A stretch of DNA of 64,000 nucleotides, taken from sequence record MK250029.1; one strand, 5' to 3'. The position numbers were made by a program, and so were the translations under genes. Each line of letters starts with the position of its first letter. The first letter of the stretch is position 1. Shown here in pieces: positions 1-64,000 of the stretch. The notes under the pieces were generated by a model. It searched no databases and was not told the DNA's origin. It saw nothing but the letters and a program-made list of their open reading frames with translations.

Positions 1-406
1 CTGAATCTTTTGCGTTTACATATCTTCCAACTTCTAGATTATATCTAAGCAATACATTACTGATACTGAATTCATTAAGTTCATCAATAAATTTCTGCGC
101 ATCATTTAAACGTCTAAAAGATACATGTGTTAAATAAACTTTTGGTTCTTCTGGTTTTTTTGTTTCATAATAAAATGCTACTGTAGATCCTTCTACTTCT
201 GAATGAACTTTTTTATCTACTGCATTTTTAATATCAATATAGCTATTACTGAAGGTTTGCTCTGTTAAATACGATTCACAATATGTTAACATATTTTTCG
301 TTATCTTACCTGCAAGATCAGATGATAAGTCATCTCGGTTATCTACAATATCCTCAAAATCATCATCAAATAAACTTTCAATCAAACGTTTTACACATTT
401 ATTCAT
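1..406 (-). CDS. Hypothetical protein, partial (runs off the left edge)
   Basis: ATG at 406; manually translated frame MNKCVKRLIESLFDDDFEDIVD... has no stop to position 1. Confidence 0.6.
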   Translation of the reverse strand, partial: MNKCVKRLIESLFDDDFEDIVDNRDDLSSDLAGKITKNMLTYCESYLTEQTFSNSYIDIKNAVDKKVHSEVEGSTVAFYYETKKPEEPKVYLTHVSFRRLNDAQKFIDELNEFSISNVLLRYNLEVGRYVNAKDS

Positions 407-448
407 ATTTTATAATTAAAAATTAACTTTTATTATTTATTAAAAAGA

Positions 449-485
449 AAAGGTACAAGTTATATTATCTAACTGTACCTTTTCC
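449..485. terminator. Intrinsic terminator-like hairpin
   Basis: AAAAGGTACA...GTACCTTTT inverted repeat at the end of the 465-1655 gene. Confidence 0.55.
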
Positions 486-1655
486 GAAAGCTTTATTAAT
501 ATCTCGCTTAATTTCTATTATCGTATTCTTTATATATGTTTTATCATAATCCAATATATAATCTTTAAATCTACTACCATTATACTTATATCCTTTAAGT
601 TCATGAAATAACTATAATACACGTCTTAAACAATCTGTATATGTATTATTTTCTATTTTATATACATCTAATACATCATATATTTTTTGTTTTATATCAT
701 TAAACTATTTCTTTAATACATAAAAATCTCCTTCTGTATTATGGATTAACCTGTTAATACCTTTTGATGTATATCCTGTAGATATAAGTAATGCTCTATC
801 TACTAATGTATTATATTTGTTAAATGGTGTTCTTATTTTTAGATTTAAGACTGTATTGAAATTCGTATCTGATTTTTGTCCAAGTTTTTTAAAGGTACCA
901 TCTTTATTAAATTCACAATCAATTGCAATAGGTGCAGGCATAACATATGTTTTAAAATATTCAGCTTCACCTGTTTCTGAATTACAGAAATAAAAGAAAA
1001 ATACAGTAGTAATATTTCGAAGACATGTTTGACATTTATTTTCTTTTATTTCCAACTATCGCATATCATTTAAAATCTAATCAATACCTTTCATTGCATT
1101 ATTAACTTTACCCTTAAATGTATTATCATCAAAGAAACTACATAAAACTGATTTAACTTCTATATATGTTTCATCTCCATTTGGATATGTTAATTTAATA
1201 TCTGGACATTCATTCCTACCATTTGGTTCATGTTCAATTTTATAACCATCGGTTTCTGAAAATATTCTATGTACAATATATTCTGATGTATCATGACATA
1301 AAGTCATAAGCATTGAATCTTTATATAACAGTTTATTTTCATATGACATAAACTATGTTAATGAGCCATTAAATGTAATATCTTCAGTATCTTTATAGAT
1401 TTCTGTAAAATTCGGTTCTGGTAATGAAAGTGTTAAATAATAATCATCCATATAAGTATAAATGGAATTGTACAATTTATAGAACTATCGTTTATACTCA
1501 TCATCAGTAGAATACTCTAACCACTATCGAATACTTTCTTCCAAATCATTTGCTACAAAAATACTATCATCTAATGATGATAGAAACTATCGTCTTTCCT
1601 ATGGATTATTAATACATTTAAGAATACGCTACGGACTTTTTGATTTATTTAACAT
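465..1655 (-). CDS. PD-(D/E)xK restriction-endonuclease-like protein, 396 aa, 10 in-frame TAG
   Basis: One frame from ATG 1655 to TAA 465 if TAG is read through; joins track ORFs 1077-1349 and 705-1055; motif EHEPNG...PDIKLTYPNGDETYIEVKS. Confidence 0.65.
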
Positions 1656-1700
1656 TTTTTATTTTAGATTTATTTTAATACATATTATAATGAAACTGTA

Positions 1701-2060
1701 TTAAAAAGTCTTTTTAAAATTAATCAAAGATTCAGTTATATTTATAATTGTATCTCCTTTATAAACTGTTTCATTGAAATGATATTCATCTATAAGTTTC
1801 CCTTGTTTTGTCCGTATATTTAATTTCACATTAAAATTTAAAACATCATTATCTTCATCAGACACAATTAAATATTCATCATCAAATTTCATAATTACAT
1901 GATGTTCAGAATGTTCGTCTCCTATTAATACATTTAAATTGGTTATACAATAATTTTTAATTTTATTCTTTACAATAACATTAAATCTTTTATCTGATAA
2001 TTTTCGTTCATTATTTTTATTATCATTAAAAATATTTCTTAATAACGTAATCAATTTCAT
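1701..2060 (-). CDS. Hypothetical protein
   Basis: 119-aa ORF ending in TAA. Confidence 0.6.
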   Translation of the reverse strand: MKLITLLRNIFNDNKNNERKLSDKRFNVIVKNKIKNYCITNLNVLIGDEHSEHHVIMKFDDEYLIVSDEDNDVLNFNVKLNIRTKQGKLIDEYHFNETVYKGDTIINITESLINFKKTF

Positions 2061-2145
2061 TTATTCTTAACAATTTATTTTCACCTAAAAATAAAAAGGA
2101 ATATACTATCACAATATATTCCTTTTATTTTATATATTTTGTCTT

Positions 2146-2697
2146 TTATTTATATTTAACCATATAATTAAATACCTGATCAAATGTTGATCCAATTGAC
2201 CAGAATTCTTTTATGTCTTTTATACTTTCATCTGCTACTATAACAGTTGTATCATAAAATTCATTATCATAAACTTCCGTTAACTTTCTTAATTCATCAC
2301 TTATTATACAAATTGTATTTTCTGTTTGAAATTGTCTTGTTAACTTCAATTCTTTATCATCATTATATAAATTATATGGATATTCTTTATAAATGTCGAT
2401 AATAGGATTTATAGCAATGAGATTTCCATCATAAAAAGATTGTAACCAGAAGTATGCTGCAGGTCCATCTGTTATAACACATGCATATTTGTCTATACAT
2501 GCATATATAGTTTCAGAATCAATTTCCATCTGTATGTTTTCTGGTACATAATTATATTGTTTCTGTATATCATTAAATAGTTTAAAGACTATATCATAAT
2601 TATCACCATAACAAAATTTTATTTGTTCTATAAACATATTATAACGTTTATCAGTATTATAATCATGATCAAGAATAATTAAGATTTTTTGTTTCAT
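2146..2697 (-). CDS. Hypothetical protein
   Basis: 183-aa ORF ending in TAA, followed by a hairpin at about 2095-2126. Confidence 0.7.
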   Translation of the reverse strand: MKQKILIILDHDYNTDKRYNMFIEQIKFCYGDNYDIVFKLFNDIQKQYNYVPENIQMEIDSETIYACIDKYACVITDGPAAYFWLQSFYDGNLIAINPIIDIYKEYPYNLYNDDKELKLTRQFQTENTICIISDELRKLTEVYDNEFYDTTVIVADESIKDIKEFWSIGSTFDQVFNYMVKYK

Positions 2698-2847
2698 AAT
2701 TCAAAACATATTTTAATTTTAACTATGTTTGACATCGTTTTTAAAAATAAACAATTAATATTTCATTTTTATCCTAATTATTACTAAAAATACATATATA
2801 TAATATTTATTTAATAAACAATTGTAAACTTTACACTTATTAAAAAT

Positions 2848-3711
2848 ATGAAGATAATAGATTTTACGCAATATAAAAATGTTTATTTCTTTGGTGATCC
2901 ACATGGAATAAACATAATTTATGATATATTACGTTCATATGTAAATGAAGATAATATATCAGATAATTCCGTTATATTCTCTTGCGGAGATAACGGTGTC
3001 GGTTTTTATGATATTAAAACAGATTCTAATAAGTTGAAACTATGTAATGATATATGTATCAAACATAATATTCAGTTAATATTAATACGCGGTAATCATG
3101 ATAATCCTGATTTATATAAAGAATCATCACCTTTGAATAAAAGTAATATATCATTAGTTGATGATTTCACTGTAGTTAAAACAGCAGATTATAATATCAT
3201 ATGTATAGGTGGTGCAATATCAATAGACAGAACAGATCGAGTTCTTAATAAAACATATTGGAAAAATGAAGGAACAAGAATATTAGATGATGAATTAAAA
3301 GAAGAAATTAAATCATTAGATTTTAATATTGATATTGTTTGTTCACATAATTGTCCTACATATCAGAAACCAAGAGATGAATATCCATTAACATCTGATA
3401 ATCCATTGTTTAATTGGTCCATATGGGACTCAAAACTTTTAGATGATAACTTTATAGACCGCAGTAATTTGGATGCGATACACAAAGAATTAAGTATGTC
3501 TAACAAGATTAAATACTGGATCTATGGTCATTTTCATAATCATTATGATTCAATAGAGAATAATCCTAAATTTATTTGTCTTGACATGTATTATAAGAAT
3601 ATAAAAATACTAAAGAAAACTAATAACTCTTTAATATATAAAACAGGTCCTGATATTTTAGATATACATAATATCTATAAGTTTAATCAAATTAAAATAA
3701 AAGAAATTTAA
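2848..3711 (+). CDS. Calcineurin-like metallophosphoesterase
   Basis: Motifs GDPHG, GD, RGNHD, SH, GHFH. Confidence 0.9.
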   Translation: MKIIDFTQYKNVYFFGDPHGINIIYDILRSYVNEDNISDNSVIFSCGDNGVGFYDIKTDSNKLKLCNDICIKHNIQLILIRGNHDNPDLYKESSPLNKSNISLVDDFTVVKTADYNIICIGGAISIDRTDRVLNKTYWKNEGTRILDDELKEEIKSLDFNIDIVCSHNCPTYQKPRDEYPLTSDNPLFNWSIWDSKLLDDNFIDRSNLDAIHKELSMSNKIKYWIYGHFHNHYDSIENNPKFICLDMYYKNIKILKKTNNSLIYKTGPDILDIHNIYKFNQIKIKEI

Positions 3712-3718
3712 TATACAA

Positions 3719-4069
3719 ATGGTAACAATATTTATAGGGTTTATAGGATTTGTATTATGTCTTATACAATTAATCATATTTGATTGGTTCACTAAAAAAT
3801 TTACATATACAAATAAATGGTTTATATATAATAATTTAGAAAAAAGAGAAGATTCAAAGCCAATAAAAATAAAACGGTATTGGTATATCTTATATTGTAT
3901 ATGTATGTTAATACCTATAGTTAATTTATTTTTATTCATAATCTGTTTCTTCATGTCATTCATGATGAGAATGGATTATAATTACTATTATAATGGAAAT
4001 AATATTACAGTATTAACATTAATAAAATTTAAAAATAAATTAAAATATTATTTAAATACAGAAGTATAA
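3719..4069 (+). CDS. Small membrane protein
   Basis: Two hydrophobic segments in 116 aa. Confidence 0.6.
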   Translation: MVTIFIGFIGFVLCLIQLIIFDWFTKKFTYTNKWFIYNNLEKREDSKPIKIKRYWYILYCICMLIPIVNLFLFIICFFMSFMMRMDYNYYYNGNNITVLTLIKFKNKLKYYLNTEV

Positions 4070-4071
4070 AA

Positions 4072-4116
4072 ATTAAGGTTCTAATCTTATTCATAAAAGA
4101 TTAGAACCTTAATTTT
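4072..4116. terminator. Bidirectional terminator between convergent genes
   Basis: AATTAAGGTTCTAATCTT...AAGATTAGAACCTTAATT long inverted repeat. Confidence 0.7.
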
Positions 4117-4137
4117 ATTATAATTATATGATAAATG

Positions 4138-4956
4138 TTAAATAACACATTTTTCACCACAATATGGACAGAACTTAAATTTTGAATTAAGTTTTCTTCC
4201 ACAATTAGTACAATATATTTTATTCAAATCACTTGTCGTATATGGTTTCCTTGATTTAGGAAGAATCTTTATATATTCTGTTTTAAATGGATAATTTTCA
4301 AATTCATTATTTACTGTTTCAAATTTCTGATTTGAATAACCACCATTTTCAATTCTACCTGTTTCAATAGTAGTATTATTAACATTAGTTTTATATAAAG
4401 CTTTATTATATGTATTTCCATCAATACTTGCACAACAACAGTTAGTAACATTATTTGTTAATAAAACATTATTATTAGTATCTGAACATGTAACTACAGT
4501 ATCATAACTTGGAACAGTATATGTATTTTGATTAGAAATTAATGGACTCTCTTTCCATAAAACATTTAATGTATTATAAATATTTGTTTTAATTCTTGAT
4601 GATACTCTTTCTTTATAAAACTTTACAGTAATATTACCATTATTCGCAATAGCATGTTTTACCTGTACATCATTATCATCTACTTCATAAGTAGAAAATT
4701 TAAATTTAACCTGATTATCCAAATAACGTTCTAACCATACTCTCTCACCTGGTTTCAAAACTAACATACCATCCATATCTTTACCATTAAATGTAAATGT
4801 AACACCAACAGTAAACTGTTCAGGATTAAATAACTGAATTTGGAATTCATCATTATTGTCCATATAAACAACACGTGAATCTTCATTTGTAGAATACTCT
4901 TTCAAAAGAGATTTGTTAATAGCTAACTAAGCCATCTTCTTTTCATTAATAATCAT
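4138..4956 (-). CDS. Hypothetical protein with C-terminal zinc ribbon; TAG at codon 10
   Basis: C-terminal CTNCG...CPYCG; the frame extends past the TTG at 4905 through TAG (4927-4929) to ATG 4956. Confidence 0.7.
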
Positions 4957-5696
4957 AAGTCATATATAATTTATTTTAAACTTATCTATTAAACTTTCAA
5001 TTCTATACAAAATTTCAAAAGTACTTGAATAATACTCAGTCTAATAGAAATATCATTATCTAATTTTAATTGTAATAGATATAAATTAAAAAATAATTTT
5101 TCAAATATAAATATCTATCTTTAACTTAATATACTATATTAATTATACTACAATATTTATAAAAAGTTTATATTTACTAATAAATTTTAAAAAATAATTT
5201 AATGAATAAAAAATATTTACATTTCCGAAAGACTTACCTTACTAAATTCATTAAATTATTAAAAATTATAAATAAATTTTTTACATANNNNNNNNNNNNN
5301 NNNNNNNNNNNNNNNNNNNNNNNNNNNNNNNNNNNNNTGAGTTCTGAGAAAAAGTCTACATTTTTTCTAAATATTTTTAAATTTCATTAAAAATAATTTA
5401 TAACTAATTAATATTCAATAAATTAAATAAATTAAATAAAATATTTTTCATATAAATTAATATAAAATAAAAATTCAGATCTAAATTATATAAATTTAAA
5501 TCTGAATTAAAAATAAAATTTTTTCATATATTATATATAATATCTATCTCAANNNNNNNNNNNNNNNNNNNNNNNNNNNNGAGCTTTCTAGAAAAAGTCT
5601 ACATTTTTGAGAATTATTTTTTAACTATTTTTAATGATATTTTTTTAAACTTTACAAATAATATCTAATATAACTATAGAAAATTAATTTAATTTA

Positions 5697-6236
5697 ATGG
5701 ATATGGATTTTAATACTAAAGTATAGTTTACGAGAACACGTAATGTAAAGATGCCTAATAGAGCAAATAAGCATGATGCAGGTACAGATTTTTTTGTGCC
5801 TTATTATAATTAGGAGTTTCTTGTTGATTTGATTAAGAAGAATACAGGTAATAAGATTTTCTATAAGATTGAGAATGATGATTTGTTTATCACTATTCCG
5901 GCTGGTGAACAGGTAATGATTCCATCAGGAATCAAGGTATGGATTAATGATAAGAGAACATATCTTCAGGCAACTAATAAATCTGGTGTTGCTTCAAAGT
6001 ATCATCTTGATGTTATGGCAAATACTATTGATGCAGATTATCAGGGAGAAGTTCATATTAATCTTTGTAATAATGGTAATACAGACATTACCGTTCAGAC
6101 CGGTCAGAAACTTGTACAGTTTATTCATCAGATTTATCTTGATACTGATTGGGTTGAAATGGATGAGAAAGAATATGATGAGATTGAAGTATCAGACAGA
6201 GGTGATGGAATGGCAGGTTCTACCGGAACATTCTAA
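5697..6236 (+). CDS. dut: Trimeric dUTPase; TAG at codons 10 and 39
   Basis: Read-through restores motif 1 (PNRANKHDAGTDF); also KSG, NTIDADYQGE, QKLVQ, RGDGMAGSTG. Confidence 0.92.
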
Positions 6237-6259
6237 AAAAATAAAATATATTTAAGAAT

Positions 6260-6781
6260 ATGAATAAGCTACGTAATTTCGAGTTTGAATATAATGGAGA
6301 AAAATATTGGTATTCACGTTCTATAACAGTTGCAACTTGTATTTTCTGTAAGGATTCAGACGGAAATTGGTGTGCATTAATTAATAAAAGAGGTAAAGGT
6401 TGTCCGACTGCTGTTGGAAAGTGGAATGTGCCTGCAGGATATTTGGATCATGATGAAGATATATGTTCATGCGGTATGAGAGAAACATATGAAGAAACTG
6501 GTCTTATTATTCCAAGGGTATTAATGAATTTTTACGCAATTAATTCAGTTCCAGATACAAAACGACAAAATGTAAATGTGATATATTATGTTGTTCTTCC
6601 TGGTGTTATTGATGATTATCAGTTAACAACTGAACATTCAGAACCAGATGAAGTAGATGATATAATGTTTATACCAATATCAATGATATTTACATCTGAT
6701 ATACAGATTGCATTTAATAATGATAACATTTTATTGGACGTATATAATAAGATTATCATTAATCATAATAAAAGTAAGTAA
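6260..6781 (+). CDS. Nudix hydrolase
   Basis: Nudix box GYLDHDEDICSCGMRETYEETG. Confidence 0.88.
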   Translation: MNKLRNFEFEYNGEKYWYSRSITVATCIFCKDSDGNWCALINKRGKGCPTAVGKWNVPAGYLDHDEDICSCGMRETYEETGLIIPRVLMNFYAINSVPDTKRQNVNVIYYVVLPGVIDDYQLTTEHSEPDEVDDIMFIPISMIFTSDIQIAFNNDNILLDVYNKIIINHNKSK

Positions 6782-6842
6782 TTTTTTATCCTTGAATTAT
6801 TTTATAATAGTTCAAGGATTTTTTATTATAAATTATTTAATG

Positions 6843-6850
6843 TATCTTTG
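6843..6850 (+). promoter_or_regulatory. Bacteroidota-type -7 promoter element TATCTTTG (copies at 6843, 9645, 10040, 29340, 39709)
   Basis: Matches the TAnnTTTG consensus; four of five copies share the extended GTGTATCTTTG; all are intergenic, upstream of small genes. Confidence 0.65.
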
Positions 6851-6907
6851 TAAAAGTAAACAAAATAGTTTTTTACTATTATAATAATTTATAATTGATA
6901 AAAAATA

Positions 6908-7306
6908 ATGGTTATGGGACTTAAATTTAAAAATCAAAATCCAATTTCTGATAATAATACATTAAAAGTATATTTCTGTACAGAGGATGTACATAATGAT
7001 CCGGATGATGCATGGTCAGATGAACTTATTACTATAGTATATCATATTGCGGCAGCAACAGTAGATGATGCGATTGATATTTGGATAGAAAAATATTCTG
7101 ATATTACATGGAAAGATAAAACAAGAGAGGATTTTAACAGACAAGATTATTGGGATGCATGGATAGATCATAACAGGGAAAAAACTTATAATGTATACTT
7201 AAATAAAATTTTAAAATTAAAAAGGAAACTAAGTAAATCAATGATAGAAATTCCAGGTATTTTTTATATTGGTAAACCTTGTGTACTTTTAAAATCAAAA
7301 CTATGA
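6908..7306 (+). CDS. Hypothetical protein
   Basis: 132-aa ORF after promoter motifs. Confidence 0.6.
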   Translation: MVMGLKFKNQNPISDNNTLKVYFCTEDVHNDPDDAWSDELITIVYHIAAATVDDAIDIWIEKYSDITWKDKTREDFNRQDYWDAWIDHNREKTYNVYLNKILKLKRKLSKSMIEIPGIFYIGKPCVLLKSKL

Positions 7307-7698
7307 AACTAAAAATTAATATAGAAAAATATTCAAACTATTCATCAGATAGTGATAAGGAAGTTAGCACGAAGGAAATTGAATTTGATGATAAAATGTT
7401 TGATGAAATAACAAGACCTTTAAAAACAAAAAAGAAAGTTAAGAAATGTTTATGGTGTGCAACATTTGATGATAGACTTATTGTGAATTATAAGGGTAAA
7501 CATACATATACAAGTGAAAAGAAACTTTATAATGGAATCATCGCAAATTTTGAACAATTATTTAAACATTATAAGATAGATGATTATAAATATGAACCAT
7601 TAACTTATATTCAATATGATTTTAAAGAATTGTTAGATAGACTTTTGAAAGAAAACAGAATAAAGTTTCATAGTATTGTTTTAGAATCAATTGAATAA
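7303..7698 (+). CDS. Hypothetical protein
   Basis: ATGA overlap with the upstream gene suggests a start at 7303. Confidence 0.6.
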   Translation: MKLKINIEKYSNYSSDSDKEVSTKEIEFDDKMFDEITRPLKTKKKVKKCLWCATFDDRLIVNYKGKHTYTSEKKLYNGIIANFEQLFKHYKIDDYKYEPLTYIQYDFKELLDRLLKENRIKFHSIVLESIE

Positions 7699-7701
7699 TA
7701 T

Positions 7702-8358
7702 ATGAAAAATATAGAAATTTATTTACCAGAATATATCAGACAACATTATATCTTATCATTTATGTACGGATCATTTGTTTATGGTACAAATACAGATAAA
7801 TCAGATAAAGATATAATTGTTATCGTTGATGATAATATTGAATTAGAAAATTCTGTTAATGGAATTAAGGAAATTTTTGTAATTGATGGAATAACTGAAT
7901 ATGATTTTCAGATTATCAATAACAATACATTCAAAAAGATGCTCTACGAACATCATATAATCGCCGTAGAGAGTTTATTTATGTCATCTGATATGTATTC
8001 AAGTATTGAACTTTTTAACTCGTTATACGCGAAATATTTCATTCTTGATAAATGGAAATTGCGGCAGGTTATTTCAAAAATAGTTGGAAATTCTTATGCG
8101 AAATGTCATAAGAAGTTAACAGTAGAAAAAGATTATGATTTATATAGATCACAAAAATCATTATATCATTGTATACGATTATATATGTTTGGAATTCAAA
8201 TAGGAAAAACAGGAAAGATATATGATTATAGTGAAGCAAATCATTATTTAAAAGAAATATTAGATAAAAAATATTCATGGGAACAATATAAAAAAGAATA
8301 TAAACCATTACTTAATAAATTAAGAAGTGAAATGGTTTTATATTGTCCTAAACCATAA
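7702..8358 (+). CDS. Pol-beta-superfamily nucleotidyltransferase
   Basis: YGSFVYGTNTDKSDKD motif (GS...DxD) plus a helical C-terminal region. Confidence 0.75.
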   Translation: MKNIEIYLPEYIRQHYILSFMYGSFVYGTNTDKSDKDIIVIVDDNIELENSVNGIKEIFVIDGITEYDFQIINNNTFKKMLYEHHIIAVESLFMSSDMYSSIELFNSLYAKYFILDKWKLRQVISKIVGNSYAKCHKKLTVEKDYDLYRSQKSLYHCIRLYMFGIQIGKTGKIYDYSEANHYLKEILDKKYSWEQYKKEYKPLLNKLRSEMVLYCPKP

Positions 8359-8505
8359 AAATAAAAAAATATTTGAAAAAAATTATTTAAAAACTAAACT
8401 TTTTAAATGATATTCAATATTATATATGTTACTTGTGTGAATATCAAGTAATTAATTTTTAATTTTAATATTTTAGTTAATAACAAATTTTAAATTTTTT
8501 AAAGT

Positions 8506-9555
8506 ATGAAGAAGTTTATTTTTATGCTTATTGCAATGTTTACATTTGCAATTGGTTCAATTAACGCACAGACACAGAATGACTATGCAGGTTCTAGTAA
8601 GTTTACTGATAATGTTTCAGTAACACTTCAGGGTGGTGTTCTTACATCATTTGATAATTTTTATAGTGGTCATACTGCAATGGCACCTATTGTTTTGATT
8701 GGTGCAGATAAGTATGTAACTCCTTGGTTGGGATTTGGTGTAGAAGGTCGTACACTTATTGGTACAGGTCATGGTAGTTATAATACATATACTGCTTTTG
8801 ATTATGTTAATGTAAGTGGTCTTGCAAAGGTTAATCTTGCTAATGCATTTAAGTTTGATGGAACACGTAAGTTCTTTGAGCCTGTTGTTTATACAGGTCT
8901 TGGTTGGGGACATCAGACAGCAAGTTATGGAGATAATCACAATAATTGGATGACTTATCGTGCAGGTGCAGAGTTTAATTTTAATCTTGGTGAGGATCGT
9001 GCATGGGGTATTGTTGTAAATCCATCAGTTGTTTGGAATGACATTGACAATGGTAAGCTTGTAAAGAAGAACGGTAGTTTTGAGATTACAGCAGGTGTTG
9101 TTTATCGTTTCAAGAATTCAAATGGAAAGCGTTCATTTGCTAAGGCACATCTTTATGATGCAGCAGAGGTTGCAGCTCTTAACAAGAAGATTAATGAGCT
9201 TGAATCACGTGAACCTGTTGTAATTGAGAAGATTGTAGAGAAGCCTGTTGCAACTAATACTGTTGCAGGTGTTGGCTCAAATGTGTTTATTGCTCCATTT
9301 AAGTTTAATAGTTCTGAGCTTTCTGATAAGTGTAAGTCAGTACTTGATAATATTGCAGAGGGCACAACAGTTGTAATTGATGCATATGCATCTTCTGAGC
9401 CAAAGAGTTCTGCAAAGTATAATACAAAGCTTTCTGTAGAGCGTGCAAATGCAGTTAAGAAGTATCTTGAGTCACGTGGCGTTAAGGTAACAGATACCAC
9501 AGGACATGGTATGGATGATGATTTTGGTCGTGTTGCTATTGTTACTGTAAAGTAA
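8506..9555 (+). CDS. ompA: OmpA-family outer membrane protein
   Basis: Signal peptide, beta-barrel-type alternating strands, C-terminal FKFNSSEL...YAS...NTKLSVERANAVKKYL. Confidence 0.88.
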   Translation: MKKFIFMLIAMFTFAIGSINAQTQNDYAGSSKFTDNVSVTLQGGVLTSFDNFYSGHTAMAPIVLIGADKYVTPWLGFGVEGRTLIGTGHGSYNTYTAFDYVNVSGLAKVNLANAFKFDGTRKFFEPVVYTGLGWGHQTASYGDNHNNWMTYRAGAEFNFNLGEDRAWGIVVNPSVVWNDIDNGKLVKKNGSFEITAGVVYRFKNSNGKRSFAKAHLYDAAEVAALNKKINELESREPVVIEKIVEKPVATNTVAGVGSNVFIAPFKFNSSELSDKCKSVLDNIAEGTTVVIDAYASSEPKSSAKYNTKLSVERANAVKKYLESRGVKVTDTTGHGMDDDFGRVAIVTVK

Positions 9556-9589
9556 TAAAAGTAGTTTAAAGTTTAATAATAATTTAATT

Positions 9590-9628
9590 TTAGTGTGATT
9601 AGAATTTATTTCTAGTCACACTTTTTTA
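9590..9628 (+). terminator. Intrinsic terminator after ompA
   Basis: AGTGTGATTAGAA...TTCTAGTCACACT followed by a T-run. Confidence 0.7.
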
Positions 9629-9688
9629 TTTTATAATAATTGTGTATCTTTGTAATATAATATATTGTTTAAACAGAAGTTATTTAAT

Positions 9689-10015
9689 ATGATAAAATTT
9701 AAAAATCAAACATCAAATAATACTATATCATCAGATGTAATTAAAGATTTAATAGATACATTACCAACTACAAAATCACCAATATTTAAAACGAAGAATT
9801 TTACTATTCGTGATTTACGTATTGGAAGTATTATACGTATTCATTTATGTAATGATTCCCGTGGTGATAAAGGATATGTTACAACAGAAATTGTTGCATT
9901 ATTTAATTCAATGGGACAACATATATATAATTCTAATGCAGATTTTGCAATTGTATATGAAGGTATAGTATGGACTGCAAATTGTACACAAATAGATAAA
10001 ATAATTTCGTATTAA
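9689..10015 (+). CDS. Hypothetical protein
   Basis: ORF after the TATCTTTG element; ATG 9689 preferred to TTG 9665. Confidence 0.6.
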   Translation: MIKFKNQTSNNTISSDVIKDLIDTLPTTKSPIFKTKNFTIRDLRIGSIIRIHLCNDSRGDKGYVTTEIVALFNSMGQHIYNSNADFAIVYEGIVWTANCTQIDKIISY

Positions 10016-10076
10016 TTTTTTTATTCAAAAATAAATGTGTATCTTTGAGATGTAACAAATAAAACAATAGAAAATT

Positions 10077-10502
10077 ATGAATAAGATTTTTATAACATTG
10101 ATTTTTAGTTTTGTATGTATGTTTGCTAATGCAACATCACATAATAAATTACATATCGGATATGATAAAGATATGTGTAGCGATTATTATGTTCTTTCTA
10201 TAAAGAAAGATACTGTATACGTTACATATTATGAATATGAACAAGGTACATTTGTATATTATGATGGTTTAAATGATTTTGCATCATCACGCCTTACGCC
10301 ATTGATGAATAAGTTGGTTAATATTCATACAACTAAAGTTAATAATATAAAGAATGAATATGAAAATCTTCTTATTGATATTAATGTAGTAAATCCTACA
10401 TATCATAAATGTAAAAACAATTATATTGCATTTTATGAAATGGGTATATTATATAATAAAATAGGAAATCTTATTGATAAAGTAAAAAAAATTACAAAAT
10501 AA
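10077..10502 (+). CDS. Hypothetical exported protein
   Basis: N-terminal signal-peptide-like MNKIFITLIFSFVCMFANA. Confidence 0.6.
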   Translation: MNKIFITLIFSFVCMFANATSHNKLHIGYDKDMCSDYYVLSIKKDTVYVTYYEYEQGTFVYYDGLNDFASSRLTPLMNKLVNIHTTKVNNIKNEYENLLIDINVVNPTYHKCKNNYIAFYEMGILYNKIGNLIDKVKKITK

Positions 10503-10510
10503 AAATAATT

Positions 10511-10684
10511 ATGGAAGTTAATATTACAGAAGAAAAGTTTAAAGCATATAGAGAATTACAAAATTCTGGAGAAATTAATATGCTTGATTATATTAATGGA
10601 TGTAAACTTACTGGTCTTAGTAAAGAAGAGTATATTGATATTATCCATAATTATAATACATATAGAGAAAAATTTAATATTTAA
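10511..10684 (+). CDS. Small hypothetical protein, 57 aa (not in the ORF track)
   Basis: MEVNITEEKFKAYRELQNSGEINMLDY...; fills the gap between neighbours. Confidence 0.6.
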   Translation: MEVNITEEKFKAYRELQNSGEINMLDYINGCKLTGLSKEEYIDIIHNYNTYREKFNI

Positions 10685-10702
10685 TTATAAAAATTATATT
10701 TC

Positions 10703-11224
10703 ATGAGTAAAGTATTTTATCCTACAAATCTTGGAGGTATGTCAATTAATTGGGTTGATTATCTTGGAAGTACGAAGAATTCTACAAATAAGAGTGAACT
10801 GCTTATTGACCATATTGCAACAATGAGTAATGAAAATAATGGTAAAGATGTTTATATGAATTTCTTTGAAGAGATTGATCGTATAGATGATGAGACTGCA
10901 CAGAATCAATATAAGACATTTTTGCGAATTAATATTACAGAAGCTATTAAGCATGATCTTGAGTGGATGGAAATGAATAATAAAAGTATCAATGATCCAA
11001 CGAATTCACATTATATTAATCTTGAGTCTTTGAGTATTACTGATATTGATGTTAATGATGATTTTAAGTTCATCCGAATTCATTATGATTTTTGTCAGAA
11101 TCATTTTGCATGTTCATGCAGTCGTCGTAGAATGGTAGGTGCTGTATATCGTTTGCATGCACTAACTTCTAATAAGAATGAATTGTTTGCATGTTCATGG
11201 GATGGACCTATTGTTTTTTGGTAA
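10703..11224 (+). CDS. Hypothetical protein
   Basis: 173-aa ORF. Confidence 0.65.
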   Translation: MSKVFYPTNLGGMSINWVDYLGSTKNSTNKSELLIDHIATMSNENNGKDVYMNFFEEIDRIDDETAQNQYKTFLRINITEAIKHDLEWMEMNNKSINDPTNSHYINLESLSITDIDVNDDFKFIRIHYDFCQNHFACSCSRRRMVGAVYRLHALTSNKNELFACSWDGPIVFW

Positions 11225-11244
11225 AATTAAATTTAAATAGATAT

Positions 11245-11454
11245 ATGATTAACATTAATGATTTAACAGATAACGAAAAATATATTTTTACACAAGGATA
11301 TGAACAGGGACAAAAAGAAAGTCTTGAAAATTATGATAATATTGAAAAGATTATAGATGCATATCTTGTAGTAAAACATGAATGTCAAAATAAAGATTTC
11401 ATGGAAAGACATGACTTTATTTCACTTGTTATCGATAAGACAAAACAAATTTAA
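11245..11454 (+). CDS. Hypothetical protein
   Basis: Short ORF, ATG 11245. Confidence 0.5.
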   Translation: MININDLTDNEKYIFTQGYEQGQKESLENYDNIEKIIDAYLVVKHECQNKDFMERHDFISLVIDKTKQI

Positions 11455-11492
11455 GTTAATATAAATTATAGAATTAAAATAAAAGATATATT

Positions 11493-12758
11493 ATGCCTAT
11501 TATTGAGAAAACAAAGTATTCATATAATGATTTGACTATTGAGCCTGCAGTAATTAGTTCAATTAAGAGTAGAAAGGAATGTGATCCATATGAGCGTATG
11601 GATGTAAATATGAGAGATTATCTTCCGTTGTTTACTGCACCAATGTCTACTATTGCAAATGAACATAATTTTAATATATGGAAGAAGAATAAAATTATGC
11701 CTATGTTGCCACGAAATATTGGTGCTGATCCAAATGGAAGTATTGATAAACGAATTAGTTATATCAAAGATTTTCTTGATAATGGTGATTGGGTTGCGTT
11801 GTCACTTAAGGAATTTGAATATGTTTTTGTAGAACATAAGATGATGAGTCCTGGACAACTCTTTCCTGGTTATAATCGAACATATAGAGTATGTGTAGAT
11901 TTGGCTAATGGTCATATGGAATGTCTATATGATACAATTAATAAAGCGAAGGAAATTGCAAGAAATGACAATTATAAACTTATTGTAATGACAGGAAATA
12001 TTGCAAATTCTGAAACATATAGATGGATTTGCAAACATGCTGAAGTTGATTATATTAGATTGTCTGTAGGAAGTGGATCAAATTGTATTACGGCTACGCA
12101 GACCTCTGTTCATTATCCTATTGCATCATTAATTGATGAATGTAAGTATATAAAGAATGTATACGAAGGTAAATCTTATGCTAAATCAACACCTTATATT
12201 ATTGCTGATGGTGGTGTTAGAGGATATGCAGATGTTATTAAGGCTATTGCTCTTGGTGCAGATTATGTAATGATTGGTAGTTTGTTTACAGGATTACTTG
12301 AATCTGCTGCACCTCTTGATATTGAGTGTTATAATTCACATTATAAGTATGGATATGCAGCAGGTATTATTAATGATGGTATTAATAATATTCTTAATCT
12401 TTGGGATGGTCTTGAAGATGAAGATGATAATGATACATTAGTACCAATTGATAATAAAGAATTGGAGCAGAAGAAGAAAGATTTCATTAAGGATATGAAA
12501 GATATTGTAAAGGAATCTTATGGTATGTCTACAAAGAAGGCTCAGAAGTTGATTAATCCAAATGCAAAGTCAAAGACTTCTGAAGGATGTACGAAGTATA
12601 TTCATGTAAAGGAAACTGTTAAACAGTGGTCAGATAATATGATAGATTATTTCAGATCAGCAATGAGTTATACAAATAAGAAATATATTAATGATTTCAG
12701 AGGAAAAGTAGATCTGATTATTAATAGTTCATCTGCAATTCTTGCAGTAAATAAGTAA
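11493..12758 (+). CDS. guaC: GMP reductase / IMPDH-family protein
   Basis: PLFTAPM, VDLANGH, GNIA, GSGSNCIT, IIADGGVR...IALGADYVMIG. Confidence 0.85.
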   Translation: MPIIEKTKYSYNDLTIEPAVISSIKSRKECDPYERMDVNMRDYLPLFTAPMSTIANEHNFNIWKKNKIMPMLPRNIGADPNGSIDKRISYIKDFLDNGDWVALSLKEFEYVFVEHKMMSPGQLFPGYNRTYRVCVDLANGHMECLYDTINKAKEIARNDNYKLIVMTGNIANSETYRWICKHAEVDYIRLSVGSGSNCITATQTSVHYPIASLIDECKYIKNVYEGKSYAKSTPYIIADGGVRGYADVIKAIALGADYVMIGSLFTGLLESAAPLDIECYNSHYKYGYAAGIINDGINNILNLWDGLEDEDDNDTLVPIDNKELEQKKKDFIKDMKDIVKESYGMSTKKAQKLINPNAKSKTSEGCTKYIHVKETVKQWSDNMIDYFRSAMSYTNKKYINDFRGKVDLIINSSSAILAVNK

Positions 12759-12785
12759 ATAATTTTATTCATCATTTTAATATTA

Positions 12786-12823
12786 GGATGGAATACTTAA
12801 TTATGAGTATTTCATCCTTTTTT
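12786..12823 (+). terminator. Intrinsic terminator
   Basis: AGGATGGAATACT...AGTATTTCATCCT followed by a T-run. Confidence 0.65.
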
Positions 12824-12854
12824 AATAAATATATAAAAAGAAAAATTACCTAAT

Positions 12855-15044
12855 ATGCCAAAAATAAAGAATTATCAAAAGTTAGATAAAAATTCTGTAT
12901 TTAGTAATTGTAGTTATGCATAGTCAGCAGGTGTTTATTATAATTAGGAAGGTTTTTCTAATGTAACAAATAAAATTTAGGATATGGGAACATATAATCC
13001 TGATAAGTATATATTAGGAAATATAACTAAACCAAATAAGAAGACATTTGTTAATTATGATAAACATGAAATAATTAATAAAGGAAATAATACAAAAATT
13101 AACATTAATAATATAAAGAATAATAAGGAAACATATGCGTATGTTTCTGGTATTATGGTTCCTACTATTGAAGCTGAAGTAAAACCTATTACAGAAATAT
13201 TAAAAGAAACTGAAGATAATATTACAAATTCAAAAAATATAGTTATTAATAGTAACGAATTTAAAGAATTACATAAAGAAGAAAAAGTTATTAATAATAA
13301 GAATATTAAACAAGTAAAAGGTAAATCATCTGTAAATTTATTTTCTAAAGTATTTGAAAATAAACAATAGAATGATATTAATGATGATAATGTAATATAT
13401 TTAAATGGTTGGGTATGGTTAAATAGATTTAATAAACCATATGCACATAATTTTGGTGATGATATAAATTTTTCATTTTTGACAGAAATAACAGGTAAGA
13501 AACATAAGAAATACGATAATGAATTTGTAACAAATTATTTAATGATTGGAAGTATTTTTATTGATAAGTATATAAATGATTTTACAGAAGTATGGGGTAG
13601 TGGAATGTTAAGACATTAGGTATTATATAAAAAACCAAATAAAGTATATGCAGTTAGAGGTCCAAAAACACGAGAGATCTGTTTAGCATCAAATATAGAT
13701 TGTCCGGAAATATATGGAGATCCTGCATTATTAATACCATATTACTATTATCCTTATGTAATGAAAAAATATAAATTAGGAATTATTCCACATCATTCTC
13801 ATATTAATTCAGATATATTAAATAAATTTAAAGATAATGAAAATATTAAGATTATTAATTTTACAAAATATAATGATTGGAAAGATATAATTAAAGAAAT
13901 TGTAGAATGTGAATTTATTATATCTGAAAGTTTACATGGTTTGATTATATCAGAAGCATTTAGAATTCCTAATATATGGATTTCATTAGGAAATAATATA
14001 GGATAGAATTTGAAATATGAAGATTTCTTTTTATCTATTAATAAACCATTATATGATTCATATTTAGTAAATGAAGATACAACATATGAAGATTTATTAA
14101 AATTAAAAGATAATTATAATTCAACATTTGAAATAGATTTACAAAAATTAGTTGATGCTTGCCCTATAAAATTAAAGAATTTAAATTTATATAATCAGAT
14201 TAAACCATATACAGGAAAAGTATTATTATGCTGTATAGGAAAAATGGAAAATAATTATATACGAGAGTTTGTAGAATATTATAAAACAATAGGATTTGAT
14301 AATATATGTTTATATGATAATAATGATATAGATGGAGAACATTTTGAGGATGTAATAGGTGATTATATAGATTCAGGGTTTGTAATATTAAAAGATTGGA
14401 GAGGAAAAGAATTAGCATAGATTCCATCATATACAGATTGTTATAATACATATAAAGATGAATATGATTGGATAGCATATTTTGATATAGATGAATTTTT
14501 AGATTTAGATTGTAATAATATAAAAGAATTCTTATCAGATGATATGTATAATGATAGAGGTATAAATTGTATAAGAGTTTGTTGGAAACAATTTACTGAT
14601 TCTAATATTATTAAAACAGATGGAAATTATTCAGTAACTAAATTTAATCAATATATACCATTAGATAAAGATAAATATTGTGCATAGACAAAAATTATAA
14701 TTAAAACGTAGTTAGATAATATCATATTTGATTCACCACATGGTGTTATATATAATAAAGATAATCATATTACATGTGTAAATACAAATGGTGATTTATG
14801 TACAAATGATATAATTATAAATAATCCTACATGGGAAAATGCATGTTTAAATCATTATCGTTTTAGAACAATAGAGGAATATGTATTAAATAAAATGGTA
14901 AGATTATGGCCAACAACATATATGAATGGTGGAAAAACGGGATTAAATTTAAATTTATTTTTTAGATATAATACATTTTCATAGGAAAAATTAAATTTTG
15001 CAAATTATCTTTTAGATAAATTTAATATAAGTAGAAATGAATAA
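12855..15044 (+). CDS. Fusion of an unknown N-terminal domain, a polysaccharide pyruvyl transferase and a GT92/GT2-like glycosyltransferase, 729 aa, 10 TAG
   Basis: One frame with TAG read-through; HNFGD, IGS, WGSG, AVRGPKT, YGDPALL, LGIIPH, SLHGLI; then CCIGKMEN..IREFVEYY, LYDNND, WIAYFDIDEFL, LNHY. Confidence 0.8.
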
Positions 15045-15326
15045 GGAAAATTAATATTTTATATAAAATATTTAGATAAATAATAAAAGAATATAGTGTG
15101 ACTAAATTTAAGTATGTTTAATGAGGTGTATCATTAAGTCATTGGAAGAATTTAATCTACAACTTTATGTATATAAATTTAGTTTGATTTATATTTATTA
15201 AAAAAGATAAGATTTAGATAATTATCTTTTTATATATTTAAATATAGTTTTCTTAGGTTAACTTCACATATATTATAGAAATATATGTTATTAAGTTAAA
15301 TATCTAATATAAGTAGAAATGAATAA
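15023..15326 (+). repeat. 22-bp direct repeat (15023-15044 and 15305-15326)
   Basis: TAATATAAGTAGAAATGAATAA in both copies; the first copy is the 3' end of the upstream gene. Confidence 0.8.
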
Positions 15327-15428
15327 ATGAAAATAAAGAGCAATTAAATATTTTTATATAGTGCAAAATTATATAGAATATTAATTGCTCTTTTTTGATA
15401 AATATAAAAAATAACATGTTATATTTAA

Positions 15429-16394
15429 ATGAATAAAGATATACGTCCACCTCAGCATGTATTACATGTTTTCGATCCTAATAGAAAATGTAGACCACAT
15501 GATGAAGTTGAGTTTATAGAAGGTCGTTATGTTGATATTGTAAATGCAAAGAATAAGGATCCACATACTTTGTATTTCGGTAAATCAAAGAATTCTGAGC
15601 TCTTAACAGGTATTTTTTTAGGTGATCTTGAACTTACTTCAAAAGTAAAAGATGTATCTCTTGTTTCTGTTGATGGCGTTGTAACATTATCTATTAAATA
15701 TGTTAATTCTGCTGGTAAACTTGCAACTGTAAAAACAAATTTACCTTCATAGAAACTTGTTGAAGATATTAAAAAATTATTAGAATCTTTTGATACAAGT
15801 ATTCTTGATAAAATTAACACATCATTCAGTGATGTATATGATAGATTAAATGTTATCGATTCATCAATAGTTGATATTAATAATCATCTTACAGTTATAG
15901 ATACTTCTGTAGGTGAATTAACAACAAGAGTAGATACATTAGATACATCATTATTAGGATTAATAGATGAACTTGATCATGGTAAGTATAATTATACAAT
16001 ACATGAAGATCCTGGAACATATGCAAACGGTTTCAAAAAAACATTTACTTTATTTAAAGGTGAAGAAGAACAAAAAGATTCATCTAAGATTGAAGTAACT
16101 GATATGGTGTTGAAATAGTTAAATTATGTTAAAGATAATAATGTAATTGAAGCAAAAGTTTGGCCAGAACCTATTAAGTCAATCGATTTAATCGGTGATG
16201 TTCTTACATTAAAAGATGGTACAGTTATTAAAGATGTTATTTCATCTCTTGATAAAGATTTAATTAAAACTGTATCATTAGACATGAAAGGTTATGACGA
16301 ACATATTAATGACTTCATGAATACTGATTCATCTATTAATGACAGATTAACTTTTGTAGAAAACCAATTGAAATGGGAAGAGTTAGATAACTAA
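15429..16394 (+). CDS. Putative virion fibre/structural protein 1, 321 aa, 2 TAG
   Basis: Read-through of TAG 15750; heptad-like LDTS repeats; ends LKWEELDN. Confidence 0.6.
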
Positions 16395-16441
16395 TTATAA
16401 AAAAGAGAATAAATAATAAAATTAAATCTATTAAATTTAAT

Positions 16442-18043
16442 ATGAATAAAAATATGGTTTATGGTGCTAATGAAGCAACTTCTTTAACTGATAAAGTTGC
16501 AGATTTTACAAAGGGTAAAAACATTCACTTTGGTTCTGGTGCATTTGAAGAATAGAAAGTTGTTGCTATTGCAACAGCAGCTGAATCTGATGCAAAGGTT
16601 CGTTTCGTATATGATGCAACAGGTGATTCTGGTATGGTATTTGTTGGTAATCAACTTGCATCTTCTAAGATTCTTGACATTACAACAAATAAAGTAGCAA
16701 AGAAACATTTTGATCCTGAAACTGGTAATTATGTAGAATCAACTACAGAAAAAGTTGCAACTAAGGTAACAGTTACATGGTTCGGTTCTCAAGAAGATCC
16801 TGCTGATAATGTTGTAAAGACAAAGGTTTGGGAAACTGTATTTGATGTTATTGATACAGATACAGTAAAAGCAATGATTGATAAAGCTTCAGCAGATTTA
16901 AAAAAATCAGTTGATGATTTAAAAACAAAACATGAAGCAGACGTTTTACGTTTAGATACATCAGTTAACGGCATTGAGACACTTCTTAAGAGCGATGTAG
17001 TTTCAGCTGACACTGGTAGTGCACTTACAGTAACTCCTACTTCTGCTGATGCAACAGGTTATAAGACTTATAAGGTTGCAGTTAACGTAGATGATGCAGA
17101 AGGTTCAACTATTAAGGTTGTAGATAATAAGATTAAGATTGCAAAGTATGCAATTAAGCAGGTTGCTGCGGATTCTATGGAAAAAGATGCAGATACTAAT
17201 GAAACAAAGTATGCATCTGAATATCAGTTAATGATGACTGATGCTGATGGTGTTACAAAGGCAGTTGGTGATAAGATTAATATTGCAAAAGACTTCTTAG
17301 TAACTAAGGCACATGTATGTACATTTAAGTATGCAAAAGTTGAAACAACAACAAATCCAGATACACATGAAGTAACAGTAACAAATAAAGTTGAAATTGT
17401 ATATGGTACTGCTTCAGATCAGTGGGGATAGACATCAACAGTAAATTATGGTGATGAAGTAAAATCAGAAGCAATGCTTCCATATTCAATAAATCAAGAT
17501 GGTACAGTTGAACAAGCACGTCTTGGTTTCGGTATTAAGTATGGTCATTCATATTTACACTTAGTTATCAATACTAAGCCAACTGATACAAAAGCTGCTA
17601 GACATGATGATGTTTATCTTGATTTCACAGAAATCTTTACAACATTCAAGGGTGATGATAAATTCATTACAGTTCAGAATGGTGTTGTTTCTTTGAATAT
17701 TGACGCAGTTTCAACTGCAGTTGATACTAAACTTAAGGTTAATGAGACATTCACAGAACTTAAAGCAAAAGATACAGAAATTGAAGGTCGTCTTGATGGA
17801 TTAGACACATCAGTTAGTGCTATCGAAGATTCTTATGTAAAGGATGCATCTCTTGAATCACCAAAAGCAGGTAATGAACAGTTTAATACTTTAAAGATTA
17901 CTAACAGTAAGGATGGTGCTGAAAGTGTTGTTACTGTAGATGTTGCAAATGAAAAATATTATGCAGGATTAAATACAGCATTAAATACACTTACAGAAAA
18001 TGATAAACATCTTTCTGCACTTCTTACATGGGAAGAACTCTAA
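16442..18043 (+). CDS. Putative virion fibre/structural protein 2, 533 aa, 2 TAG
   Basis: Joins track ORFs 16634-17431 and 17474-18043; T/D/V/A-rich; ends LTWEEL. Confidence 0.65.
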
Positions 18044-18145
18044 TTAATTTTTAATTAACTTTAATAATATAATGGGATAACTGATAATAATTCAATTATC
18101 CCATTTTTTAGATAAATAAAATAAAATATAAACTTTATTAATAAT

Positions 18146-20089
18146 ATGGCTATTACTATTAAAAAGTCAATGATTAATGGTGCTCCAGTTATTTTTGGCG
18201 CTCCTGCTGATGCAGATACTGCAAAAGGTGTAGAAGTAAAATTTGGTTATGGTACACTTGAGAATGTACTTGCAAAAGTTGGTACTGCAGATGACGGCGT
18301 AATCTATTTCGGTTATGATGATGCTAAATCAACTGGTGCAATTGTTTCACGCGGTAAACTTGTTTCTTCAAAAATTCTTGATATTACAACAACTGCTGCT
18401 GTAACAGGAGAAGGTGATAAAATAATAAAAGAAGCATAGATTGTAATTTCTTATATTGATACTGATAAGTCTGTTAAAACATTAGAAATTCCTGTTTCTG
18501 CTGATGGTAAATTAAAAGATCTTGCTGATAAGATTGAAGCTCTTAAAACATTAGTAGGTACAAAGACAGATACTAAAGATACTGATACAGTATTCGGTGC
18601 AATTGCAAAAGAAACAGATCGTGCAACTACTAAAGAAACTGCAATTTCCGATCTTCTTGGAACAAAGGATGATGATAAAACAAAAGAAACTGCATTTGGT
18701 AAGATTGCTACTGAAGTAGCGCGTGCAACTGATGCAGAAACAGGATTATCAAATAGAATCAAAACTCTTGAAGATAAAAAGTATACAACAGTTAATGCAA
18801 AAGCAGATGGTCATGTAAAAGTTACTGTTTCTGATGATAATGTTGTAACTGTAACAGAAGATGATATTGCGTCTGCTGCACTTCTTGGTACTGTTGATGA
18901 TGCTGTTGGTACTGCAACTGCATTTGGAAAGATTGCTGATGAAACAAAGCGTGCAACTGATGTTGAAGGTAAGTTAGATACTCGTGTAACTAATATTGAA
19001 ACACTTATAGGTGATGCAGAAAAGCCAGATGAAGATAAAGTAATCAATAAAGTAACTGAAGTAATTGATTGGTTCAAAGGCGTTTCTGAAACCGAAAAAG
19101 GTGCAACACTTATTTCTGATGTTGCTGCAAATAAAACAGCTATTGGTACAAAAACTGTAGAAAATACTAATAGCATTTATAAGAGAATTGAAGATCTTGA
19201 AGCAAAGAAACACACAGTAAGTGACGTAGTTGCTGATGCTGGTAAATGTGTATCAGGTATTCATGTTGATGAAAATGGTGCATTAACAATTGATCAAGCT
19301 GAATTATCTGCTGGTAATATTAATGCTACTGCAATTGTAGCAGGTGATGATACTGTTGCAGTTGAAGGTGATAAGGTTGCTTCATAGATTGAAAGTTTAG
19401 CTAAGTCTATTAAGACTGCTACAAAGTCTGCTGATGATGCAATTAAGGCACTTGATGTTACAGATACTGCAGTAGAAGGAAAATATGTTTCTGCTGTTTC
19501 TGAAGAAGATGGTAAGATTACAGTTACACGTGCAGATCTTCCTACACTTTCTGTTAAGACAGGTTCAGAACAATTTGCAGCTGTTAATAACCATGAAGTT
19601 GAAATCAAGACTACTGCATTAAATACTGTTGGACTTACAAAGACTGAAGCCGGTAAATGGCAAGCAGGTACTGCTGATGCAAAATCAACTGGTCTTGCAA
19701 CTGCTGCAGATGTTGCCGCAGAAATCGTATCAGATGAAGAGGTTATTGCAACAGCTCTTAATGATCATGAAAATCGTTTAAAGACAGTAGAAGGTAAAGA
19801 AATTACTGTTTCTTCTGCTAAGTCTGATGTTGCTATTTCTGTTGATGAAGTAAAAGACAGCGATGTTGTTACTACAGCTGCAACTAATTTCAATGTTACT
19901 GGTGGTAAAATTACATTTACTATTCATGATGGTGATAAAGATGTTGCAGAAACAATTACTGCATATACAGAAGATACTGTTAAAGCTCTTGTTGAACTTT
20001 ATGCAAAGGAAAAAGCTCGTGCTGAAGCTGCAGAAGCTGGTCTTGATAAGAGATTAACTTGGGTTGAATTGAATAAACAAGACAAATAA
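18146..20089 (+). CDS. Putative virion fibre/structural protein 3, 647 aa, 2 TAG
   Basis: Continuous frame with TAG read-through; repeated TAFGKIA.E..RAT..E coiled-coil units; ends LTWVELNKQDK. Confidence 0.65.
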
Positions 20090-20108
20090 TAATTTAACAT
20101 AAATTTAA

Positions 20109-20145
20109 AATGAGACTTAAAGTCAGACTTAAGTCTCATTTTTTT
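20109..20145 (+). terminator. Intrinsic terminator
   Basis: AATGAGACTTAA...TTAAGTCTCATT followed by a T-run. Confidence 0.7.
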
Positions 20146-20191
20146 ATATAAACTCTAAACAAACAGTGTTTAATTTTAACATAAGAATATT

Positions 20192-20842
20192 ATGGATCAA
20201 ATTACAAAAGAAAGAAATAAACAAGAGTTTATAGAGTTATTGAGAAGTACAAAAAGAGAAGGTATTGAAGATTTAATTAACTGGTTATCAGAGAAGTCTG
20301 ATTTCTTTGAAGCTCCATCATCTACAATTTACCATTGTAATTATCCTGGAGGTCTCTGCCAACATTCACTTAACGTTTATTATGCAGCACGAGACTTCTA
20401 TGAGACTTATAAGAAACTATCTCTGCCAGAGAAAAATGTAGAGTCCATCCCAATGGAATCTATTATCATAACTGCACTTCTTCATGATTTATGTAAAGCA
20501 AATAACTATAAGATTGTTGAGAAGTTTAAGAAAGATGAATCAAACCAATGGTTCAAATACTATTCATATCAGATTGATGAAAAACTTCCACTCGGTCATG
20601 CTCCAAAATCTATTTTTATTGCACAAACATTTATCAGACTTTCAGGCGAAGAATTATGCGCTATTATGTGGCATATGGGAATGTCTGATATTGGTGCATG
20701 GATGAGTAATTACCAAAAACCTTCTATGCAAACATCATATACAAAAGTTCCACTTTCTGTATTAATTATGCAAGCAGACTTTTTCGCTTCATACTGTATG
20801 GAAAAAGAAGTAGATCAAACTGTTGAATGCAGAATTGGTTAA
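20192..20842 (+). CDS. HD-domain phosphohydrolase
   Basis: YHCNYPGGLCQHSLNV...ALLHDLCK...GH...WHMG. Confidence 0.85.
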   Translation: MDQITKERNKQEFIELLRSTKREGIEDLINWLSEKSDFFEAPSSTIYHCNYPGGLCQHSLNVYYAARDFYETYKKLSLPEKNVESIPMESIIITALLHDLCKANNYKIVEKFKKDESNQWFKYYSYQIDEKLPLGHAPKSIFIAQTFIRLSGEELCAIMWHMGMSDIGAWMSNYQKPSMQTSYTKVPLSVLIMQADFFASYCMEKEVDQTVECRIG

Positions 20843-20871
20843 AAATAAAAGAGAGATTAAATTGTTGATAT

Positions 20872-21597
20872 TTAATCTCTCTTTTTATATATTAAATTAT
20901 AACCTCTTTCTTTCCAACGTTCTTCAATTGTATTTCTTCTTGTTATAATTTTATCATTAACATTATTTTCATTCTTATTCGCACATTCATTAGAACAATA
21001 ATGTCTAAACCCTTCACTGAATCTATAAAACTTAACATATTTTCCACATGTAGGACATACAGGACTTTTATTAATATGATTCTTCATTCGATATAAAATC
21101 TCCTGTATAACTGATTTATTCCTCTATAAATCATCATACCTATTCATCATGTAATCATATATACCAAATTGCTTTAACTTTTTATTTTTACAATATTCAG
21201 ATATTAATCTGTCATCTTTAATCATTAAATTCAATACATATTCATCATCAATATTTTCTTTCTACTTTACATCAGTTAATTTATGTATTTTATTCGGATC
21301 ATTTAATGAACATTTATATGAACAATATTGATTATAACCATATAAAAATCCTCTGAATAATAAAGGAATCTCTTTACCACATGTTTTACAATATAAATGT
21401 AAATCATCTGGTAATTTATAATATATCCTATATATGATTTCCTGTATATTTTTTACAGATTTAAATCTATTCATTAAATAATCATATAAACCATGATCTT
21501 TTAACCATGATTCTTTTATTCTACATGTATTTAATTGAATTTTATTGTTTCTAAATACTGTTAATTTATCTATTATAATCTGATCTGCCACTTCCAT
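20872..21597 (-). CDS. Protein with two tandem CxxC...CxxxC zinc-finger modules, 241 aa, 2 TAG
   Basis: Joins ORFs 21262-21639 and 20872-21087; repeated DY.MNR...QEI.YR...C.TCGK...YCS..C. Confidence 0.65.
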
Positions 21598-21632
21598 ATT
21601 TTTTATATTAATAAATGTTAAAAATGTTTTAA

Positions 21633-21661
21633 TAAACAAATAACATATTTTACTATATAAT
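21633..21661 (+). promoter_or_regulatory. TAAAC-N18-TATAAT promoter class (about 15 copies in the window)
   Basis: Same spacing at 5646, 6857, 21633, 23966, 28668, 30908, 31989, 37156, 44335, 45481, 47640, 48845; variants at 25926 and 57137. Confidence 0.7.
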
Positions 21662-21693
21662 TTAAAATTTGAATTAGAATTTAATTGAAAAAC

Positions 21694-22527
21694 ATGGAAG
21701 AAAAGAAATATAAATTTTGTCAGATAGATCCAAATAATTGTACTGTTGAAGAACTTGAAGAAGAAGTAGAAAGACTTAAAAACTTAGGTGATTTTTACGA
21801 GACTAAACAGTTGGCACTTAAGAAATTTATTAATAGTGTTTACGGAGCAACCGCGAGCAAGTATTTCATTGCACATAACACAGCTGTTGCGGAATCTATT
21901 ACACTTCAGGGACAGGATTTGAATCATTATTCAGAGAATTCTGTTAATGCATATTTTAGTGGTATATTTCAGAATGATACTGAATTGCATAAGAAATTAG
22001 GTATTGATTCAGAAAAAGCAAAAAAAGTAAGTATTGCCAAGGGTAAAACAACAGAAACAGGTACGTTAGATGGACCCGAGTTTTCATATCTTGACGGAAA
22101 CCAATCATTAACCGTGGCTGGTGATACGGATAGTTAGCTTGGTTCAACACAATTCCGCGTTGATAATAACATAACTACAATGGAAGATTTCTTTATTAAA
22201 GCAAAATATGAGAATAATGATGTAGTTATAAAATTAACAAATGGATCTGAAATAATACCTGTTCATAATCATATGACTTTATCATATAAAGATCATGATT
22301 ATAAAACATCAGAACGGCCTATTAATTATATTATGCGTCATAAAGTAACTAAAGATAAGTTTAGATTAAAAACTAAATCTGGGAAAGAACTTATAGTCAC
22401 AGGTGATCATAGTATAATGGTTATTCGTGATAATGAATTGATTTCATTACCTGCAAGAGAAATAAAAAAGTCGGATAAAATTATTACTATTGCGGGTGAT
22501 AATTTTACTAAAGCTGGAGATAAATAA
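21694..22527 (+). CDS. polB: Family B DNA polymerase fragment (motif B to motif C-N) fused to the N-half of a split intein
   Basis: QLALKKFINSVYGA (motif B), SITLQGQ, AGDTD, then intein; TAG at 22135; ends at TAA TAA 22525. Confidence 0.9.
22132..22524 (+). mobile_element. Split intein N-fragment, 131 aa, Ser1, no Cys
   Basis: S(Q)LGSTQF block A directly after GDTD; block B KELIVTGDHSIMV. Confidence 0.85.
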
Positions 22528-22550
22528 TAAAAATAATTTATATTAATAAT

Positions 22551-23687
22551 ATGCCAGCAAAAGCAAAGTATTTAAGTGAATAGGAAATAATTCAATATTG
22601 TAAAGATAATAATATAGATCCATCAATATGTTATTGTAAAGAGTGCGGTAAATTTCTTGCATATGATAATGCAGTATTTCATATAAATTCCGTTACTAAA
22701 AAAATAGTATGTGATGATAATAAGTTATCATTTTTAAGTACGAGAAATTATAATGGTAATGAATATCATTTATGTAGATGTTATGATTGCGTATGTGAGA
22801 AATTTCCAAATTTTAAAGATGTAAGATTCAAATTTGCGCATAAAGCAGCGAAATATACTCAATATGGATTTGGTGTTCCTGATGAAGATTTTAAACCTGT
22901 ATGTGATGCAAGACAATCAGTAACTAAAGAAAAAATGATTAAGAAATATGGTATTACAGAAGGTACTGAAAGATGGAATTCTTATTGTAAGAAACAAGCA
23001 GATTCTAATAAATTTGAATATAAGCATGAAAAACATGGGATGACATATGAAGAATATGATGAATATAATAAATCTCGAGCAGTTACATTAGATAATATGA
23101 TAAAACGATATGGTGTTCAAGATGGATTATTTCATTGGAATCAATATGTAGAAAGATAGAGATATACTTGTACTTTAGAATATTTTATTGAAAAATATGG
23201 TGATACAATAGGAATAGAAAAATATAATGACTTTGTAGAGAAACGAAATACTTCAAATAGATTATTTGGACCATCTGCTATATCATTAGAAATGTTTGAT
23301 AAATTAATTAAAAATTATAAAAATAATATAGTATATTATGATGAAAATGAATATAGTGTCCATACAAATAAACTGTGTTTATATCATGTAGATTATTATG
23401 ATAAAACATTAAATATTATTATAGAATTTTATGGTGATTTCTTTCATTTAAATCCTAAAATATACGATGCTGATTTTATATAGTTTAAACATCATGAAAA
23501 AGCAATATTAGCAAAAAATAGATGGTAGCATGATAAAGAACGTATAGATGATATTCAACAAACGTTGAATTGTAAGGTAATAATAGTTTGGGAATCTACA
23601 TATAAAAATGACAAGAAAGGTACTATTAATTCATTAATACAGATGATTAATAATAAAGAACAATTAAATGACATAACAGAAATATGA
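22551..23687 (+). CDS. Free-standing Vsr-like (EDxHD/DUF559-type) homing endonuclease, 378 aa, 4 TAG
   Basis: N-terminal CxxC motifs, repeated I.KYG..G...W..Y units, C-terminal VDYYD...IEFYGDFFH...HDKER...IVWE. Confidence 0.8.
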
Positions 23688-23926
23688 TACCATATCGATC
23701 TAAAATAACTATTATAAGAAACAGTAATTTTAAAAAGCATAATACATTATTAAATACTTTTTTGAAATTGATAGGAAGTAATTATCGTGATTTATATTAT
23801 GCATTAAATCATGATTTGAATTGTATTACAATGAATGACAGATCAGAGATAAATGATAATCAAATTATATATGCGAAATATTTAGGTATTGACATTATTG
23901 ATGAATCACTTAAGAGAATTAGTTAA
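23684..23926 (+). CDS. Hypothetical protein, 80 aa
   Basis: ATGA overlap with the endonuclease stop codon. Confidence 0.5.
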   Translation: MIPYRSKITIIRNSNFKKHNTLLNTFLKLIGSNYRDLYYALNHDLNCITMNDRSEINDNQIIYAKYLGIDIIDESLKRIS

Positions 23927-24017
23927 ATAGTATTATCGTGAAAAGTATTTCAATGAAGAAAATAATAAACTAATATTACAATATATTATATAAAATATAT
24001 AATTAACAAAAGAAAAG

Positions 24018-24149
24018 ATGAATTACGATATACAAATAGAAGATATTGATGTAATAGAGCAATTAGAAGATTTCAATGATGAGTATGTATATGATATTGA
24101 AGTAGATGATACTCATACATTCTTTGCAAATGATATTCTTGCTCACAAT
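24018..24149 (+). mobile_element. Split intein C-fragment, 44 aa, ends His-Asn, +1 residue Ser
   Basis: YVYDIEVDDTHTFFANDILAHN/S (blocks F and G). Confidence 0.9.
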
Positions 24150-24992
24150 TCAATATACGTAGAGTTTGGAAGAATTTGCCAACAATTAGATATTCCGGAG
24201 TCTGAATGTGCACAGTTTGTTGTTAATCTTTGGAATTATGGTTGTGGACCATATATGCAACAGAAATATGAAGAGTATGCGAAGAAATATAATTGTGATG
24301 TAAATATTCAGAATTTGGAGTTAGAGAAAATTGCGGATACAACAATTTTAACATCAAAGAAACATTATGCAATGGCAGAATGCTTTAAGGAACCTAATAT
24401 TTTCTTGGAACCAATGGAGGAAGTTGTTTATAAGGGTTTGGAAATTGTTCAAGGATCTACACCGCCATTTGCACGTGAATGTCAGAAAGATTTTACGCGT
24501 TATATGTTGCAGTGGTATCAAACACATAAAGAACGCCCACCTTATGAAGAAATTATATCTCGTATTAAGGGTTATAAACAGCAATTTTTATTTAAAGATC
24601 CTGCTGATATTTCAAAGGGAAGTTCAATAGGAAATTATCAGAAATTTGTATTGGATGATAAGAATAAGTTAGTGTTTGGTGAACATTGTCCTATTCAGGT
24701 TAAAGCTTCAGGAATTGCTAATTTTATTTTAAATCAGCCAAAGAATAAGAAATATAAGGTTAAATATAATCCTATTAAAACAGCAGATAAAGTAAAGTGG
24801 TATTATGCAAAAGATAGAACATATGATTGTTTTGCATTTTTGCCAGGGGCTTATCCGATTGAGTATGCACCGGAGATTGATTATGATAAGCAGTTTGAGA
24901 AAATGATTCTTGAGCCTTGTAATCGTATTATTAAAATTATCGGTTATACGACATTAACATCTAATTTATGTTATACTGCTGCACTTTGGTAA
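24018..24992 (+). CDS. polB: Split-intein C-half fused to the C-terminal part of family B DNA polymerase
   Basis: After ...LAHN comes SIYVEF; LELEKI, SKKHYA, YKGLEIVQGST, YDKQFEKMILEP. Confidence 0.9.
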   Translation: MNYDIQIEDIDVIEQLEDFNDEYVYDIEVDDTHTFFANDILAHNSIYVEFGRICQQLDIPESECAQFVVNLWNYGCGPYMQQKYEEYAKKYNCDVNIQNLELEKIADTTILTSKKHYAMAECFKEPNIFLEPMEEVVYKGLEIVQGSTPPFARECQKDFTRYMLQWYQTHKERPPYEEIISRIKGYKQQFLFKDPADISKGSSIGNYQKFVLDDKNKLVFGEHCPIQVKASGIANFILNQPKNKKYKVKYNPIKTADKVKWYYAKDRTYDCFAFLPGAYPIEYAPEIDYDKQFEKMILEPCNRIIKIIGYTTLTSNLCYTAALW

Positions 24993-25019
24993 TTTTTATA
25001 ATTAAAATATTTTAATAAA

Positions 25020-25445
25020 ATGACGGAAAACGAAATAATAGATGCTATATCATTTATTAATGCACATAAAGATATAGTTGGATATAATATAGCAAGAAAA
25101 GCAACTGAGTTGATTTATAAATATAATGGTTATCCAGATTTGGATGATATTGAACATAAGAGATTATATGATTTTTATGAAAAACATAAAGAAGTATGTA
25201 AAGGTGGAGATTCATATAGATTAATTGAATTATATACATGTGGATTTACTAATACTTATGTATGTAATGTATGTAATGAATCATATGATTATACTAATTA
25301 TGATAAAGAATGTTGGTCTGATGGAAAGAGAGAGAAATTACCATTTTCGTTTATTGAAGTTGGTACAGGTATCGGACCATGTATAACTATAGTATGTACA
25401 GAAAATAATGATTCTAAAGATATTACAGATATTGATTCATGGTAA
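25020..25445 (+). CDS. Hypothetical protein, Cys-rich
   Basis: 141-aa ORF. Confidence 0.6.
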   Translation: MTENEIIDAISFINAHKDIVGYNIARKATELIYKYNGYPDLDDIEHKRLYDFYEKHKEVCKGGDSYRLIELYTCGFTNTYVCNVCNESYDYTNYDKECWSDGKREKLPFSFIEVGTGIGPCITIVCTENNDSKDITDIDSW

Positions 25446-25475
25446 TAAAAAATAAATTATTTAATATAAAGATAT

Positions 25476-25736
25476 ATGAGATTAATTAAGATTGGTGCTG
25501 AATGGTGTGGTCCATGCGGTGTAATGGATAAGAGATTGGAAAATTTCAATGCATGCGACTACGTTAAATATGATGTTGATAATGAAGACGAGGAAACACT
25601 TGCAGTAATAGATAAGTATAATGTAAGAAATGTTCCGGTTATTATTTTGGAAGGTGATAATGGTGATGAACTTAAGAAATGGGTTGGTCTTGTATCACTA
25701 AATGATATTAATGCGGAAGTTGAAAAAAATAAGTAA
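25476..25736 (+). CDS. Thioredoxin-like protein
   Basis: WCGPC active site; VRNVP. Confidence 0.85.
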   Translation: MRLIKIGAEWCGPCGVMDKRLENFNACDYVKYDVDNEDEETLAVIDKYNVRNVPVIILEGDNGDELKKWVGLVSLNDINAEVEKNK

Positions 25737-25740
25737 TAAA

Positions 25741-25896
25741 ATGGGAGAAGAACTCACTAATGAAAATAGTGTTATATGTCAGTATTGTAATAAACCATAT
25801 TTTTTTCTTTCTATGAAATGTCCATTTTGTGGTAAGTATAGAAATGATGGTTATTTAATATTTACTGTACCTATTAAAGATAATGAAGGATATTAA
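25741..25896 (+). CDS. Small zinc-ribbon protein
   Basis: CQYC...CPFC. Confidence 0.5.
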   Translation: MGEELTNENSVICQYCNKPYFFLSMKCPFCGKYRNDGYLIFTVPIKDNEGY

Positions 25897-25987
25897 CATA
25901 CAGTTAATATCCTTTTTTATTTAATAAAACTTTTAATTTATTATCGTATATAATATTTGTAACAGAATTTTAATTAAACTTTAAATA

Positions 25988-27910
25988 ATGAATATCATAG
26001 ACAATATTAATGAGAAAATAAATCCATGTGATGACTTTTATAATTATGCTACAGGAAATTGGATAAAGAATAATCCACAACCTGATGAATATCCAACATG
26101 GAATGTATTTACAAAAATAGAAGAAGATAATATCGATAGGATTAGAGATATTATTACATCATCAAAAACTGATTCATCTGTAATTAATCACAAGATTAAT
26201 GATTGTTATAATATTATTATGAATTATGATAAAAGAAATAAAGATGGGAAGAAACCATTGATTTCTTATATCAATGAACATGTAAATAATCTTAAAACAA
26301 ATATGGATGTAATTCTTGAATCTGCACGAAATAATATTGAAATGTTTTTTGATACAGGGTTACAACCAGATAGTAAGGGATCAGGTAAATATGAAGTTGC
26401 TATATATCAGGATGGATTAGGTTTAGGAAATAAAGATTACTATTTGAAAGATACTGAAGAAAATCGAAAATATATGAATGCATATTCACAATATATTATT
26501 GATTTATATGAATATCTGTATAATGATAATAATATTGCGTTAATGGAAAATAATAAGATATTATCAATAGAAAATTTATTGGCACCTGATTCATATTCAG
26601 TAGAAGAACTTCAAGATCCTATACTTAATTATAATAGAATATCTGTTAATGAATTATCAGAAAAAACATGTTTTGATTGGCGATTATATTTAGATACATT
26701 AGGTTATACAGAAACAAATGAAGTTATTGTAAGTAATATTGAATTTTTAAAGTGTGCATGTAAACTTCTCTTAACATTAGATACTTCTTATTTAAAGACT
26801 TTTTATGAATGGCAGGTAATTAATATTGCTGCAACAAAACTTGATGATAAAATATATGACTTAGTGTTTAAGTATAGTCAGGTATTTACAGGTGCAAAAG
26901 TACAGTATCCGAAAGAAAAAAGAGCAATTAATAAGATTAATAGTGTTTTTTCCGAAGTCATCGGACAAATTTATGTTAAAAAGTATTTTAATAAAGATTC
27001 AAAGAATGATGTTATTAATATTATTGAAAATTTAAAGTCATCATTTGAAACTATTATAAATAGTCAAACATGGATGAGTAATGAAACAAAAGAAAAAGCA
27101 TTAGATAAATTACATGCAATGAAACTTAAAATAGGGTATCCAGATAAATTTGAAGATTTTTCTGATATTCCTATTGATATTAATTTAACATATTTTGAAA
27201 ATTCATTAAATATTCAGGAATATTTTAGAAAGAAAAATATGGAAAAACATTATAATAAGGAAATTGATTATAATGAATGGTATATGGATCCACAGACTAT
27301 TAATGCTTATTATGATTGTATTCAAAATGAGATTTGCTTTCCTGCTGGTATTCTTCAATATCCATTTTATGATCCTAATAGAGATCCTGAATATAATTAT
27401 GGAGCAATAGGTACAATTATTGCACATGAAATGACACATGCTTTTGATAATCATGGACGACATTATGATAAACATGGTATATTGAATGACTGGTGGACTG
27501 AAAGTGATTCTAATAAATTCAATGAATTAACAGATATAACAAAAGAACGGTTTAATAATCTTGAAGCTTTACCAGGATTAAAATGTGATGGTTCATTAAC
27601 ATTGGGTGAAAATATAGCAGATTATGGAGGATTGAAGATTGCATATTATGCATGTAAAAATATTATGAAACCAGGAATATGTACAACAAAAATTTGGGAA
27701 CATAAATTCTTTTTAGCATATGCAAATAATTGGTCTGAAATTACAACTGATGAAGCTATTAAGAATCTGGTCGCAAATAATGAACATACTATTAATCGAT
27801 TACGTGTAAATGGAACATTACCTATGTTTACACCTTGGATAGATTATTATAATGTAAAAAAGACAAATAAATTGTATTTGGATATAGACAAACGTGCAAA
27901 AATTTGGTAA
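25988..27910 (+). CDS. pepO: M13-family (neprilysin/PepO-like) zinc metallopeptidase
   Basis: NPCDDFYNYATG.W, INAYY, FPAGILQ, HEMTH, GENIADYGG. Confidence 0.92.
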   Translation: MNIIDNINEKINPCDDFYNYATGNWIKNNPQPDEYPTWNVFTKIEEDNIDRIRDIITSSKTDSSVINHKINDCYNIIMNYDKRNKDGKKPLISYINEHVNNLKTNMDVILESARNNIEMFFDTGLQPDSKGSGKYEVAIYQDGLGLGNKDYYLKDTEENRKYMNAYSQYIIDLYEYLYNDNNIALMENNKILSIENLLAPDSYSVEELQDPILNYNRISVNELSEKTCFDWRLYLDTLGYTETNEVIVSNIEFLKCACKLLLTLDTSYLKTFYEWQVINIAATKLDDKIYDLVFKYSQVFTGAKVQYPKEKRAINKINSVFSEVIGQIYVKKYFNKDSKNDVINIIENLKSSFETIINSQTWMSNETKEKALDKLHAMKLKIGYPDKFEDFSDIPIDINLTYFENSLNIQEYFRKKNMEKHYNKEIDYNEWYMDPQTINAYYDCIQNEICFPAGILQYPFYDPNRDPEYNYGAIGTIIAHEMTHAFDNHGRHYDKHGILNDWWTESDSNKFNELTDITKERFNNLEALPGLKCDGSLTLGENIADYGGLKIAYYACKNIMKPGICTTKIWEHKFFLAYANNWSEITTDEAIKNLVANNEHTINRLRVNGTLPMFTPWIDYYNVKKTNKLYLDIDKRAKIW

Positions 27911-27930
27911 ATAAAATAAAAACATATAAT

Positions 27931-28179
27931 ATGAGTACAATTATTACTTCAACGTTATTGGTACTATTTGTGTTGTTGTTTATCATGCTTATTGTAATTT
28001 CCGGTCGTATGAGACGTGATTATGAAGATAAGTTACAGATGGAGGAACAGCAAGGAAAAGAAGCATTTAGTGCTGATGTTATAAAGGAACAAGAGAACTC
28101 ACATACAATTAATATTTCTTCAGAAGAATTATCTAATGAAGTAGAGGATGTGAGTATTGTAAATTTTAAGATTAAGTAA
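27931..28179 (+). CDS. Small membrane-anchored protein
   Basis: N-terminal hydrophobic helix. Confidence 0.55.
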   Translation: MSTIITSTLLVLFVLLFIMLIVISGRMRRDYEDKLQMEEQQGKEAFSADVIKEQENSHTINISSEELSNEVEDVSIVNFKIK

Positions 28180-28215
28180 AACGAGAATTATTAATAATAA
28201 AATAAGTTAGAAATT

Positions 28216-28677
28216 ATGATGGAATCTGTTATTGCAATCAGTGTAGGTTTCTTTATTATGATGTGTATTATTATAAAGTTTATAGTAATTAATAATATTC
28301 ATGATATTCCTGATATTGTAGATAATACAGATGATGATATTTAGAATACCTTGAAATAGGATGTTCAATATAAGAGTGTATAGGATGTTGATGGCATAGA
28401 TGATATATCTATTAATAGTATTGATGTAAATATTGATACTGATATTATTAATCATGATTTAACATTTAATAATAATGATGATGAGACATCTGATGATGAT
28501 ATACAATAGTTAATGCTTTTAATAGAACCTATAGAAGATAATATTAAACAAGTTTCTGAGAATAATAGCAATATATTCTCAGAAACTTCTCGTATATTAA
28601 ATTTTAGTGCAAAACATGAAAAAGAAATAGATTTATCTGGTACTACTTTAATTTCATTAAGATCTATTAAACAATAA
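28216..28677 (+). CDS. Membrane-anchored acidic protein, 153 aa, 4 TAG (not in the ORF track)
   Basis: Open with TAG read-through; N-terminal TM helix then D/N-rich tract. Confidence 0.55.
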
Positions 28678-28726
28678 TAGTAATTTTTTGTATAATATTT
28701 AAATGAAAATCTAATTGAAATTAAAT

Positions 28727-29287
28727 ATGAGTTATACTTATAATGAAACACGTACAGATATGCCTGTATATGATGAAGGTACTCGTACGAAAGAAGATAA
28801 GGATATTATCTTTGTAACAACTTAGTCTGATAAGGTAAAAACAGATATTGAAGAAGATGAACCATGTGGCGAACCTTGCGGTGATCCTGTGGATAAATCT
28901 TTTAATGTACCTATTAAAGAAAATAAACTTTAGCCACTAAAACCTAATAAGATTGTATTTAAGGAACAAGCTTAGATTTCTCATAAGAAAGAAGCAAACC
29001 CTATCTTTAATACAGATAATTTAAATGTGGTTGAGCATCCAAATCATTATGGTGCAGGAAACGGAGGTTTGCAATGTATTGAAGCAATGCTTTAGACTTT
29101 CGGTAAAAATGCAACAATGGATTTTTGTAAATTGAATGCATTTAAATATATTTGGAGATCTGATCATAAAGATAAGGAAGTTCAGGATATGGAGAAAGCA
29201 AAGAGATACCTTGAGTATTGGCATGTACTTGCAAAACTTAGTGGTAATTCAGATGATGGTTCATTCCATGCATATCTTAATAATTAA
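28727..29287 (+). CDS. DUF3310 (SaV-like) domain protein, 186 aa, 4 TAG (not in the ORF track)
   Basis: VEHPNHYG...CIEAML(Q)TFG...FCKLNAFKYIWR..HK...DMEKAKRYL. Confidence 0.8.
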
Positions 29288-29360
29288 AAATATTTTTTAA
29301 ATTGTTAATACTTTATTTTTTTATTTAGGAAATATAGTGTATCTTTGTATTGTAAAAATA

Positions 29361-29534
29361 ATGAATAAAGTATTAACAATTAAATATATAAAAATTATGA
29401 TAACATTTCTTTTAGGATTTTTCGGTATTATCTTGTTGTTTGCATTTGCATGTGCAGTAATTCCAGTACTATTTAGTATTATTGGTATGGTATTACAATT
29501 CATTTGGGCAATTTTGACAGGTGATATACGATAA
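29361..29534 (+). CDS. Small hydrophobic peptide
   Basis: Follows TATCTTTG at 29340; strongly hydrophobic. Confidence 0.45.
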   Translation: MNKVLTIKYIKIMITFLLGFFGIILLFAFACAVIPVLFSIIGMVLQFIWAILTGDIR

Positions 29535-29634
29535 AAATAAAGTTTGTTTCAAACTATAAATGAAACTGGCGGCCTGTTATATTTTCTAAAAATATAACTT
29601 GTATAATTAATATAAAAATAAAAATATTTTAATT

Positions 29635-29907
29635 ATGCGTACATGGCTTGATAAAAAAACGAATCAATGGGTATCAGAAAGACCTAAAATTACATGGACA
29701 GGTTTAGTAGATATTAATACTGGTGAAAAAATATTCGAAGATGATACAATTTCTATTATAGATATTTGTACATATCCTATAAAAAACAGAGGACGTAAAA
29801 TTATTACATTAAAACCTAATGATAAACATTTTAATATTTGGACATGTCCTGAATATTATCAAGATGAATGTAAACCAATATTAATTAAGAAAGGAGATAC
29901 TAAATGA
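29635..29907 (+). CDS. Hypothetical protein
   Basis: 90-aa ORF. Confidence 0.55.
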   Translation: MRTWLDKKTNQWVSERPKITWTGLVDINTGEKIFEDDTISIIDICTYPIKNRGRKIITLKPNDKHFNIWTCPEYYQDECKPILIKKGDTK

Positions 29908-30620
29908 CTGCAGAATATAATAAAGGTTCAGAATGGTTAAATACTATTTTTAATAAGATTCCTTTTAGCAAAGACTTAGAGAAGTTATGGGATTCAGAAG
30001 AGTATTCAAAACATTATAAAACAGATCATGATACTATAGATATTTCTAAATATGGTCCGTTTTTTGAGACTATTGAAGATGATATTTATAAGTTTTATGA
30101 ACTTATGGAATATGGTTGTAATCATTTATGGATGTATTGGCCTTATAATAAAGAGATTGAAGATAACCTCATAAAGTTGGGTCTTATGTCTGGAAGAAAT
30201 CGCAATACACGTTGGTATAATGATCTTACAGAAATTAAGTATGAATATGATTATGAGCTGGGATATATGGGAACTCTAATGAATACATTTGGTAATTATA
30301 ATAAATGTTATTATGATGAAGATTCTATAAGATTTTATCATTTTACATATAATAGTAATTGTCAGTCATTTGGTGGTGTTGTTTTATTTGTAGATAGATT
30401 ACATCATGATATTTATATATTTGGTATAGGTGAAGATGATGGTTGGATGTTTCCTAATACTACATGGTACCATGATTATGAAAAATATGGTATAAACAAA
30501 TACGAATTGTGGCAACTTTGTGCAATGGTAAATGATGTACATGTAGATAATTTTGATAACCAATTGATTATAGAAAAATTGTACAACGAGTATACAAAAT
30601 ATGAACACAAAAACATTTGA
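29904..30620 (+). CDS. Hypothetical protein
   Basis: 238-aa ORF overlapping its neighbours. Confidence 0.65.
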   Translation: MTAEYNKGSEWLNTIFNKIPFSKDLEKLWDSEEYSKHYKTDHDTIDISKYGPFFETIEDDIYKFYELMEYGCNHLWMYWPYNKEIEDNLIKLGLMSGRNRNTRWYNDLTEIKYEYDYELGYMGTLMNTFGNYNKCYYDEDSIRFYHFTYNSNCQSFGGVVLFVDRLHHDIYIFGIGEDDGWMFPNTTWYHDYEKYGINKYELWQLCAMVNDVHVDNFDNQLIIEKLYNEYTKYEHKNI

Positions 30621-30903
30621 TGAATGGTCAAAGTCGTTGGAAACAATGGACTTTGACCATTATTCTTTAGAAATGAAAAACACTATTTTAAAAGGTAATC
30701 TTCCAGATAATGAAAAGAAACTTTTTGAAATTTGTTTTGATTATGTATATAAATTACATAAAGAAAATAAACCTTTAGATGTAAAATTACTGCAAATTCA
30801 TCTTGAACAAATTCATGATTTTGAAGAAGTAAAGATGCAGGATTTTATACGTATAGTAATTTTATTAGGATATTGTGGTTTTAATATAACAATGTTGCAT
30901 TAA
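30601..30903 (+). CDS. Hypothetical protein
   Basis: 100-aa ORF. Confidence 0.55.
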   Translation: MNTKTFDEWSKSLETMDFDHYSLEMKNTILKGNLPDNEKKLFEICFDYVYKLHKENKPLDVKLLQIHLEQIHDFEEVKMQDFIRIVILLGYCGFNITMLH

Positions 30904-30963
30904 AATATAAACTTTATTGTAATTTTATAATAAAATATACATAATAAATTAATTCAATTTTTA

Positions 30964-31986
30964 ATGGACGTTACTAAAATAAAAACATATTTAGCAAGTA
31001 ATAAAGTTTGTTTTGTTACAAACTCATTAGCAATGCCGAGTACGTTATTAGTTTCATCTCTAAAAACATATATAGAATATATTCCTATATAGAATTTCTG
31101 GTTAATTCCTGGTATAAGAGATAATAAACCATTTTATGGAATAGATGCATTTCTTTTAATGTTGAATTATTTCTTATCAAATAAGAATTTTGATTATGTT
31201 ATCTATATAGATGAAGATTGTTTTATAACTGATTTTTATTCATTAGTAAATGAATTTATGAATTTTACAGAAAGTGGTTGTGTATTAGCAGGACCACAAG
31301 ATGGTGGAGTTTTTTGTCATAGAAATCATAGTCGATTGATGATTAATACTTTCTTAAGTTTTTGGAATATAAAATTACTTAGAGATAAAAAAATAACATT
31401 TGATAATATTATTAATTATATTTCTAATGAATTTAAAAATAATTCCAATACTTTATATAAAAATTTTATACAGAAATTAATAATTAATAATGATAAATTA
31501 TTATTTACGTATATGAATGAAAAATCAATGAATATGATAAACGATGTAAAAACATTTCGTGAAAGTAGAGTTGATTTACCAAATCATGAAACACCTTATT
31601 GTAAAATAGTAAGAGATGATCCTAACAACAAGATAGAGCCTCATCAAATTCCATATAGTTGGGATGACGATGTTGCAGAAATTAATTTTGAACCTTATTA
31701 TATAATTGAACAAGCATTAATAATATTATCTGATTCACCGATATATTATTTGTTTGGAACAGACTTATATGATTCAGATTATATAAAGAGAAATGTAACA
31801 TTTGATACATCAGGATTAACATCTGCAATTTTTTCTTATAAACCTGATAATGAGTTTTATGATAGAAAATTGATTGCTGTTCATACATGGTTTAGCAGAG
31901 CATATACAAAATGGCCTCAAACAGAAGAACAGTTAAATCATACAAAACGAATTAATTCAATTATTAAGAATTTTTCTAGAATTTAA
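30964..31986 (+). CDS. Putative GT-A-fold glycosyltransferase, 340 aa; TAG at codon 43
   Basis: FDYVIYIDEDCFI (DxD motif); extends upstream of 31159 through TAG 31090. Confidence 0.55.
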
Positions 31987-32053
31987 TATAAACTTTTTAA
32001 TTAAATTCAACTATAATTAACATAATAAAAACATTTAATAAAGATTAATAATA

Positions 32054-32932
32054 ATGAATTTAGTTTTTAAAAATAAAGGTACTACTGCTGGATTTGCTGC
32101 ATGGCTTTCTGCTTTTAAGGAAATTCAAAGTTCACTTCTTATTGAATGTGATTTGAAAGAGCAATGCTTTGTTTCGAAAGGATTTACTGCAGATCATACA
32201 GTTGTAAAGTATTCTAAGATTTCATTTGATAATGCAGGTTTGGAAATTCTCAATATTAGAGATAATGATAATGTTGCATATTCAGTGGAGGAATGGAATG
32301 AAAAGTATAATGTACGTATTAAGATTGGTATCTTCATGATTCTACCTAAATTTATTTCTGTAATTGATATTTTTAAAGATACAGATTTTAATTTTACTGT
32401 AGATTTTGATGTATATAAATCACATACTGGTGATGAATTTCATGCACAGGCAATTAAGATTAAATCACGTACAAATAGTATGAAGGTAAAGGATTGTAAT
32501 ATCTCTGAGTTTGAACAGGTTTCAGATGATTTGTTCTTTACACGAATTAATGTGATTGATAAGCCGATGTCATTTGAGATTCCTATGAGTGTATTGAAGA
32601 ATTTGACAAGTATTTCTGGTATTTTTGTAACAGATGCAAAGAAAGATATTATCAAATTTTATACAAAAATTGATGAAGGAACAAACAAATGGGGACTTTA
32701 TGCGTATGATGATACAAATGAGTCTTATGATTATCTCTTAGGCTTTTTGACAAATGGTGAAGGTGTAGAGAATAGTGTTCCTATTTATAGAAGTAATTTC
32801 TTTACAGCAATTAATTTAAAAGGTGGTGATGATAGTGTTATTATTACATTACCTGCAGATTCAAAACAGAAAGTACGTGTAGAATCAGTTGATGGTACTT
32901 CATATACAGTTTTATCAACTGTAACACAGTAA
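32054..32932 (+). CDS. Hypothetical protein, possibly a sliding clamp
   Basis: 292-aa acidic alpha/beta-looking ORF in the replication region; no diagnostic motif seen. Confidence 0.3.
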   Translation: MNLVFKNKGTTAGFAAWLSAFKEIQSSLLIECDLKEQCFVSKGFTADHTVVKYSKISFDNAGLEILNIRDNDNVAYSVEEWNEKYNVRIKIGIFMILPKFISVIDIFKDTDFNFTVDFDVYKSHTGDEFHAQAIKIKSRTNSMKVKDCNISEFEQVSDDLFFTRINVIDKPMSFEIPMSVLKNLTSISGIFVTDAKKDIIKFYTKIDEGTNKWGLYAYDDTNESYDYLLGFLTNGEGVENSVPIYRSNFFTAINLKGGDDSVIITLPADSKQKVRVESVDGTSYTVLSTVTQ

Positions 32933-33001
32933 TTAATAAATAATAATTTTAATATTTAATTTTATAAGTTTTTAAGTTTAATTTTTTAAAAATACTTTTT
33001 A

Positions 33002-34111
33002 ATGGCAAAATTTAATGAATTGACTCAGCGTTATGAGTGGGACGAACCTAAAGATGGTTCATTTAATTGGACTCCATATGAAGATGGATGGAATGGTACT
33101 TCACTTAAGGTGAATAAGAATATTAAGACAAAGAATAATGAGAAGGTATTTAGTCATGAATCTTATGCACAGGAATTGTATGATGCATATGCAAATGTTC
33201 ATGTAATTGGTAGTAAGGAACTTGTTAAGAATTCACTTGTTCATATTTCTGATATTGATACAATTGATGATGATACATTGATGCTTACTATTAATGGTGG
33301 TTCTAATAATGTAGTTGTTGACCTTAATAAGGAACATCAGTTCTTCAACCAGTTTAATGTTGGTGATGATAAGACAATGGATAAGGAAATGTTTGTAGAA
33401 GCATTGAAGGATCCTAAGTTTAAGGAACAACTTCTTGGTATGGATTTGAATGCTAAGATTACAGAGGGTGATGTTGAGAAGGCGTCTATCTGGAATGGTT
33501 ATGTTGAAACACTTGAACGTGAGATGAAGGAGCAGATCACTAAGAAGTCTAAGGCATATTATGCAACAATTATGTCTACTAATAAGGGTGGATTTGTTGT
33601 TGATATTATGAATACCGTTAAGGCGTTTATGCCAGGTTCTATGGCTGCTGCAAACCGTGTTACTGATTTTGAGAGCATGGTTGGTAAGAAGTTTGAGGTT
33701 ATGATTGAATCATATGATCCTAATTATGGATTTGTAGTAAGTCGTAAGAAGTTCTTGAAGACAATGCTTCCTGTTAAGCTTCGTGAACTTGAGGATATGT
33801 TGGAAACCGATAAGGACCATGTATTTGAGGGTAAGGTAACAGGTACTACATCATTTGGTGTATTCGTAGAGCTTGATGAATTTATTACAGGTATGTTGCA
33901 TAAGACACTTGTAAAGGATGAGACACGTGAGGCTATGCGTAATAATGAGATTGTTGCGGGTTCAAATGTACAGGTATATGTACATAAGATTGAGAAGAAT
34001 CGCGTAATTTTGTCAGATGTTCCATCTGATGAGCGTGATGCGGTTATTGCTCGCCGTGAGGCTGAAGAGGCTGCAGCAGATGCAGAAAAAGAAGAGAATA
34101 AAGTTAATTAA
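33002..34111 (+). CDS. Ribosomal protein S1-like protein (two S1 domains)
   Basis: ATIMSTNKGGFVVDI...AFMPGS and EGKVTGTTSFGVFVELDEFITGMLH. Confidence 0.8.
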   Translation: MAKFNELTQRYEWDEPKDGSFNWTPYEDGWNGTSLKVNKNIKTKNNEKVFSHESYAQELYDAYANVHVIGSKELVKNSLVHISDIDTIDDDTLMLTINGGSNNVVVDLNKEHQFFNQFNVGDDKTMDKEMFVEALKDPKFKEQLLGMDLNAKITEGDVEKASIWNGYVETLEREMKEQITKKSKAYYATIMSTNKGGFVVDIMNTVKAFMPGSMAAANRVTDFESMVGKKFEVMIESYDPNYGFVVSRKKFLKTMLPVKLRELEDMLETDKDHVFEGKVTGTTSFGVFVELDEFITGMLHKTLVKDETREAMRNNEIVAGSNVQVYVHKIEKNRVILSDVPSDERDAVIARREAEEAAADAEKEENKVN

Positions 34112-34407
34112 TGGAAAATAATAAACTTTTTGGAAACACTGCAGGTAATGTTAATATGCCTGCAGTGAATCCTTTAGATTATCCATCTGAAGTATGTCCA
34201 AATTGCGGATGTGAAATATTCGTACCAGGTATTATATTTAAGAAAATTCCTGGTGTATTGATTGGACAAGGTTCAGATGATACACAAGTTCCTTTGAAGA
34301 TTTTTTATTGTGCTAATTGTAGAGAATTAAGTCCGTATGATAAAAAAATTATAGAAAAAGGAAAGAAGAAAGTAGAAGAATCAAAAAAATCAAATTTAAT
34401 TGTTTAA
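34111..34407 (+). CDS. Zinc-binding hypothetical protein
   Basis: CPNC...CANC. Confidence 0.6.
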   Translation: MENNKLFGNTAGNVNMPAVNPLDYPSEVCPNCGCEIFVPGIIFKKIPGVLIGQGSDDTQVPLKIFYCANCRELSPYDKKIIEKGKKKVEESKKSNLIV

Positions 34408-34413
34408 ATTAAT

Positions 34414-34650
34414 ATGGAAGATATAAAGGTAATGCAACCATCTGATGGTAATAAGTTCTATATGTGTACCGTTGTAATCGATGCAGAAAATCCTGATAAT
34501 GGAAAACCTAAGAAACAAACAGAAGTTCATTTGATTGAAGGTCCAACAGTAGGTTTTGTTGAGAAAAAGGTAACAGAGCAAATGGCGGGAACTATGTTTT
34601 CATGGCATATAAAGAATATAAGTGAGTCAAAGATTCAATTTGTATATTAA
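34414..34650 (+). CDS. DUF4494-like protein (Bacteroidota family)
   Basis: DNGKPKKQTEVHLIE...I..ISESKIQFV pattern. Confidence 0.55.
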   Translation: MEDIKVMQPSDGNKFYMCTVVIDAENPDNGKPKKQTEVHLIEGPTVGFVEKKVTEQMAGTMFSWHIKNISESKIQFVY

Positions 34651-34722
34651 TATAAATTTTATTAACATAAGGATATTATCAAATTTAATTCTTTGATAAT
34701 ATCCTTTTTATTTTTATCTACT

Positions 34723-35535
34723 ATGAAATTTAAAAATTTAGAAGATAGGATGTTATACCTAAGAAGTTTAACAGACTATAAACTTATTCCAAATGATTAT
34801 GTTTTAATTATGCTTGATGGTAGATCTTTTTCATCTACAATTAAACGGTATTTCAAAAAACCATTTGATGATACATTTATTAATATTATGAATGAAACAG
34901 CATTATATTTGTGTAATAATGTACAAGGTTGTAAATTTGCATATGTACAATCTGATGAAATTTCATTAATATTAACAGATTTTGAAACACCAGAAACAGA
35001 CTCATTTTTTGGATATAGATTAGAAAAAATTTTATCATTATGTGCATCTATTGCAACATCTAAATTTAATCAATTAATGACAATTGAAGCGATTAATCGT
35101 TGTAATAAAGACACATATAATAAAGATGAAATTTTCAATTTAATTATGGATATGAAATTGCATCAGTTTGATTGTAAAGCATGGAATGTTTCATCATATA
35201 ATGATATATTTGCATGGCTACAATATCGTCAAAATGATTGTGAACGAAATAGTAAACAACAAACAGCAAGAGCATATCTATCTCATAAAGAATGTACAGG
35301 TAAACAAGCAGATGAACAAATTTCAGTACTAAAAGATAAGTATAATATTGATTGGAATGGTTTTGATGATGGAAAAAAATATGGACGTTTCATTTATAAA
35401 GAGCAAGTTCATATGAAATCAGAGCAGTTTGGAGAGTTTATCAGAGATAAATTTGTAGTTCACAATGCATGGTTACTGCGTGATGAAAATGGTAAGAAAA
35501 ACTTCGAAAAACTATCAAAAATTCCACAAAAATGA
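34723..35535 (+). CDS. thg1: tRNA(His) guanylyltransferase Thg1-like 3'-5' polymerase
   Basis: LDGRSFS, AYVQSDEISL, EKILS, FDCKA, RQNDCERNS. Confidence 0.9.
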   Translation: MKFKNLEDRMLYLRSLTDYKLIPNDYVLIMLDGRSFSSTIKRYFKKPFDDTFINIMNETALYLCNNVQGCKFAYVQSDEISLILTDFETPETDSFFGYRLEKILSLCASIATSKFNQLMTIEAINRCNKDTYNKDEIFNLIMDMKLHQFDCKAWNVSSYNDIFAWLQYRQNDCERNSKQQTARAYLSHKECTGKQADEQISVLKDKYNIDWNGFDDGKKYGRFIYKEQVHMKSEQFGEFIRDKFVVHNAWLLRDENGKKNFEKLSKIPQK

Positions 35536-35658
35536 TATAAAAATTGAGAAATTTTTAACTTTTGATAAAAGACATATAAAATTTCTCAATTTTTTAATTG
35601 TTAATAAACTTTAATACTTTTATCTACTATAAATTAAAACAAATATAAGAATTCGTCT

Positions 35659-37155
35659 ATGAATAATACGTATCTTGAAAACGTTATATTCNNNNNNNNN
35701 NNNNNNNNNNNNNNNCTTGTTTAGTCATTTAAAGGAAGTTATTTTACTAATCCTTATTTAAAAACTTTATTTGATATTATTAAACCACATATATTGGAAT
35801 ATAGAGCTGAACCAACTGAACAGCAATCTATAGATTTAGTAAAACTTGCAAATAAAGAAGATAAGGTAACAGAAGATCAAATACATGCTTTATGGCAAAC
35901 AAGAGATATGGTTAGCCAATATACAGATGAATGGTTAAATCAGAATACATAGGCATTTGGTGAATGGCAAAACCTTATGAGTGGTCTTAGACGTGTTATT
36001 GAATATGTAAAAACTATTCAAGCTGATGTTACATTTGAAAATTGTGCAGAGATTGTTCAGCATGCGAAATCAATGTTTCAATCAGATACTAATTTTACAT
36101 TGAACAATTCAAAAGGACATGATTTCTTTGATCCTGTTAATCATAAGCAAACTGAACTTGAAACTAGAAAGACTGGTTATAATTTTGTTGATCAGTGTTT
36201 GAAAGGTGGTTGGGCGAATAAAACATTAAATGTATTTATGGGTTCACCAAAAGTAGGTAAGTCTATGTGGCTTTGTAATTTATGTGCTAATTCTGTAAGA
36301 AATGGAGAGAATTCTGCATATATTACATTGGAGATGGCGTATCAGCTTGTTGCACAACGTATCGGTTCAAATCTTTTTAATATTCCTATCGAAGAATATG
36401 AAAAAAGTGCTGCAGATGCAAATTTTATGCAACAGAAGATGAAAGAATTTTATATGAATTCACTTATCACACCAGGTAAGTTTATCATAGAAGAATTTCC
36501 AACATCATCTGCAACTGTATATGATATAGAATCTTTCTTACTTAAATTAGAGGAAGAACTTTCTACTGAAACAAAACCTTTTAAATTTAAGAACATTTTC
36601 ATTGATTATGTTAATATCATGAAAGATGCGAAGAATCCTAATTCAGAAAGTACATATTTGAAAATTAAGTCTATTTGTGAAGATGTTCGTGCGATGGCAC
36701 AAAGAAATAACTGGTGTGTTATTTCTTTAACTCAGACAAATAGAACTGCATATGATTCAACTGATATTGGTATGAGTAATGTTTCTGAATCTGGTGGTTT
36801 GATTGCAACAGTTGATAGTTTATTCGGTATTATTCAATCTTCAATGATGCGTGTTGATAATACATATTATTTAAAAGCTGTTGCTATTCGAAATTCTGGA
36901 CATATGGGAGATAAAAAGAAATTTGATTTTAATCCAACATATTTAAGAATTGAAGAAAATCTTGATGAAAATATTATTCCTGAAAATGTATCACTTGATG
37001 GTTTAGTAAAAGATAAACATAAGAATGATAATACAGGAAATAATAATTATCAGCAATATCCTACAAATGTTGGAGTTCGTCCAAATGTAATAGAATCACC
37101 TCAATTAGGATTAACAGAAACACAAATACAGGCACAAGATTTATTTAGCATGTAA
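35659..37155 (+). CDS. dnaB: DnaB/T4 gp41-like replicative helicase; TAG at codons 22 and 98; spans a 24-N gap
   Basis: Walker A GSPKVGKS, ITLEM, FIDYVN, TQTNR, SESGG; ATG 35659 is in frame across the gap. Confidence 0.85.
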
Positions 37156-37223
37156 TAAACATTTTTTAATTTTTATTATATAATTAATATATACTAAAAA
37201 TATCAAACATTATAAAAAGCAAT

Positions 37224-37715
37224 ATGGCAAGAATTAATACTACAAAGATGCTTAGTAATGATGGGTATTTTTCAAGTAATGACTATAATCCTGATCTTTC
37301 TAATCAAACAATGACTGTATCACCTCTTGTGGCAGATTAGTATGACTACGCTATGACTGATGATATAGTCTTGTTACATGAAAGAAAAGATACAGAAGAA
37401 ATATTATATAACATATGGATTAATTCACCATATGCTAAACAATATGAGGTAAATTCTTCTACTTTTGTCATACCAAAGATACCTAAAGAAGAAACAAGTA
37501 AAATCTTTTATTACATGAAAAATAAGCTTGCAGAAGTAAAAACGTTATCTGCATATGAAATGGTAATCGCTATAAATGAATTCTTTAATTTTAATTATGA
37601 TTATGTGGTAAAGAAAGTATTATCACCTAAACTTAAAGCAGAGATATTAGCAGATTATTATAACAATGGAATGAAGGAACGAATGGATACTAATGCATCT
37701 GTGAAATTATTTTAA
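37224..37715 (+). CDS. Hypothetical protein; TAG at codon 39
   Basis: Extends track ORF 37353 upstream to ATG 37224. Confidence 0.65.
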
Positions 37716-37734
37716 TATATTATAGCACTATTAT

Positions 37735-37989
37735 ATGAATACAGAGTTATTAGAAAAACTTAATAAATTACATGAACAAATTCAAACGACAAAAGGCCAA
37801 ATTGAATCATGTAAAACATTAAAGCATTATCGTAATATAAGATGGATTATGAGAGGATATGATCATGATTATATCAATATGGTATTAAGTGATGAAGAAA
37901 TGCGATTAATGGAAGATTTTCTTGATAAATTGATATACAAGAAAGAAAAAGAATTAAATGTTCTCAAAGAACAATTTTCTAAATATTAA
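37735..37989 (+). CDS. Hypothetical coiled-coil protein
   Basis: 84-aa ORF. Confidence 0.55.
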   Translation: MNTELLEKLNKLHEQIQTTKGQIESCKTLKHYRNIRWIMRGYDHDYINMVLSDEEMRLMEDFLDKLIYKKEKELNVLKEQFSKY

Positions 37990-38102
37990 TAATTTTTGTT
38001 TATTTTTATAAAATAAACTGGTGAAACGTGATATTAAAGTGGAGATTCGAACTAAGATGACATCAGAAAAAAATTAGTATTTTAATGTAACAGAAGTTTA
38101 TT

Positions 38103-39641
38103 ATGAGATTTATTAAGTCAAAGGAAAGCGAATTACATCCTAATTATGTATCAAGAGTAATTCGCATTAAGGAAGAGGATTTTTCTCCACATCCTCATCC
38201 AGATGTAACAAAGTTAAAGTGTTGCAGAATTGGTGGAGATACTATATATAATGTTATTGTAAGTATAGATTCAAAACCTGGAAAATATGTATTTTTCCCT
38301 GCAAGTACAAAGATCAATCCTGAATTTTTACGATATGCTAACTTATATCGCGATCCTGAAATGAATAGTAATCCAAATAAGACAGGATTTTTTGAAGAGA
38401 ATGGTAGGGTAAAGTCACTTAAATTAAAAGCATCCTATGAAAAAACAGATCCATTAACGGGAGTAAAGGAAAATATATTTTTACCTAATGGTGTTTCAGA
38501 TGGATTCTTGATTGAATTACAAGTTGTTCTAAATTTTATATTAGATACGTTTAATATAGAAGTAAATGAAAATGATATACCTGATGATACATGGTTTGAT
38601 ACTATTGAACATGAAGGAAAGGTTTGCTGGTTATCTAAGAAGTTTATTCCTAAAGTATTTACTGCAAAGAATAAAACAGGTGGTGATCAATCAAGATATA
38701 AGAGACGTCAGAAGAAATTAAAGAGGTTTAATAGAGTTATACCTGAACAGTTTAGATTTCATTATGATTCAACATTGGTAAAGAAGGTACCATTTGTTGT
38801 ACAACCTACTGATTATATTCATATTTCGGGTAAAATGCATGGTTCAAGTTCGATTTTTTCTTATGTTTTATGTAAGAAAAAGTTAAATTGGAAGCAGAAA
38901 ATTGCAAAGTATTTAACTGGTTATGAATTTAATAAGTATGATTATTTATATGCATCTAGAACTGTTATTAAGAATCAATATATCATGAAAGAAGCAGGTA
39001 AAACCGGTAATGTTTATCATGTTGGTTTTTATGGATGTGATATATGGGGTGAAGCATTTAAAATTGTTAAGCCACATCTTATTAAGGGAATGTCAGTTTA
39101 TGCAGAAATTGTAGGATATACATCAACTAATAAGTATATACAAAAAGATTATGACTATGGATGTGTTCCATTGAAGGATGGTGAAGATTATACATATGGA
39201 AAGCATTTTAAGATTTATGTATATCGTGTAACATTAACAAATGTCGATGGTGAAGTACATGAATTTTCACCAAGAGAAGTTCAAATATGGTGTAAGAATA
39301 ATGATCTTATTGCAGTTCCTGAATATTATTATGGTAAAGCAAAAGATTTGTATCCAGATCTTGATATAACAAATCATTGGCATGAAAATTTCTGGAATCG
39401 TATGGCATCTGATAAAAATTTCTATATGGAAATGGATTCACCTGATTGTATAAATAAGGTTCCACATGAAGGTGTTGTTATTAAGATAGATGATATGATT
39501 CCTCGCGCATTCAAATTAAAGAGTTACCGCTTTTGCAATAAGGAAGAGAAAGAGTTAGATGCTGGTATAACAAATATTGAAGATGCACAATCTGAAAATA
39601 TTGATAATGATGATTCAAATAGTTATATTGATGAACAATAA
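38103..39641 (+). CDS. RNA ligase (Rnl2/DRB0094-like) with N-terminal OB-type domain
   Basis: GKMHGSS (motif I), YASR, YAEIVG, EGVVIK, FKLKS. Confidence 0.82.
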   Translation: MRFIKSKESELHPNYVSRVIRIKEEDFSPHPHPDVTKLKCCRIGGDTIYNVIVSIDSKPGKYVFFPASTKINPEFLRYANLYRDPEMNSNPNKTGFFEENGRVKSLKLKASYEKTDPLTGVKENIFLPNGVSDGFLIELQVVLNFILDTFNIEVNENDIPDDTWFDTIEHEGKVCWLSKKFIPKVFTAKNKTGGDQSRYKRRQKKLKRFNRVIPEQFRFHYDSTLVKKVPFVVQPTDYIHISGKMHGSSSIFSYVLCKKKLNWKQKIAKYLTGYEFNKYDYLYASRTVIKNQYIMKEAGKTGNVYHVGFYGCDIWGEAFKIVKPHLIKGMSVYAEIVGYTSTNKYIQKDYDYGCVPLKDGEDYTYGKHFKIYVYRVTLTNVDGEVHEFSPREVQIWCKNNDLIAVPEYYYGKAKDLYPDLDITNHWHENFWNRMASDKNFYMEMDSPDCINKVPHEGVVIKIDDMIPRAFKLKSYRFCNKEEKELDAGITNIEDAQSENIDNDDSNSYIDEQ

Positions 39642-39749
39642 TTAATAAATGATGATATTATATTGGAAAAATATGGTATCATCATTTTTTTGTTTTAAAA
39701 AATATGTGTATCTTTGTAATGTAATAATTCAATTATAAAAATAAGAAAT

Positions 39750-40010
39750 ATGAATACAACATTAATAGAAATGATTAAAAACGAATATAAGAATCGTTTT
39801 AATAAAGAATTGACAGATAATGATACATTAAATACATTAGCTGCAGAAGCATCATATATTCAGCAGGAAACATCTGATCTTATTGTTGATAAGGATGAGT
39901 TCACAAAGTTTTCTGTAATGTATGCATTTGATCGTGTATTTAATACAAATACGTGTATGGATTTTCTTCCATTTGATAATACTATTCTTGATGATGATCT
40001 TCCTTTTTAA
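39750..40010 (+). CDS. Hypothetical protein
   Basis: After TATCTTTG at 39709; ends DDDLPF. Confidence 0.55.
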   Translation: MNTTLIEMIKNEYKNRFNKELTDNDTLNTLAAEASYIQQETSDLIVDKDEFTKFSVMYAFDRVFNTNTCMDFLPFDNTILDDDLPF

Positions 40011-40038
40011 CTGATTGTTTAATAATTAATATATAAAA

Positions 40039-40341
40039 ATGAGTAATATTAAATTTTTTCCTATGGACCATCCAGATTTTTGGAGTCGTCCACAATATTT
40101 GAAGACTGGTTATACATTTCGTAATGGTGGTGGTGAAGGTGATATTGTATTTACATTATTGGAAGATTTCGATGAAGAGAAATGTAATGATATAAAAGTA
40201 TTGTGCCATAATATTCGTACTGGGTTTACACATACAGAAACATGGGATGATACACAGTATTTAGAAGCATCATTTCGTAATGGTGAATATTTTCATTATA
40301 ATAAAAAGTGCGATTGGTTAACAGAATATTATAAAAATTAA
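40039..40341 (+). CDS. Hypothetical protein
   Basis: 100-aa ORF. Confidence 0.55.
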   Translation: MSNIKFFPMDHPDFWSRPQYLKTGYTFRNGGGEGDIVFTLLEDFDEEKCNDIKVLCHNIRTGFTHTETWDDTQYLEASFRNGEYFHYNKKCDWLTEYYKN

Positions 40342-40348
40342 AAATAGA

Positions 40349-41392
40349 ATGGAAACAATTATAATTTATATGCTGATAGCTATTATTATATCAGCTATTT
40401 GTTCTTTGTGTGAAGCTTGTTTGTCTTCAACACCAATGTCGTTTGTATCAACACTTAAGGGGAAATCAGGCGCTGATATTTTGCGAAATTTTAAAGAGAA
40501 TATGGATAAACCTTTATCTGCTATTCTTATTATTAATACAATCGCAAATACAGTAGGTGCATCTATTGTTGGTTCTGCTGCTGCTTCTTATGCTGTTGAG
40601 CAAGGTATAGATGGTGCAACATTTATTGGTATTATATCTGCAATATTTACTGTTCTAATTCTTATGTTTGCAGAAATATTACCAAAAACTATTGGTGCAA
40701 ATTATTGGAAATCTCTTACATTGTATGTAACTCGTGTAATTAATGTAATGATTTATATTACATATCCATTAGTAAAATGCTTGAATTTTATTACACGTCT
40801 TATGAGTAATGAAAATGCTGTTTCAATTTCACGAGAAGAAATTATAGCGATGACTGATGAAGGCGCAAAAGAAGGTGTTATTGATAAGAAGGAAAATATG
40901 ATTATTCAACGTATATTGAAACTTAATCAATATAAAGCAGAAGATATTATGACACCTGCAAGTGTTGTATATTCAGTTGCCGATTATGCAAATCTTTCTA
41001 AGAATAGTAGTTTGTATGAGAGTCTTACTGATGGTAGTACATTTTCTCGTATTCCTGTAATGAATAAAAACAATTATTGTGTTGGGTATATTCTTAAAGA
41101 TGAGTTGGATTTGAATGATACAGATAATGTAAAGATTTCTGATATTACACATTCAATTCATAATTATATTGATTCTACAGATGTCGCAGATATATTTAAT
41201 GATATGGTAAAAAATCATGAACATATTTCTGCAATTACAGATGAGTATGGAACATTTAGAGGTATTGTAACATTAGAAGATGTTATTGAAACAATTTTGA
41301 ATATTGAAATTGTTGATGAAACTGATGATGTTCAGGATATGCAGGAATATGCAAAGGAACAGTATCATGAAGTAATGAAGGATAACATTTAA
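40349..41392 (+). CDS. CNNM/DUF21 + CBS-pair membrane protein (CorC/TlyC family)
   Basis: SLCEA, ILIINTIANT, FAEILPKT, DIMTP, FSRIPV, DEYG..RGIVTLEDVIE. Confidence 0.9.
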   Translation: METIIIYMLIAIIISAICSLCEACLSSTPMSFVSTLKGKSGADILRNFKENMDKPLSAILIINTIANTVGASIVGSAAASYAVEQGIDGATFIGIISAIFTVLILMFAEILPKTIGANYWKSLTLYVTRVINVMIYITYPLVKCLNFITRLMSNENAVSISREEIIAMTDEGAKEGVIDKKENMIIQRILKLNQYKAEDIMTPASVVYSVADYANLSKNSSLYESLTDGSTFSRIPVMNKNNYCVGYILKDELDLNDTDNVKISDITHSIHNYIDSTDVADIFNDMVKNHEHISAITDEYGTFRGIVTLEDVIETILNIEIVDETDDVQDMQEYAKEQYHEVMKDNI

Positions 41393-41441
41393 TATAAACA
41401 AATAGTTACCTAACGAATATAATATAAAAATAATTTTATAT

Positions 41442-42242
41442 ATGAGTAATATTTTAATTATTCCCGATATACACGGACGTACATTTTGGAAAGAATGTAT
41501 TAAGTGTTGTGAATATGATGAAATTATATTCTTAGGTGACTATTTGGATCCATATAGTTTTGAAGGAATATCAAAGCAAGAAGCATTAGATAATTTTAAG
41601 GAGATTTTAAAGTTTAAATCTGATAATTATGATAAGGTAACTTTATTATTAGGTAATCATGATATGGAATATATTTCATATAATTTACCACGGGATCGTT
41701 ATGATAGTAAAAACGGAAAAGAAATAAGACAATTATTTTTAGATAATATTGATATGTTTAATCTTGTAACATATCGATATATTAAAAATAAATTTATATC
41801 ATTTAGTCATTCAGTAATTGGTCAATGTTGGATTAATGATATTAAAAATATAGATAATAAGATTAATAGTATGAATATTATTGATTTTATTACATACCTT
41901 AATGATTTAGTTAAATCTGGTGATGAAAGAAAAATGGGAAATATTTTGAATCATATAGGATATTCAAGAGGTGGATATGATCCATATGGTTCTGTTATCT
42001 GGGCAGATGAATCAGAAGCAGTGGAATTTTGTTGGGAAGATAAAGAAAAAGTTAATAAACCAAAAGAAATTGATTATCAAATATTCGGACATTCACAACA
42101 ATATAAATTACCGATTATAACTAAGTATTATGCATGTTTAGATTGTAGAGTAGGATTTTTACTTAATTCTGATGGTATAATTAAAAATATAACAAATGCA
42201 GAAGAAGAAATTAATGTTTCATTTAATTTAATTGATGATTAA
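41442..42242 (+). CDS. Metallophosphoesterase
   Basis: PDIHG, LGDYLD, GNHD, SH, GHS. Confidence 0.88.
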   Translation: MSNILIIPDIHGRTFWKECIKCCEYDEIIFLGDYLDPYSFEGISKQEALDNFKEILKFKSDNYDKVTLLLGNHDMEYISYNLPRDRYDSKNGKEIRQLFLDNIDMFNLVTYRYIKNKFISFSHSVIGQCWINDIKNIDNKINSMNIIDFITYLNDLVKSGDERKMGNILNHIGYSRGGYDPYGSVIWADESEAVEFCWEDKEKVNKPKEIDYQIFGHSQQYKLPIITKYYACLDCRVGFLLNSDGIIKNITNAEEEINVSFNLIDD

Positions 42243-42244
42243 TA

Positions 42245-42694
42245 ATGATTGATTATAGTATTAATTATAGACGATATTGTTGGCATAAACGTTATGCAAT
42301 TGTTTTTGTTACTAAATTAAGTACGATTACTTGTACATGTACTAAATATACTGAAGACTATGAAGAAGGTTTTCAAACTAATAGTGTTGATGTATATAAA
42401 GAATATTTAAAAACATTATTAGATAAAAATCTAAAATGTTGTGTTATTGATAGAAAATACAAAAAGCTTCTATTTAATAATATTAATAATGAATCAGATA
42501 ATTATAATACATATTCTGATTATTATATATTGGAAAAATATATTGGTGACAATAAAACAATTATAGATTTTATGGAATTTAATTATAGTACTAATATATA
42601 TTCAACATTATTAAATAAAGATAAAAATGATATGTATTTTCAAGCTAACATGAAATATAAGGAATATTTAAATAAAGTATGGAATAAACATTAA
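42245..42694 (+). CDS. Hypothetical protein
   Basis: 149-aa ORF. Confidence 0.55.
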   Translation: MIDYSINYRRYCWHKRYAIVFVTKLSTITCTCTKYTEDYEEGFQTNSVDVYKEYLKTLLDKNLKCCVIDRKYKKLLFNNINNESDNYNTYSDYYILEKYIGDNKTIIDFMEFNYSTNIYSTLLNKDKNDMYFQANMKYKEYLNKVWNKH

Positions 42695-42782
42695 AAATAT
42701 ACAAAAATATATATTTATTTAAACTTTTTATTGTTTTAATAATATATGAATATATAACATATTAATTTTAAAGATATTATAA

Positions 42783-43904
42783 ATGGAAAATTCAAATGTA
42801 GCAATGTTTAATGATAAGGGTCAGGTAGAAACCCTTACTCAAAGTCAGTATAACTATGATCAGCGAATTGCTGTTATGTCTGCTGATGAGAAAGCAAAGT
42901 ATTTACAGAAGACGGAGAAACTGGACCGTCATGATATGACTACAGTGACTTCATATGGTAAAGAATTGAGTTCTGTTATTTCCCGTAATGGCGATAATCT
43001 TCTTAATTCTGTTCGTGGAGATAATTCGTCTGTGGTTGTACAGCTTACAAATGAACTTCTTAGTCAGCTTAATCTTATTGATATTGATGAGATTAATACT
43101 AATACTCGATGGAAGAAATTCTGGAGAAACTTCCCTATTATTGGGAAGATGATGACTTCTGTTGAGTCTATTATGACTAAGTATGATACTATTAAAGATA
43201 GTGTTACAAAGATTGGTGAAAAGATTGATACTGCACGTACAGTTGCATTACGTGATAATTCAACACTTAATCAGATTTTTGACGCTAATGTTTCATATAT
43301 TGAGCAGATTCGTGAACTTATTCTTGCTGCAAAGATTCGTGAACAGTCAGTTAAGGATGAACTTGAAAACATGAAGGCTCATGCTAATGATTATGAGATG
43401 TATGAGATTAATGATACACAAAATTTCGTTAATCAAATTCAGAAGAAGATTGTTGATATGGAAACAACTGAATATGTTTTGACACAGAATCTTCTTCAGA
43501 TCCGTGCAACACAGCAGAATAATGTTGCAATCGCAGATAAGTCTGATAATATTGTAAATAATGTTTTGCCATTGTGGAAGAATCAGATTTCTATCAGTAT
43601 TATTATGAATAATCAGAAGAATTCTATTGAGGCACAGCAAAAGATTACTGATACAACTAATAAGATTTTGCGTGAGAATGCAAAGGCACTTCATATGAAT
43701 TCTGTTAATGTTGCTAAGGCAAGTGAAGAGTCAGTTATTAAGCTTGATACACTTAAGGACACTACACAGGAACTTATTCAGACAATTCAGGAGGTTAAGA
43801 ATATTCATGATCGTGGAGCAGAAGAGCGTAAGGAATATGAATCTCATTTGCGTGAGTTTGCACGTCAACTTGAAATTTCACTAACAGATAACGATAATAA
43901 GTAA
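42783..43904 (+). CDS. telA: Toxic anion resistance protein (TelA/KlaA family)
   Basis: Coiled-coil protein with LRDNSTLNQIFDAN, QIRATQQNN, LPLWKNQI. Confidence 0.8.
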   Translation: MENSNVAMFNDKGQVETLTQSQYNYDQRIAVMSADEKAKYLQKTEKLDRHDMTTVTSYGKELSSVISRNGDNLLNSVRGDNSSVVVQLTNELLSQLNLIDIDEINTNTRWKKFWRNFPIIGKMMTSVESIMTKYDTIKDSVTKIGEKIDTARTVALRDNSTLNQIFDANVSYIEQIRELILAAKIREQSVKDELENMKAHANDYEMYEINDTQNFVNQIQKKIVDMETTEYVLTQNLLQIRATQQNNVAIADKSDNIVNNVLPLWKNQISISIIMNNQKNSIEAQQKITDTTNKILRENAKALHMNSVNVAKASEESVIKLDTLKDTTQELIQTIQEVKNIHDRGAEERKEYESHLREFARQLEISLTDNDNK

Positions 43905-43909
43905 ATAGT

Positions 43910-44314
43910 ATGGGATTGTTTTTAATGGAAGCAGAACCAAAGAAAGCAGAACTTACTACAAATAAGGAACAAGAGCAAGAAGCATATATTGAGCCTTCTG
44001 TTGAATTAACAAAACAGGATGCAAAAAATAATGCTAAAGCTCTTGTAAAAAAGAAGTTTGTTGTTGGTAAGAAATATATGCTTAGACAGAAATCTGTTTG
44101 TGGTTCTAGAGAGATTATAAAGAAATATGTATGTAAGAAATTTATTTATACAGTAAAAGATGAACTTCTTAATATACTTATTCTTAAGCAGGTAGAAGGA
44201 CCAAAAGGAACAATTTTTACATTAAATCGTAATGATTGTAAGCGTTATCATATTAAATATGAACCAGGTCTTCAAGTATTTTCTATGGAATTTAATTGGA
44301 TTCCATGTAAGTAA
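43910..44314 (+). CDS. Hypothetical protein
   Basis: 134-aa ORF. Confidence 0.6.
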   Translation: MGLFLMEAEPKKAELTTNKEQEQEAYIEPSVELTKQDAKNNAKALVKKKFVVGKKYMLRQKSVCGSREIIKKYVCKKFIYTVKDELLNILILKQVEGPKGTIFTLNRNDCKRYHIKYEPGLQVFSMEFNWIPCK

Positions 44315-44407
44315 AAAAATAAATTGAAATAATATAGACTTTATTTAAATTATAGAGTAATATATTTACAATTAAGTTAATCAAATAACAAATAAAGAAA
44401 ATAATTT

Positions 44408-44848
44408 ATGTCAAAAAATAAATTTATTAAGCTTCATTCAAAAGAAGATAATAGTGTTATTATTGCAAGAATTTCAAAGATTAGTCTTGTAACTACAGAT
44501 AATGATTATTCTGGTAAAATGACAACTGTATATTTTGATGATGAAAATATTGATTCAATTACAGTTAATGAAACACCAGAGAAGATTTATCAAAATATTG
44601 TAGAGTTGGATAATACAGATTTTTTGAAACTTCATTCAAGTGATGATAATGCAGTTATGATTGTAAACACAGAGATTATTTCTGTTATTTCACAATCAGA
44701 AGAGGATGGAAAGAATGTAACTACAATGTATTTCAATAATGAATCTATTGAATCAGCTTCATTTAATGAATCTCCTGAACGTATTTATAAGATGATGGAG
44801 ATTACTAATAATGATGTGGTTACATCAGATAATAATGAAACTAAGTAA
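44408..44848 (+). CDS. Protein with two tandem FlbD-like repeats
   Basis: F.KLHS.-D...I....IS......T..YF......V/F.E.PE.IY occurs twice. Confidence 0.55.
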   Translation: MSKNKFIKLHSKEDNSVIIARISKISLVTTDNDYSGKMTTVYFDDENIDSITVNETPEKIYQNIVELDNTDFLKLHSSDDNAVMIVNTEIISVISQSEEDGKNVTTMYFNNESIESASFNESPERIYKMMEITNNDVVTSDNNETK

Positions 44849-45537
44849 TTATAGTTAAAGATATACGTTTATAAAAAATAGTAGTATAACTGAATCTATA
44901 GGCTAAACCAATATGTTTTTATAAACATTCCCTTTATTAGATAAGTAGCAAATATATTAATAATGAGAATATAGCTATGAATGTATATATGTTTACAATT
45001 ATAAATAGAATAATTTAGATATAATATAGTAAAAATTATAAATAAAGTAACATATATATTTCTAATAATTTTTATGAATCTAATAAAAACATGAATTAGA
45101 TACTATTTATTAGTTACTTCAGTTTATTATGAAGGTATTATTGAAACTTTAATTTAATAGTACGATGATATTATACCCTCGAAAGTTAATTTGAAGATTG
45201 TGAAATAATATATTGGAATTGAAAATGATAAGAATATTATTTATAAAGAATATTACATTGTAATATTTAATATCGATATTATAATTTGAAAATGATACGA
45301 AAATATATTATGGATCAGTTGGATGATTAATGAGTACAGAATGTCCCTGTATTGTGGGAGGTTATTTTAAAGTGGAGATTTTATTGGAATTTTAAATTTT
45401 GAATAATTATTAAAAACATACTATTAATTTTTAAAGGATATAACCCTAAAGGTTATATCCTTTTTTATTTAAAAATAAGTTAAACAATTAACATATATTT
45501 GAGTATAATAATTAAACAAAAATTGATTTTTTTAAAT

Positions 45538-47577
45538 ATGCAAAAAGGTAATATTGGAGTTACTAGTTAGGATATTTTTCCATTAATCAAGAAATTTATG
45601 TATAATGATCAGGATATTTTTATCCGTGAGATCGTAAGTAATGCAGTTGACGCATCAGAGAAGTTAATTAAAGTTATTAGTGCAAATGAGTATACAGCAA
45701 ATCCAGATGATTTAAAAGTTACAGTTACTATTAATCATGAAGATAATACTATTACTGTTTCTGATATGGGTATTGGTATGACTGCTGATGAAATAGAAAA
45801 GTACATTAATCAGATTGCATTTTCAGGAGCAAATGACTTCTTAGAGAAATATAAGGATACACAGATTATTGGTCATTTTGGACTTGGATTTTATTCAAGC
45901 TTTATGGTAAGTTCAAAAGTTGAAATTGTATCAAAGTCATATAAAGAGAATTCAAAAGCATGTAGATGGACATGTGAAGGAACTACAGAGTTTACACTTA
46001 AGGATGATGATAAAGAATCTGTAGGTACCGATGTAATTATGCATATTTCTGATGAATATAAGGAGTATGTAAATGAAAGTAAACTTATGGAACTTTTAAA
46101 GAAGTACGCAGAATATTTACCTATTCAAATTTATCTTAAAGATGTTCCTGCACCAACTACTGATTCATCTACCGGTGAAGTTACATATCCAGAATCACAT
46201 GAAACAAAAATTACACGAGATGAACCATTGTGGTTAAAATCTGCATCAGAACTTAAAGATGAAGATTATATTAAGTTCTATAAGGAAACATTCCCTAATA
46301 GACCTGAACCACTTTTCTGGATTCATATTAATATTGATACACCGTTTACATTTAAGGGAATTCTTTATTTCCCTGCATTTGATCAGAAACATCCTATTTT
46401 TGAGCGTAAGCATCTTAATTTGTATTGTAATCGTGTATTTGTGACAGATGATGTAGATGGAGTATTACCAGATTATTTGAGTCTTCTTCATGGTGTAATT
46501 GACTCTCCTGATATTCCATTGAATGTTTCTCGTTCAGTTCTTCAAAATGATGCTAATGTTAAGAAGATTAGTTCACATATTACAAATAAGGTTATGAGTT
46601 CACTTCGTACACTTATGAAGAAAGATAGAGAAACATATGAGAAAAAGTGGGAAACAATTAAAACCTTCATTAATCTAGGCGTTGTAACAGAACCTAATAT
46701 TTTTGATAAAGCAAAGGATATTATTCTTCTTGTTGATACTGATAATAAGATGTATACTTTTGATGAATATTATGATAAAGTATCAGAAACACAGAAAGAT
46801 AAAGATGGTAAAATTGTATATTTGTATACATATGATACTGCTACACAATATACTTATATCGATGCTTTAAAGAAATACGGTTATAATATTCTGCTGTTTA
46901 ATAGTCAATATGGAGCATTTGAAGTACATACATTTGAAATGAAATTACAAGAAAAGAATGTAACATTTAAACGTATTGATGCAGATGTACCAGAAAACCT
47001 TATTAAGAAAGAAGAAGATACAACAAAGAAAGAAAAACCTGTATCTGAGAATATCAAGAGTATGTTGGTATCTATGTTTGATTGTATTGAGCTAAATCTT
47101 CCTAAAATTACACATCAGTATATTGTTCAGCAAGATGGTAAAGATGCACTGCCTATTACTATTGTTGCTGATGAGTTCTTCCGTCGTATGAAGGAAATGT
47201 CAATGCTTAATAATGCTGGTATGTATTTGGAAAATAATGCATCTATTAAAATTATTATTAATGCAGATTCTAAAGTTGTAAAGAAGATTATTAAGATTGC
47301 AGAAAAAGAAATTGGTCAGCAAATTAATGATATTAATGAAAAAGTTAAAGATATTAATACAAGATTGGAAGCTGCTGATACAGATGATGCAAAGAATTCT
47401 ATTAAAAAAGAACTTGATAACATTATTGCAGAGAAAAAGGAAATTATTAATAAACATGCACATGCAGATAGTCATATTCATGAATTAATTGATATTGGTT
47501 TGTTACAGTATGGTTTATTATCAGGTGAAGATTTGGCAGCATTTGTTAAGAGATCTATAAAGATGATTGAAAAGTAA
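45538..47577 (+). CDS. htpG: Hsp90 chaperone HtpG; TAG at codon 11
   Basis: MQKGNIGVTS(Q)DIFPLIKKF resembles the Bacteroidota HtpG start; EIVSNAVDA, DMGIGM, IGHFGLGFYS, PLNVSR. Confidence 0.95.
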
Positions 47578-47702
47578 TTCAATATATAAAAGAGAGTATG
47601 TTTTGTAAATAACTACTCTCTTTTTACTTTTTACAAAAGTAGACAAATAATAAATATTAATATATAAGAAATATATTAACAAATTAAAATTAAATTAACA
47701 AA

Positions 47703-47963
47703 ATGTATCGGTATCATAATCCCTTAAAGAATTTTAATCCATTTGTGATAACAAGTGTATTTGTATTATTTTTAATTGTAATGTTTACATTTGCAATTCC
47801 TACATTGATAAATGCAGCATCTACAATGATGAATTTTATTGCCATTATTTTTATTTTATTTACAATTTATATATGTATTATTGTAATGAGATATTATAAT
47901 GATTATTATATACGACATTATCAGAAATACAAGGAAGAAAGAGAAAAGAAAATTAAAGATTAA
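47703..47963 (+). CDS. Small two-helix membrane protein
   Basis: Two hydrophobic helices; directly upstream of the SPFH gene. Confidence 0.6.
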   Translation: MYRYHNPLKNFNPFVITSVFVLFLIVMFTFAIPTLINAASTMMNFIAIIFILFTIYICIIVMRYYNDYYIRHYQKYKEEREKKIKD

Positions 47964-47988
47964 TTTATCATTTTAATTATTAAATTAT

Positions 47989-48783
47989 ATGAAGAAAATC
48001 GTATTGAATTTGATTGTCATACTAATGACATGTATGAGTTTTGTATCTTGTGCTTATGAGAGAGTTGATGCAGGATGTGAAGGTATTTATGTAAATCTTT
48101 ATGGTGACGATAAAGGTGTAGGTGAAGTTAGTCTATGTACAGGAGCTGTATGGTATTGTCCATTGACTCATGATGTATTTGAATATCCTACATATATTCA
48201 GACTGTAGATTATCCATCATTTGAAGTTAATAGTAAAGACGGCACAAAATTTACTGTTGATCCTGCAGTTCTCGTAAAAATAGAAGATGGTAAATCACCA
48301 CTTATTTTTAAAAAGTATAGAAAGCAGCTTGATGAAATTGTAAAGAATACTTTATATGTTTATATCAGAGATGCAGCACGTATTGAATTTAATAAGTATA
48401 CAGCAGACCAGATTGTATCAAATCGTGAAGCAGTAGATAAATCATTTGAGGAACGAGTAAGAAAAGGATTTGCAAGTGAACATTTTATTCTTCAGCAATT
48501 AACGCCAGGTATTGGTTATCCTAAATCATATGAAGAAGCTATTAATGCTAAGAATAAAGCAATTCAAGATGAAATGCGTGTCAGCAATGAGATTCGTGTA
48601 GCTGAGGCAGAAGCAAAGAAAAAACTTGTTCTTGCAGAAGCAGAAGCGAAGGCAAACAAATTGAAAGAACAATCACTTACACCATTGCTTATTCAGAAAA
48701 TGGCAATTGAAAAGTGGTCAGGAAATTTGCCAGATACATATGTAGGTAGTCATGGTATTCCTAATTTGATTTTAGGAAAGTAA
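47989..48783 (+). CDS. SPFH/prohibitin (band 7) family protein
   Basis: Lipoprotein-like FVSC, RVDAG..G, YEEAINAK, AEAEAKAN, AIEKW.G.LP. Confidence 0.85.
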   Translation: MKKIVLNLIVILMTCMSFVSCAYERVDAGCEGIYVNLYGDDKGVGEVSLCTGAVWYCPLTHDVFEYPTYIQTVDYPSFEVNSKDGTKFTVDPAVLVKIEDGKSPLIFKKYRKQLDEIVKNTLYVYIRDAARIEFNKYTADQIVSNREAVDKSFEERVRKGFASEHFILQQLTPGIGYPKSYEEAINAKNKAIQDEMRVSNEIRVAEAEAKKKLVLAEAEAKANKLKEQSLTPLLIQKMAIEKWSGNLPDTYVGSHGIPNLILGK

Positions 48784-48908
48784 TTTTTATATTTTAATCT
48801 CTAATAATTTTCATAATTATTAGAGATTTTTTATTTTTATAAAGTAAACAAAAAGTTGTTTATCTAATAATATATATAGATTAAATAACTTTTAAATTAT
48901 AATTAATT

Positions 48909-49103
48909 ATGGATTTTACAATTAAAGGAAATAATAATGAAGTATCAGTTTCTAAGGATACTATTAAAAAGTTGATAGAACTTTTACAGCATGTAGATTG
49001 TACATGTGTATGGTCAGAACATGATAATCAATATATTAAGGTTAATGATATTCCTAATAATATTGTTGATGAACTTATTGTAAAATTGAAATTATCAAAA
49101 TAA
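48909..49103 (+). CDS. Hypothetical protein
   Basis: 64-aa ORF after a TAAAC-N18 promoter. Confidence 0.5.
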   Translation: MDFTIKGNNNEVSVSKDTIKKLIELLQHVDCTCVWSEHDNQYIKVNDIPNNIVDELIVKLKLSK

Positions 49104-49552
49104 TGGAAGATAATAAAGATATTGAAATTGTTGAACAACCAGTAAAGAAGAAGAGAGGACGGCCACGTAAAGTACATCCTTATGAAGAATTCCAACCATA
49201 TATTAAAGAAACATTTGCTAATTATCTTAATGATAATTATGATATGATATATTTGTTTATGAATGCAAATAAACGAATTGATAAAAGATTTTGGAATGCT
49301 ATATATGAACATGTAAGAACATTGAATAATAAATTATATGAAGAATATTCTTGTGGTTTTAAATTTAATGAATATACATATAGACCAGATGTACAATGGA
49401 GAGGTATTGATGAAGTTCGTGAAACTCAACGAAAAAATGCAGTAAAGCATTTTTATGAAAACGAAAATTTAGATCCTATATATAAAGCATATATGATATT
49501 TACTCATATGAAACTTTATATTAGTGAATCTAGTAAAGAAATGAAAGTATGA
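49103..49552 (+). CDS. Hypothetical protein with an AT-hook-like motif
   Basis: KKKRGRPRK near the N-terminus. Confidence 0.6.
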   Translation: MEDNKDIEIVEQPVKKKRGRPRKVHPYEEFQPYIKETFANYLNDNYDMIYLFMNANKRIDKRFWNAIYEHVRTLNNKLYEEYSCGFKFNEYTYRPDVQWRGIDEVRETQRKNAVKHFYENENLDPIYKAYMIFTHMKLYISESSKEMKV

Positions 49553-50352
49553 AAATCATATCAAAATATAAGGATTTCTATGACTCATATGGATTTATTC
49601 TTGGTAAACCAGATGAGAGTATAACTTATGTCCGTACAACAGAAGTTATAGATGATGATAATAAGCAATATAAGTCAATCATCAAGAAAATTTATGATTA
49701 TGGACATTTGTATTTTCATGTTTATGGATTTAAAGAAGATTATGTTGCATGGGTAGAAAGTGTTGTATGTGGTATATATCCTTATATATACGTATGTCCT
49801 TTTTATGTGATTATGCAACAATTAAATAAAGGTAGAACATTTATACCTATTGATTTAAAACCTATACCAATATCAGAAGAATTTGTACATGATAAAAGTA
49901 AAAGAGAACATATTTATAATAAGGTACAAACAAAATTTGATGAGTATTGCGATAAAAATAATATAAAAGGAAAATTACATATACAAAAAATTAGAGAAAC
50001 CAATTATTCATGGTCTAATGCAAAATTTAAATTTGAAACGCAAAGTTGGAAGATAGAGGAACTGGATATATTCAGAGAATTAAATGTACCAACTTTTATG
50101 TATGTATGTAAAAATGATGATATTGCAAGATATGTTAAAGATTATGGATTAACACTTAATCCTATATTTGTTAAGCAAAATTTTGATGTATTAGGTGCTA
50201 ATAGAACCAGAATAATTAATGAACAGAATGTTTATATAGATATAGAAAATTTTTTGTGGGAAATGAAAAAGGAACCTGAATCAATTCCTGATAATAAAAC
50301 AAAAATTATAAATGCAGGGTTTGATTTGAAAACATCATTTAGAAATATGTAA
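49549..50352 (+). CDS. Hypothetical protein
   Basis: 267-aa ORF starting MKIISKYKDFYD. Confidence 0.7.
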   Translation: MKIISKYKDFYDSYGFILGKPDESITYVRTTEVIDDDNKQYKSIIKKIYDYGHLYFHVYGFKEDYVAWVESVVCGIYPYIYVCPFYVIMQQLNKGRTFIPIDLKPIPISEEFVHDKSKREHIYNKVQTKFDEYCDKNNIKGKLHIQKIRETNYSWSNAKFKFETQSWKIEELDIFRELNVPTFMYVCKNDDIARYVKDYGLTLNPIFVKQNFDVLGANRTRIINEQNVYIDIENFLWEMKKEPESIPDNKTKIINAGFDLKTSFRNM

Positions 50353-50361
50353 TATTTTATT

Positions 50362-50619
50362 ATGAGAATAGTAACAGTTAAAAATGATAAAGGTATATAC
50401 ATACCACCATTTATGTCTGACTTTACAAAAGAAGATTCAGACCTTATTGGTAAATTATGGGATATATCAACTAAACATGGATACATAGCAGATTCACTAG
50501 GTGGTACACAATGTTTAGCATTAATGTATGATGAACTTCCATGTTATTTTAAAATTTTATTTAAAAATGTAGAAAGAACTGAAGTATCATATGAAGATTA
50601 TAAACGAGGTTTTTGGTAA
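50362..50619 (+). CDS. Hypothetical protein
   Basis: 85-aa ORF. Confidence 0.5.
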   Translation: MRIVTVKNDKGIYIPPFMSDFTKEDSDLIGKLWDISTKHGYIADSLGGTQCLALMYDELPCYFKILFKNVERTEVSYEDYKRGFW

Positions 50620-50626
50620 TTAATAT

Positions 50627-51343
50627 ATGAAGCAAGAAAGAAAAACAGTAGTAGCAGGTCCACATATATTAAAGTTTAATATATCAGATATTAATAGAAT
50701 ATTTTTTACAAGTGATATACATGCAAATCATGCGAATATTATAAAATACTGTAATAGACCATTTACAGATGTTAATGAGATGAATCATGTTTTATTTAAG
50801 AATTTAAATGATTCATTATCAAGTATAGATAATGCTATACTTATAAATTGTGGTGATTTTATCTTTAGTAATGTAAGTACATATGATGAAATGGTTAATA
50901 ACATTAAAGCTGAAAAAGTTTATAATATAATTGGTAATCATGATGTAAAAAACGTGTTACAGAGAAGAAATATAGTACCTTATAATGAAGAAAGTAAAGT
51001 ATATTGGAGTACAGAACTTATTGTACAAATATATGATGATTATAAAGATAAAATAATTCTACAGTTTACAGTATCACATTATCCACATTGTGATGGACAA
51101 TTCTTAGGTAAATTTAATATTCATGGTCATTTACATACACCAAAAAATGTAGAAAATTATACAGGTACAGATGCGAATATTGCTAAAAAGTTAAAAGAAA
51201 AAGCAATGACATATGATGTTGGCGTAGATGGAAATGATTATAAACCAGTAAAGTTAACTGATATATTAACAGGAAATTTAATTCAATATCAACTTAGAGA
51301 TATTGATTTTAATTATTGGAAAAATAAAATTAAAAATATTTAA
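50627..51343 (+). CDS. Metallophosphoesterase (phage type)
   Basis: FTSDIHANHANII.YCNRPF, CGDF, GNHD, SHYP, HGHLH, YDVGVD. Confidence 0.88.
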   Translation: MKQERKTVVAGPHILKFNISDINRIFFTSDIHANHANIIKYCNRPFTDVNEMNHVLFKNLNDSLSSIDNAILINCGDFIFSNVSTYDEMVNNIKAEKVYNIIGNHDVKNVLQRRNIVPYNEESKVYWSTELIVQIYDDYKDKIILQFTVSHYPHCDGQFLGKFNIHGHLHTPKNVENYTGTDANIAKKLKEKAMTYDVGVDGNDYKPVKLTDILTGNLIQYQLRDIDFNYWKNKIKNI

Positions 51344-51479
51344 AATATTTAAGTGCTAATAAAGTTTATTGCAAAACTTTATTAGCATTTTTTTGTATAA
51401 TAATTAATTAATATTTTGATATTTCATAGTATCAAAGAATAAATAAAATATCTAAAATAAAATAGAAAGAAAACTAAAT

Positions 51480-54400
51480 ATGAAGGTAACAAAACGTGAT
51501 GGTAGTTTTGAGAATTATAGTGTTTAGACAGTTAAACGTGCAGTTAGAGAAGCGTTTAAGTCAACAAAGACTAAATACTCAAAAGACACAATTTCGAATA
51601 TTGTAAGTTCTATTACGCCATATGATGGCATTCCTGTAGAAGAAATACAGGATCAGATAGAAACAAGTTTGTATTCTCATGATCAGCCTAAAGTTGCAAA
51701 AGAATTTATTCTTTATCGCAATAAGAAGAAGGAAATCAGAGAATGGGTTGCTAATAAAGAAGCATTTATTGAAAGATATAAAAATGCATCAAATACTGCA
51801 AATAGTACAATTGATGATAATTCTAACGTATCATCTAAGAACATCGGTGTATTAAATGCAGAAATTCATAAAGGTGATAATATTCTTGTAAGTAGAGGAA
51901 TGATTACAAGAAAATTAAAAGATTTATTCCCTGATTTTAAAGCAAAACAATATCAAAAAGATTTAAAAAATCATATTATCTATAAGAATGATGAATCAAG
52001 TTTTGCTGGTGCTATAAGTCCTTATTGTGTTAGTGTATCTATGTATCCATTTCTTAATCATGGATTGGAAAAGATTGGAGGTTTATCATGTCATCCACAA
52101 AATCTTGATTCCTATTGTGGTATGTATGTAAATCTTGTATTTGCAGTTGCAGCACAATTTGCAGGAGCAGTAGCAACATCAGAATTCTTGGTATATTTTG
52201 ATTATTTTGCACGAAAGGAATTTGGAGATGATTACTATTTGCATAGTAAAGAATTCTATAAGATTGGTCCAAAATATCGTAAGTTACTTAATGAATCTAA
52301 TTACTGGTGTAAAGATGTAGATACACTTAGAAAACATGATTTTGGTACAGATGAATTAAATAAATTGAGAGATGAACTTGTTTATAATTCGGAACGACCA
52401 TTATCTGATGAAGAACTTAAAGAATATGAAACAGAACTTTCTAAATATGATGTAGAAGGATCAATAAAAGATTTTACAAATCCTATTAAGATTGGTGATG
52501 GTACAAGAACTATTGGTTCATGTATACAACAATTCTTCCAACAAGTAGTGTATTCAATTAACCAACCCGCGGCATCCAGAGGATTATAGTCAGCATAAAC
52601 TAAAATAAATTAAAAATTACATAATCCTATATGTAATTTTACATATCTGAAATTATGTCTAATTATAGATATTTTACAAAAGATAGAGATTGGTTATATG
52701 AAAATTATGTTATTAAAGGATTAACACGAGAATAGTGTGCTAAAGAAGGAAATACAACATTAGCAAATATTAAAGAATATTTAAGAAAATGGAATATTGA
52801 AAAATCTAAATTAATAATTAAAAAAGAGGATTTAATAAATTATGTTAATAATGGATTAACAACGAAAGAAATTTCAGAAATATATAAATGTCATAAAGGT
52901 ACTATTAATAGATATTTTAAAAAATATAATATAAAAAATACTAATTATGAAATTTATGAACAATATGATGATACAAATGATTAGGAAATAATAAAATTAT
53001 ATAATGATGGTAAATCTACAGTAGAAATAAGTAAAATATTTAACTGTTCAGCAACTTCCATCAGAAGTCATTTAAAACATAATGGAATTAAAAGACGTAC
53101 TTTTGTCGAATCTATGTGGAATTATCATAAAAAAGAAATACCAGAAGATTTTAATGATTATAAAAAATTATATAATTTATATATTGAATAGTCAATATCA
53201 AAAGCGGAATTAGCACGGAGATATAATTGTACAATAGCTGTAATTAATAGAGTATTAAATAATTTAAATATTACTAATATTCCATATACAACAGATACTA
53301 GAAGATTAGGTAATAAAATAAGAACATATTTTAATCGATTAGTTCCTAAAGTTATAGAAAGAGATCATAATACTTGTTAGTTATGTGGATGCCATGAAAA
53401 TCTTCAAGTTCATCATATAGTTCCATTTAAAATATTATTTCATAATTTATTATCAGAACATCCAGAATTAAATCCTACTGATAATTTTGATGAATTATTT
53501 AATTTAGCAATAAAAAATAAAGAACTTAATAACATAGATAATCTTATAACATATTGTAAAAATTGTCACATGTATAAAATACATAATTTTGGTAATAACT
53601 AAAGTATAAGAGAAATTACATGTGCTGACGTTAATAAACACCTTGAATTGCGGGAAGTCCCTTAGAGCTTTATCTACAGCATATCATGGGAACATAGATA
53701 GTAGCAGATAGTATAACGACTATTAGATTGTAAAAACGATAAAGATTGGGTAATCATACGCAGCTAATTATCCTAAAGGATAAAAGTTCAACGACTATCG
53801 AACACTTTAAAAAGTTAGTAGAGTACATAACAAGTGTTATGGAAGTGTAGGTGCAAATTTAAGAAAATTAAATTTGATGATATAGTCTAAACGGTTTAAC
53901 AAACCCTTTTAACGTGAAATTCGTTAATCGTCTATGGAAATCATAGAGCAGTTACAAACAGTAACGTACATAAAGTAACGATTTATGTAGAAGTAAAAAT
54001 GTTGTAAATTTCTCTTATTTTGATAAGCCTTTCTTTGAAGGTATGTTTGGGGAATTTGTATTTCCAGATGAAGAAGGTACAAGACCTTGTTGGGAAAGTG
54101 TTTCATGGTTGCAGAAAGATTTCATGATTTGGTTTAACAAAGAGCGTCTTCGTACTATAATCACTTTCCCTGTTGAAAGTTTTGCATTGGTATATAAGGA
54201 TGGAAAGTTTGTAGATGAAGATTCTGCAGATTTTGTTGCAGAAGAATATTCTCGTGGTCATTCATTCTTTACTTATATGTCAGATACTGTTGATTCATTA
54301 TCAAGCTGCTGTTTCGATGGTGATACACCATTTATGTTTGTAGAACCTCTTAATATGGAAGAGCATGGTGGTAATAATGCATATATGGTTTCAACTATTA

Positions 54401-55842
54401 AAGATGCATATGAAAAATATAAAGATGATATAATTAATGTATATCATATGAATTTTAATGGTACTACAGGTAAATGTACAGGTGAATGGGTAAATGCAAA
54501 ATTTGTAAAAGCACAAGCTGTTCAGGAAGTACGAATTTATTTTAAACCAGATGATTTCAATCCAGATGAGTCAAGGAATGTAATGAGAGTTACGCCGGAT
54601 CATATATTCCCTGTTATTGATGATAATGGATTTATTACAGATAAAAATGCATATTTGTTACAGACTGGAGATCAACTTATTTTTGAATATGCACAATATA
54701 TGGGATTATTTAGAGATGAATTCCCTGATAGAGATCAAGATTTAGTAAAACGTGCTATTTCAAAAGTTGAAATTGTAAATCTTGATGAGCCAAAGGATTA
54801 TTATTGTGTAGAGTTATGTGATAAAAATATTGAACCATACTTTTTGTTACCTAATGGAAATATTACACATAACTGTCGCCTTAAGAATAAGATTCAAACA
54901 AAGGAATTTAATTTTACAAATGGAAATCTCGGAATTCAAACCGGGTCAAAATCTGTAATAACATTAAATCTTAGTCGTATAACACAAGATTGGTTTAATA
55001 GTGTTAAGAAAACAGGTGTAACAAAAGAAAATGTAGAAGAACATTATGATGAATTGTGTCATTATTTTGGTGATATTCTTGATAGAGTATACAAATATCA
55101 TACTGCATATAATGAACTTCTATGGGATATGTATGATGCTGGTTTGCTTCCGGTATATAAAGCTGGATTTATTAGTTTGAATAAGCAATATTTAACAATT
55201 GGATTAAATGGTCTTAATCAAATGGCAGAATTTTTAGGAATTACATGCAATATAAATCCTCATTATGAAAAATTATGTCAAACAATATTTGGATATATTA
55301 AGCAGAAGAATCAAGAAGCTGCAGGTATGTTTAACGGACACAAGCTCACGTTTAATACCGAGTGCGTACCAGCGGAAAGTCTTGCAATAAAAAATTATAA
55401 TTGGGATAAAGAAGATGGATATTGGGTAAGTGATGATACAAATCTTTATGCATCTTATATTTTTAAACCAAATGACAAGAGCTTATCAATTTTCGATAAA
55501 ATTACATTACATGGTCGTGATTATATCGGAGATTTCTTAGATGGTGGTTCTGCGGCTCATCTTAATTTATCAGAGCATTTATCTAAGAAACAAATAAAAC
55601 ATATCATGCAATTTGCAGCACAGGTAGGATGTCAGTATTGGACATTTAATGTACCTAATTGTAAGTGTGAAGATTGCGGATATATATCAAAAACTCCATT
55701 TGATAAGTGTCCAAAATGTGGATCAGTTCATATAAGTTTATATGACCGTATCATTGGATATTTAACTAAAATTTCGAACTGGTCAGATGGACGTCAACAA
55801 GAACAAAAGACACGTGTTTATCTACATAGTGAAAATATTTAA
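51480..55842 (+). CDS. nrdD: Anaerobic ribonucleoside-triphosphate reductase, join(51480..52596,54002..55842); 985 aa including a 188-aa intein; 2 TAG
   Basis: ATP cone MKVTKRDG; spliced junction RGL(Q)SA-F-VNFSYFDKPFF; SSC/CRL; CEDC...CPKC; glycyl-radical loop RIIGYL. Confidence 0.93.
52597..54001 (+). mobile_element. Group I intron in nrdD, 1405 nt
   Basis: 5' exon GTCAGCAT pairs with IGS GTGCTGAC (53622-53629), ending in U.G; P AATTGCGGGAA 53646; R GTTCAACGACTA 53786; S GATATAGTCT near 53879; terminal G 54001; removal restores the frame. Confidence 0.9.
52655..53602 (+). CDS. Intron-encoded HNH homing endonuclease with N-terminal HTH repeats, 315 aa, 4 TAG (not in the ORF track)
   Basis: C(Q)LCG...LQVHHI...NLITYCKNCH...IH; several T.EIS.I..C...TI HTH-like units. 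Confidence 0.85.
54310..54873 (+). mobile_element. Mini-intein in NrdD, 188 aa, no endonuclease domain
   Basis: CFDGDT...VTPDHIF...YYCVEL...NGNITHN/C, inserted in SSC|CRL. Confidence 0.9.
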
Positions 55843-57061
55843 GTTTTTATAACCTATTTTATTTTTAATAAGTTATAACATATACTTTATGTTATAACTT
55901 ATTTTTATTTAATAGTATTAAAGGTTTATCCTATTATTCAATTAGATAAATATTATAAATGAAAATATAATATATGAATTATAATAAAATTTATAATAAT
56001 ATTATTAATAATGCAAAAAATCGAAATAATATAAACAATCAATACTTTGAAATACATCATATTATCCCTAAATGTATAGGAGGAACTGATGATGATAAAA
56101 ATTTAGTAAAACTTACATTACGTGAACATTTTATATGTCATGAATTATTAGTTAAAATATATTCAGATATACAATCATTAAAATGCGCATTATGGATTAT
56201 TTGTATTACGACATTAGAAGCAAAAAAAGAATATATAACAAATAATATAAAATATAAAAATAATAAATTACCTATTAATCATAGAGTACAACATTTTTTA
56301 AATGATTTTGAAAAACATATTAATATATCTTCAAGAGATTATGAATATTGTAGAACATTATATTATATAGCAACAAAAGGGAAAAAACGAACTGTTGAGC
56401 AATGTAAAAAAATTTCAGATGCGACAAAGCATGCTATGAAAGATCCATCTAGAGTACAATTAAGAAGAAAAGGTGTATTGGGTAGTAAATTTTATTATGA
56501 TTTAATAACAAATAAATCTTATAAATGGTTTCCGGGAGATCCAGATATTGATTTAAATAAGTATGCGTGGGGTAGAGGAAAGAAAATGAGTTTAAAATCA
56601 AAAACATTAATGTCTGAAAATTTATCAAAATATAAAAAAGTATATTATTATAATGATAATTTAAAATCATCTACATGCTTTTGTAAAGATTAGATAAAAA
56701 TATTACCTGATAGTTGGCATTTAGGAAGAAAATTCGGCGGATATAATAAAATGAAAATATTTATTATACCATTATTAAGAAATGTACATTTTAAATTAGT
56801 ATGTAATTAGCATTTTATTGATAATATATTTTATCATATTAATTTATTAAACAAATAGGAAATAAGTATAGGTATATTAACGATTAATGAAAAAATATTA
56901 AGTGACTTAATACAAAAAAATATTGATATTAATGATGAAAAATATATTACAATAATATATAACAATATATTAAATAATATAAACCAAATTAAAACTATTA
57001 ATAATAGCGTTTATTTAAATAGTGAAAATATTTAAGTTTTTATAACCTATTTTATTTTTAA
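55816..57061 (+). repeat. 53-bp direct repeat (55816-55868 and 57009-57061), 2 mismatches
   Basis: GTTTAT(C/T)TA(C/A)ATAGTGAAAATATTTAAGTTTTTATAACCTATTTTATTTTTAA flanks the HNH gene. Confidence 0.9.
55974..57035 (+). CDS. Free-standing HNH homing endonuclease (T4 Mob-like), 353 aa, 3 TAG
   Basis: EIHHIIPKCIGGTDD..NLVKLTLREHF.CH.LL; NUMOD-like KRTVEQCKKIS; read-through to TAA 57035. Confidence 0.85.
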
Positions 57062-57188
57062 ATTTTAATGATTCCAGTATACCACTACTGGAATCATTTT
57101 TTATTGATTTTTTCTAATAAAAATAGATGTTTTTAATCAACTTTTTATATGTTTTTCTATATAATTTTTAAGAAAAAGATTAAATAGT

Positions 57189-57896
57189 ATGAATTTATTT
57201 GATAACGAATTTGATGATATAATTGATTCAGAAACTACATCTTCATCTGTTTCTACAGAGATGAGAGTTAATGAATTTAAAAAATGGAAACAAGAAGTAT
57301 TAAGTTTAAAAAAGAGAAAAGATGATATATATAATCGTAGAAATATAGTTCATAATATAGATGATATAATATTAGAAGGAAATTCAGTTACTTTGATTTT
57401 TGACTCCAATGTTGAGAAAAATGTTATATTATGTCCTATTAATTATATTATATCATGTCCTCTACCGATCAATAATATTAATATAGAAAATAATACAGAA
57501 AATGATATACGATTAATCTTATATTCACCAAGAAAATATAATGATTCAAAATTAGAAGAGGATATTGTGAATAAGGATGATTTAGAATTGCTATCTCTTA
57601 TTAACTTTAATAATATGAATATAACAGATATATTATTTAGAGGTACATTTTCTACATTTGATGATTATCATAAGTATATAGATATTGTAAAGAACAAATT
57701 TAATTATGCTACAATATGGATGAATTATGAAACACGTATAGAACATCCTGATACTACTATAAAACCATTAAAAAGAAATAACTGTCATATATCAGCATTA
57801 TTGAGATATGATGAATTAATAGATACTATTATTTACAATGATACTGTTAATATATCATATTGTAATTTTATTAATAGTGGAATATTGCAAAATTAA
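57189..57896 (+). CDS. Hypothetical protein
   Basis: 235-aa ORF starting MNLFDNEFDDII. Confidence 0.65.
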   Translation: MNLFDNEFDDIIDSETTSSSVSTEMRVNEFKKWKQEVLSLKKRKDDIYNRRNIVHNIDDIILEGNSVTLIFDSNVEKNVILCPINYIISCPLPINNINIENNTENDIRLILYSPRKYNDSKLEEDIVNKDDLELLSLINFNNMNITDILFRGTFSTFDDYHKYIDIVKNKFNYATIWMNYETRIEHPDTTIKPLKRNNCHISALLRYDELIDTIIYNDTVNISYCNFINSGILQN

Positions 57897-57906
57897 TTAG
57901 TTAAGA

Positions 57907-58083
57907 ATGGAAAATAAAAGAAATAAGTTATTTTACGTTATTATTATTGTACTTATAGGTGCTTGCATATATTTTGCAAGTGAAAAAACATATTATGAAA
58001 TGAAGGTACATCAATTGCAAGAAACAGTAGATAGACAAGCTGGTGCAATAGAAAGTTTAGAAAGACAAAAGATTAATTATTAA
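57907..58083 (+). CDS. Small membrane protein, 58 aa (not in the ORF track)
   Basis: MENKRNKLFYVIIIVLIGACIYFAS then a coiled coil. Confidence 0.55.
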   Translation: MENKRNKLFYVIIIVLIGACIYFASEKTYYEMKVHQLQETVDRQAGAIESLERQKINY

Positions 58084-58093
58084 AATAAAATAT

Positions 58094-59059
58094 ATGGATG
58101 ACAAATATTTAATTATATATCATAAAGAAGATAATGATGGCTTATTTTCAATGGCTATCATTTATAATTATTTAACAGAAGAAAAACATATAAACAGAAA
58201 TATGATTTCTTTATTTGGTGCAGATTATAATATGATGGAGAATATAAATATTCATACAGATATTATAAATCAATATGATTATGTATATATTACTGATATT
58301 TCATTTGATACTGCAGAAACAATGAGAGAACTTAAGAAAACATATGGCAATAAGCTTACATGGTTTGATCATCATGCACCTATGATTAATAAATCAGAAG
58401 AGTTACATTTTGATGATATTCCTGGTACAAGAACAACAAAACATTCAGCATTGTATAATGCATTTACATATCTATATAATTTTGTTGGTCGAATTCCTGA
58501 TTTATTTAAGGTATTATCTGCATGGGATAGTTGGAGTTATGAAGCAGAAAATATTAATTTTGATTTTTGTAGATATGTAAATATTGGTGTAAATAACAAA
58601 TATGATTTGAATACTAATAAAATTATTAATTATGTATATGATATTATATATACATATGAACCTATTGAATTATCAGCTCAAATTAATGAACTTAAGGATT
58701 TAGGTAAACTTGAATGTAATATTATAGATAGAAATAATAAGAATCTTATTAAAACATATGGTGATTTTACATGGACAGTTGGACCTGATAATAGAAGTGC
58801 ATGTGCATTGTTTATTCAGAAACCTACAAATTCACAAATATTTTCTTCATGTAAAGAGAGAGTTCAGAATGGTATTGTATTTAAGCGTCTAACTGATGGT
58901 ATGTGGGCAATATCATTATATAATCCTATTGATACGCATGAATTTCATTGTGGTAAATTTTTACAGGAATATTATCATGGTGGTGGACATGAAGGTGCAG
59001 CAGGCGCACAAATAACAGAAGATGAATTTATTAAAATTTTAAAAGCTAAACATATTTAA
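58094..59059 (+). CDS. DHH-family phosphoesterase
   Basis: YHKEDNDG..S, TDISF, FDHH, GGGHEGAAG. Confidence 0.88.
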   Translation: MDDKYLIIYHKEDNDGLFSMAIIYNYLTEEKHINRNMISLFGADYNMMENINIHTDIINQYDYVYITDISFDTAETMRELKKTYGNKLTWFDHHAPMINKSEELHFDDIPGTRTTKHSALYNAFTYLYNFVGRIPDLFKVLSAWDSWSYEAENINFDFCRYVNIGVNNKYDLNTNKIINYVYDIIYTYEPIELSAQINELKDLGKLECNIIDRNNKNLIKTYGDFTWTVGPDNRSACALFIQKPTNSQIFSSCKERVQNGIVFKRLTDGMWAISLYNPIDTHEFHCGKFLQEYYHGGGHEGAAGAQITEDEFIKILKAKHI

Positions 59060-59063
59060 ATTA

Positions 59064-59103
59064 AATAGGAGAATAGTTTTTCGTATACTATTCTCCTATT
59101 TTT
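59064..59103. terminator. Bidirectional terminator between convergent blocks
   Basis: AATAGGAGAATAGT...ACTATTCTCCTATT. Confidence 0.7.
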
Positions 59104-62100
59104 TATTTGTCATTATTACTATTTGTATCTAATGTATTTTCATCTATATCATTATTATTCGAAAATTCTACTTGCTAATTTGTATTTTTAGTCATGTAAT
59201 TTGTAAATGTTATTAATGTACCTGGTATTCTATCTGAACCTAATATCGCTTTTACAGATTCCCAGAATTCTCTTTGTTTTATTGTATCTGTTCCTATATG
59301 ATAATGTTTTGTTGTTGCACCTGTATCATCTCGCGCCTGTTCTATATAAGCAGATACACCATAATCATAGAATAATTTTAATATAGTAGGACTTTTCATT
59401 ATAATATTTGTCATAAGTTCAGTAAAATCCATACCGTTATTAATAATATCTATAGCTTCGCCATATAAATGTCGTGAATTATTCTTTTTAAAATACATTA
59501 CTTCACCAATAGCATTCATACATTTATAATAATCATATTTTTTTATAAATGCATTCCCATCAACTTTATTACCATATTCATCTACTGCCCATCTTCTTCC
59601 AGATACTAATTTACATTTATTATCAGATTCAGATAAAATAGTTTTATAAATATCCTTCATAAACTATTTTAAACCAGTTAACGGTATAGTAGAACCAGCT
59701 ACATAATCAGATTTCTTTACATATTGATCTATCATATCCATATTAAAATTAACCGCCTCTACTGTTTCTTTACCGTGCGCATTATATATAGTACCAGCTT
59801 CTTCTTGCTCTTGCTATTGTTCATCAGTCGTAGAACTTATATTCTATTTTTTCTATGCTGATACAACAACATCTTCAGATGTTGTTGCACCTTTAATATG
59901 TTCTGCTCCATATCGTTTTAATGCATCATAATATGCCATTCTAGCAAGTTTACCATTTCCAATATCTACTAATACAATAGTATTTGCTGTTTTTTTATCT
60001 ATTGTTTTACCTGATTTATCTTTAATTTTAGATGGTACTGGCCATTCTCTTCTAACTAATTTAACATTTGTTCTCCAATTTGTACCCTAACCCTAATCAT
60101 TTTCAGTATCAAATACCCATTCAATACCATCTATAATATACCAACCAGATTCTGCTTCATACATACATTCTTCTATTTTTGTACGTGCTTGACCAGTTCT
60201 AATAGCTTGTTCTGCTCTATTTAAATCCATTAAAACAATAGGCATTTTTTCACCACGAACAATACTTAAGTTTGCACCATTTAATTCAACAAGTAAATAT
60301 TGTTTTTGTAACTATAATAAATTTCTCATATTATGTTCATATGCAACTTCATAAAATCTATGAGTATTTCCAGATGACATCATATTATTTCCAGTTCCTT
60401 CAAGATTTGCTGCATCTCCATCAGATTGTTGATTTGTAATTTTCTCTGGTTCATTTTTATTTGATGATTGAGTTTCTGAAGTAGCCATTGCAGAATCACC
60501 ACTTGCATATGTCATATTTCTTCCAGGTCCTAATAATACGAAGAAATCGTTATCTGCTCGTGTTGGATCAAATTTTGTTCTATTTAAACATAATGAAAAT
60601 TCAACACTATAATTAGGATTATTTGGATCTATTAAACCTGTGTTAACTGATGAATATTGCATTTTACAATTTAATCCAACAAAATCCTATATTTCCTGTG
60701 CATTATTAAGTAATCTCCAATTATTAACATGATATACTGTTGCTGCTTCATTATCATCTGTAATATTAGTAAATATCTTTGTCTATATATGTGGTTTTAC
60801 TTTCTATTCTTCATCTGTTTTATTTGCAGCTTTACCATCAATAGCTCTATTATTAATAAATGTATTTGTCCAAAATGTCATATCTATTGATTCATCATAA
60901 CCGCTTTCACCTAATAATCTATTAATATTCATGAAAGCTAAACCATATCTCGGGTCTATCCATGATTCAAAAAATGAATTAGAATCTTTCCATGCATGTG
61001 TTGTCAAATCATGTAAAAACATTTCAGGCGATTTACAATTACACCAAACCATTACATCGTTTGTATCATCTGGATCACAAAAGAAGAAACTTAATCTTAA
61101 ACGTTTTGCAAGATCCATCATAGCATCTCGTGATGAACCATTAAAATTATATCTAGATTCTTCATTTCTTAAATCTGGTACATATAATTCTCCGGTTATA
61201 ATCTATGTCTAATATTTCTGATATTGTGTCTAATCCATCTAATCAGAAACAACATTTGTAATTCTGAAATCACATCTCATAGACTTAATCATTGCATGTC
61301 CACTCTGAAAAAATACACTGCATCTATCACCTTGCTTTACAAAATCCTTTTTTAATAAACCAGGGTCTGATGTAGTTACTATAAGTCTCATCGTAGGTAA
61401 AACACCTGTTAATGGCATTTGATAAATTTCATACTCATTATAATTCTTATAATAACCGGTTTCCATAGAAAAATGCTATATTTCCGTAGATTCAAAATAA
61501 TGATCATTTATACGAATTATAGGATATACGGCACCTTTATTATACCATTGATTCTCTTTAATATTAGGACTTGTTACATCCGGTACTGAAATACCAATTA
61601 CATCAGGATTATTAATATCAGCACCTAATGGTAATGAACTACGAGGATTATCTTTATCTTTATTTCCCATTGAATCCTCAAATATACCTTTATTTGAAGA
61701 ATCTTTAGAACCTTTACCATTGCCATCAGAATCATTTGCGTTATCTCCAGTATTTGATGTATTCTTATTTGTTCCTGAAGAATCATTCTCTGAGCCATCA
61801 TTTGTATTAGAATTATCATCATTACTTCCATCAGAATTAGATGTATCTTTATTAGAAGAACCAACCATATCTAATATTTTATCTTCATCTGATTTTGAAT
61901 AACAAACACCACCATATTTTCCTGAACCATAATCAATAGTATAATTAAAAAAATCTTTCTTAATTATCTAATTTGTAGTTACATCTTTATATACTTTTGT
62001 TTCTGTATATAATTTTGCATTCTTACCTTTAAATATGATATTATAAGTATTATTTATTGTGTCAGTATAATAATAATGTGTTATAGTTTTATCTGATGAT

Positions 62101-62144
62101 ACTTCTCCTTTTTTTAAATATTTAATACCATTTATCGTTAACAT
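59103..62144 (-). CDS. Large virion protein, probable baseplate hub, 1013 aa, about 17 TAG
   Basis: One frame joins five track ORFs; SGWYIIDGIEWVF...W.T.V.LVRREWP resembles hub C-terminal regions (inference); next to tail hydrolases. Confidence 0.6.
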
Positions 62145-62146
62145 AA

Positions 62147-63205
62147 TTATTTAGATTTCTTTGTATTTTTATTTGTATTAGATTTATCTGTACTATTAGT
62201 TTTCTTATCTGATTTACCGGTAGATGTATCTTTTTTACCAATGGATGTATCTGCAGTTTTTTTTGCTACGTCCTCTTTAGTAATACCTTGATTTGCATAT
62301 TCTATAGCTGGATCATTTGAATTATATGGTATTTTTAATTCATCTAACACAATACAAGAATCATTTGTAGAATATATACGTGTATGACTACTTGCAAATT
62401 TATCTTTTGATGAAAACATTGTTTGTTTAGATGTAGCAGAAGCCATTTGAAATGCATTATCTTTTGAATTTTCAAATATATTACCACCTTGACCGGTAAA
62501 TGTTTGATATTCATCATGTACAGGATATGCATTAGAATTTCCCATACCTGTACCACCAGTATCACCAAAACCACCACCGTCTAAACCACCGCCAGAAACT
62601 TCAGTACCTAATCCTGATAAATCAGCTAAGTTTACAGAACCCATTTTACTTAATACTGCATTTGCCCATGATGTTCTGCATGTTAGTGCACCAATATATC
62701 CATCTTTAAATGTACGTCTGCTACCATCTGCCATATATGATGTTTTACACCATGTATATGATTTCATAGATTGCTATGAACGTAATCTTGTTCCTTTACC
62801 TGCAGAACCATTTTCATAACCGCGTAGCACAATATCAGTTGATTGTCCAACTGATGTAGTTTTTCTTAACAAATTAATAAATGATTCAGAGCATCCTTTT
62901 GTTACAATAGCTATTTGCTAATCTAATGACCAATTTTCTATAGGTCTAGAATTATTGAATTGTCTCTATATTTGACGTTTCCATGCATTAGACCATTGTG
63001 CAAGTCCGGCACCATATCCGGAACCATTTGCAGATGAACCTTTAAATCTTCCAGATTTTTCAGCAGCGTTATATGCTCCAGGATCACAACCAGATTCTTC
63101 CATAAAACATCCTGCAAATCCAGCAGCCTAGAAATCTTTAAGATGCCATGTATCCATTATTTTCTTTGTTATATAAACACCATTTAATAATTTTTTACCT
63201 GCCAT
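62147..63205 (-). CDS. Phage tail lysozyme (Phage_lysozyme2-like), 352 aa, 4 TAG
   Basis: F(Q)AAGFAGCFMEESGCDP...GYGAGLAQWS; extends track ORF 62147-62767. Confidence 0.75.
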
Positions 63206-63211
63206 AAATCA

Positions 63212-64000
63212 TTAACCATTAGTTTTAACTGAACTATTTACTATATTTAATGTTGTCGTATTTGATGAAACACTAGAATCCCAAGGATTTATTGGAATTG
63301 ATAATTCGTCTAATACGATAGAAGAATCATTTGTTGAATATATACGAGTTGTTTTTAAATTCATTACTGAAGAATCATTCATCTATTTATATGCTGTAGA
63401 ATCTGTATATGTTAATCTTAATTTATTTTCACCAACTATTTCAAATACAGATTTTGAACCATTACCTGATGCAATAGTTTCATATTCATCATGTACAGGA
63501 TATGTATTTGAAGTATAATTAAATTGTGAACCTGCACGACCATTAAATGTACCACCAATACCATATCCTGTATTCATTTGTTGTTGCATTGTATTTCCAT
63601 TAACAGAAGAAAAATCTAATGGTGTATCAATGCTTACACCAGAATTTCGCCATATAATAGAATATCCTGGTTTAATTGATGTATAACATGGCATACCTGC
63701 TCGTTTTTTTCCATTTGGACCTGGTCGTCCATCATGTATATTTCCCCATGCGTATGACATAAAAGAAGATCCGTTTTTTCCATAAAATACTTCAACATGA
63801 CCATTTCTTGCAATTATATCGAATGGCTATAATAGTGTAAATCCTGAAAATCGTAATGGAGAGAAACCTGCTTTTTTAAGATACCTTGCAGTTGTACTTG
63901 TAGTAGATGTAAATTCATGTGAAGATACAAGATAAGATTTTGGAAACGCACCAAATAACTATAAACATGCTGATGTAAAGCCTGAACAATCATCTCCTAC
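63212..64000 (-). CDS. NlpC/P60-like peptidoglycan hydrolase, partial (starts beyond the right edge)
   Basis: DDCSGFTSACL(Q)...GHVEV with catalytic Cys/His; read-through to TAA 63212. Confidence 0.7.

What the first reader, a model, noticed from the sequence alone, without database searches (positions are those of the whole stretch)
5646..57165. A sigma70-like TAAAC-N18-TATAAT promoter class, foreign to a Bacteroidota host
Seen: TA(A/G)AC, exactly 18 nt, then TATAAT or a close variant precedes dut (5646), 6908 (6857), both polB halves (21633, 23966), DUF3310 (28668), 30964 (30908), 32054 (31989), 37224 (37156), 44408 (44335), htpG (45481), 47703 (47640) and 48909 (48845), with variants before pepO (25926), 57189 (57137) and the minus-strand nuclease. 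Established: the Bacteroidota primary sigma reads TTTG/TAnnTTTG, not -35/-10 boxes of this type. Inference: the phage encodes its own sigma factor for a middle regulon.
Basis: partly seen in the sequence, partly recalled or inferred. Interest (0 to 1): 0.65.

Follow-up and report, generated by a model that had tools for sequence, protein, structure and literature searches.

The report
Phage-specific middle promoters in Lak megaphage
The motif is real: about 20 copies in this window, and about 90 in the whole Prevotella megaphage Lak-C1 genome, look like promoters that the host's main sigma factor should not read, and they probably switch on DNA-replication genes and the amber-suppressor tRNAs through a sigma factor encoded by the phage.

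Summary
The window is part of Prevotella phage Lak-C1 (540 kb, TAG read as Gln). In AT-matched intergenic DNA of the window, TA(A/G)AC-N18-TATAAT occurs 8 times against 0.18 expected, and only a spacing of exactly 18 is enriched. An unbiased dyad search of the whole genome recovers it as one of three promoter classes.

- **Class A** has the Bacteroidota-type -7 box TATCTTTG and sits before TAG-free genes.
About 87 sites were found, 65 of them co-oriented with a gene and about 60 nt upstream of its ATG.
- **Class C** is RATAAATA-N4-AA, like a T4 late promoter with no -35 box. It sits before TAG-rich genes, including the large terminase.

No RNA polymerase gene was detected. The genome does carry three sigma-like genes outside the window:
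- a TAG-free ECF-type sigma, with its own conserved class B site;
- an RpoD-like sigma with 4 in-frame TAGs;
- a gp55-like late sigma with TAGs, placed behind a class B site.

The two amber-suppressor tRNA genes lie behind class B promoters, so the class B sigma must be translatable without TAG decoding. That favours the ECF-type sigma. The timing and the sigma assignment are inferred; no transcription start sites could be mapped.

The parts
5646..5674 (+). Class B promoter (TAAAC-N18-TATAAC) before dUTPase (5697..6236)
   Evidence: (PWM 20.4)
5142..5170 (-). Class B promoter (TAAAC-N18-TATAAT) reading toward the - strand gene 4956..4138, 214 nt away
   Evidence: PWM 19.1
6857..6885 (+). Strict class B match just downstream of a class A box, before 6908..7306; possible dual promoter
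   Evidence: below PWM threshold because of its spacer
8395..8423 (+). Class B promoter (TAAAC-N18-TATTAT) before the OmpA-domain gene 8506..9555
   Evidence: (16.5)
21602..21630 (-). Class B promoter (AAAAC-N18-TATAAA) for the - strand gene 21597..20872, back to back with the next site
   Evidence: 20.3
21633..21661 (+). Class B promoter before the first polB piece (DNA_pol_B plus N-terminal intein splicing domain, 21694..22527)
   Evidence: (22.3)
23966..23994 (+). Class B promoter (TAAAC-N18-TATAAA) before the second polB piece (C-terminal intein splicing domain, 24018..24992)
   Evidence: (18.0)
25926..25954 (+). Class B promoter (AAAAC-N18-TATAAT) before the M13 peptidase 25988..27910
   Evidence: (20.5)
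28668..28696 (+). Class B promoter before the DUF3310 gene 28727..29287
   Evidence: (14.9)
30908..30936 (+). Class B promoter (TAAAC-N18-TAAAAT) before 30964..31986
   Evidence: 17.1
31989..32017 (+). Class B promoter before 32054..32932
   Evidence: 18.5
35605..35633 (+). Class B promoter (TAAAC-N18-TATAAA) before the DnaB-like helicase (ATG 35659; the ORF crosses the N gap 35692-35715)
   Evidence: (15.0)
37156..37184 (+). Class B promoter before 37224..37715
   Evidence: 16.6
41395..41423 (+). Strict class B match before the metallophosphoesterase 41442..42242; kept in Lak-B8 as CAAAC-N18-TATAAT
44335..44363 (+). Weak class B site (TAGAC-N18-TAATAT) before 44408..44848; TAGAC conserved in Lak-B8
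45481..45509 (+). Class B promoter before Hsp90/HtpG (45538..47577); boxes conserved in Lak-B8
   Evidence: (19.9)
47640..47668 (+). Class B promoter (TAGAC-N18-TATAAG) before 47703..47963; N18 kept in Lak-B8 despite indels
   Evidence: (13.1)
48845..48873 (+). Weak class B site (TAAAC-N18-TAATAT) before 48909..49103
51373..51401 (+). Class B promoter (AAAAC-N18-TATAAT) before the NrdD first part 51480..52598
   Evidence: (22.6)
57137..57165 (+). Class B promoter (TCAAC-N18-TATAAT) before 57189..57896
   Evidence: 23.1
6843..6850 (+). Class A (host-type) -7 box TATCTTTG, with a T-run about 20 nt upstream
9645..9652 (+). Class A -7 box before the TAG-free gene 9689..10015
10040..10047 (+). Class A -7 box before the TAG-free gene 10077..10502
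29340..29347 (+). Class A -7 box before the TAG-free genes 29635..30903
39709..39716 (+). Class A -7 box before the TAG-free block 39750..44848; near-identical in Lak-A1 and Lak-B8
12824..12839 (+). Class C (RATAAATA-N4-AA) before 12855..15044 (10 TAG)
15397..15412 (+). Class C before 15429..16394
16408..16423 (+). Class C before 16442..18043
18111..18126 (+). Class C before 18146..20089
22519..22534 (+). Class C before the 378-aa ORF (4 TAG) that lies between the two polB pieces
55945..55960 (+). Class C before 55974..57035 (3 TAG)
426..441 (-). Class C on the - strand; the next - strand start downstream is 406 (gene 406..-1528, 0 TAG)

Best explanation
The TA(A/G)AC-N18-TATAA(T/A) sites are the middle-class promoters of Lak megaphage. 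Host core RNA polymerase reads them with a phage-encoded sigma factor in place of the host primary sigma.

Proposed order of events:
1. The host sigma reads class A promoters (T-run ... TGTATCTTTGTA). These drive small TAG-free early genes and the operon that holds the phage ECF-type sigma gene (316 aa, TAG-free; Lak-C1 261944..262894).
2. That sigma reads class B. In this window class B sits before dUTPase, both polB pieces, the DnaB-like helicase, NrdD and Hsp90. Elsewhere it sits before the sigma's own gene (positive feedback), the two tRNA-CUA amber suppressors and the gp55-like late sigma gene.
3. Once TAG is decoded, the TAG-containing gp55-like sigma can be made and reads class C (RATAAATA), which drives TAG-rich late genes.

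Shown: the three motif classes, their geometry, position, orientation and conservation; the TAG partition; the sigma and tRNA genes and which motifs precede them.

Inferred: that the sites fire, when they fire, and that the ECF-type sigma (about 55%) rather than the RpoD-like sigma reads class B.
For: The motif behaves like a promoter:
- It is strongly enriched and the spacing is rigid.
- 87 PWM hits genome-wide against about 2 in block shuffles; 65 are co-oriented within 150 nt of an ATG. The median distance from TARAC to the ATG is 59.5 nt, interquartile range 54-66.
- A purine is conserved 5-6 nt after the -10 box.
- The boxes and the N18 spacing are kept in Lak-B8 (78% DNA identity over the aligned 8.4 kb) while spacers and flanks change. 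Lak-B8 has 83 pattern matches genome-wide against 29 for the control.

It is distinct from the host type:
- A host-type class A exists in the same genome.

The enzyme is likely host core plus a phage sigma:
- No beta, beta' or T7-type RNA polymerase was found.
- Three sigma-family genes are present.

Timing:
- TAG counts in first genes against length-matched nulls: class A 2 against 49+/-14 (0 of 5000 resamples as low); class B 133 against 154; class C 513 against 417.
- Class C precedes the large terminase.

The ECF-type sigma is the best candidate:
- It has no TAG.
- It has a class A site about 1160 nt upstream and a class B site 43 nt upstream of its ATG, an arrangement conserved in Lak-B-like contigs with a changed spacer.
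- tRNA-CUA-2 has only class B sites within 520 nt upstream, and tRNA-CUA-1 lies downstream on the same strand.
- The RpoD-like sigma has TAG at codons 45, 68, 219 and 315, so it cannot be made before suppression.
- The sigma2 and sigma4 regions of the ECF-type sigma are about 97% identical between Lak-C1 and Lak-B8. The RpoD-like recognition helix differs at the position matching sigma70 R588 (N against L) although the -35 box is the same in both phages.
- From general knowledge: an AC-ending -35 box, a rigid spacer and autoregulation are typical of ECF sigmas.
Against: - No transcription start sites. All RNA runs found are assembled contigs. Their breaks fall near 45481 and 47640 but cannot define 5' ends, and one contig starts at 45489, upstream of the predicted start.
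- A TATAAT-like -10 box is untypical of ECF sigmas, which usually have CGT-type boxes, and typical of group 1-3 sigmas such as the RpoD-like protein.
- The class B site in front of the ECF sigma gene lies inside the preceding ORF, so part of its conservation may come from coding constraint.
- The argument from the suppressor tRNAs fails if the tRNAs are also made from an unrecognised promoter, if TAG is leaky, or if a sigma is carried in the virion.
- The RpoD-like sigma otherwise has no promoter class assigned to it.
- Gene starts come from my own simple ORF caller (ATG only, TAG=Q).
Confidence: 0.7

Rival explanations
1. Class B is read by the phage RpoD/RpoS-like sigma (338 aa, regions 2, 3 and 4). 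The ECF-type sigma controls only a small regulon not detected here.
For: - With the base after TARAC counted into a -35 hexamer, the geometry equals TTGACA-N17-TATAAT, and TAGAC matches 4 of 5 bases of TTGAC.
- The -10 box is the group 1 consensus.
- The protein has regions 2, 3 and 4 and keeps the melting residues matching sigma70 Y430 and W433.
- No other promoter class is left for it.
Against: - Four in-frame TAGs, the first at codon 45, while the suppressor tRNAs sit behind class B sites; this makes a circular dependency.
- The sigma70 -35 contact residues R584, E585 and R588 are replaced by E, T and N. The residue matching R588 differs between Lak-C1 and Lak-B8 although the -35 box is unchanged.
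- The last base of the -10 box (the -7T equivalent) is only T 31 / A 18 of 53, and there is no tolerance of +/-1 in the spacer. Both are unlike group 1 promoters.
- No class B site precedes its own gene.
Confidence: 0.2
2. The host primary sigma reads class B after being remodelled by phage proteins, with an activator bound to TARAC, as in T4 middle promoters (MotA/AsiA).
For: - The TA at the first two positions of the -10 box is shared with the host TAnnTTTG box.
- The phage carries a gp55-like late sigma and T4-late-like class C promoters, so a T4-like scheme is conceivable.
Against: - No MotA or AsiA homologue was detected.
- Class B lacks the TTTG that is nearly invariant in Bacteroidota promoters and in this phage's own class A.
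- Two complete sigma genes are present that can explain the class more simply.
Confidence: 0.06
3. A host alternative (ECF) sigma of Prevotella reads class B.
For: From general knowledge, Bacteroidota encode many ECF sigmas. The AC-ending -35 box and the rigid spacer are ECF-like.
Against: - It would make about 90 phage promoters depend on a stress-induced host factor.
- The phage carries its own ECF-type sigma, with a conserved class B site in front of it.
Confidence: 0.03
4. The motif is not a promoter: it is a chance product of AT-rich DNA, or a binding site for something else.
For: The DNA is 75-81% AT, and TATAAT alone occurs 321 times in the window.
Against: - 8 observed against 0.18 expected in AT-matched shuffles.
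- A single sharp spacing.
- Strand matches gene orientation, with a tight distance to the ATG.
- Conserved in Lak-B.
Confidence: 0.01

Closest known systems
Bacillus phage SPO1 sigma cascade (host sigma A, then gp28, then gp33/34); from general knowledge
   Same: Early genes use host-type promoters. A phage sigma made early redirects host core RNA polymerase to a bipartite middle promoter class in front of replication genes. A further phage sigma reads the late promoters.
   Different: - The box sequences differ.
- The host is a Bacteroidota member whose primary sigma uses -33/-7 elements.
- The candidate middle sigma is ECF-type, with a roughly 110-aa acidic N-terminal extension.
- The cascade is interleaved with a change of genetic code.
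T4 late promoters (TATAAATA) read by gp55; from general knowledge
   Same: Class C is RATAAATA with no -35 box. The genome has a 161-aa region-2-only protein that matches phrog_234, 'late sigma transcription factor'.
ECF sigma promoters (for example B. subtilis sigma W, TGAAAC-N16-CGTA); from general knowledge
   Same: A -35 box ending in AAC, a rigid spacer, and a cognate promoter in front of the sigma gene. SigW is the top NCBIfam match of the phage sigma, though well below the family cut-off.
   Different: The -10 box is TATAA(T/A) rather than CGT-type. The regulon is about 90 promoters rather than a handful.
Canonical sigma70 promoter TTGACA-N17-TATAAT
   Same: Identical geometry when the base after TARAC is counted, and an identical -10 hexamer.
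   Different: - The second -35 position is A rather than T, and the third is A or G.
- The -7T equivalent is weak.
- The spacer does not vary.
- The host primary sigma does not use this promoter type (PMC6847099).
Stop-codon recoding model for Lak and crAss-like phages (Borges et al., bioRxiv 10.1101/2021.08.26.457843)
   Same: Standard-code genes come first and TAG-containing structural and lysis genes come late.
   Different: That paper does not mention promoters or sigma factors. Here the TAG partition maps onto three promoter classes, and the suppressor tRNAs and sigma genes are placed within them.

Membership tests
Sigma70-family bipartite (-35/-10) promoter | Two conserved boxes at a fixed spacing compatible with sigma regions 4 and 2 | tested here: met
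   TARAC and TATAAW separated by exactly 18 nt. Genome-wide counts are 67 at N18, 2 at N17 and 7 at N19.
Sigma70-family bipartite (-35/-10) promoter | Located upstream of genes and co-oriented with them | tested here: met
   65 of 87 hits lie within 150 nt of a co-oriented ATG, at a median of 59.5 nt.
Sigma70-family bipartite (-35/-10) promoter | Transcription starts about 6-8 nt downstream of the -10 box | tested here: inconclusive
   Only assembled RNA contigs were available. Their breaks fall near two sites but give no 5' ends. A purine is conserved 5-6 nt after the box.
Bacteroidota primary-sigma promoter (TTTG / TAnnTTTG) | -7 element TAnnTTTG | tested here: not met
   The class B consensus has TATAAW followed by A/T and no TTTG. 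Class A in the same genome has an invariant TATCTTTG. Consensus taken from PMC6847099.
ECF-sigma-dependent promoter | -35 box with an AAC core | tested here: met
   A at position 4 in 52 of 53 sites and C at position 5 in 53 of 53. Position 3 is A in 33 and G in 20.
ECF-sigma-dependent promoter | Cognate promoter in front of the sigma gene (autoregulation) | tested here: met
   A class B site 43 nt upstream of the ECF-type sigma ATG, kept in Lak-B-like contigs with a changed spacer.
ECF-sigma-dependent promoter | -10 box of the CGT type | tested here: not met
   The -10 box is TATAA(T/A).
ECF-sigma-dependent promoter | Transcription depends on that sigma | not testable with these tools
   Needs in vitro transcription or a reporter assay.
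T4-type middle promoter (MotA box plus sigma appropriation) | MotA and AsiA homologues present | tested here: not met
   PF09158 gave no match. PF09010 gave only a 12.9-bit sub-threshold match.
Promoter of a phage-encoded RNA polymerase | The phage encodes a multisubunit or T7-like RNA polymerase | tested here: not met
   No match to PF00562, PF00623 or PF00940 in the 540-kb record. Very divergent enzymes could be missed, and the PF00940 control did not ring in any control genome.

The most novel reading that the evidence does not exclude
The promoter classes and the in-frame TAG codons form an interlock in which the change of genetic code acts as the timer for late transcription. A TAG-free ECF-type sigma, made from host-type promoters, turns on class B. 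Class B includes the amber-suppressor tRNAs and the mRNA of the gp55-like late sigma. That late sigma (3-4 TAGs) and the RpoD-like sigma (4 TAGs) can only be translated once TAG is decoded, so the TAG-rich late genes cannot be transcribed before they can be translated.
Probability: 0.4. Interest if true: 0.8.

Novelty: new variant of a known kind. Interest (0 to 1): 0.62.

Why it matters
Lak megaphages are widespread gut phages that have not been cultured, and their gene regulation is unknown. The papers found mention their sigma factors only in passing and do not mention promoters.

Three sequence-defined promoter classes give a predicted temporal map for about 250 of roughly 590 genes. They place the amber-suppressor tRNAs and three sigma genes in a cascade. 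This turns the hypothesis that recoding times late genes into something testable with reporters and in vitro transcription.

Class B together with its sigma would also be an orthogonal expression pair for Bacteroidota, whose primary sigma should ignore these promoters.

Tried and rejected
- **Splitting class B into TAAAC and TAGAC subclasses.** No other position covaries with the A/G, and TAG density, the -10 box and the flanks do not differ. The only difference is location: 11 of 36 TAAAC sites but 1 of 35 TAGAC sites lie in the window. Left unexplained.
- **A further bipartite class.** After masking classes A and B, the dyad search gave only leftovers of A and B. Class C came from a k-mer and position analysis instead.
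- **Comparison with other phages carrying related sigmas.** Relatives outside the Lak phages are at most 30% identical. The first 50 kb of the crAss-like phage cr113_1, which encodes a sigma-W-like factor, shows no AAC-N-TATAA spacing peak and no strong dyad. Uninformative.
- **Start-site mapping from public RNA runs.** All runs were contigs only. Inconclusive.
- **Window ORF 52655..53602.** It gave weak sigma region 4 matches but is a multi-HTH plus HNH endonuclease, not a sigma.
- **Rfam scan of the window.** No match.
- **Whole genome of the window's own assembly.** Not held. I joined Lak-C1 record pieces from outside the window to the window itself and kept the N runs as they were.
- **Large protein searches, structure prediction and complex prediction.** Not used, because no claim here rests on them.

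Full report
**Identity of the window.** The window matches Prevotella phage Lak-C1 (MK250029.1, 540,217 bp, circular, unannotated) at 100% identity over the 10 kb tested. Window position equals record position minus 369,205. GC content is about 25%. Reading TAG as Gln closes many broken frames, for example 12855..15044 and 59103..62144 with 10 and 17 TAGs. This is the published Lak genetic code. The window's own assembly is not held. For genome-wide work I fetched the Lak-C1 record outside the window only and joined it to the window, keeping the N runs. No other copy was fetched across an N run.

**Check of the observation.**
- Strict TA[AG]AC-N18-TATAAT occurs 9 times in the window against 0.77 expected.
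- In 8.8 kb of intergenic DNA (81% AT) it occurs 8 times against 0.18 expected, with a maximum of 2 in 300 dinucleotide shuffles. A relaxed form occurs 17 times against 1.7.
- Only a spacing of 18 is enriched, in the window and genome-wide, where the counts are 67 at N18, 2 at N17 and 7 at N19.
- The N gap at 35692-35715 lies inside the 5' end of the DnaB-like helicase ORF, which starts 54 nt after TAAAC 35605. The frame is open across the nominal 24 N, but continuity cannot be proven. No motif copy touches an N run.

**Unbiased motif discovery.** I called 592 ORFs under TAG=Q and took 353 oriented upstream regions. A dyad search found two bipartite classes.
- **Class A.** The strongest signal is a T-run followed about 17 nt later by TGTATCTTTGTA. 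Its core TATCTTTG fits the Bacteroidota -7 element TAnnTTTG (PMC6847099). There are 55 sites.
- **Class B.** Its profile is tA(A/G)AC(w)(w)t ... aTATAA(t/a), with C invariant in 53 of 53 sites and a purine 5-6 nt after the box.

A class B weight matrix gives 87 hits genome-wide against about 2 in block shuffles. Of these, 65 lie within 150 nt of a co-oriented ATG, at a median distance of 59.5 nt with an interquartile range of 54-66.

A k-mer and position analysis then found **class C**, RATAAATA-N4-AA. It peaks sharply 25-40 nt upstream of the ATG, has no upstream box, and precedes 112 genes. It resembles T4 late promoters.

**Conservation.**
- In Lak-B8 (78% DNA identity over the aligned 8.4 kb) the boxes at 41395, 45481 and 47640 and the TAGAC box at 44335 are kept while spacers and flanks change. 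At 47640 the 18-nt spacing survives indels.
- Lak-B8 has 83 matches to TARAC-N18-TATAAW genome-wide, against 29 for the reversed control.

**Timing, inferred from TAG usage.** TAG counts in the first genes, compared with length-matched nulls:

| Class | TAG observed | TAG expected | Note |
|---|---|---|---|
| A | 2 | 49 +/- 14 | 0 of 5000 resamples as low; 45 of 47 genes TAG-free |
| B | 133 | 154 | average |
| C | 513 | 417 | P = 0.026; 30 TAG-free genes against 55 expected |

Class C precedes the large terminase, which has 17 TAGs. In the window the layout is plain:
- Class A sites at 6843, 9645, 10040, 29340 and 39709 precede TAG-free genes.
- Class C sites precede 12855.. (10 TAG), 22551.. 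(4 TAG) and 55974.. (3 TAG).
- Class B sites precede dUTPase, both polB pieces, an M13 peptidase, DUF3310, the DnaB-like helicase, Hsp90 and NrdD.

**What reads class B.** No beta, beta' or T7-type RNA polymerase was detected, and no MotA or AsiA. Three sigma-family genes exist, all outside the window:

| Sigma | Lak-C1 position | Features |
|---|---|---|
| ECF-type, 316 aa | 261944..262894 | Regions 2 and 4; no TAG |
| RpoD/RpoS-like, 338 aa | 171538..172554 | Regions 2, 3 and 4; TAG at codons 45, 68, 219, 315 |
| gp55-like, 161 aa | 193275..193760 | Region 2 only; phrog_234 'late sigma transcription factor', E = 9e-11; 4 TAG |

Five lines of evidence favour the ECF-type sigma:
- **Its own promoters.** It has a class A site about 1160 nt upstream and a class B site 43 nt upstream of its ATG. 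Both are kept in Lak-B-like contigs, and the class B spacer has changed there.
- **The suppressor tRNAs.** The two tRNA-CUA genes lie in a TAG-free block. The only recognisable promoters within 520 nt upstream of tRNA-CUA-2 are two class B sites. The sigma that first fires class B must therefore be made without TAG decoding. The ECF-type sigma meets this condition and the RpoD-like sigma does not.
- **Contact residues.** In the RpoD-like protein the sigma70 -35 contact residues R584, E585 and R588 are replaced by E, T and N.
- **Comparison with Lak-B8.** The residue matching R588 differs between Lak-C1 and Lak-B8, while the DNA-binding regions of the ECF-type sigma are almost identical and the -35 box is unchanged.
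- **Promoter shape.** The rigid spacer and the weak last base of the -10 box fit an ECF sigma better than a group 1 sigma (general knowledge).

Against this, a TATAAT-like -10 box is untypical of ECF sigmas, and the RpoD-like sigma is otherwise left without a promoter class.

A class B site (score 13.2) lies 57 nt upstream of Met34 of the gp55-like ORF, which places that gene in the middle class.

**Transcript evidence.** Only assembled contigs from animal-gut RNA libraries were available. Contigs break at about 45378-45489 and 47555-47658, next to the class B sites at 45481 and 47640. Contigs cannot define 5' ends, and one contig starts upstream of the -10 box. I treat this as inconclusive.

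**Comparison with what is known.**
- The scheme works like the SPO1 sigma cascade, with a T4-like late step.
- Class B fails membership of the Bacteroidota primary-sigma promoter type.
- It meets the general -35/-10 definition.
- It meets two of three sequence features of ECF promoters.
- The Lak paper mentions sigma factors only in passing, and the recoding paper mentions neither promoters nor sigma factors.

I rate this a new variant of a known kind. The new element is the coupling of the sigma cascade to the TAG code switch.

**Limits.** Gene starts come from a simple ORF caller. Timing, promoter activity and the sigma assignment are inferences.

Noticed in passing
window 21694-24992: polB is in pieces. 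21694..22527 carries a DNA_pol_B segment plus an N-terminal intein splicing domain. 24018..24992 starts with a C-terminal intein splicing domain. Between them, in another frame, lie a 378-aa ORF (4 TAG, class C site) and an 80-aa ORF. This looks like a split-intein 'fractured gene', and each half has its own class B promoter.
   Followed up: partly
window 51480-55842: NrdD is interrupted. The ATP-cone plus NRDD profile positions 30-157 lie in 51480..52598, and NRDD positions 260-560 lie in 54043..55842. The 1.4-kb insert holds a multi-HTH plus HNH endonuclease ORF (52655..53602, 4 TAG) and 440 nt of relatively GC-rich non-coding DNA, with no promoter motif before the second part. Possibly a group I intron with a homing endonuclease, but Rfam gave no match.
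   Followed up: partly
window 44853-45475: About 600 nt with no ORF of 25 aa or more, ending in a hairpin plus T-run at about 45436-45470. It is among the most deeply covered pieces in two of the four RNA libraries (X16, X17). It is 80% identical to Lak-B8, against 61% for an ordinary intergenic region. Folding z-score -3.3. Candidate abundant non-coding RNA; no Rfam match.
   Followed up: partly
Lak-C1 record 137887(-), 138125(-), 215244(+), 500731(+), 500976(+); outside the window: A repeated element of about 120 nt. It has a conserved AT-rich leader, a class B promoter (TAGAC...TATAAT) and a conserved transcribed segment of about 45 nt, with no ORF following. Similar promoter copies occur in Lak-B8. 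Possibly a family of small RNAs.
   Followed up: partly
Lak-C1 record 254126-254198 (-), locus L012 4126-4198: A tRNA with anticodon UUA, which would read the TAA stop codon, in addition to the two tRNA-CUA genes.
   Followed up: no
window 21602-21661: Two class B promoters sit back to back on opposite strands, with their TARAC boxes only 2 nt apart. They serve the - strand gene 21597..20872 and the first polB piece.
   Followed up: no
window 6841-6885: A class A box (TGTATCTTTGTA) is followed 4 nt later by a strict class B motif, before the same gene (6908). Possibly a gene expressed both early and in the middle phase.
   Followed up: no
whole Lak-C1 genome against the window: TAAAC and TAGAC versions of class B are equally common genome-wide (36 and 35), but the window holds 11 TAAAC sites and only 1 TAGAC site. 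No other sequence feature separates them.
   Followed up: partly
Lak-C1 record 171538-174618 (-), locus L005: The RpoD-like sigma gene, with 4 in-frame TAGs, is the last gene of an operon headed by a class A (early, host-type) promoter. Its mRNA may therefore be made early but be translatable only after the code switch.
   Followed up: partly

What the first reader, a model, noticed from the sequence alone, without database searches (positions are those of the whole stretch)
52589..54011. Group I intron in nrdD with its HNH endonuclease gene in loop L1 and a five-hairpin 3' domain
Seen: exon end GTCAGCAT (52589-52596) pairs over 8 bp with GTGCTGAC (53622-53629), with the U.G wobble at the splice site, so the whole 948-nt HNH ORF lies inside P1's loop. 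TTACA at 53616-53620 can pair with the 3' exon (P10). P7 is GACTA/TAGTC. About 110 nt between P7 and the terminal G form five successive hairpins (GGTTT/AAACC, TTAACG/CGTTAA, TCTATG/CATAGA, GTTAC/GTAAC, TACATAAA/TTTATGTA). Established: phage nrdD genes host group I introns. Inference: P1 must form across about 1 kb, so ribosomes on the HNH ORF could modulate splicing.
Basis: partly seen in the sequence, partly recalled or inferred. Interest (0 to 1): 0.7.

Follow-up and report, generated by a model that had tools for sequence, protein, structure and literature searches.

The report
Spliced group I intron in megaphage nrdD
The flagged stretch is a real, actively spliced self-splicing (group I) intron carrying a homing-endonuclease gene, inside the anaerobic ribonucleotide reductase gene of the stop-codon-recoded gut megaphage Lak-C1; it is a well-known kind of element with a less common gene placement.

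Summary
Confirmed. The window is Prevotella phage Lak-C1 (TAG read as Gln). Bases 52597-54001 (1405 nt) are a T4-td-like (IA-type) group I intron in nrdD.

- **Splice junction:** 52596|54002 is found exactly in contigs of two independent pig-gut RNA libraries. It is also read straight through in Lak relatives that lack this intron. It restores a motif identical to that of an uninterrupted crAss-like NrdD.
- **P1 and the gene:** The only good partner of the 5' exon end in the whole intron is the guide at 53622-53629, nine bases before P3. There is no P2, so the 948-nt HNH gene does sit in the P1 loop. That gene is open only with TAG=Gln (four in-frame TAGs) and is conserved.
- **3' domain:** The five 3' hairpins are real and covary across 52 related phage introns. 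Three correspond to td-type P9, P9.1 and P9.2, and two are extras shared by about half the family.
- **Rfam:** The Rfam model misses this intron but hits its relatives.
- **What is new:** This is a new, unannotated member of a known kind. Endonuclease genes in P1 are known from nuclear introns, and recoding-delayed intron endonucleases have already been proposed. Ribosome control of splicing is untested.

The parts
51480..52596 (+). nrdD exon 1 (ATP-cone plus N-terminal part of NRDD). It has two TAG=Gln codons, at 51525 and 52587. On unspliced RNA its frame stops at TAA 52596-52598, straddling the 5' splice site.
   Evidence: Pfam ATP-cone 2.3e-17 and NRDD 2.8e-22. ORF 51480..52598 under TAG=Q. 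TAG 52587 aligns with CAA/CAG in Lak-A2/L097 and with Q in cr116_1.
52589..52596 (+). P1, 5' (exon) strand GUCAGCAU, with U52596 at the splice site.
   Evidence: The joint lies after 52596 in RNA contigs.
52597..54001 (+). Group I intron, 1405 nt.
   Evidence: 'skips 1405, ends AA..TG' in runs X5 and X16. Lak-A2 and L097 read through the site uninterrupted.
52613..52640 (+). 11-bp hairpin upstream of the HNH start (arms 52613-52623 and 52630-52640). Its 5' arm contains a 9-nt copy (52614-52622) of AAATTACAT, which also occurs next to the guide (53613-53621).
   Evidence: Local fold -8.1 kcal/mol. Conserved in 12 copies apart from one loop change. Function not shown.
52655..53602 (+). HNH homing-endonuclease gene (315 aa, three HTH modules plus a C-terminal HNH/zinc-finger). 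It has four TAG=Gln codons and lies entirely inside the P1 loop.
   Evidence: Translation. Pfam HNH_2, HNH and HTH_23 etc.. phrog_8446 at 1.3e-34. 14 synonymous against 10 non-synonymous changes versus Lak-B, and the frame is open in most copies.
53616..53620 (+). P10 guide UUACA, pairing with UGUAA at 54003-54007 in exon 2.
   Evidence: The A2-type relative has an analogous 7-bp P10.
53622..53629 (+). Internal guide sequence GUGCUGAC (P1 3' strand).
   Evidence: The only 8/8 complement of the exon end in the intron. Best duplex -16.4 kcal/mol. Invariant in 12 copies.
53639..53643 (+). P3 5' strand CACCU (9 nt after the guide, with no P2).
   Evidence: Pairs with AGGUG at 53849-53853. The A2-type has CCAUG/CAUGG instead. 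P3 covaries across the family: 43 of 44 cases.
53648..53763 (+). P4-P5 domain: P4 53648-52/53759-63; P5 53659-61/53748-50; P5a 53668-74/53738-44; P5b about 53683-53699; P5c 53707-12/53719-24.
   Evidence: Comparative, from relatives. P5 CCC/GGG against GCU/AGC, and P5a CUUUAUC/GAUAAAG against CCUAUAU/AUAUAGG in L063. P5c changes 53719 A>G and 53724 U>C in Lak-B keep the pairing. Thermodynamic folding alone does not recover P4, P5 or P5a.
53768..53783 (+). P6 hairpin UUAUCC/GGAUAA.
   Evidence: Different but still paired sequences occupy the same place in relatives.
53793..53798 (+). P7 5' strand GACUAU, within the conserved R element GUUCAACGACUAUCGAA (53787-53803).
   Evidence: The R element is found exactly in 93 or more viral contigs. 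It pairs with 53882-53887.
53804..53841 (+). P7.1 (53804-07/53812-15) and P7.2 (53826-31/53836-41), the subgroup-IA insertions between P7 and P3'.
   Evidence: The P7.2 region is identical in the A2-type intron.
53849..53853 (+). P3 3' strand AGGUG.
   Evidence: See P3 5' strand.
53854..53876 (+). P8 hairpin, 9 bp.
   Evidence: Compensatory differences in the A2-type and other relatives.
53882..53887 (+). P7 3' strand AUAGUC (S element).
53893..53927 (+). Two extra 3' hairpins: H1 (53893-97/53901-05) and H2 (53909-14/53922-27).
   Evidence: Model R1 and pair counts: all 11 pairs show double changes. These hairpins are present in about half of 52 family members.
53931..53989 (+). H3 (53931-36/53942-47), H4 (53951-55/53961-65) and H5 (53967-74/53982-89), corresponding to td-type P9, P9.1 and P9.2.
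   Evidence: Present in all 52 distinct family members, with 91-99% of cells paired and double changes at every pair. The H5 loop UAACGA resembles what I recall of the T4 td P9.2 loop (own knowledge).
54001..54001 (+). Terminal G (omega G). The 3' splice site is 54001|54002.
54002..55842 (+). nrdD exon 2, which itself contains a 188-aa mini-intein at 54310-54873.
   Evidence: Pfam NRDD 7.1e-49. Alignment with uninterrupted cr116_1 NrdD, 62.9% identity, with the intein exactly absent there.

Best explanation
Bases 52597-54001 are a mobile, self-splicing group I intron of the T4-td-like IA type. It interrupts codon 373 of the anaerobic ribonucleotide reductase gene nrdD of the TAG=Gln megaphage Lak-C1.

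**Splice-site selection.** The 5' splice site is set by an 8-bp P1 helix between the last eight exon bases and a guide sequence 1,026 nt downstream, with a U-G wobble at the cut. A 5-bp P10 next to the guide aligns the 3' exon. The ribozyme core follows directly after the guide: P3-P9 with P7.1 and P7.2, no P2, a branched P5 extension and five 3' hairpins.

**The endonuclease gene.** All 948 nt of an HNH homing-endonuclease gene lie in the loop of P1, clear of the core. After transcription of the whole loop, P1 forms and the intron excises. Shown: ligated exons and a separate intron RNA in gut metatranscriptomes. The enzyme presumably spreads the intron into intron-less nrdD alleles, which exist in Lak-A lineages (inferred).

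**Translation and splicing.** The exon-1 frame ends in a TAA across the splice site. Four of the six Gln codons of the HNH gene are TAG. Translation through the P1 loop is therefore probably limited until the phage's code switch is active, which would keep ribosomes from interfering with P1. This last step is inferred by analogy with I-TevI and with the proposal made for Agate phages.
For: **Identity and genetic code**
- 100% match to Lak-C1 MK250029.
- TAG=Q restores long ORFs. Code 15 is published for Lak.

**Splice junction**
- Joint 52596->54002 in run X5: one 2973-nt contig, depth 351, spanning both exons. Also in run X16, which comes from a different study.
- In X5 the intron is a separate contig starting exactly at 52597. 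It is preceded by the last 16 nt of the intron, i.e. a head-to-tail junction. No exon-intron contig was laid.
- Lak-A2 and L097 read CAA/CAG-TCx-GCA-TTT-GTA-AAT straight across the site.
- The spliced protein is 62.9% identical to the uninterrupted cr116_1 NrdD, and the motif across the junction is identical.

**Ribozyme core**
- P, Q, R and S elements are present.
- 73-82% identity to phage introns that score 57-86 bits with RF00028.
- P3 covaries.
- 3' domain: 92.6% of cells paired against 57.6% in shuffles, and 30 of 30 pairs show double changes.

**P1**
- Unique 8/8 complement, and the best duplex by 9 kcal/mol.

**HNH gene**
- Pfam and PHROG hits.
- dN/dS of about 0.2, with the TAG codons conserved.
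- Homologous to the HNH of the neighbouring A2-type intron.
Against: - Rfam RF00028 does not report this intron, even at E<=10.
- P1 and the guide are invariant in all 12 copies found, so no covariation supports P1 itself.
- No ORF-less copy was found that would show P1 as a local hairpin.
- The RNA evidence consists of assembled contigs from libraries that may contain DNA. Alleles without this intron do exist as DNA in Lak-A lineages.
- The head-to-tail junction rests on a single contig end of 16 nt.
- Self-splicing, endonuclease activity and any effect of translation are untested.
Confidence: 0.85

Rival explanations
1. The joined 52596|54002 contigs come from intron-less DNA alleles (or their transcripts) in the pig samples, not from splicing. 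On this view the intron in Lak-C1 could be inactive.
For: Intron-less versions of this site exist as DNA in Lak-A2, L097 and L102. The tool warns that RNA libraries can hold DNA, and only contigs were available.
Against: - Every Lak nrdD locus examined carries at least one of the two neighbouring introns. The X5 exon contig lacks both.
- X5 holds the intron as a separate contig that begins exactly at the 5' splice site and is joined to the intron's own 3' end. It has no exon-intron contig and a 4.6-fold lower depth.
- The ribozyme part is 97-99% conserved, with changes confined to loops or compensated.
Confidence: 0.07
2. The intron is real, but the HNH gene is not in L1. On this view P1 forms locally with a cryptic guide upstream of the ORF, so the ORF would sit in P2 or later. 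Alternatively, the ORF is removed or transcribed separately, so no 1-kb loop ever forms.
For: P1-loop ORFs are uncommon in described phage introns (own knowledge). A 5-bp partial complement, GUGCU, lies at 52737 inside the ORF.
Against: - The 58 nt between the splice site and the ATG contain no complement of the exon end. The next-best duplex anywhere is -7.6 against -16.4 kcal/mol.
- The guide lies 9 nt before P3, with no room for a P2.
- The observed splice site follows the U that pairs with G53622.
Confidence: 0.05
3. The HNH reading frame is a decayed pseudogene with four stop codons, and the intron is an immobile relic.
For: Under table 11 the frame breaks into pieces of 43 aa or less. 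Copies L098, L099 and L103 carry a 1-nt insertion after 52744.
Against: - TAG is Gln in Lak phages, and here it aligns with CAA, CAG and Q.
- With TAG=Q the frame is open over 315 codons, with intact HNH and HTH matches.
- The four TAGs are conserved and synonymous changes outnumber non-synonymous ones.
- The intron is present in some lineages and absent in others, as expected for an active homing element.
Confidence: 0.1

Closest known systems
Phage T4 nrdD (sunY) group I intron with I-TevII
   Same: Same host gene and the same conserved region of it. It is an IA-type phage intron that carries a homing-endonuclease gene, and a free-standing HNH gene lies next to nrdD in both phages.
   Different: - T4's site aligns 13 codons upstream of the window's.
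- T4's enzyme is GIY-YIG rather than HNH.
- In T4 the ORF lies in the 3' (P9.1) region (own knowledge) rather than in the P1 loop.
- T4 uses the standard genetic code.
Phage T4 td intron (IA2)
   Same: As I recall the td sequence (own knowledge, not re-fetched), it shares an AACGACUAU R/P7 element, P7.1 and P7.2, a GNRA-type P9, and a P9.2 loop containing UAACGA.
   Different: td has a P2, three rather than five 3' hairpins, and its ORF in P6a. Here there is no P2, and a branched P5 extension is present.
Terminase-gene introns of SPO1-like Bacillus phages (e.g. Grass) and related IMG/VR phage introns
   Same: 73-82% identity over P3-P7. They score above the RF00028 threshold. Many share the five-hairpin 3' domain.
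   Different: They lie in other host genes. They are ORF-less or carry their ORFs in other loops, and their P1/P2 is contiguous.
Lak-A2-type nrdD intron (45 nt upstream, in relatives)
   Same: The 3' half is homologous, with an identical P7.2 and compensatory changes in P3, P8 and the hairpins. It carries a homologous HTH+HNH enzyme (24% identity, E 3e-15).
   Different: It has a local P1 and a P2, and its ORF is in the P5 loop or absent. It scores 56 bits with RF00028. It is not present in the window.
Nuclear rDNA group I introns with endonuclease genes in P1 (myxomycete S1389; Physarum L1925/I-PpoI)
   Same: The endonuclease gene is placed as an extension of P1 (PMC8395846; I-PpoI from own knowledge).
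   Different: These are eukaryotic introns in untranslated rRNA, with His-Cys box enzymes and IC/IE-type ribozymes. Transcription and translation are not coupled there.
nrdD fragmentation by group I introns and inteins in Jug and crAss-like gut phages; recoded intron endonuclease in Agate phages
   Same: Gut-phage nrdD genes split by introns and inteins, with splicing shown by metatranscriptomes (PMC12880540). Recoded stops have been proposed to delay an intron endonuclease.
   Different: Different phage clades. Jug phages use the standard code. The two Lak genome papers I checked do not mention an nrdD intron, a homing endonuclease or an intein in their main text.

Membership tests
Group I intron (Rfam RF00028; subgroup IA, td-like) | Conserved P, Q, R, S core elements in the right order | tested here: met
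   P at about 53645, Q at about 53755, R at 53787-53803, S at 53879-53888. The R element is shared exactly with 93 or more phage contigs. 73-82% identity to known phage introns.
Group I intron (Rfam RF00028; subgroup IA, td-like) | Score at or above the Rfam gathering threshold | tested here: not met
   No RF00028 hit in the window at the gathering threshold, or at E<=10 over 52400-54200. The homologous relatives L097, L142, L034, L068 and L082 score 56-86 bits. The miss probably reflects the displaced P1 strand, the absent P2 and the large P5 and P9 insertions (my interpretation).
Group I intron (Rfam RF00028; subgroup IA, td-like) | P3/P7 pseudoknot, P4-P6 and P8 helices supported by covariation | tested here: met
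   P3 complement found in 43 of 44 family members, with many different sequences. P4, P5, P5a, P6 and P8 differ compensatorily between this intron, the A2-type and other relatives. P7 is invariant, so it is uninformative.
Group I intron (Rfam RF00028; subgroup IA, td-like) | P1 with a U-G pair at the 5' splice site, formed with an internal guide just 5' of the core, plus P10 | tested here: met
   Present in the sequence and energetically unique. No covariation is available, because the guide is invariant.
Group I intron (Rfam RF00028; subgroup IA, td-like) | Terminal G and precise exon ligation in vivo | tested here: met
   G54001. Joint 52596->54002 in two RNA runs from two studies, with no positional ambiguity.
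Group I intron (Rfam RF00028; subgroup IA, td-like) | Guanosine-dependent self-splicing in vitro | not testable with these tools
   Needs a bench assay.
Group I intron (Rfam RF00028; subgroup IA, td-like) | Subgroup IA: P7.1 and P7.2 between P7 and P3', and P9.1/P9.2-type 3' hairpins | tested here: met
   P7.1 at 53804-15 and P7.2 at 53826-41. The 3' hairpins covary. I could not run the subgroup-specific covariance models.
HNH homing endonuclease | HNH catalytic motif with DNA-binding modules | tested here: met
   PF13391 at 24.3 bits (cut-off 21), PF01844 at 21.6 bits (cut-off 21.4), HTH_23 and others. phrog_8446 'HNH endonuclease' at 1.3e-34.
HNH homing endonuclease | Presence/absence polymorphism of the element at a conserved target site | tested here: met
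   Site occupied in Lak-C1, Lak-B, L098-L101, L103 and L144-L148. Site empty in Lak-A2, L097 and L102.
HNH homing endonuclease | Site-specific cleavage or nicking of the intron-less allele | not testable with these tools
   Needs protein and a cleavage assay.
Genetic code 15 (TAG = Gln) phage | In-frame TAG at positions where relatives have Gln | tested here: met
   TAG 52587 corresponds to CAA (Lak-A2), CAG (L097) and Q (cr116_1). Long ORFs are restored under TAG=Q. Published for Lak phages. No suppressor tRNA lies within this window.

The most novel reading that the evidence does not exclude
The P1-loop placement and the genetic-code switch may together act as a timer. P1 can only form once about 1 kb of loop has been made and is free of ribosomes. 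Before the phage's TAG suppressor is active, translation of the HNH gene would abort at codon 27. The loop would then stay clear, and nrdD mRNA would be spliced. Once TAG is read as Gln, ribosomes would traverse the loop up to 20 nt from the guide, producing endonuclease at the expense of splicing. The head-to-tail intron junction would then reflect a circularisation branch that also leaves a stable endonuclease mRNA.
Probability: 0.12. Interest if true: 0.6.

Novelty: new member of a known kind. Interest (0 to 1): 0.38.

Why it matters
- **Annotation.** The result corrects how a published megaphage genome is read. In Lak-C1, nrdD is one gene of three layers: an intron with its endonuclease gene, an intein, and TAG=Gln codons. 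It is not a set of fragments.
- **Activity.** Public metatranscriptomes show that the intron is spliced in animal guts.
- **Detection.** It is a clear case where the standard Rfam model misses a functional group I intron, because the P1 strand lies 1 kb away from the core.
- **Family context.** Lak nrdD turns out to be a hotspot with at least seven variable insertion sites, including two related introns 45 nt apart.
- **Open question.** The arrangement offers a natural system to test how coupled translation, long-range P1 formation and stop-codon recoding interact. The concepts involved (phage nrdD introns, endonuclease genes in peripheral loops, delayed endonuclease translation) are already established.

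Tried and rejected
- **Rfam scans.** Scans at the gathering threshold (whole window) and at E<=10 (52400-54200) gave no group I hit. I treated this as a model-sensitivity problem once relatives scored well.
- **ORF-less copy.** I looked for a copy that would show P1 as a local hairpin. A gapped pattern in IMG/VR found none. All five metagenome contigs holding the guide sequence that I looked at align to the window across the HNH ORF.
- **Mutual exclusion.** My idea that the two neighbouring intron sites exclude each other was refuted. L144 and L147 carry both introns.
- **Extra closing stem.** A stem closing the P1 loop (5' leader against the ORF 3' end) is no better than shuffled sequence (z = -1.0, 76 of 500 shuffles).
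- **First GACTA.** The GACTA at 53718 is P5c, not P7.
- **Thermodynamic folding.** Folding of the 3' domain alone, or of the core with P3 fixed, does not reproduce all helices. Comparative evidence was used instead.
- **T4 comparison.** tblastn of Lak NrdD against T4 nrdD found nothing. The sites were compared through Pfam positions and a three-way alignment.
- **Loop survey.** A crude survey of which loops carry ORFs in family members mostly returned upstream exons and was abandoned. How rare P1-loop ORFs are in phage introns is therefore not measured here.
- **Solved structures.** The PDB sequence search for the HNH protein gave only insignificant hits.
Full report
**What the window is.** The ribozyme part of the finding matches Prevotella phage Lak-C1 (MK250029.1) at 100% identity. 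It matches the nine Lak-B genomes at 97%. Those database records carry no annotation. Under table 11 the window's genes are fragmented. Reading TAG as Gln restores long frames, for example 1013 aa with 17 TAGs at 59103-62144. Code 15 is the published code of Lak phages (PMC6784885). No tRNA lies in this window.

**Checking the observation.** There are two corrections.
- GACTA occurs twice. The copy at 53793 lies in the conserved R element and forms P7 with 53882-53887. The copy at 53718 is the 3' arm of a P5c hairpin.
- The 948-nt frame 52655-53602 contains four TAGs and is open only with TAG=Gln.

The 8-bp exon/guide pairing alone is not rare. It appears somewhere in 14% of shuffled introns when G-U pairs are allowed. 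But it is the only 8/8 match in the real intron, and it sits 9 nt before P3. It gives the best duplex of the exon end with any part of the intron, at -16.4 kcal/mol against -7.6 for the runner-up.

**Is it an intron, and are the boundaries right?** Three independent lines say yes.
1. *Relatives that lack it.* Lak-A2 and the IMG/VR contig L097 read straight through the site, as Leu-Gln-Ser-Ala-Phe-Val-Asn-Phe. They have CAA or CAG where the window has TAG 52587.
2. *The spliced protein.* The spliced translation aligns at 62.9% identity with the uninterrupted NrdD of crAss-like phage cr116_1. The motif across the junction is identical in the two proteins.
3. *RNA evidence.*
   - Four RNA-library runs were laid on 51480-55842. 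The joint 52596->54002 ('skips 1405') appears in a pig metatranscriptome, X5. There one 2973-nt contig at depth 351 spans both exons.
   - The same joint appears in a pig-gut RNA run from another study, X16.
   - In X5 the intron is a separate contig at depth 77. It begins exactly at 52597 and is preceded by the last 16 nt of the intron. That is a head-to-tail junction of the kind expected from a full-length intron circle. No exon-intron contig was laid in that run.
   - X16, X12 and X7 also hold unspliced forms.
   - These are contigs, and DNA can contaminate RNA libraries, so the formal caveat remains. However, every Lak nrdD locus I examined carries at least one of two neighbouring introns, and the X5 exon contig lacks both.

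**Structure.** Rfam's RF00028 does not detect this intron, even at E<=10. The core nonetheless has the classical P, Q, R and S elements.
- It is 73-82% identical over P3-P7 to phage introns that RF00028 does detect: the Bacillus phage Grass terminase intron at 74.5 bits, and L034, L068 and L082 at 77-86 bits.
- The R element GTTCAACGACTATCGAA occurs exactly in at least 93 IMG/VR contigs.
- My model is: guide 53622-29; nine unpaired bases and no P2; P3 53639-43/53849-53; P4 53648-52/53759-63; a branched P5/P5a/P5b/P5c extension; P6 53768-83; P7 53793-98/53882-87; P7.1 and P7.2 (the subgroup-IA hallmark); P8 53854-76.
- P3 covaries across the family (43 of 44 members).
- P4, P5, P5a, P6 and P8 differ compensatorily between this intron and its relatives.
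- The few differences among 12 near-identical copies fall in loops or keep pairing, for example 53719/53724 in P5c.

**The five 3' hairpins.** I built a covariance model from eight sequences representing four intron types.
- It found 53 matches in 97 held sources.
- On that alignment 92.6% of cells pair, against 57.6% in shuffles and 25-45% with slid partners. All 30 pairs show changes on both sides. The alignment was fitted to the model, which favours the structure somewhat.
- H3-H5 occur in every member. They correspond to P9, P9.1 and P9.2 of td-like introns, and short relatives have just these three.
- H1 and H2 are additional hairpins present in roughly half the family.
- The domain is therefore real, but it is a family trait.

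**The endonuclease gene and its place.**
- The 315-aa product has three helix-turn-helix modules and a C-terminal HNH/zinc-finger domain.
- Against Lak-B it shows 14 synonymous and 10 non-synonymous changes, with all four TAGs conserved. Four of its six Gln codons are TAG, against 2 of 36 in the nrdD exons.
- It lies wholly between the 5' splice site and the guide, so it is topologically in the P1 loop.
- Its relative in the neighbouring A2-type intron (24% identity, E 3e-15) sits in the P5 loop instead. That intron also exists without any ORF (366 nt, L097). The two genes therefore seem to have entered related ribozymes at different loops.
- A 9-nt direct repeat (52614-22 and 53613-21) flanks the cassette. 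The 5' copy lies in an 11-bp hairpin. By a rough estimate of mine, a repeat of this length would arise by chance in about 6% of comparable cases, so I regard it only as a possible insertion scar.
- I found no ORF-less copy of this intron and no extra stem closing the loop.

**How it most likely works.**
- *Shown:* the junction, the separate intron RNA, the conserved ribozyme and the conserved ORF.
- *Inferred:*
  - P1 forms only after the loop has been transcribed.
  - The exon-1 ribosome stops at TAG 52587 under the host code, or at TAA 52596-98 under the phage code. Both lie within P1. An in-frame stop at the start of the intron is a known feature of bacterial introns (PMC3984707).
  - Translation of the loop could compete with P1, as delayed I-TevI translation is needed for td splicing (Gibb and Edgell 2010, cited in PMC3984707).
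  - TAG-rich coding would postpone endonuclease synthesis. This has already been proposed for an intron endonuclease of Agate phages.

**Comparison with what is known.**
- T4's own nrdD intron lies 13 codons upstream of this site and carries a GIY-YIG gene.
- Endonuclease genes in P1 are documented in nuclear S1389 introns (PMC8395846).
- Gut jumbo phages have nrdD genes split by introns and inteins, with splicing confirmed by metatranscriptomes (PMC12880540).
- The two Lak genome papers mention only tRNA introns in their main text.
- I therefore rate this a new, unannotated member of a known kind. The less common features are the P1-loop ORF, the missing P2 and the recoded setting.

**Verdict.** The finding is confirmed and its interpretation is supported. 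Interest is modest.

Noticed in passing
window 54310-54873: A 188-aa mini-intein (starts Cys-Phe-Asp-Gly, ends Thr-His-Asn, followed by Cys) splits the conserved Ser-Ser-Cys / Cys-Arg-Leu motif of NrdD in exon 2. It is exactly absent from the crAss-like cr116_1 NrdD. The Pfam Intein_splicing hit is weak.
   Followed up: partly
window 55974-57035: A free-standing HNH homing-endonuclease gene (phrog_655, three TAG codons) lies directly downstream of nrdD. The segment 55871-57008 is missing from Lak-B-type loci, so this gene is itself a presence/absence element.
   Followed up: partly
L002, L097-L103, L144-L148 (relative to window 52024, 52551, 52596, 54174, about 54930, about 55430, 55545): Lak-family nrdD genes carry insertions at seven or more variable sites. 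These include a second related intron 45 nt upstream (with or without an HNH gene) and an insert holding a GIY-YIG gene. L144 and L147 have both neighbouring introns, separated by a 45-nt exon.
   Followed up: partly
window 52597 / 54001 (run X5): The intron contig in one pig metatranscriptome starts at the first intron base and is preceded by the last 16 intron bases. This suggests a full-length intron circle. It rests on one contig end, and no contig in that run covers 53848-54001.
   Followed up: partly
window 52614-52622 and 53613-53621: A 9-nt direct repeat, AAATTACAT, flanks the HNH cassette. The 5' copy lies in a hairpin whose 3' arm resembles the start of exon 2. It could be an insertion scar or a mimic of the P10 guide.
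   Followed up: partly
window 1-64000: TAG is used as a sense codon in about half of the long ORFs, for example 17 TAGs in 59103-62144(-) and 10 in 12855-15044. The other long ORFs have none. No tRNA gene lies in the window.
   Followed up: partly
window 53975-53981 and 53928-53931: The loop of the last hairpin (GUAACGA; UA[A/G]CGA across the family) is complementary to the UCGU linker between hairpins 2 and 3. This may be a tertiary pairing, but both sides are invariant, so it cannot be tested by covariation.
   Followed up: no
window about 52270-52475: Exon 1 holds an in-frame stretch of about 68 aa that is absent from the crAss-like NrdD. Its nature is unknown.
   Followed up: no
L098, L099, L103 (after window position 52744): Three Lak-B-like copies of the HNH gene carry a 1-nt insertion. 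This could be a frameshift marking decay of the endonuclease gene, or an assembly error.
   Followed up: no
run X16, window 52597-53609: One pig RNA run has the spliced junction and the ribozyme part from 53610 onwards, but no contig at 90% identity or more over the intron leader and the HNH gene. It may hold a variant with a different ORF, or with none.
   Followed up: no
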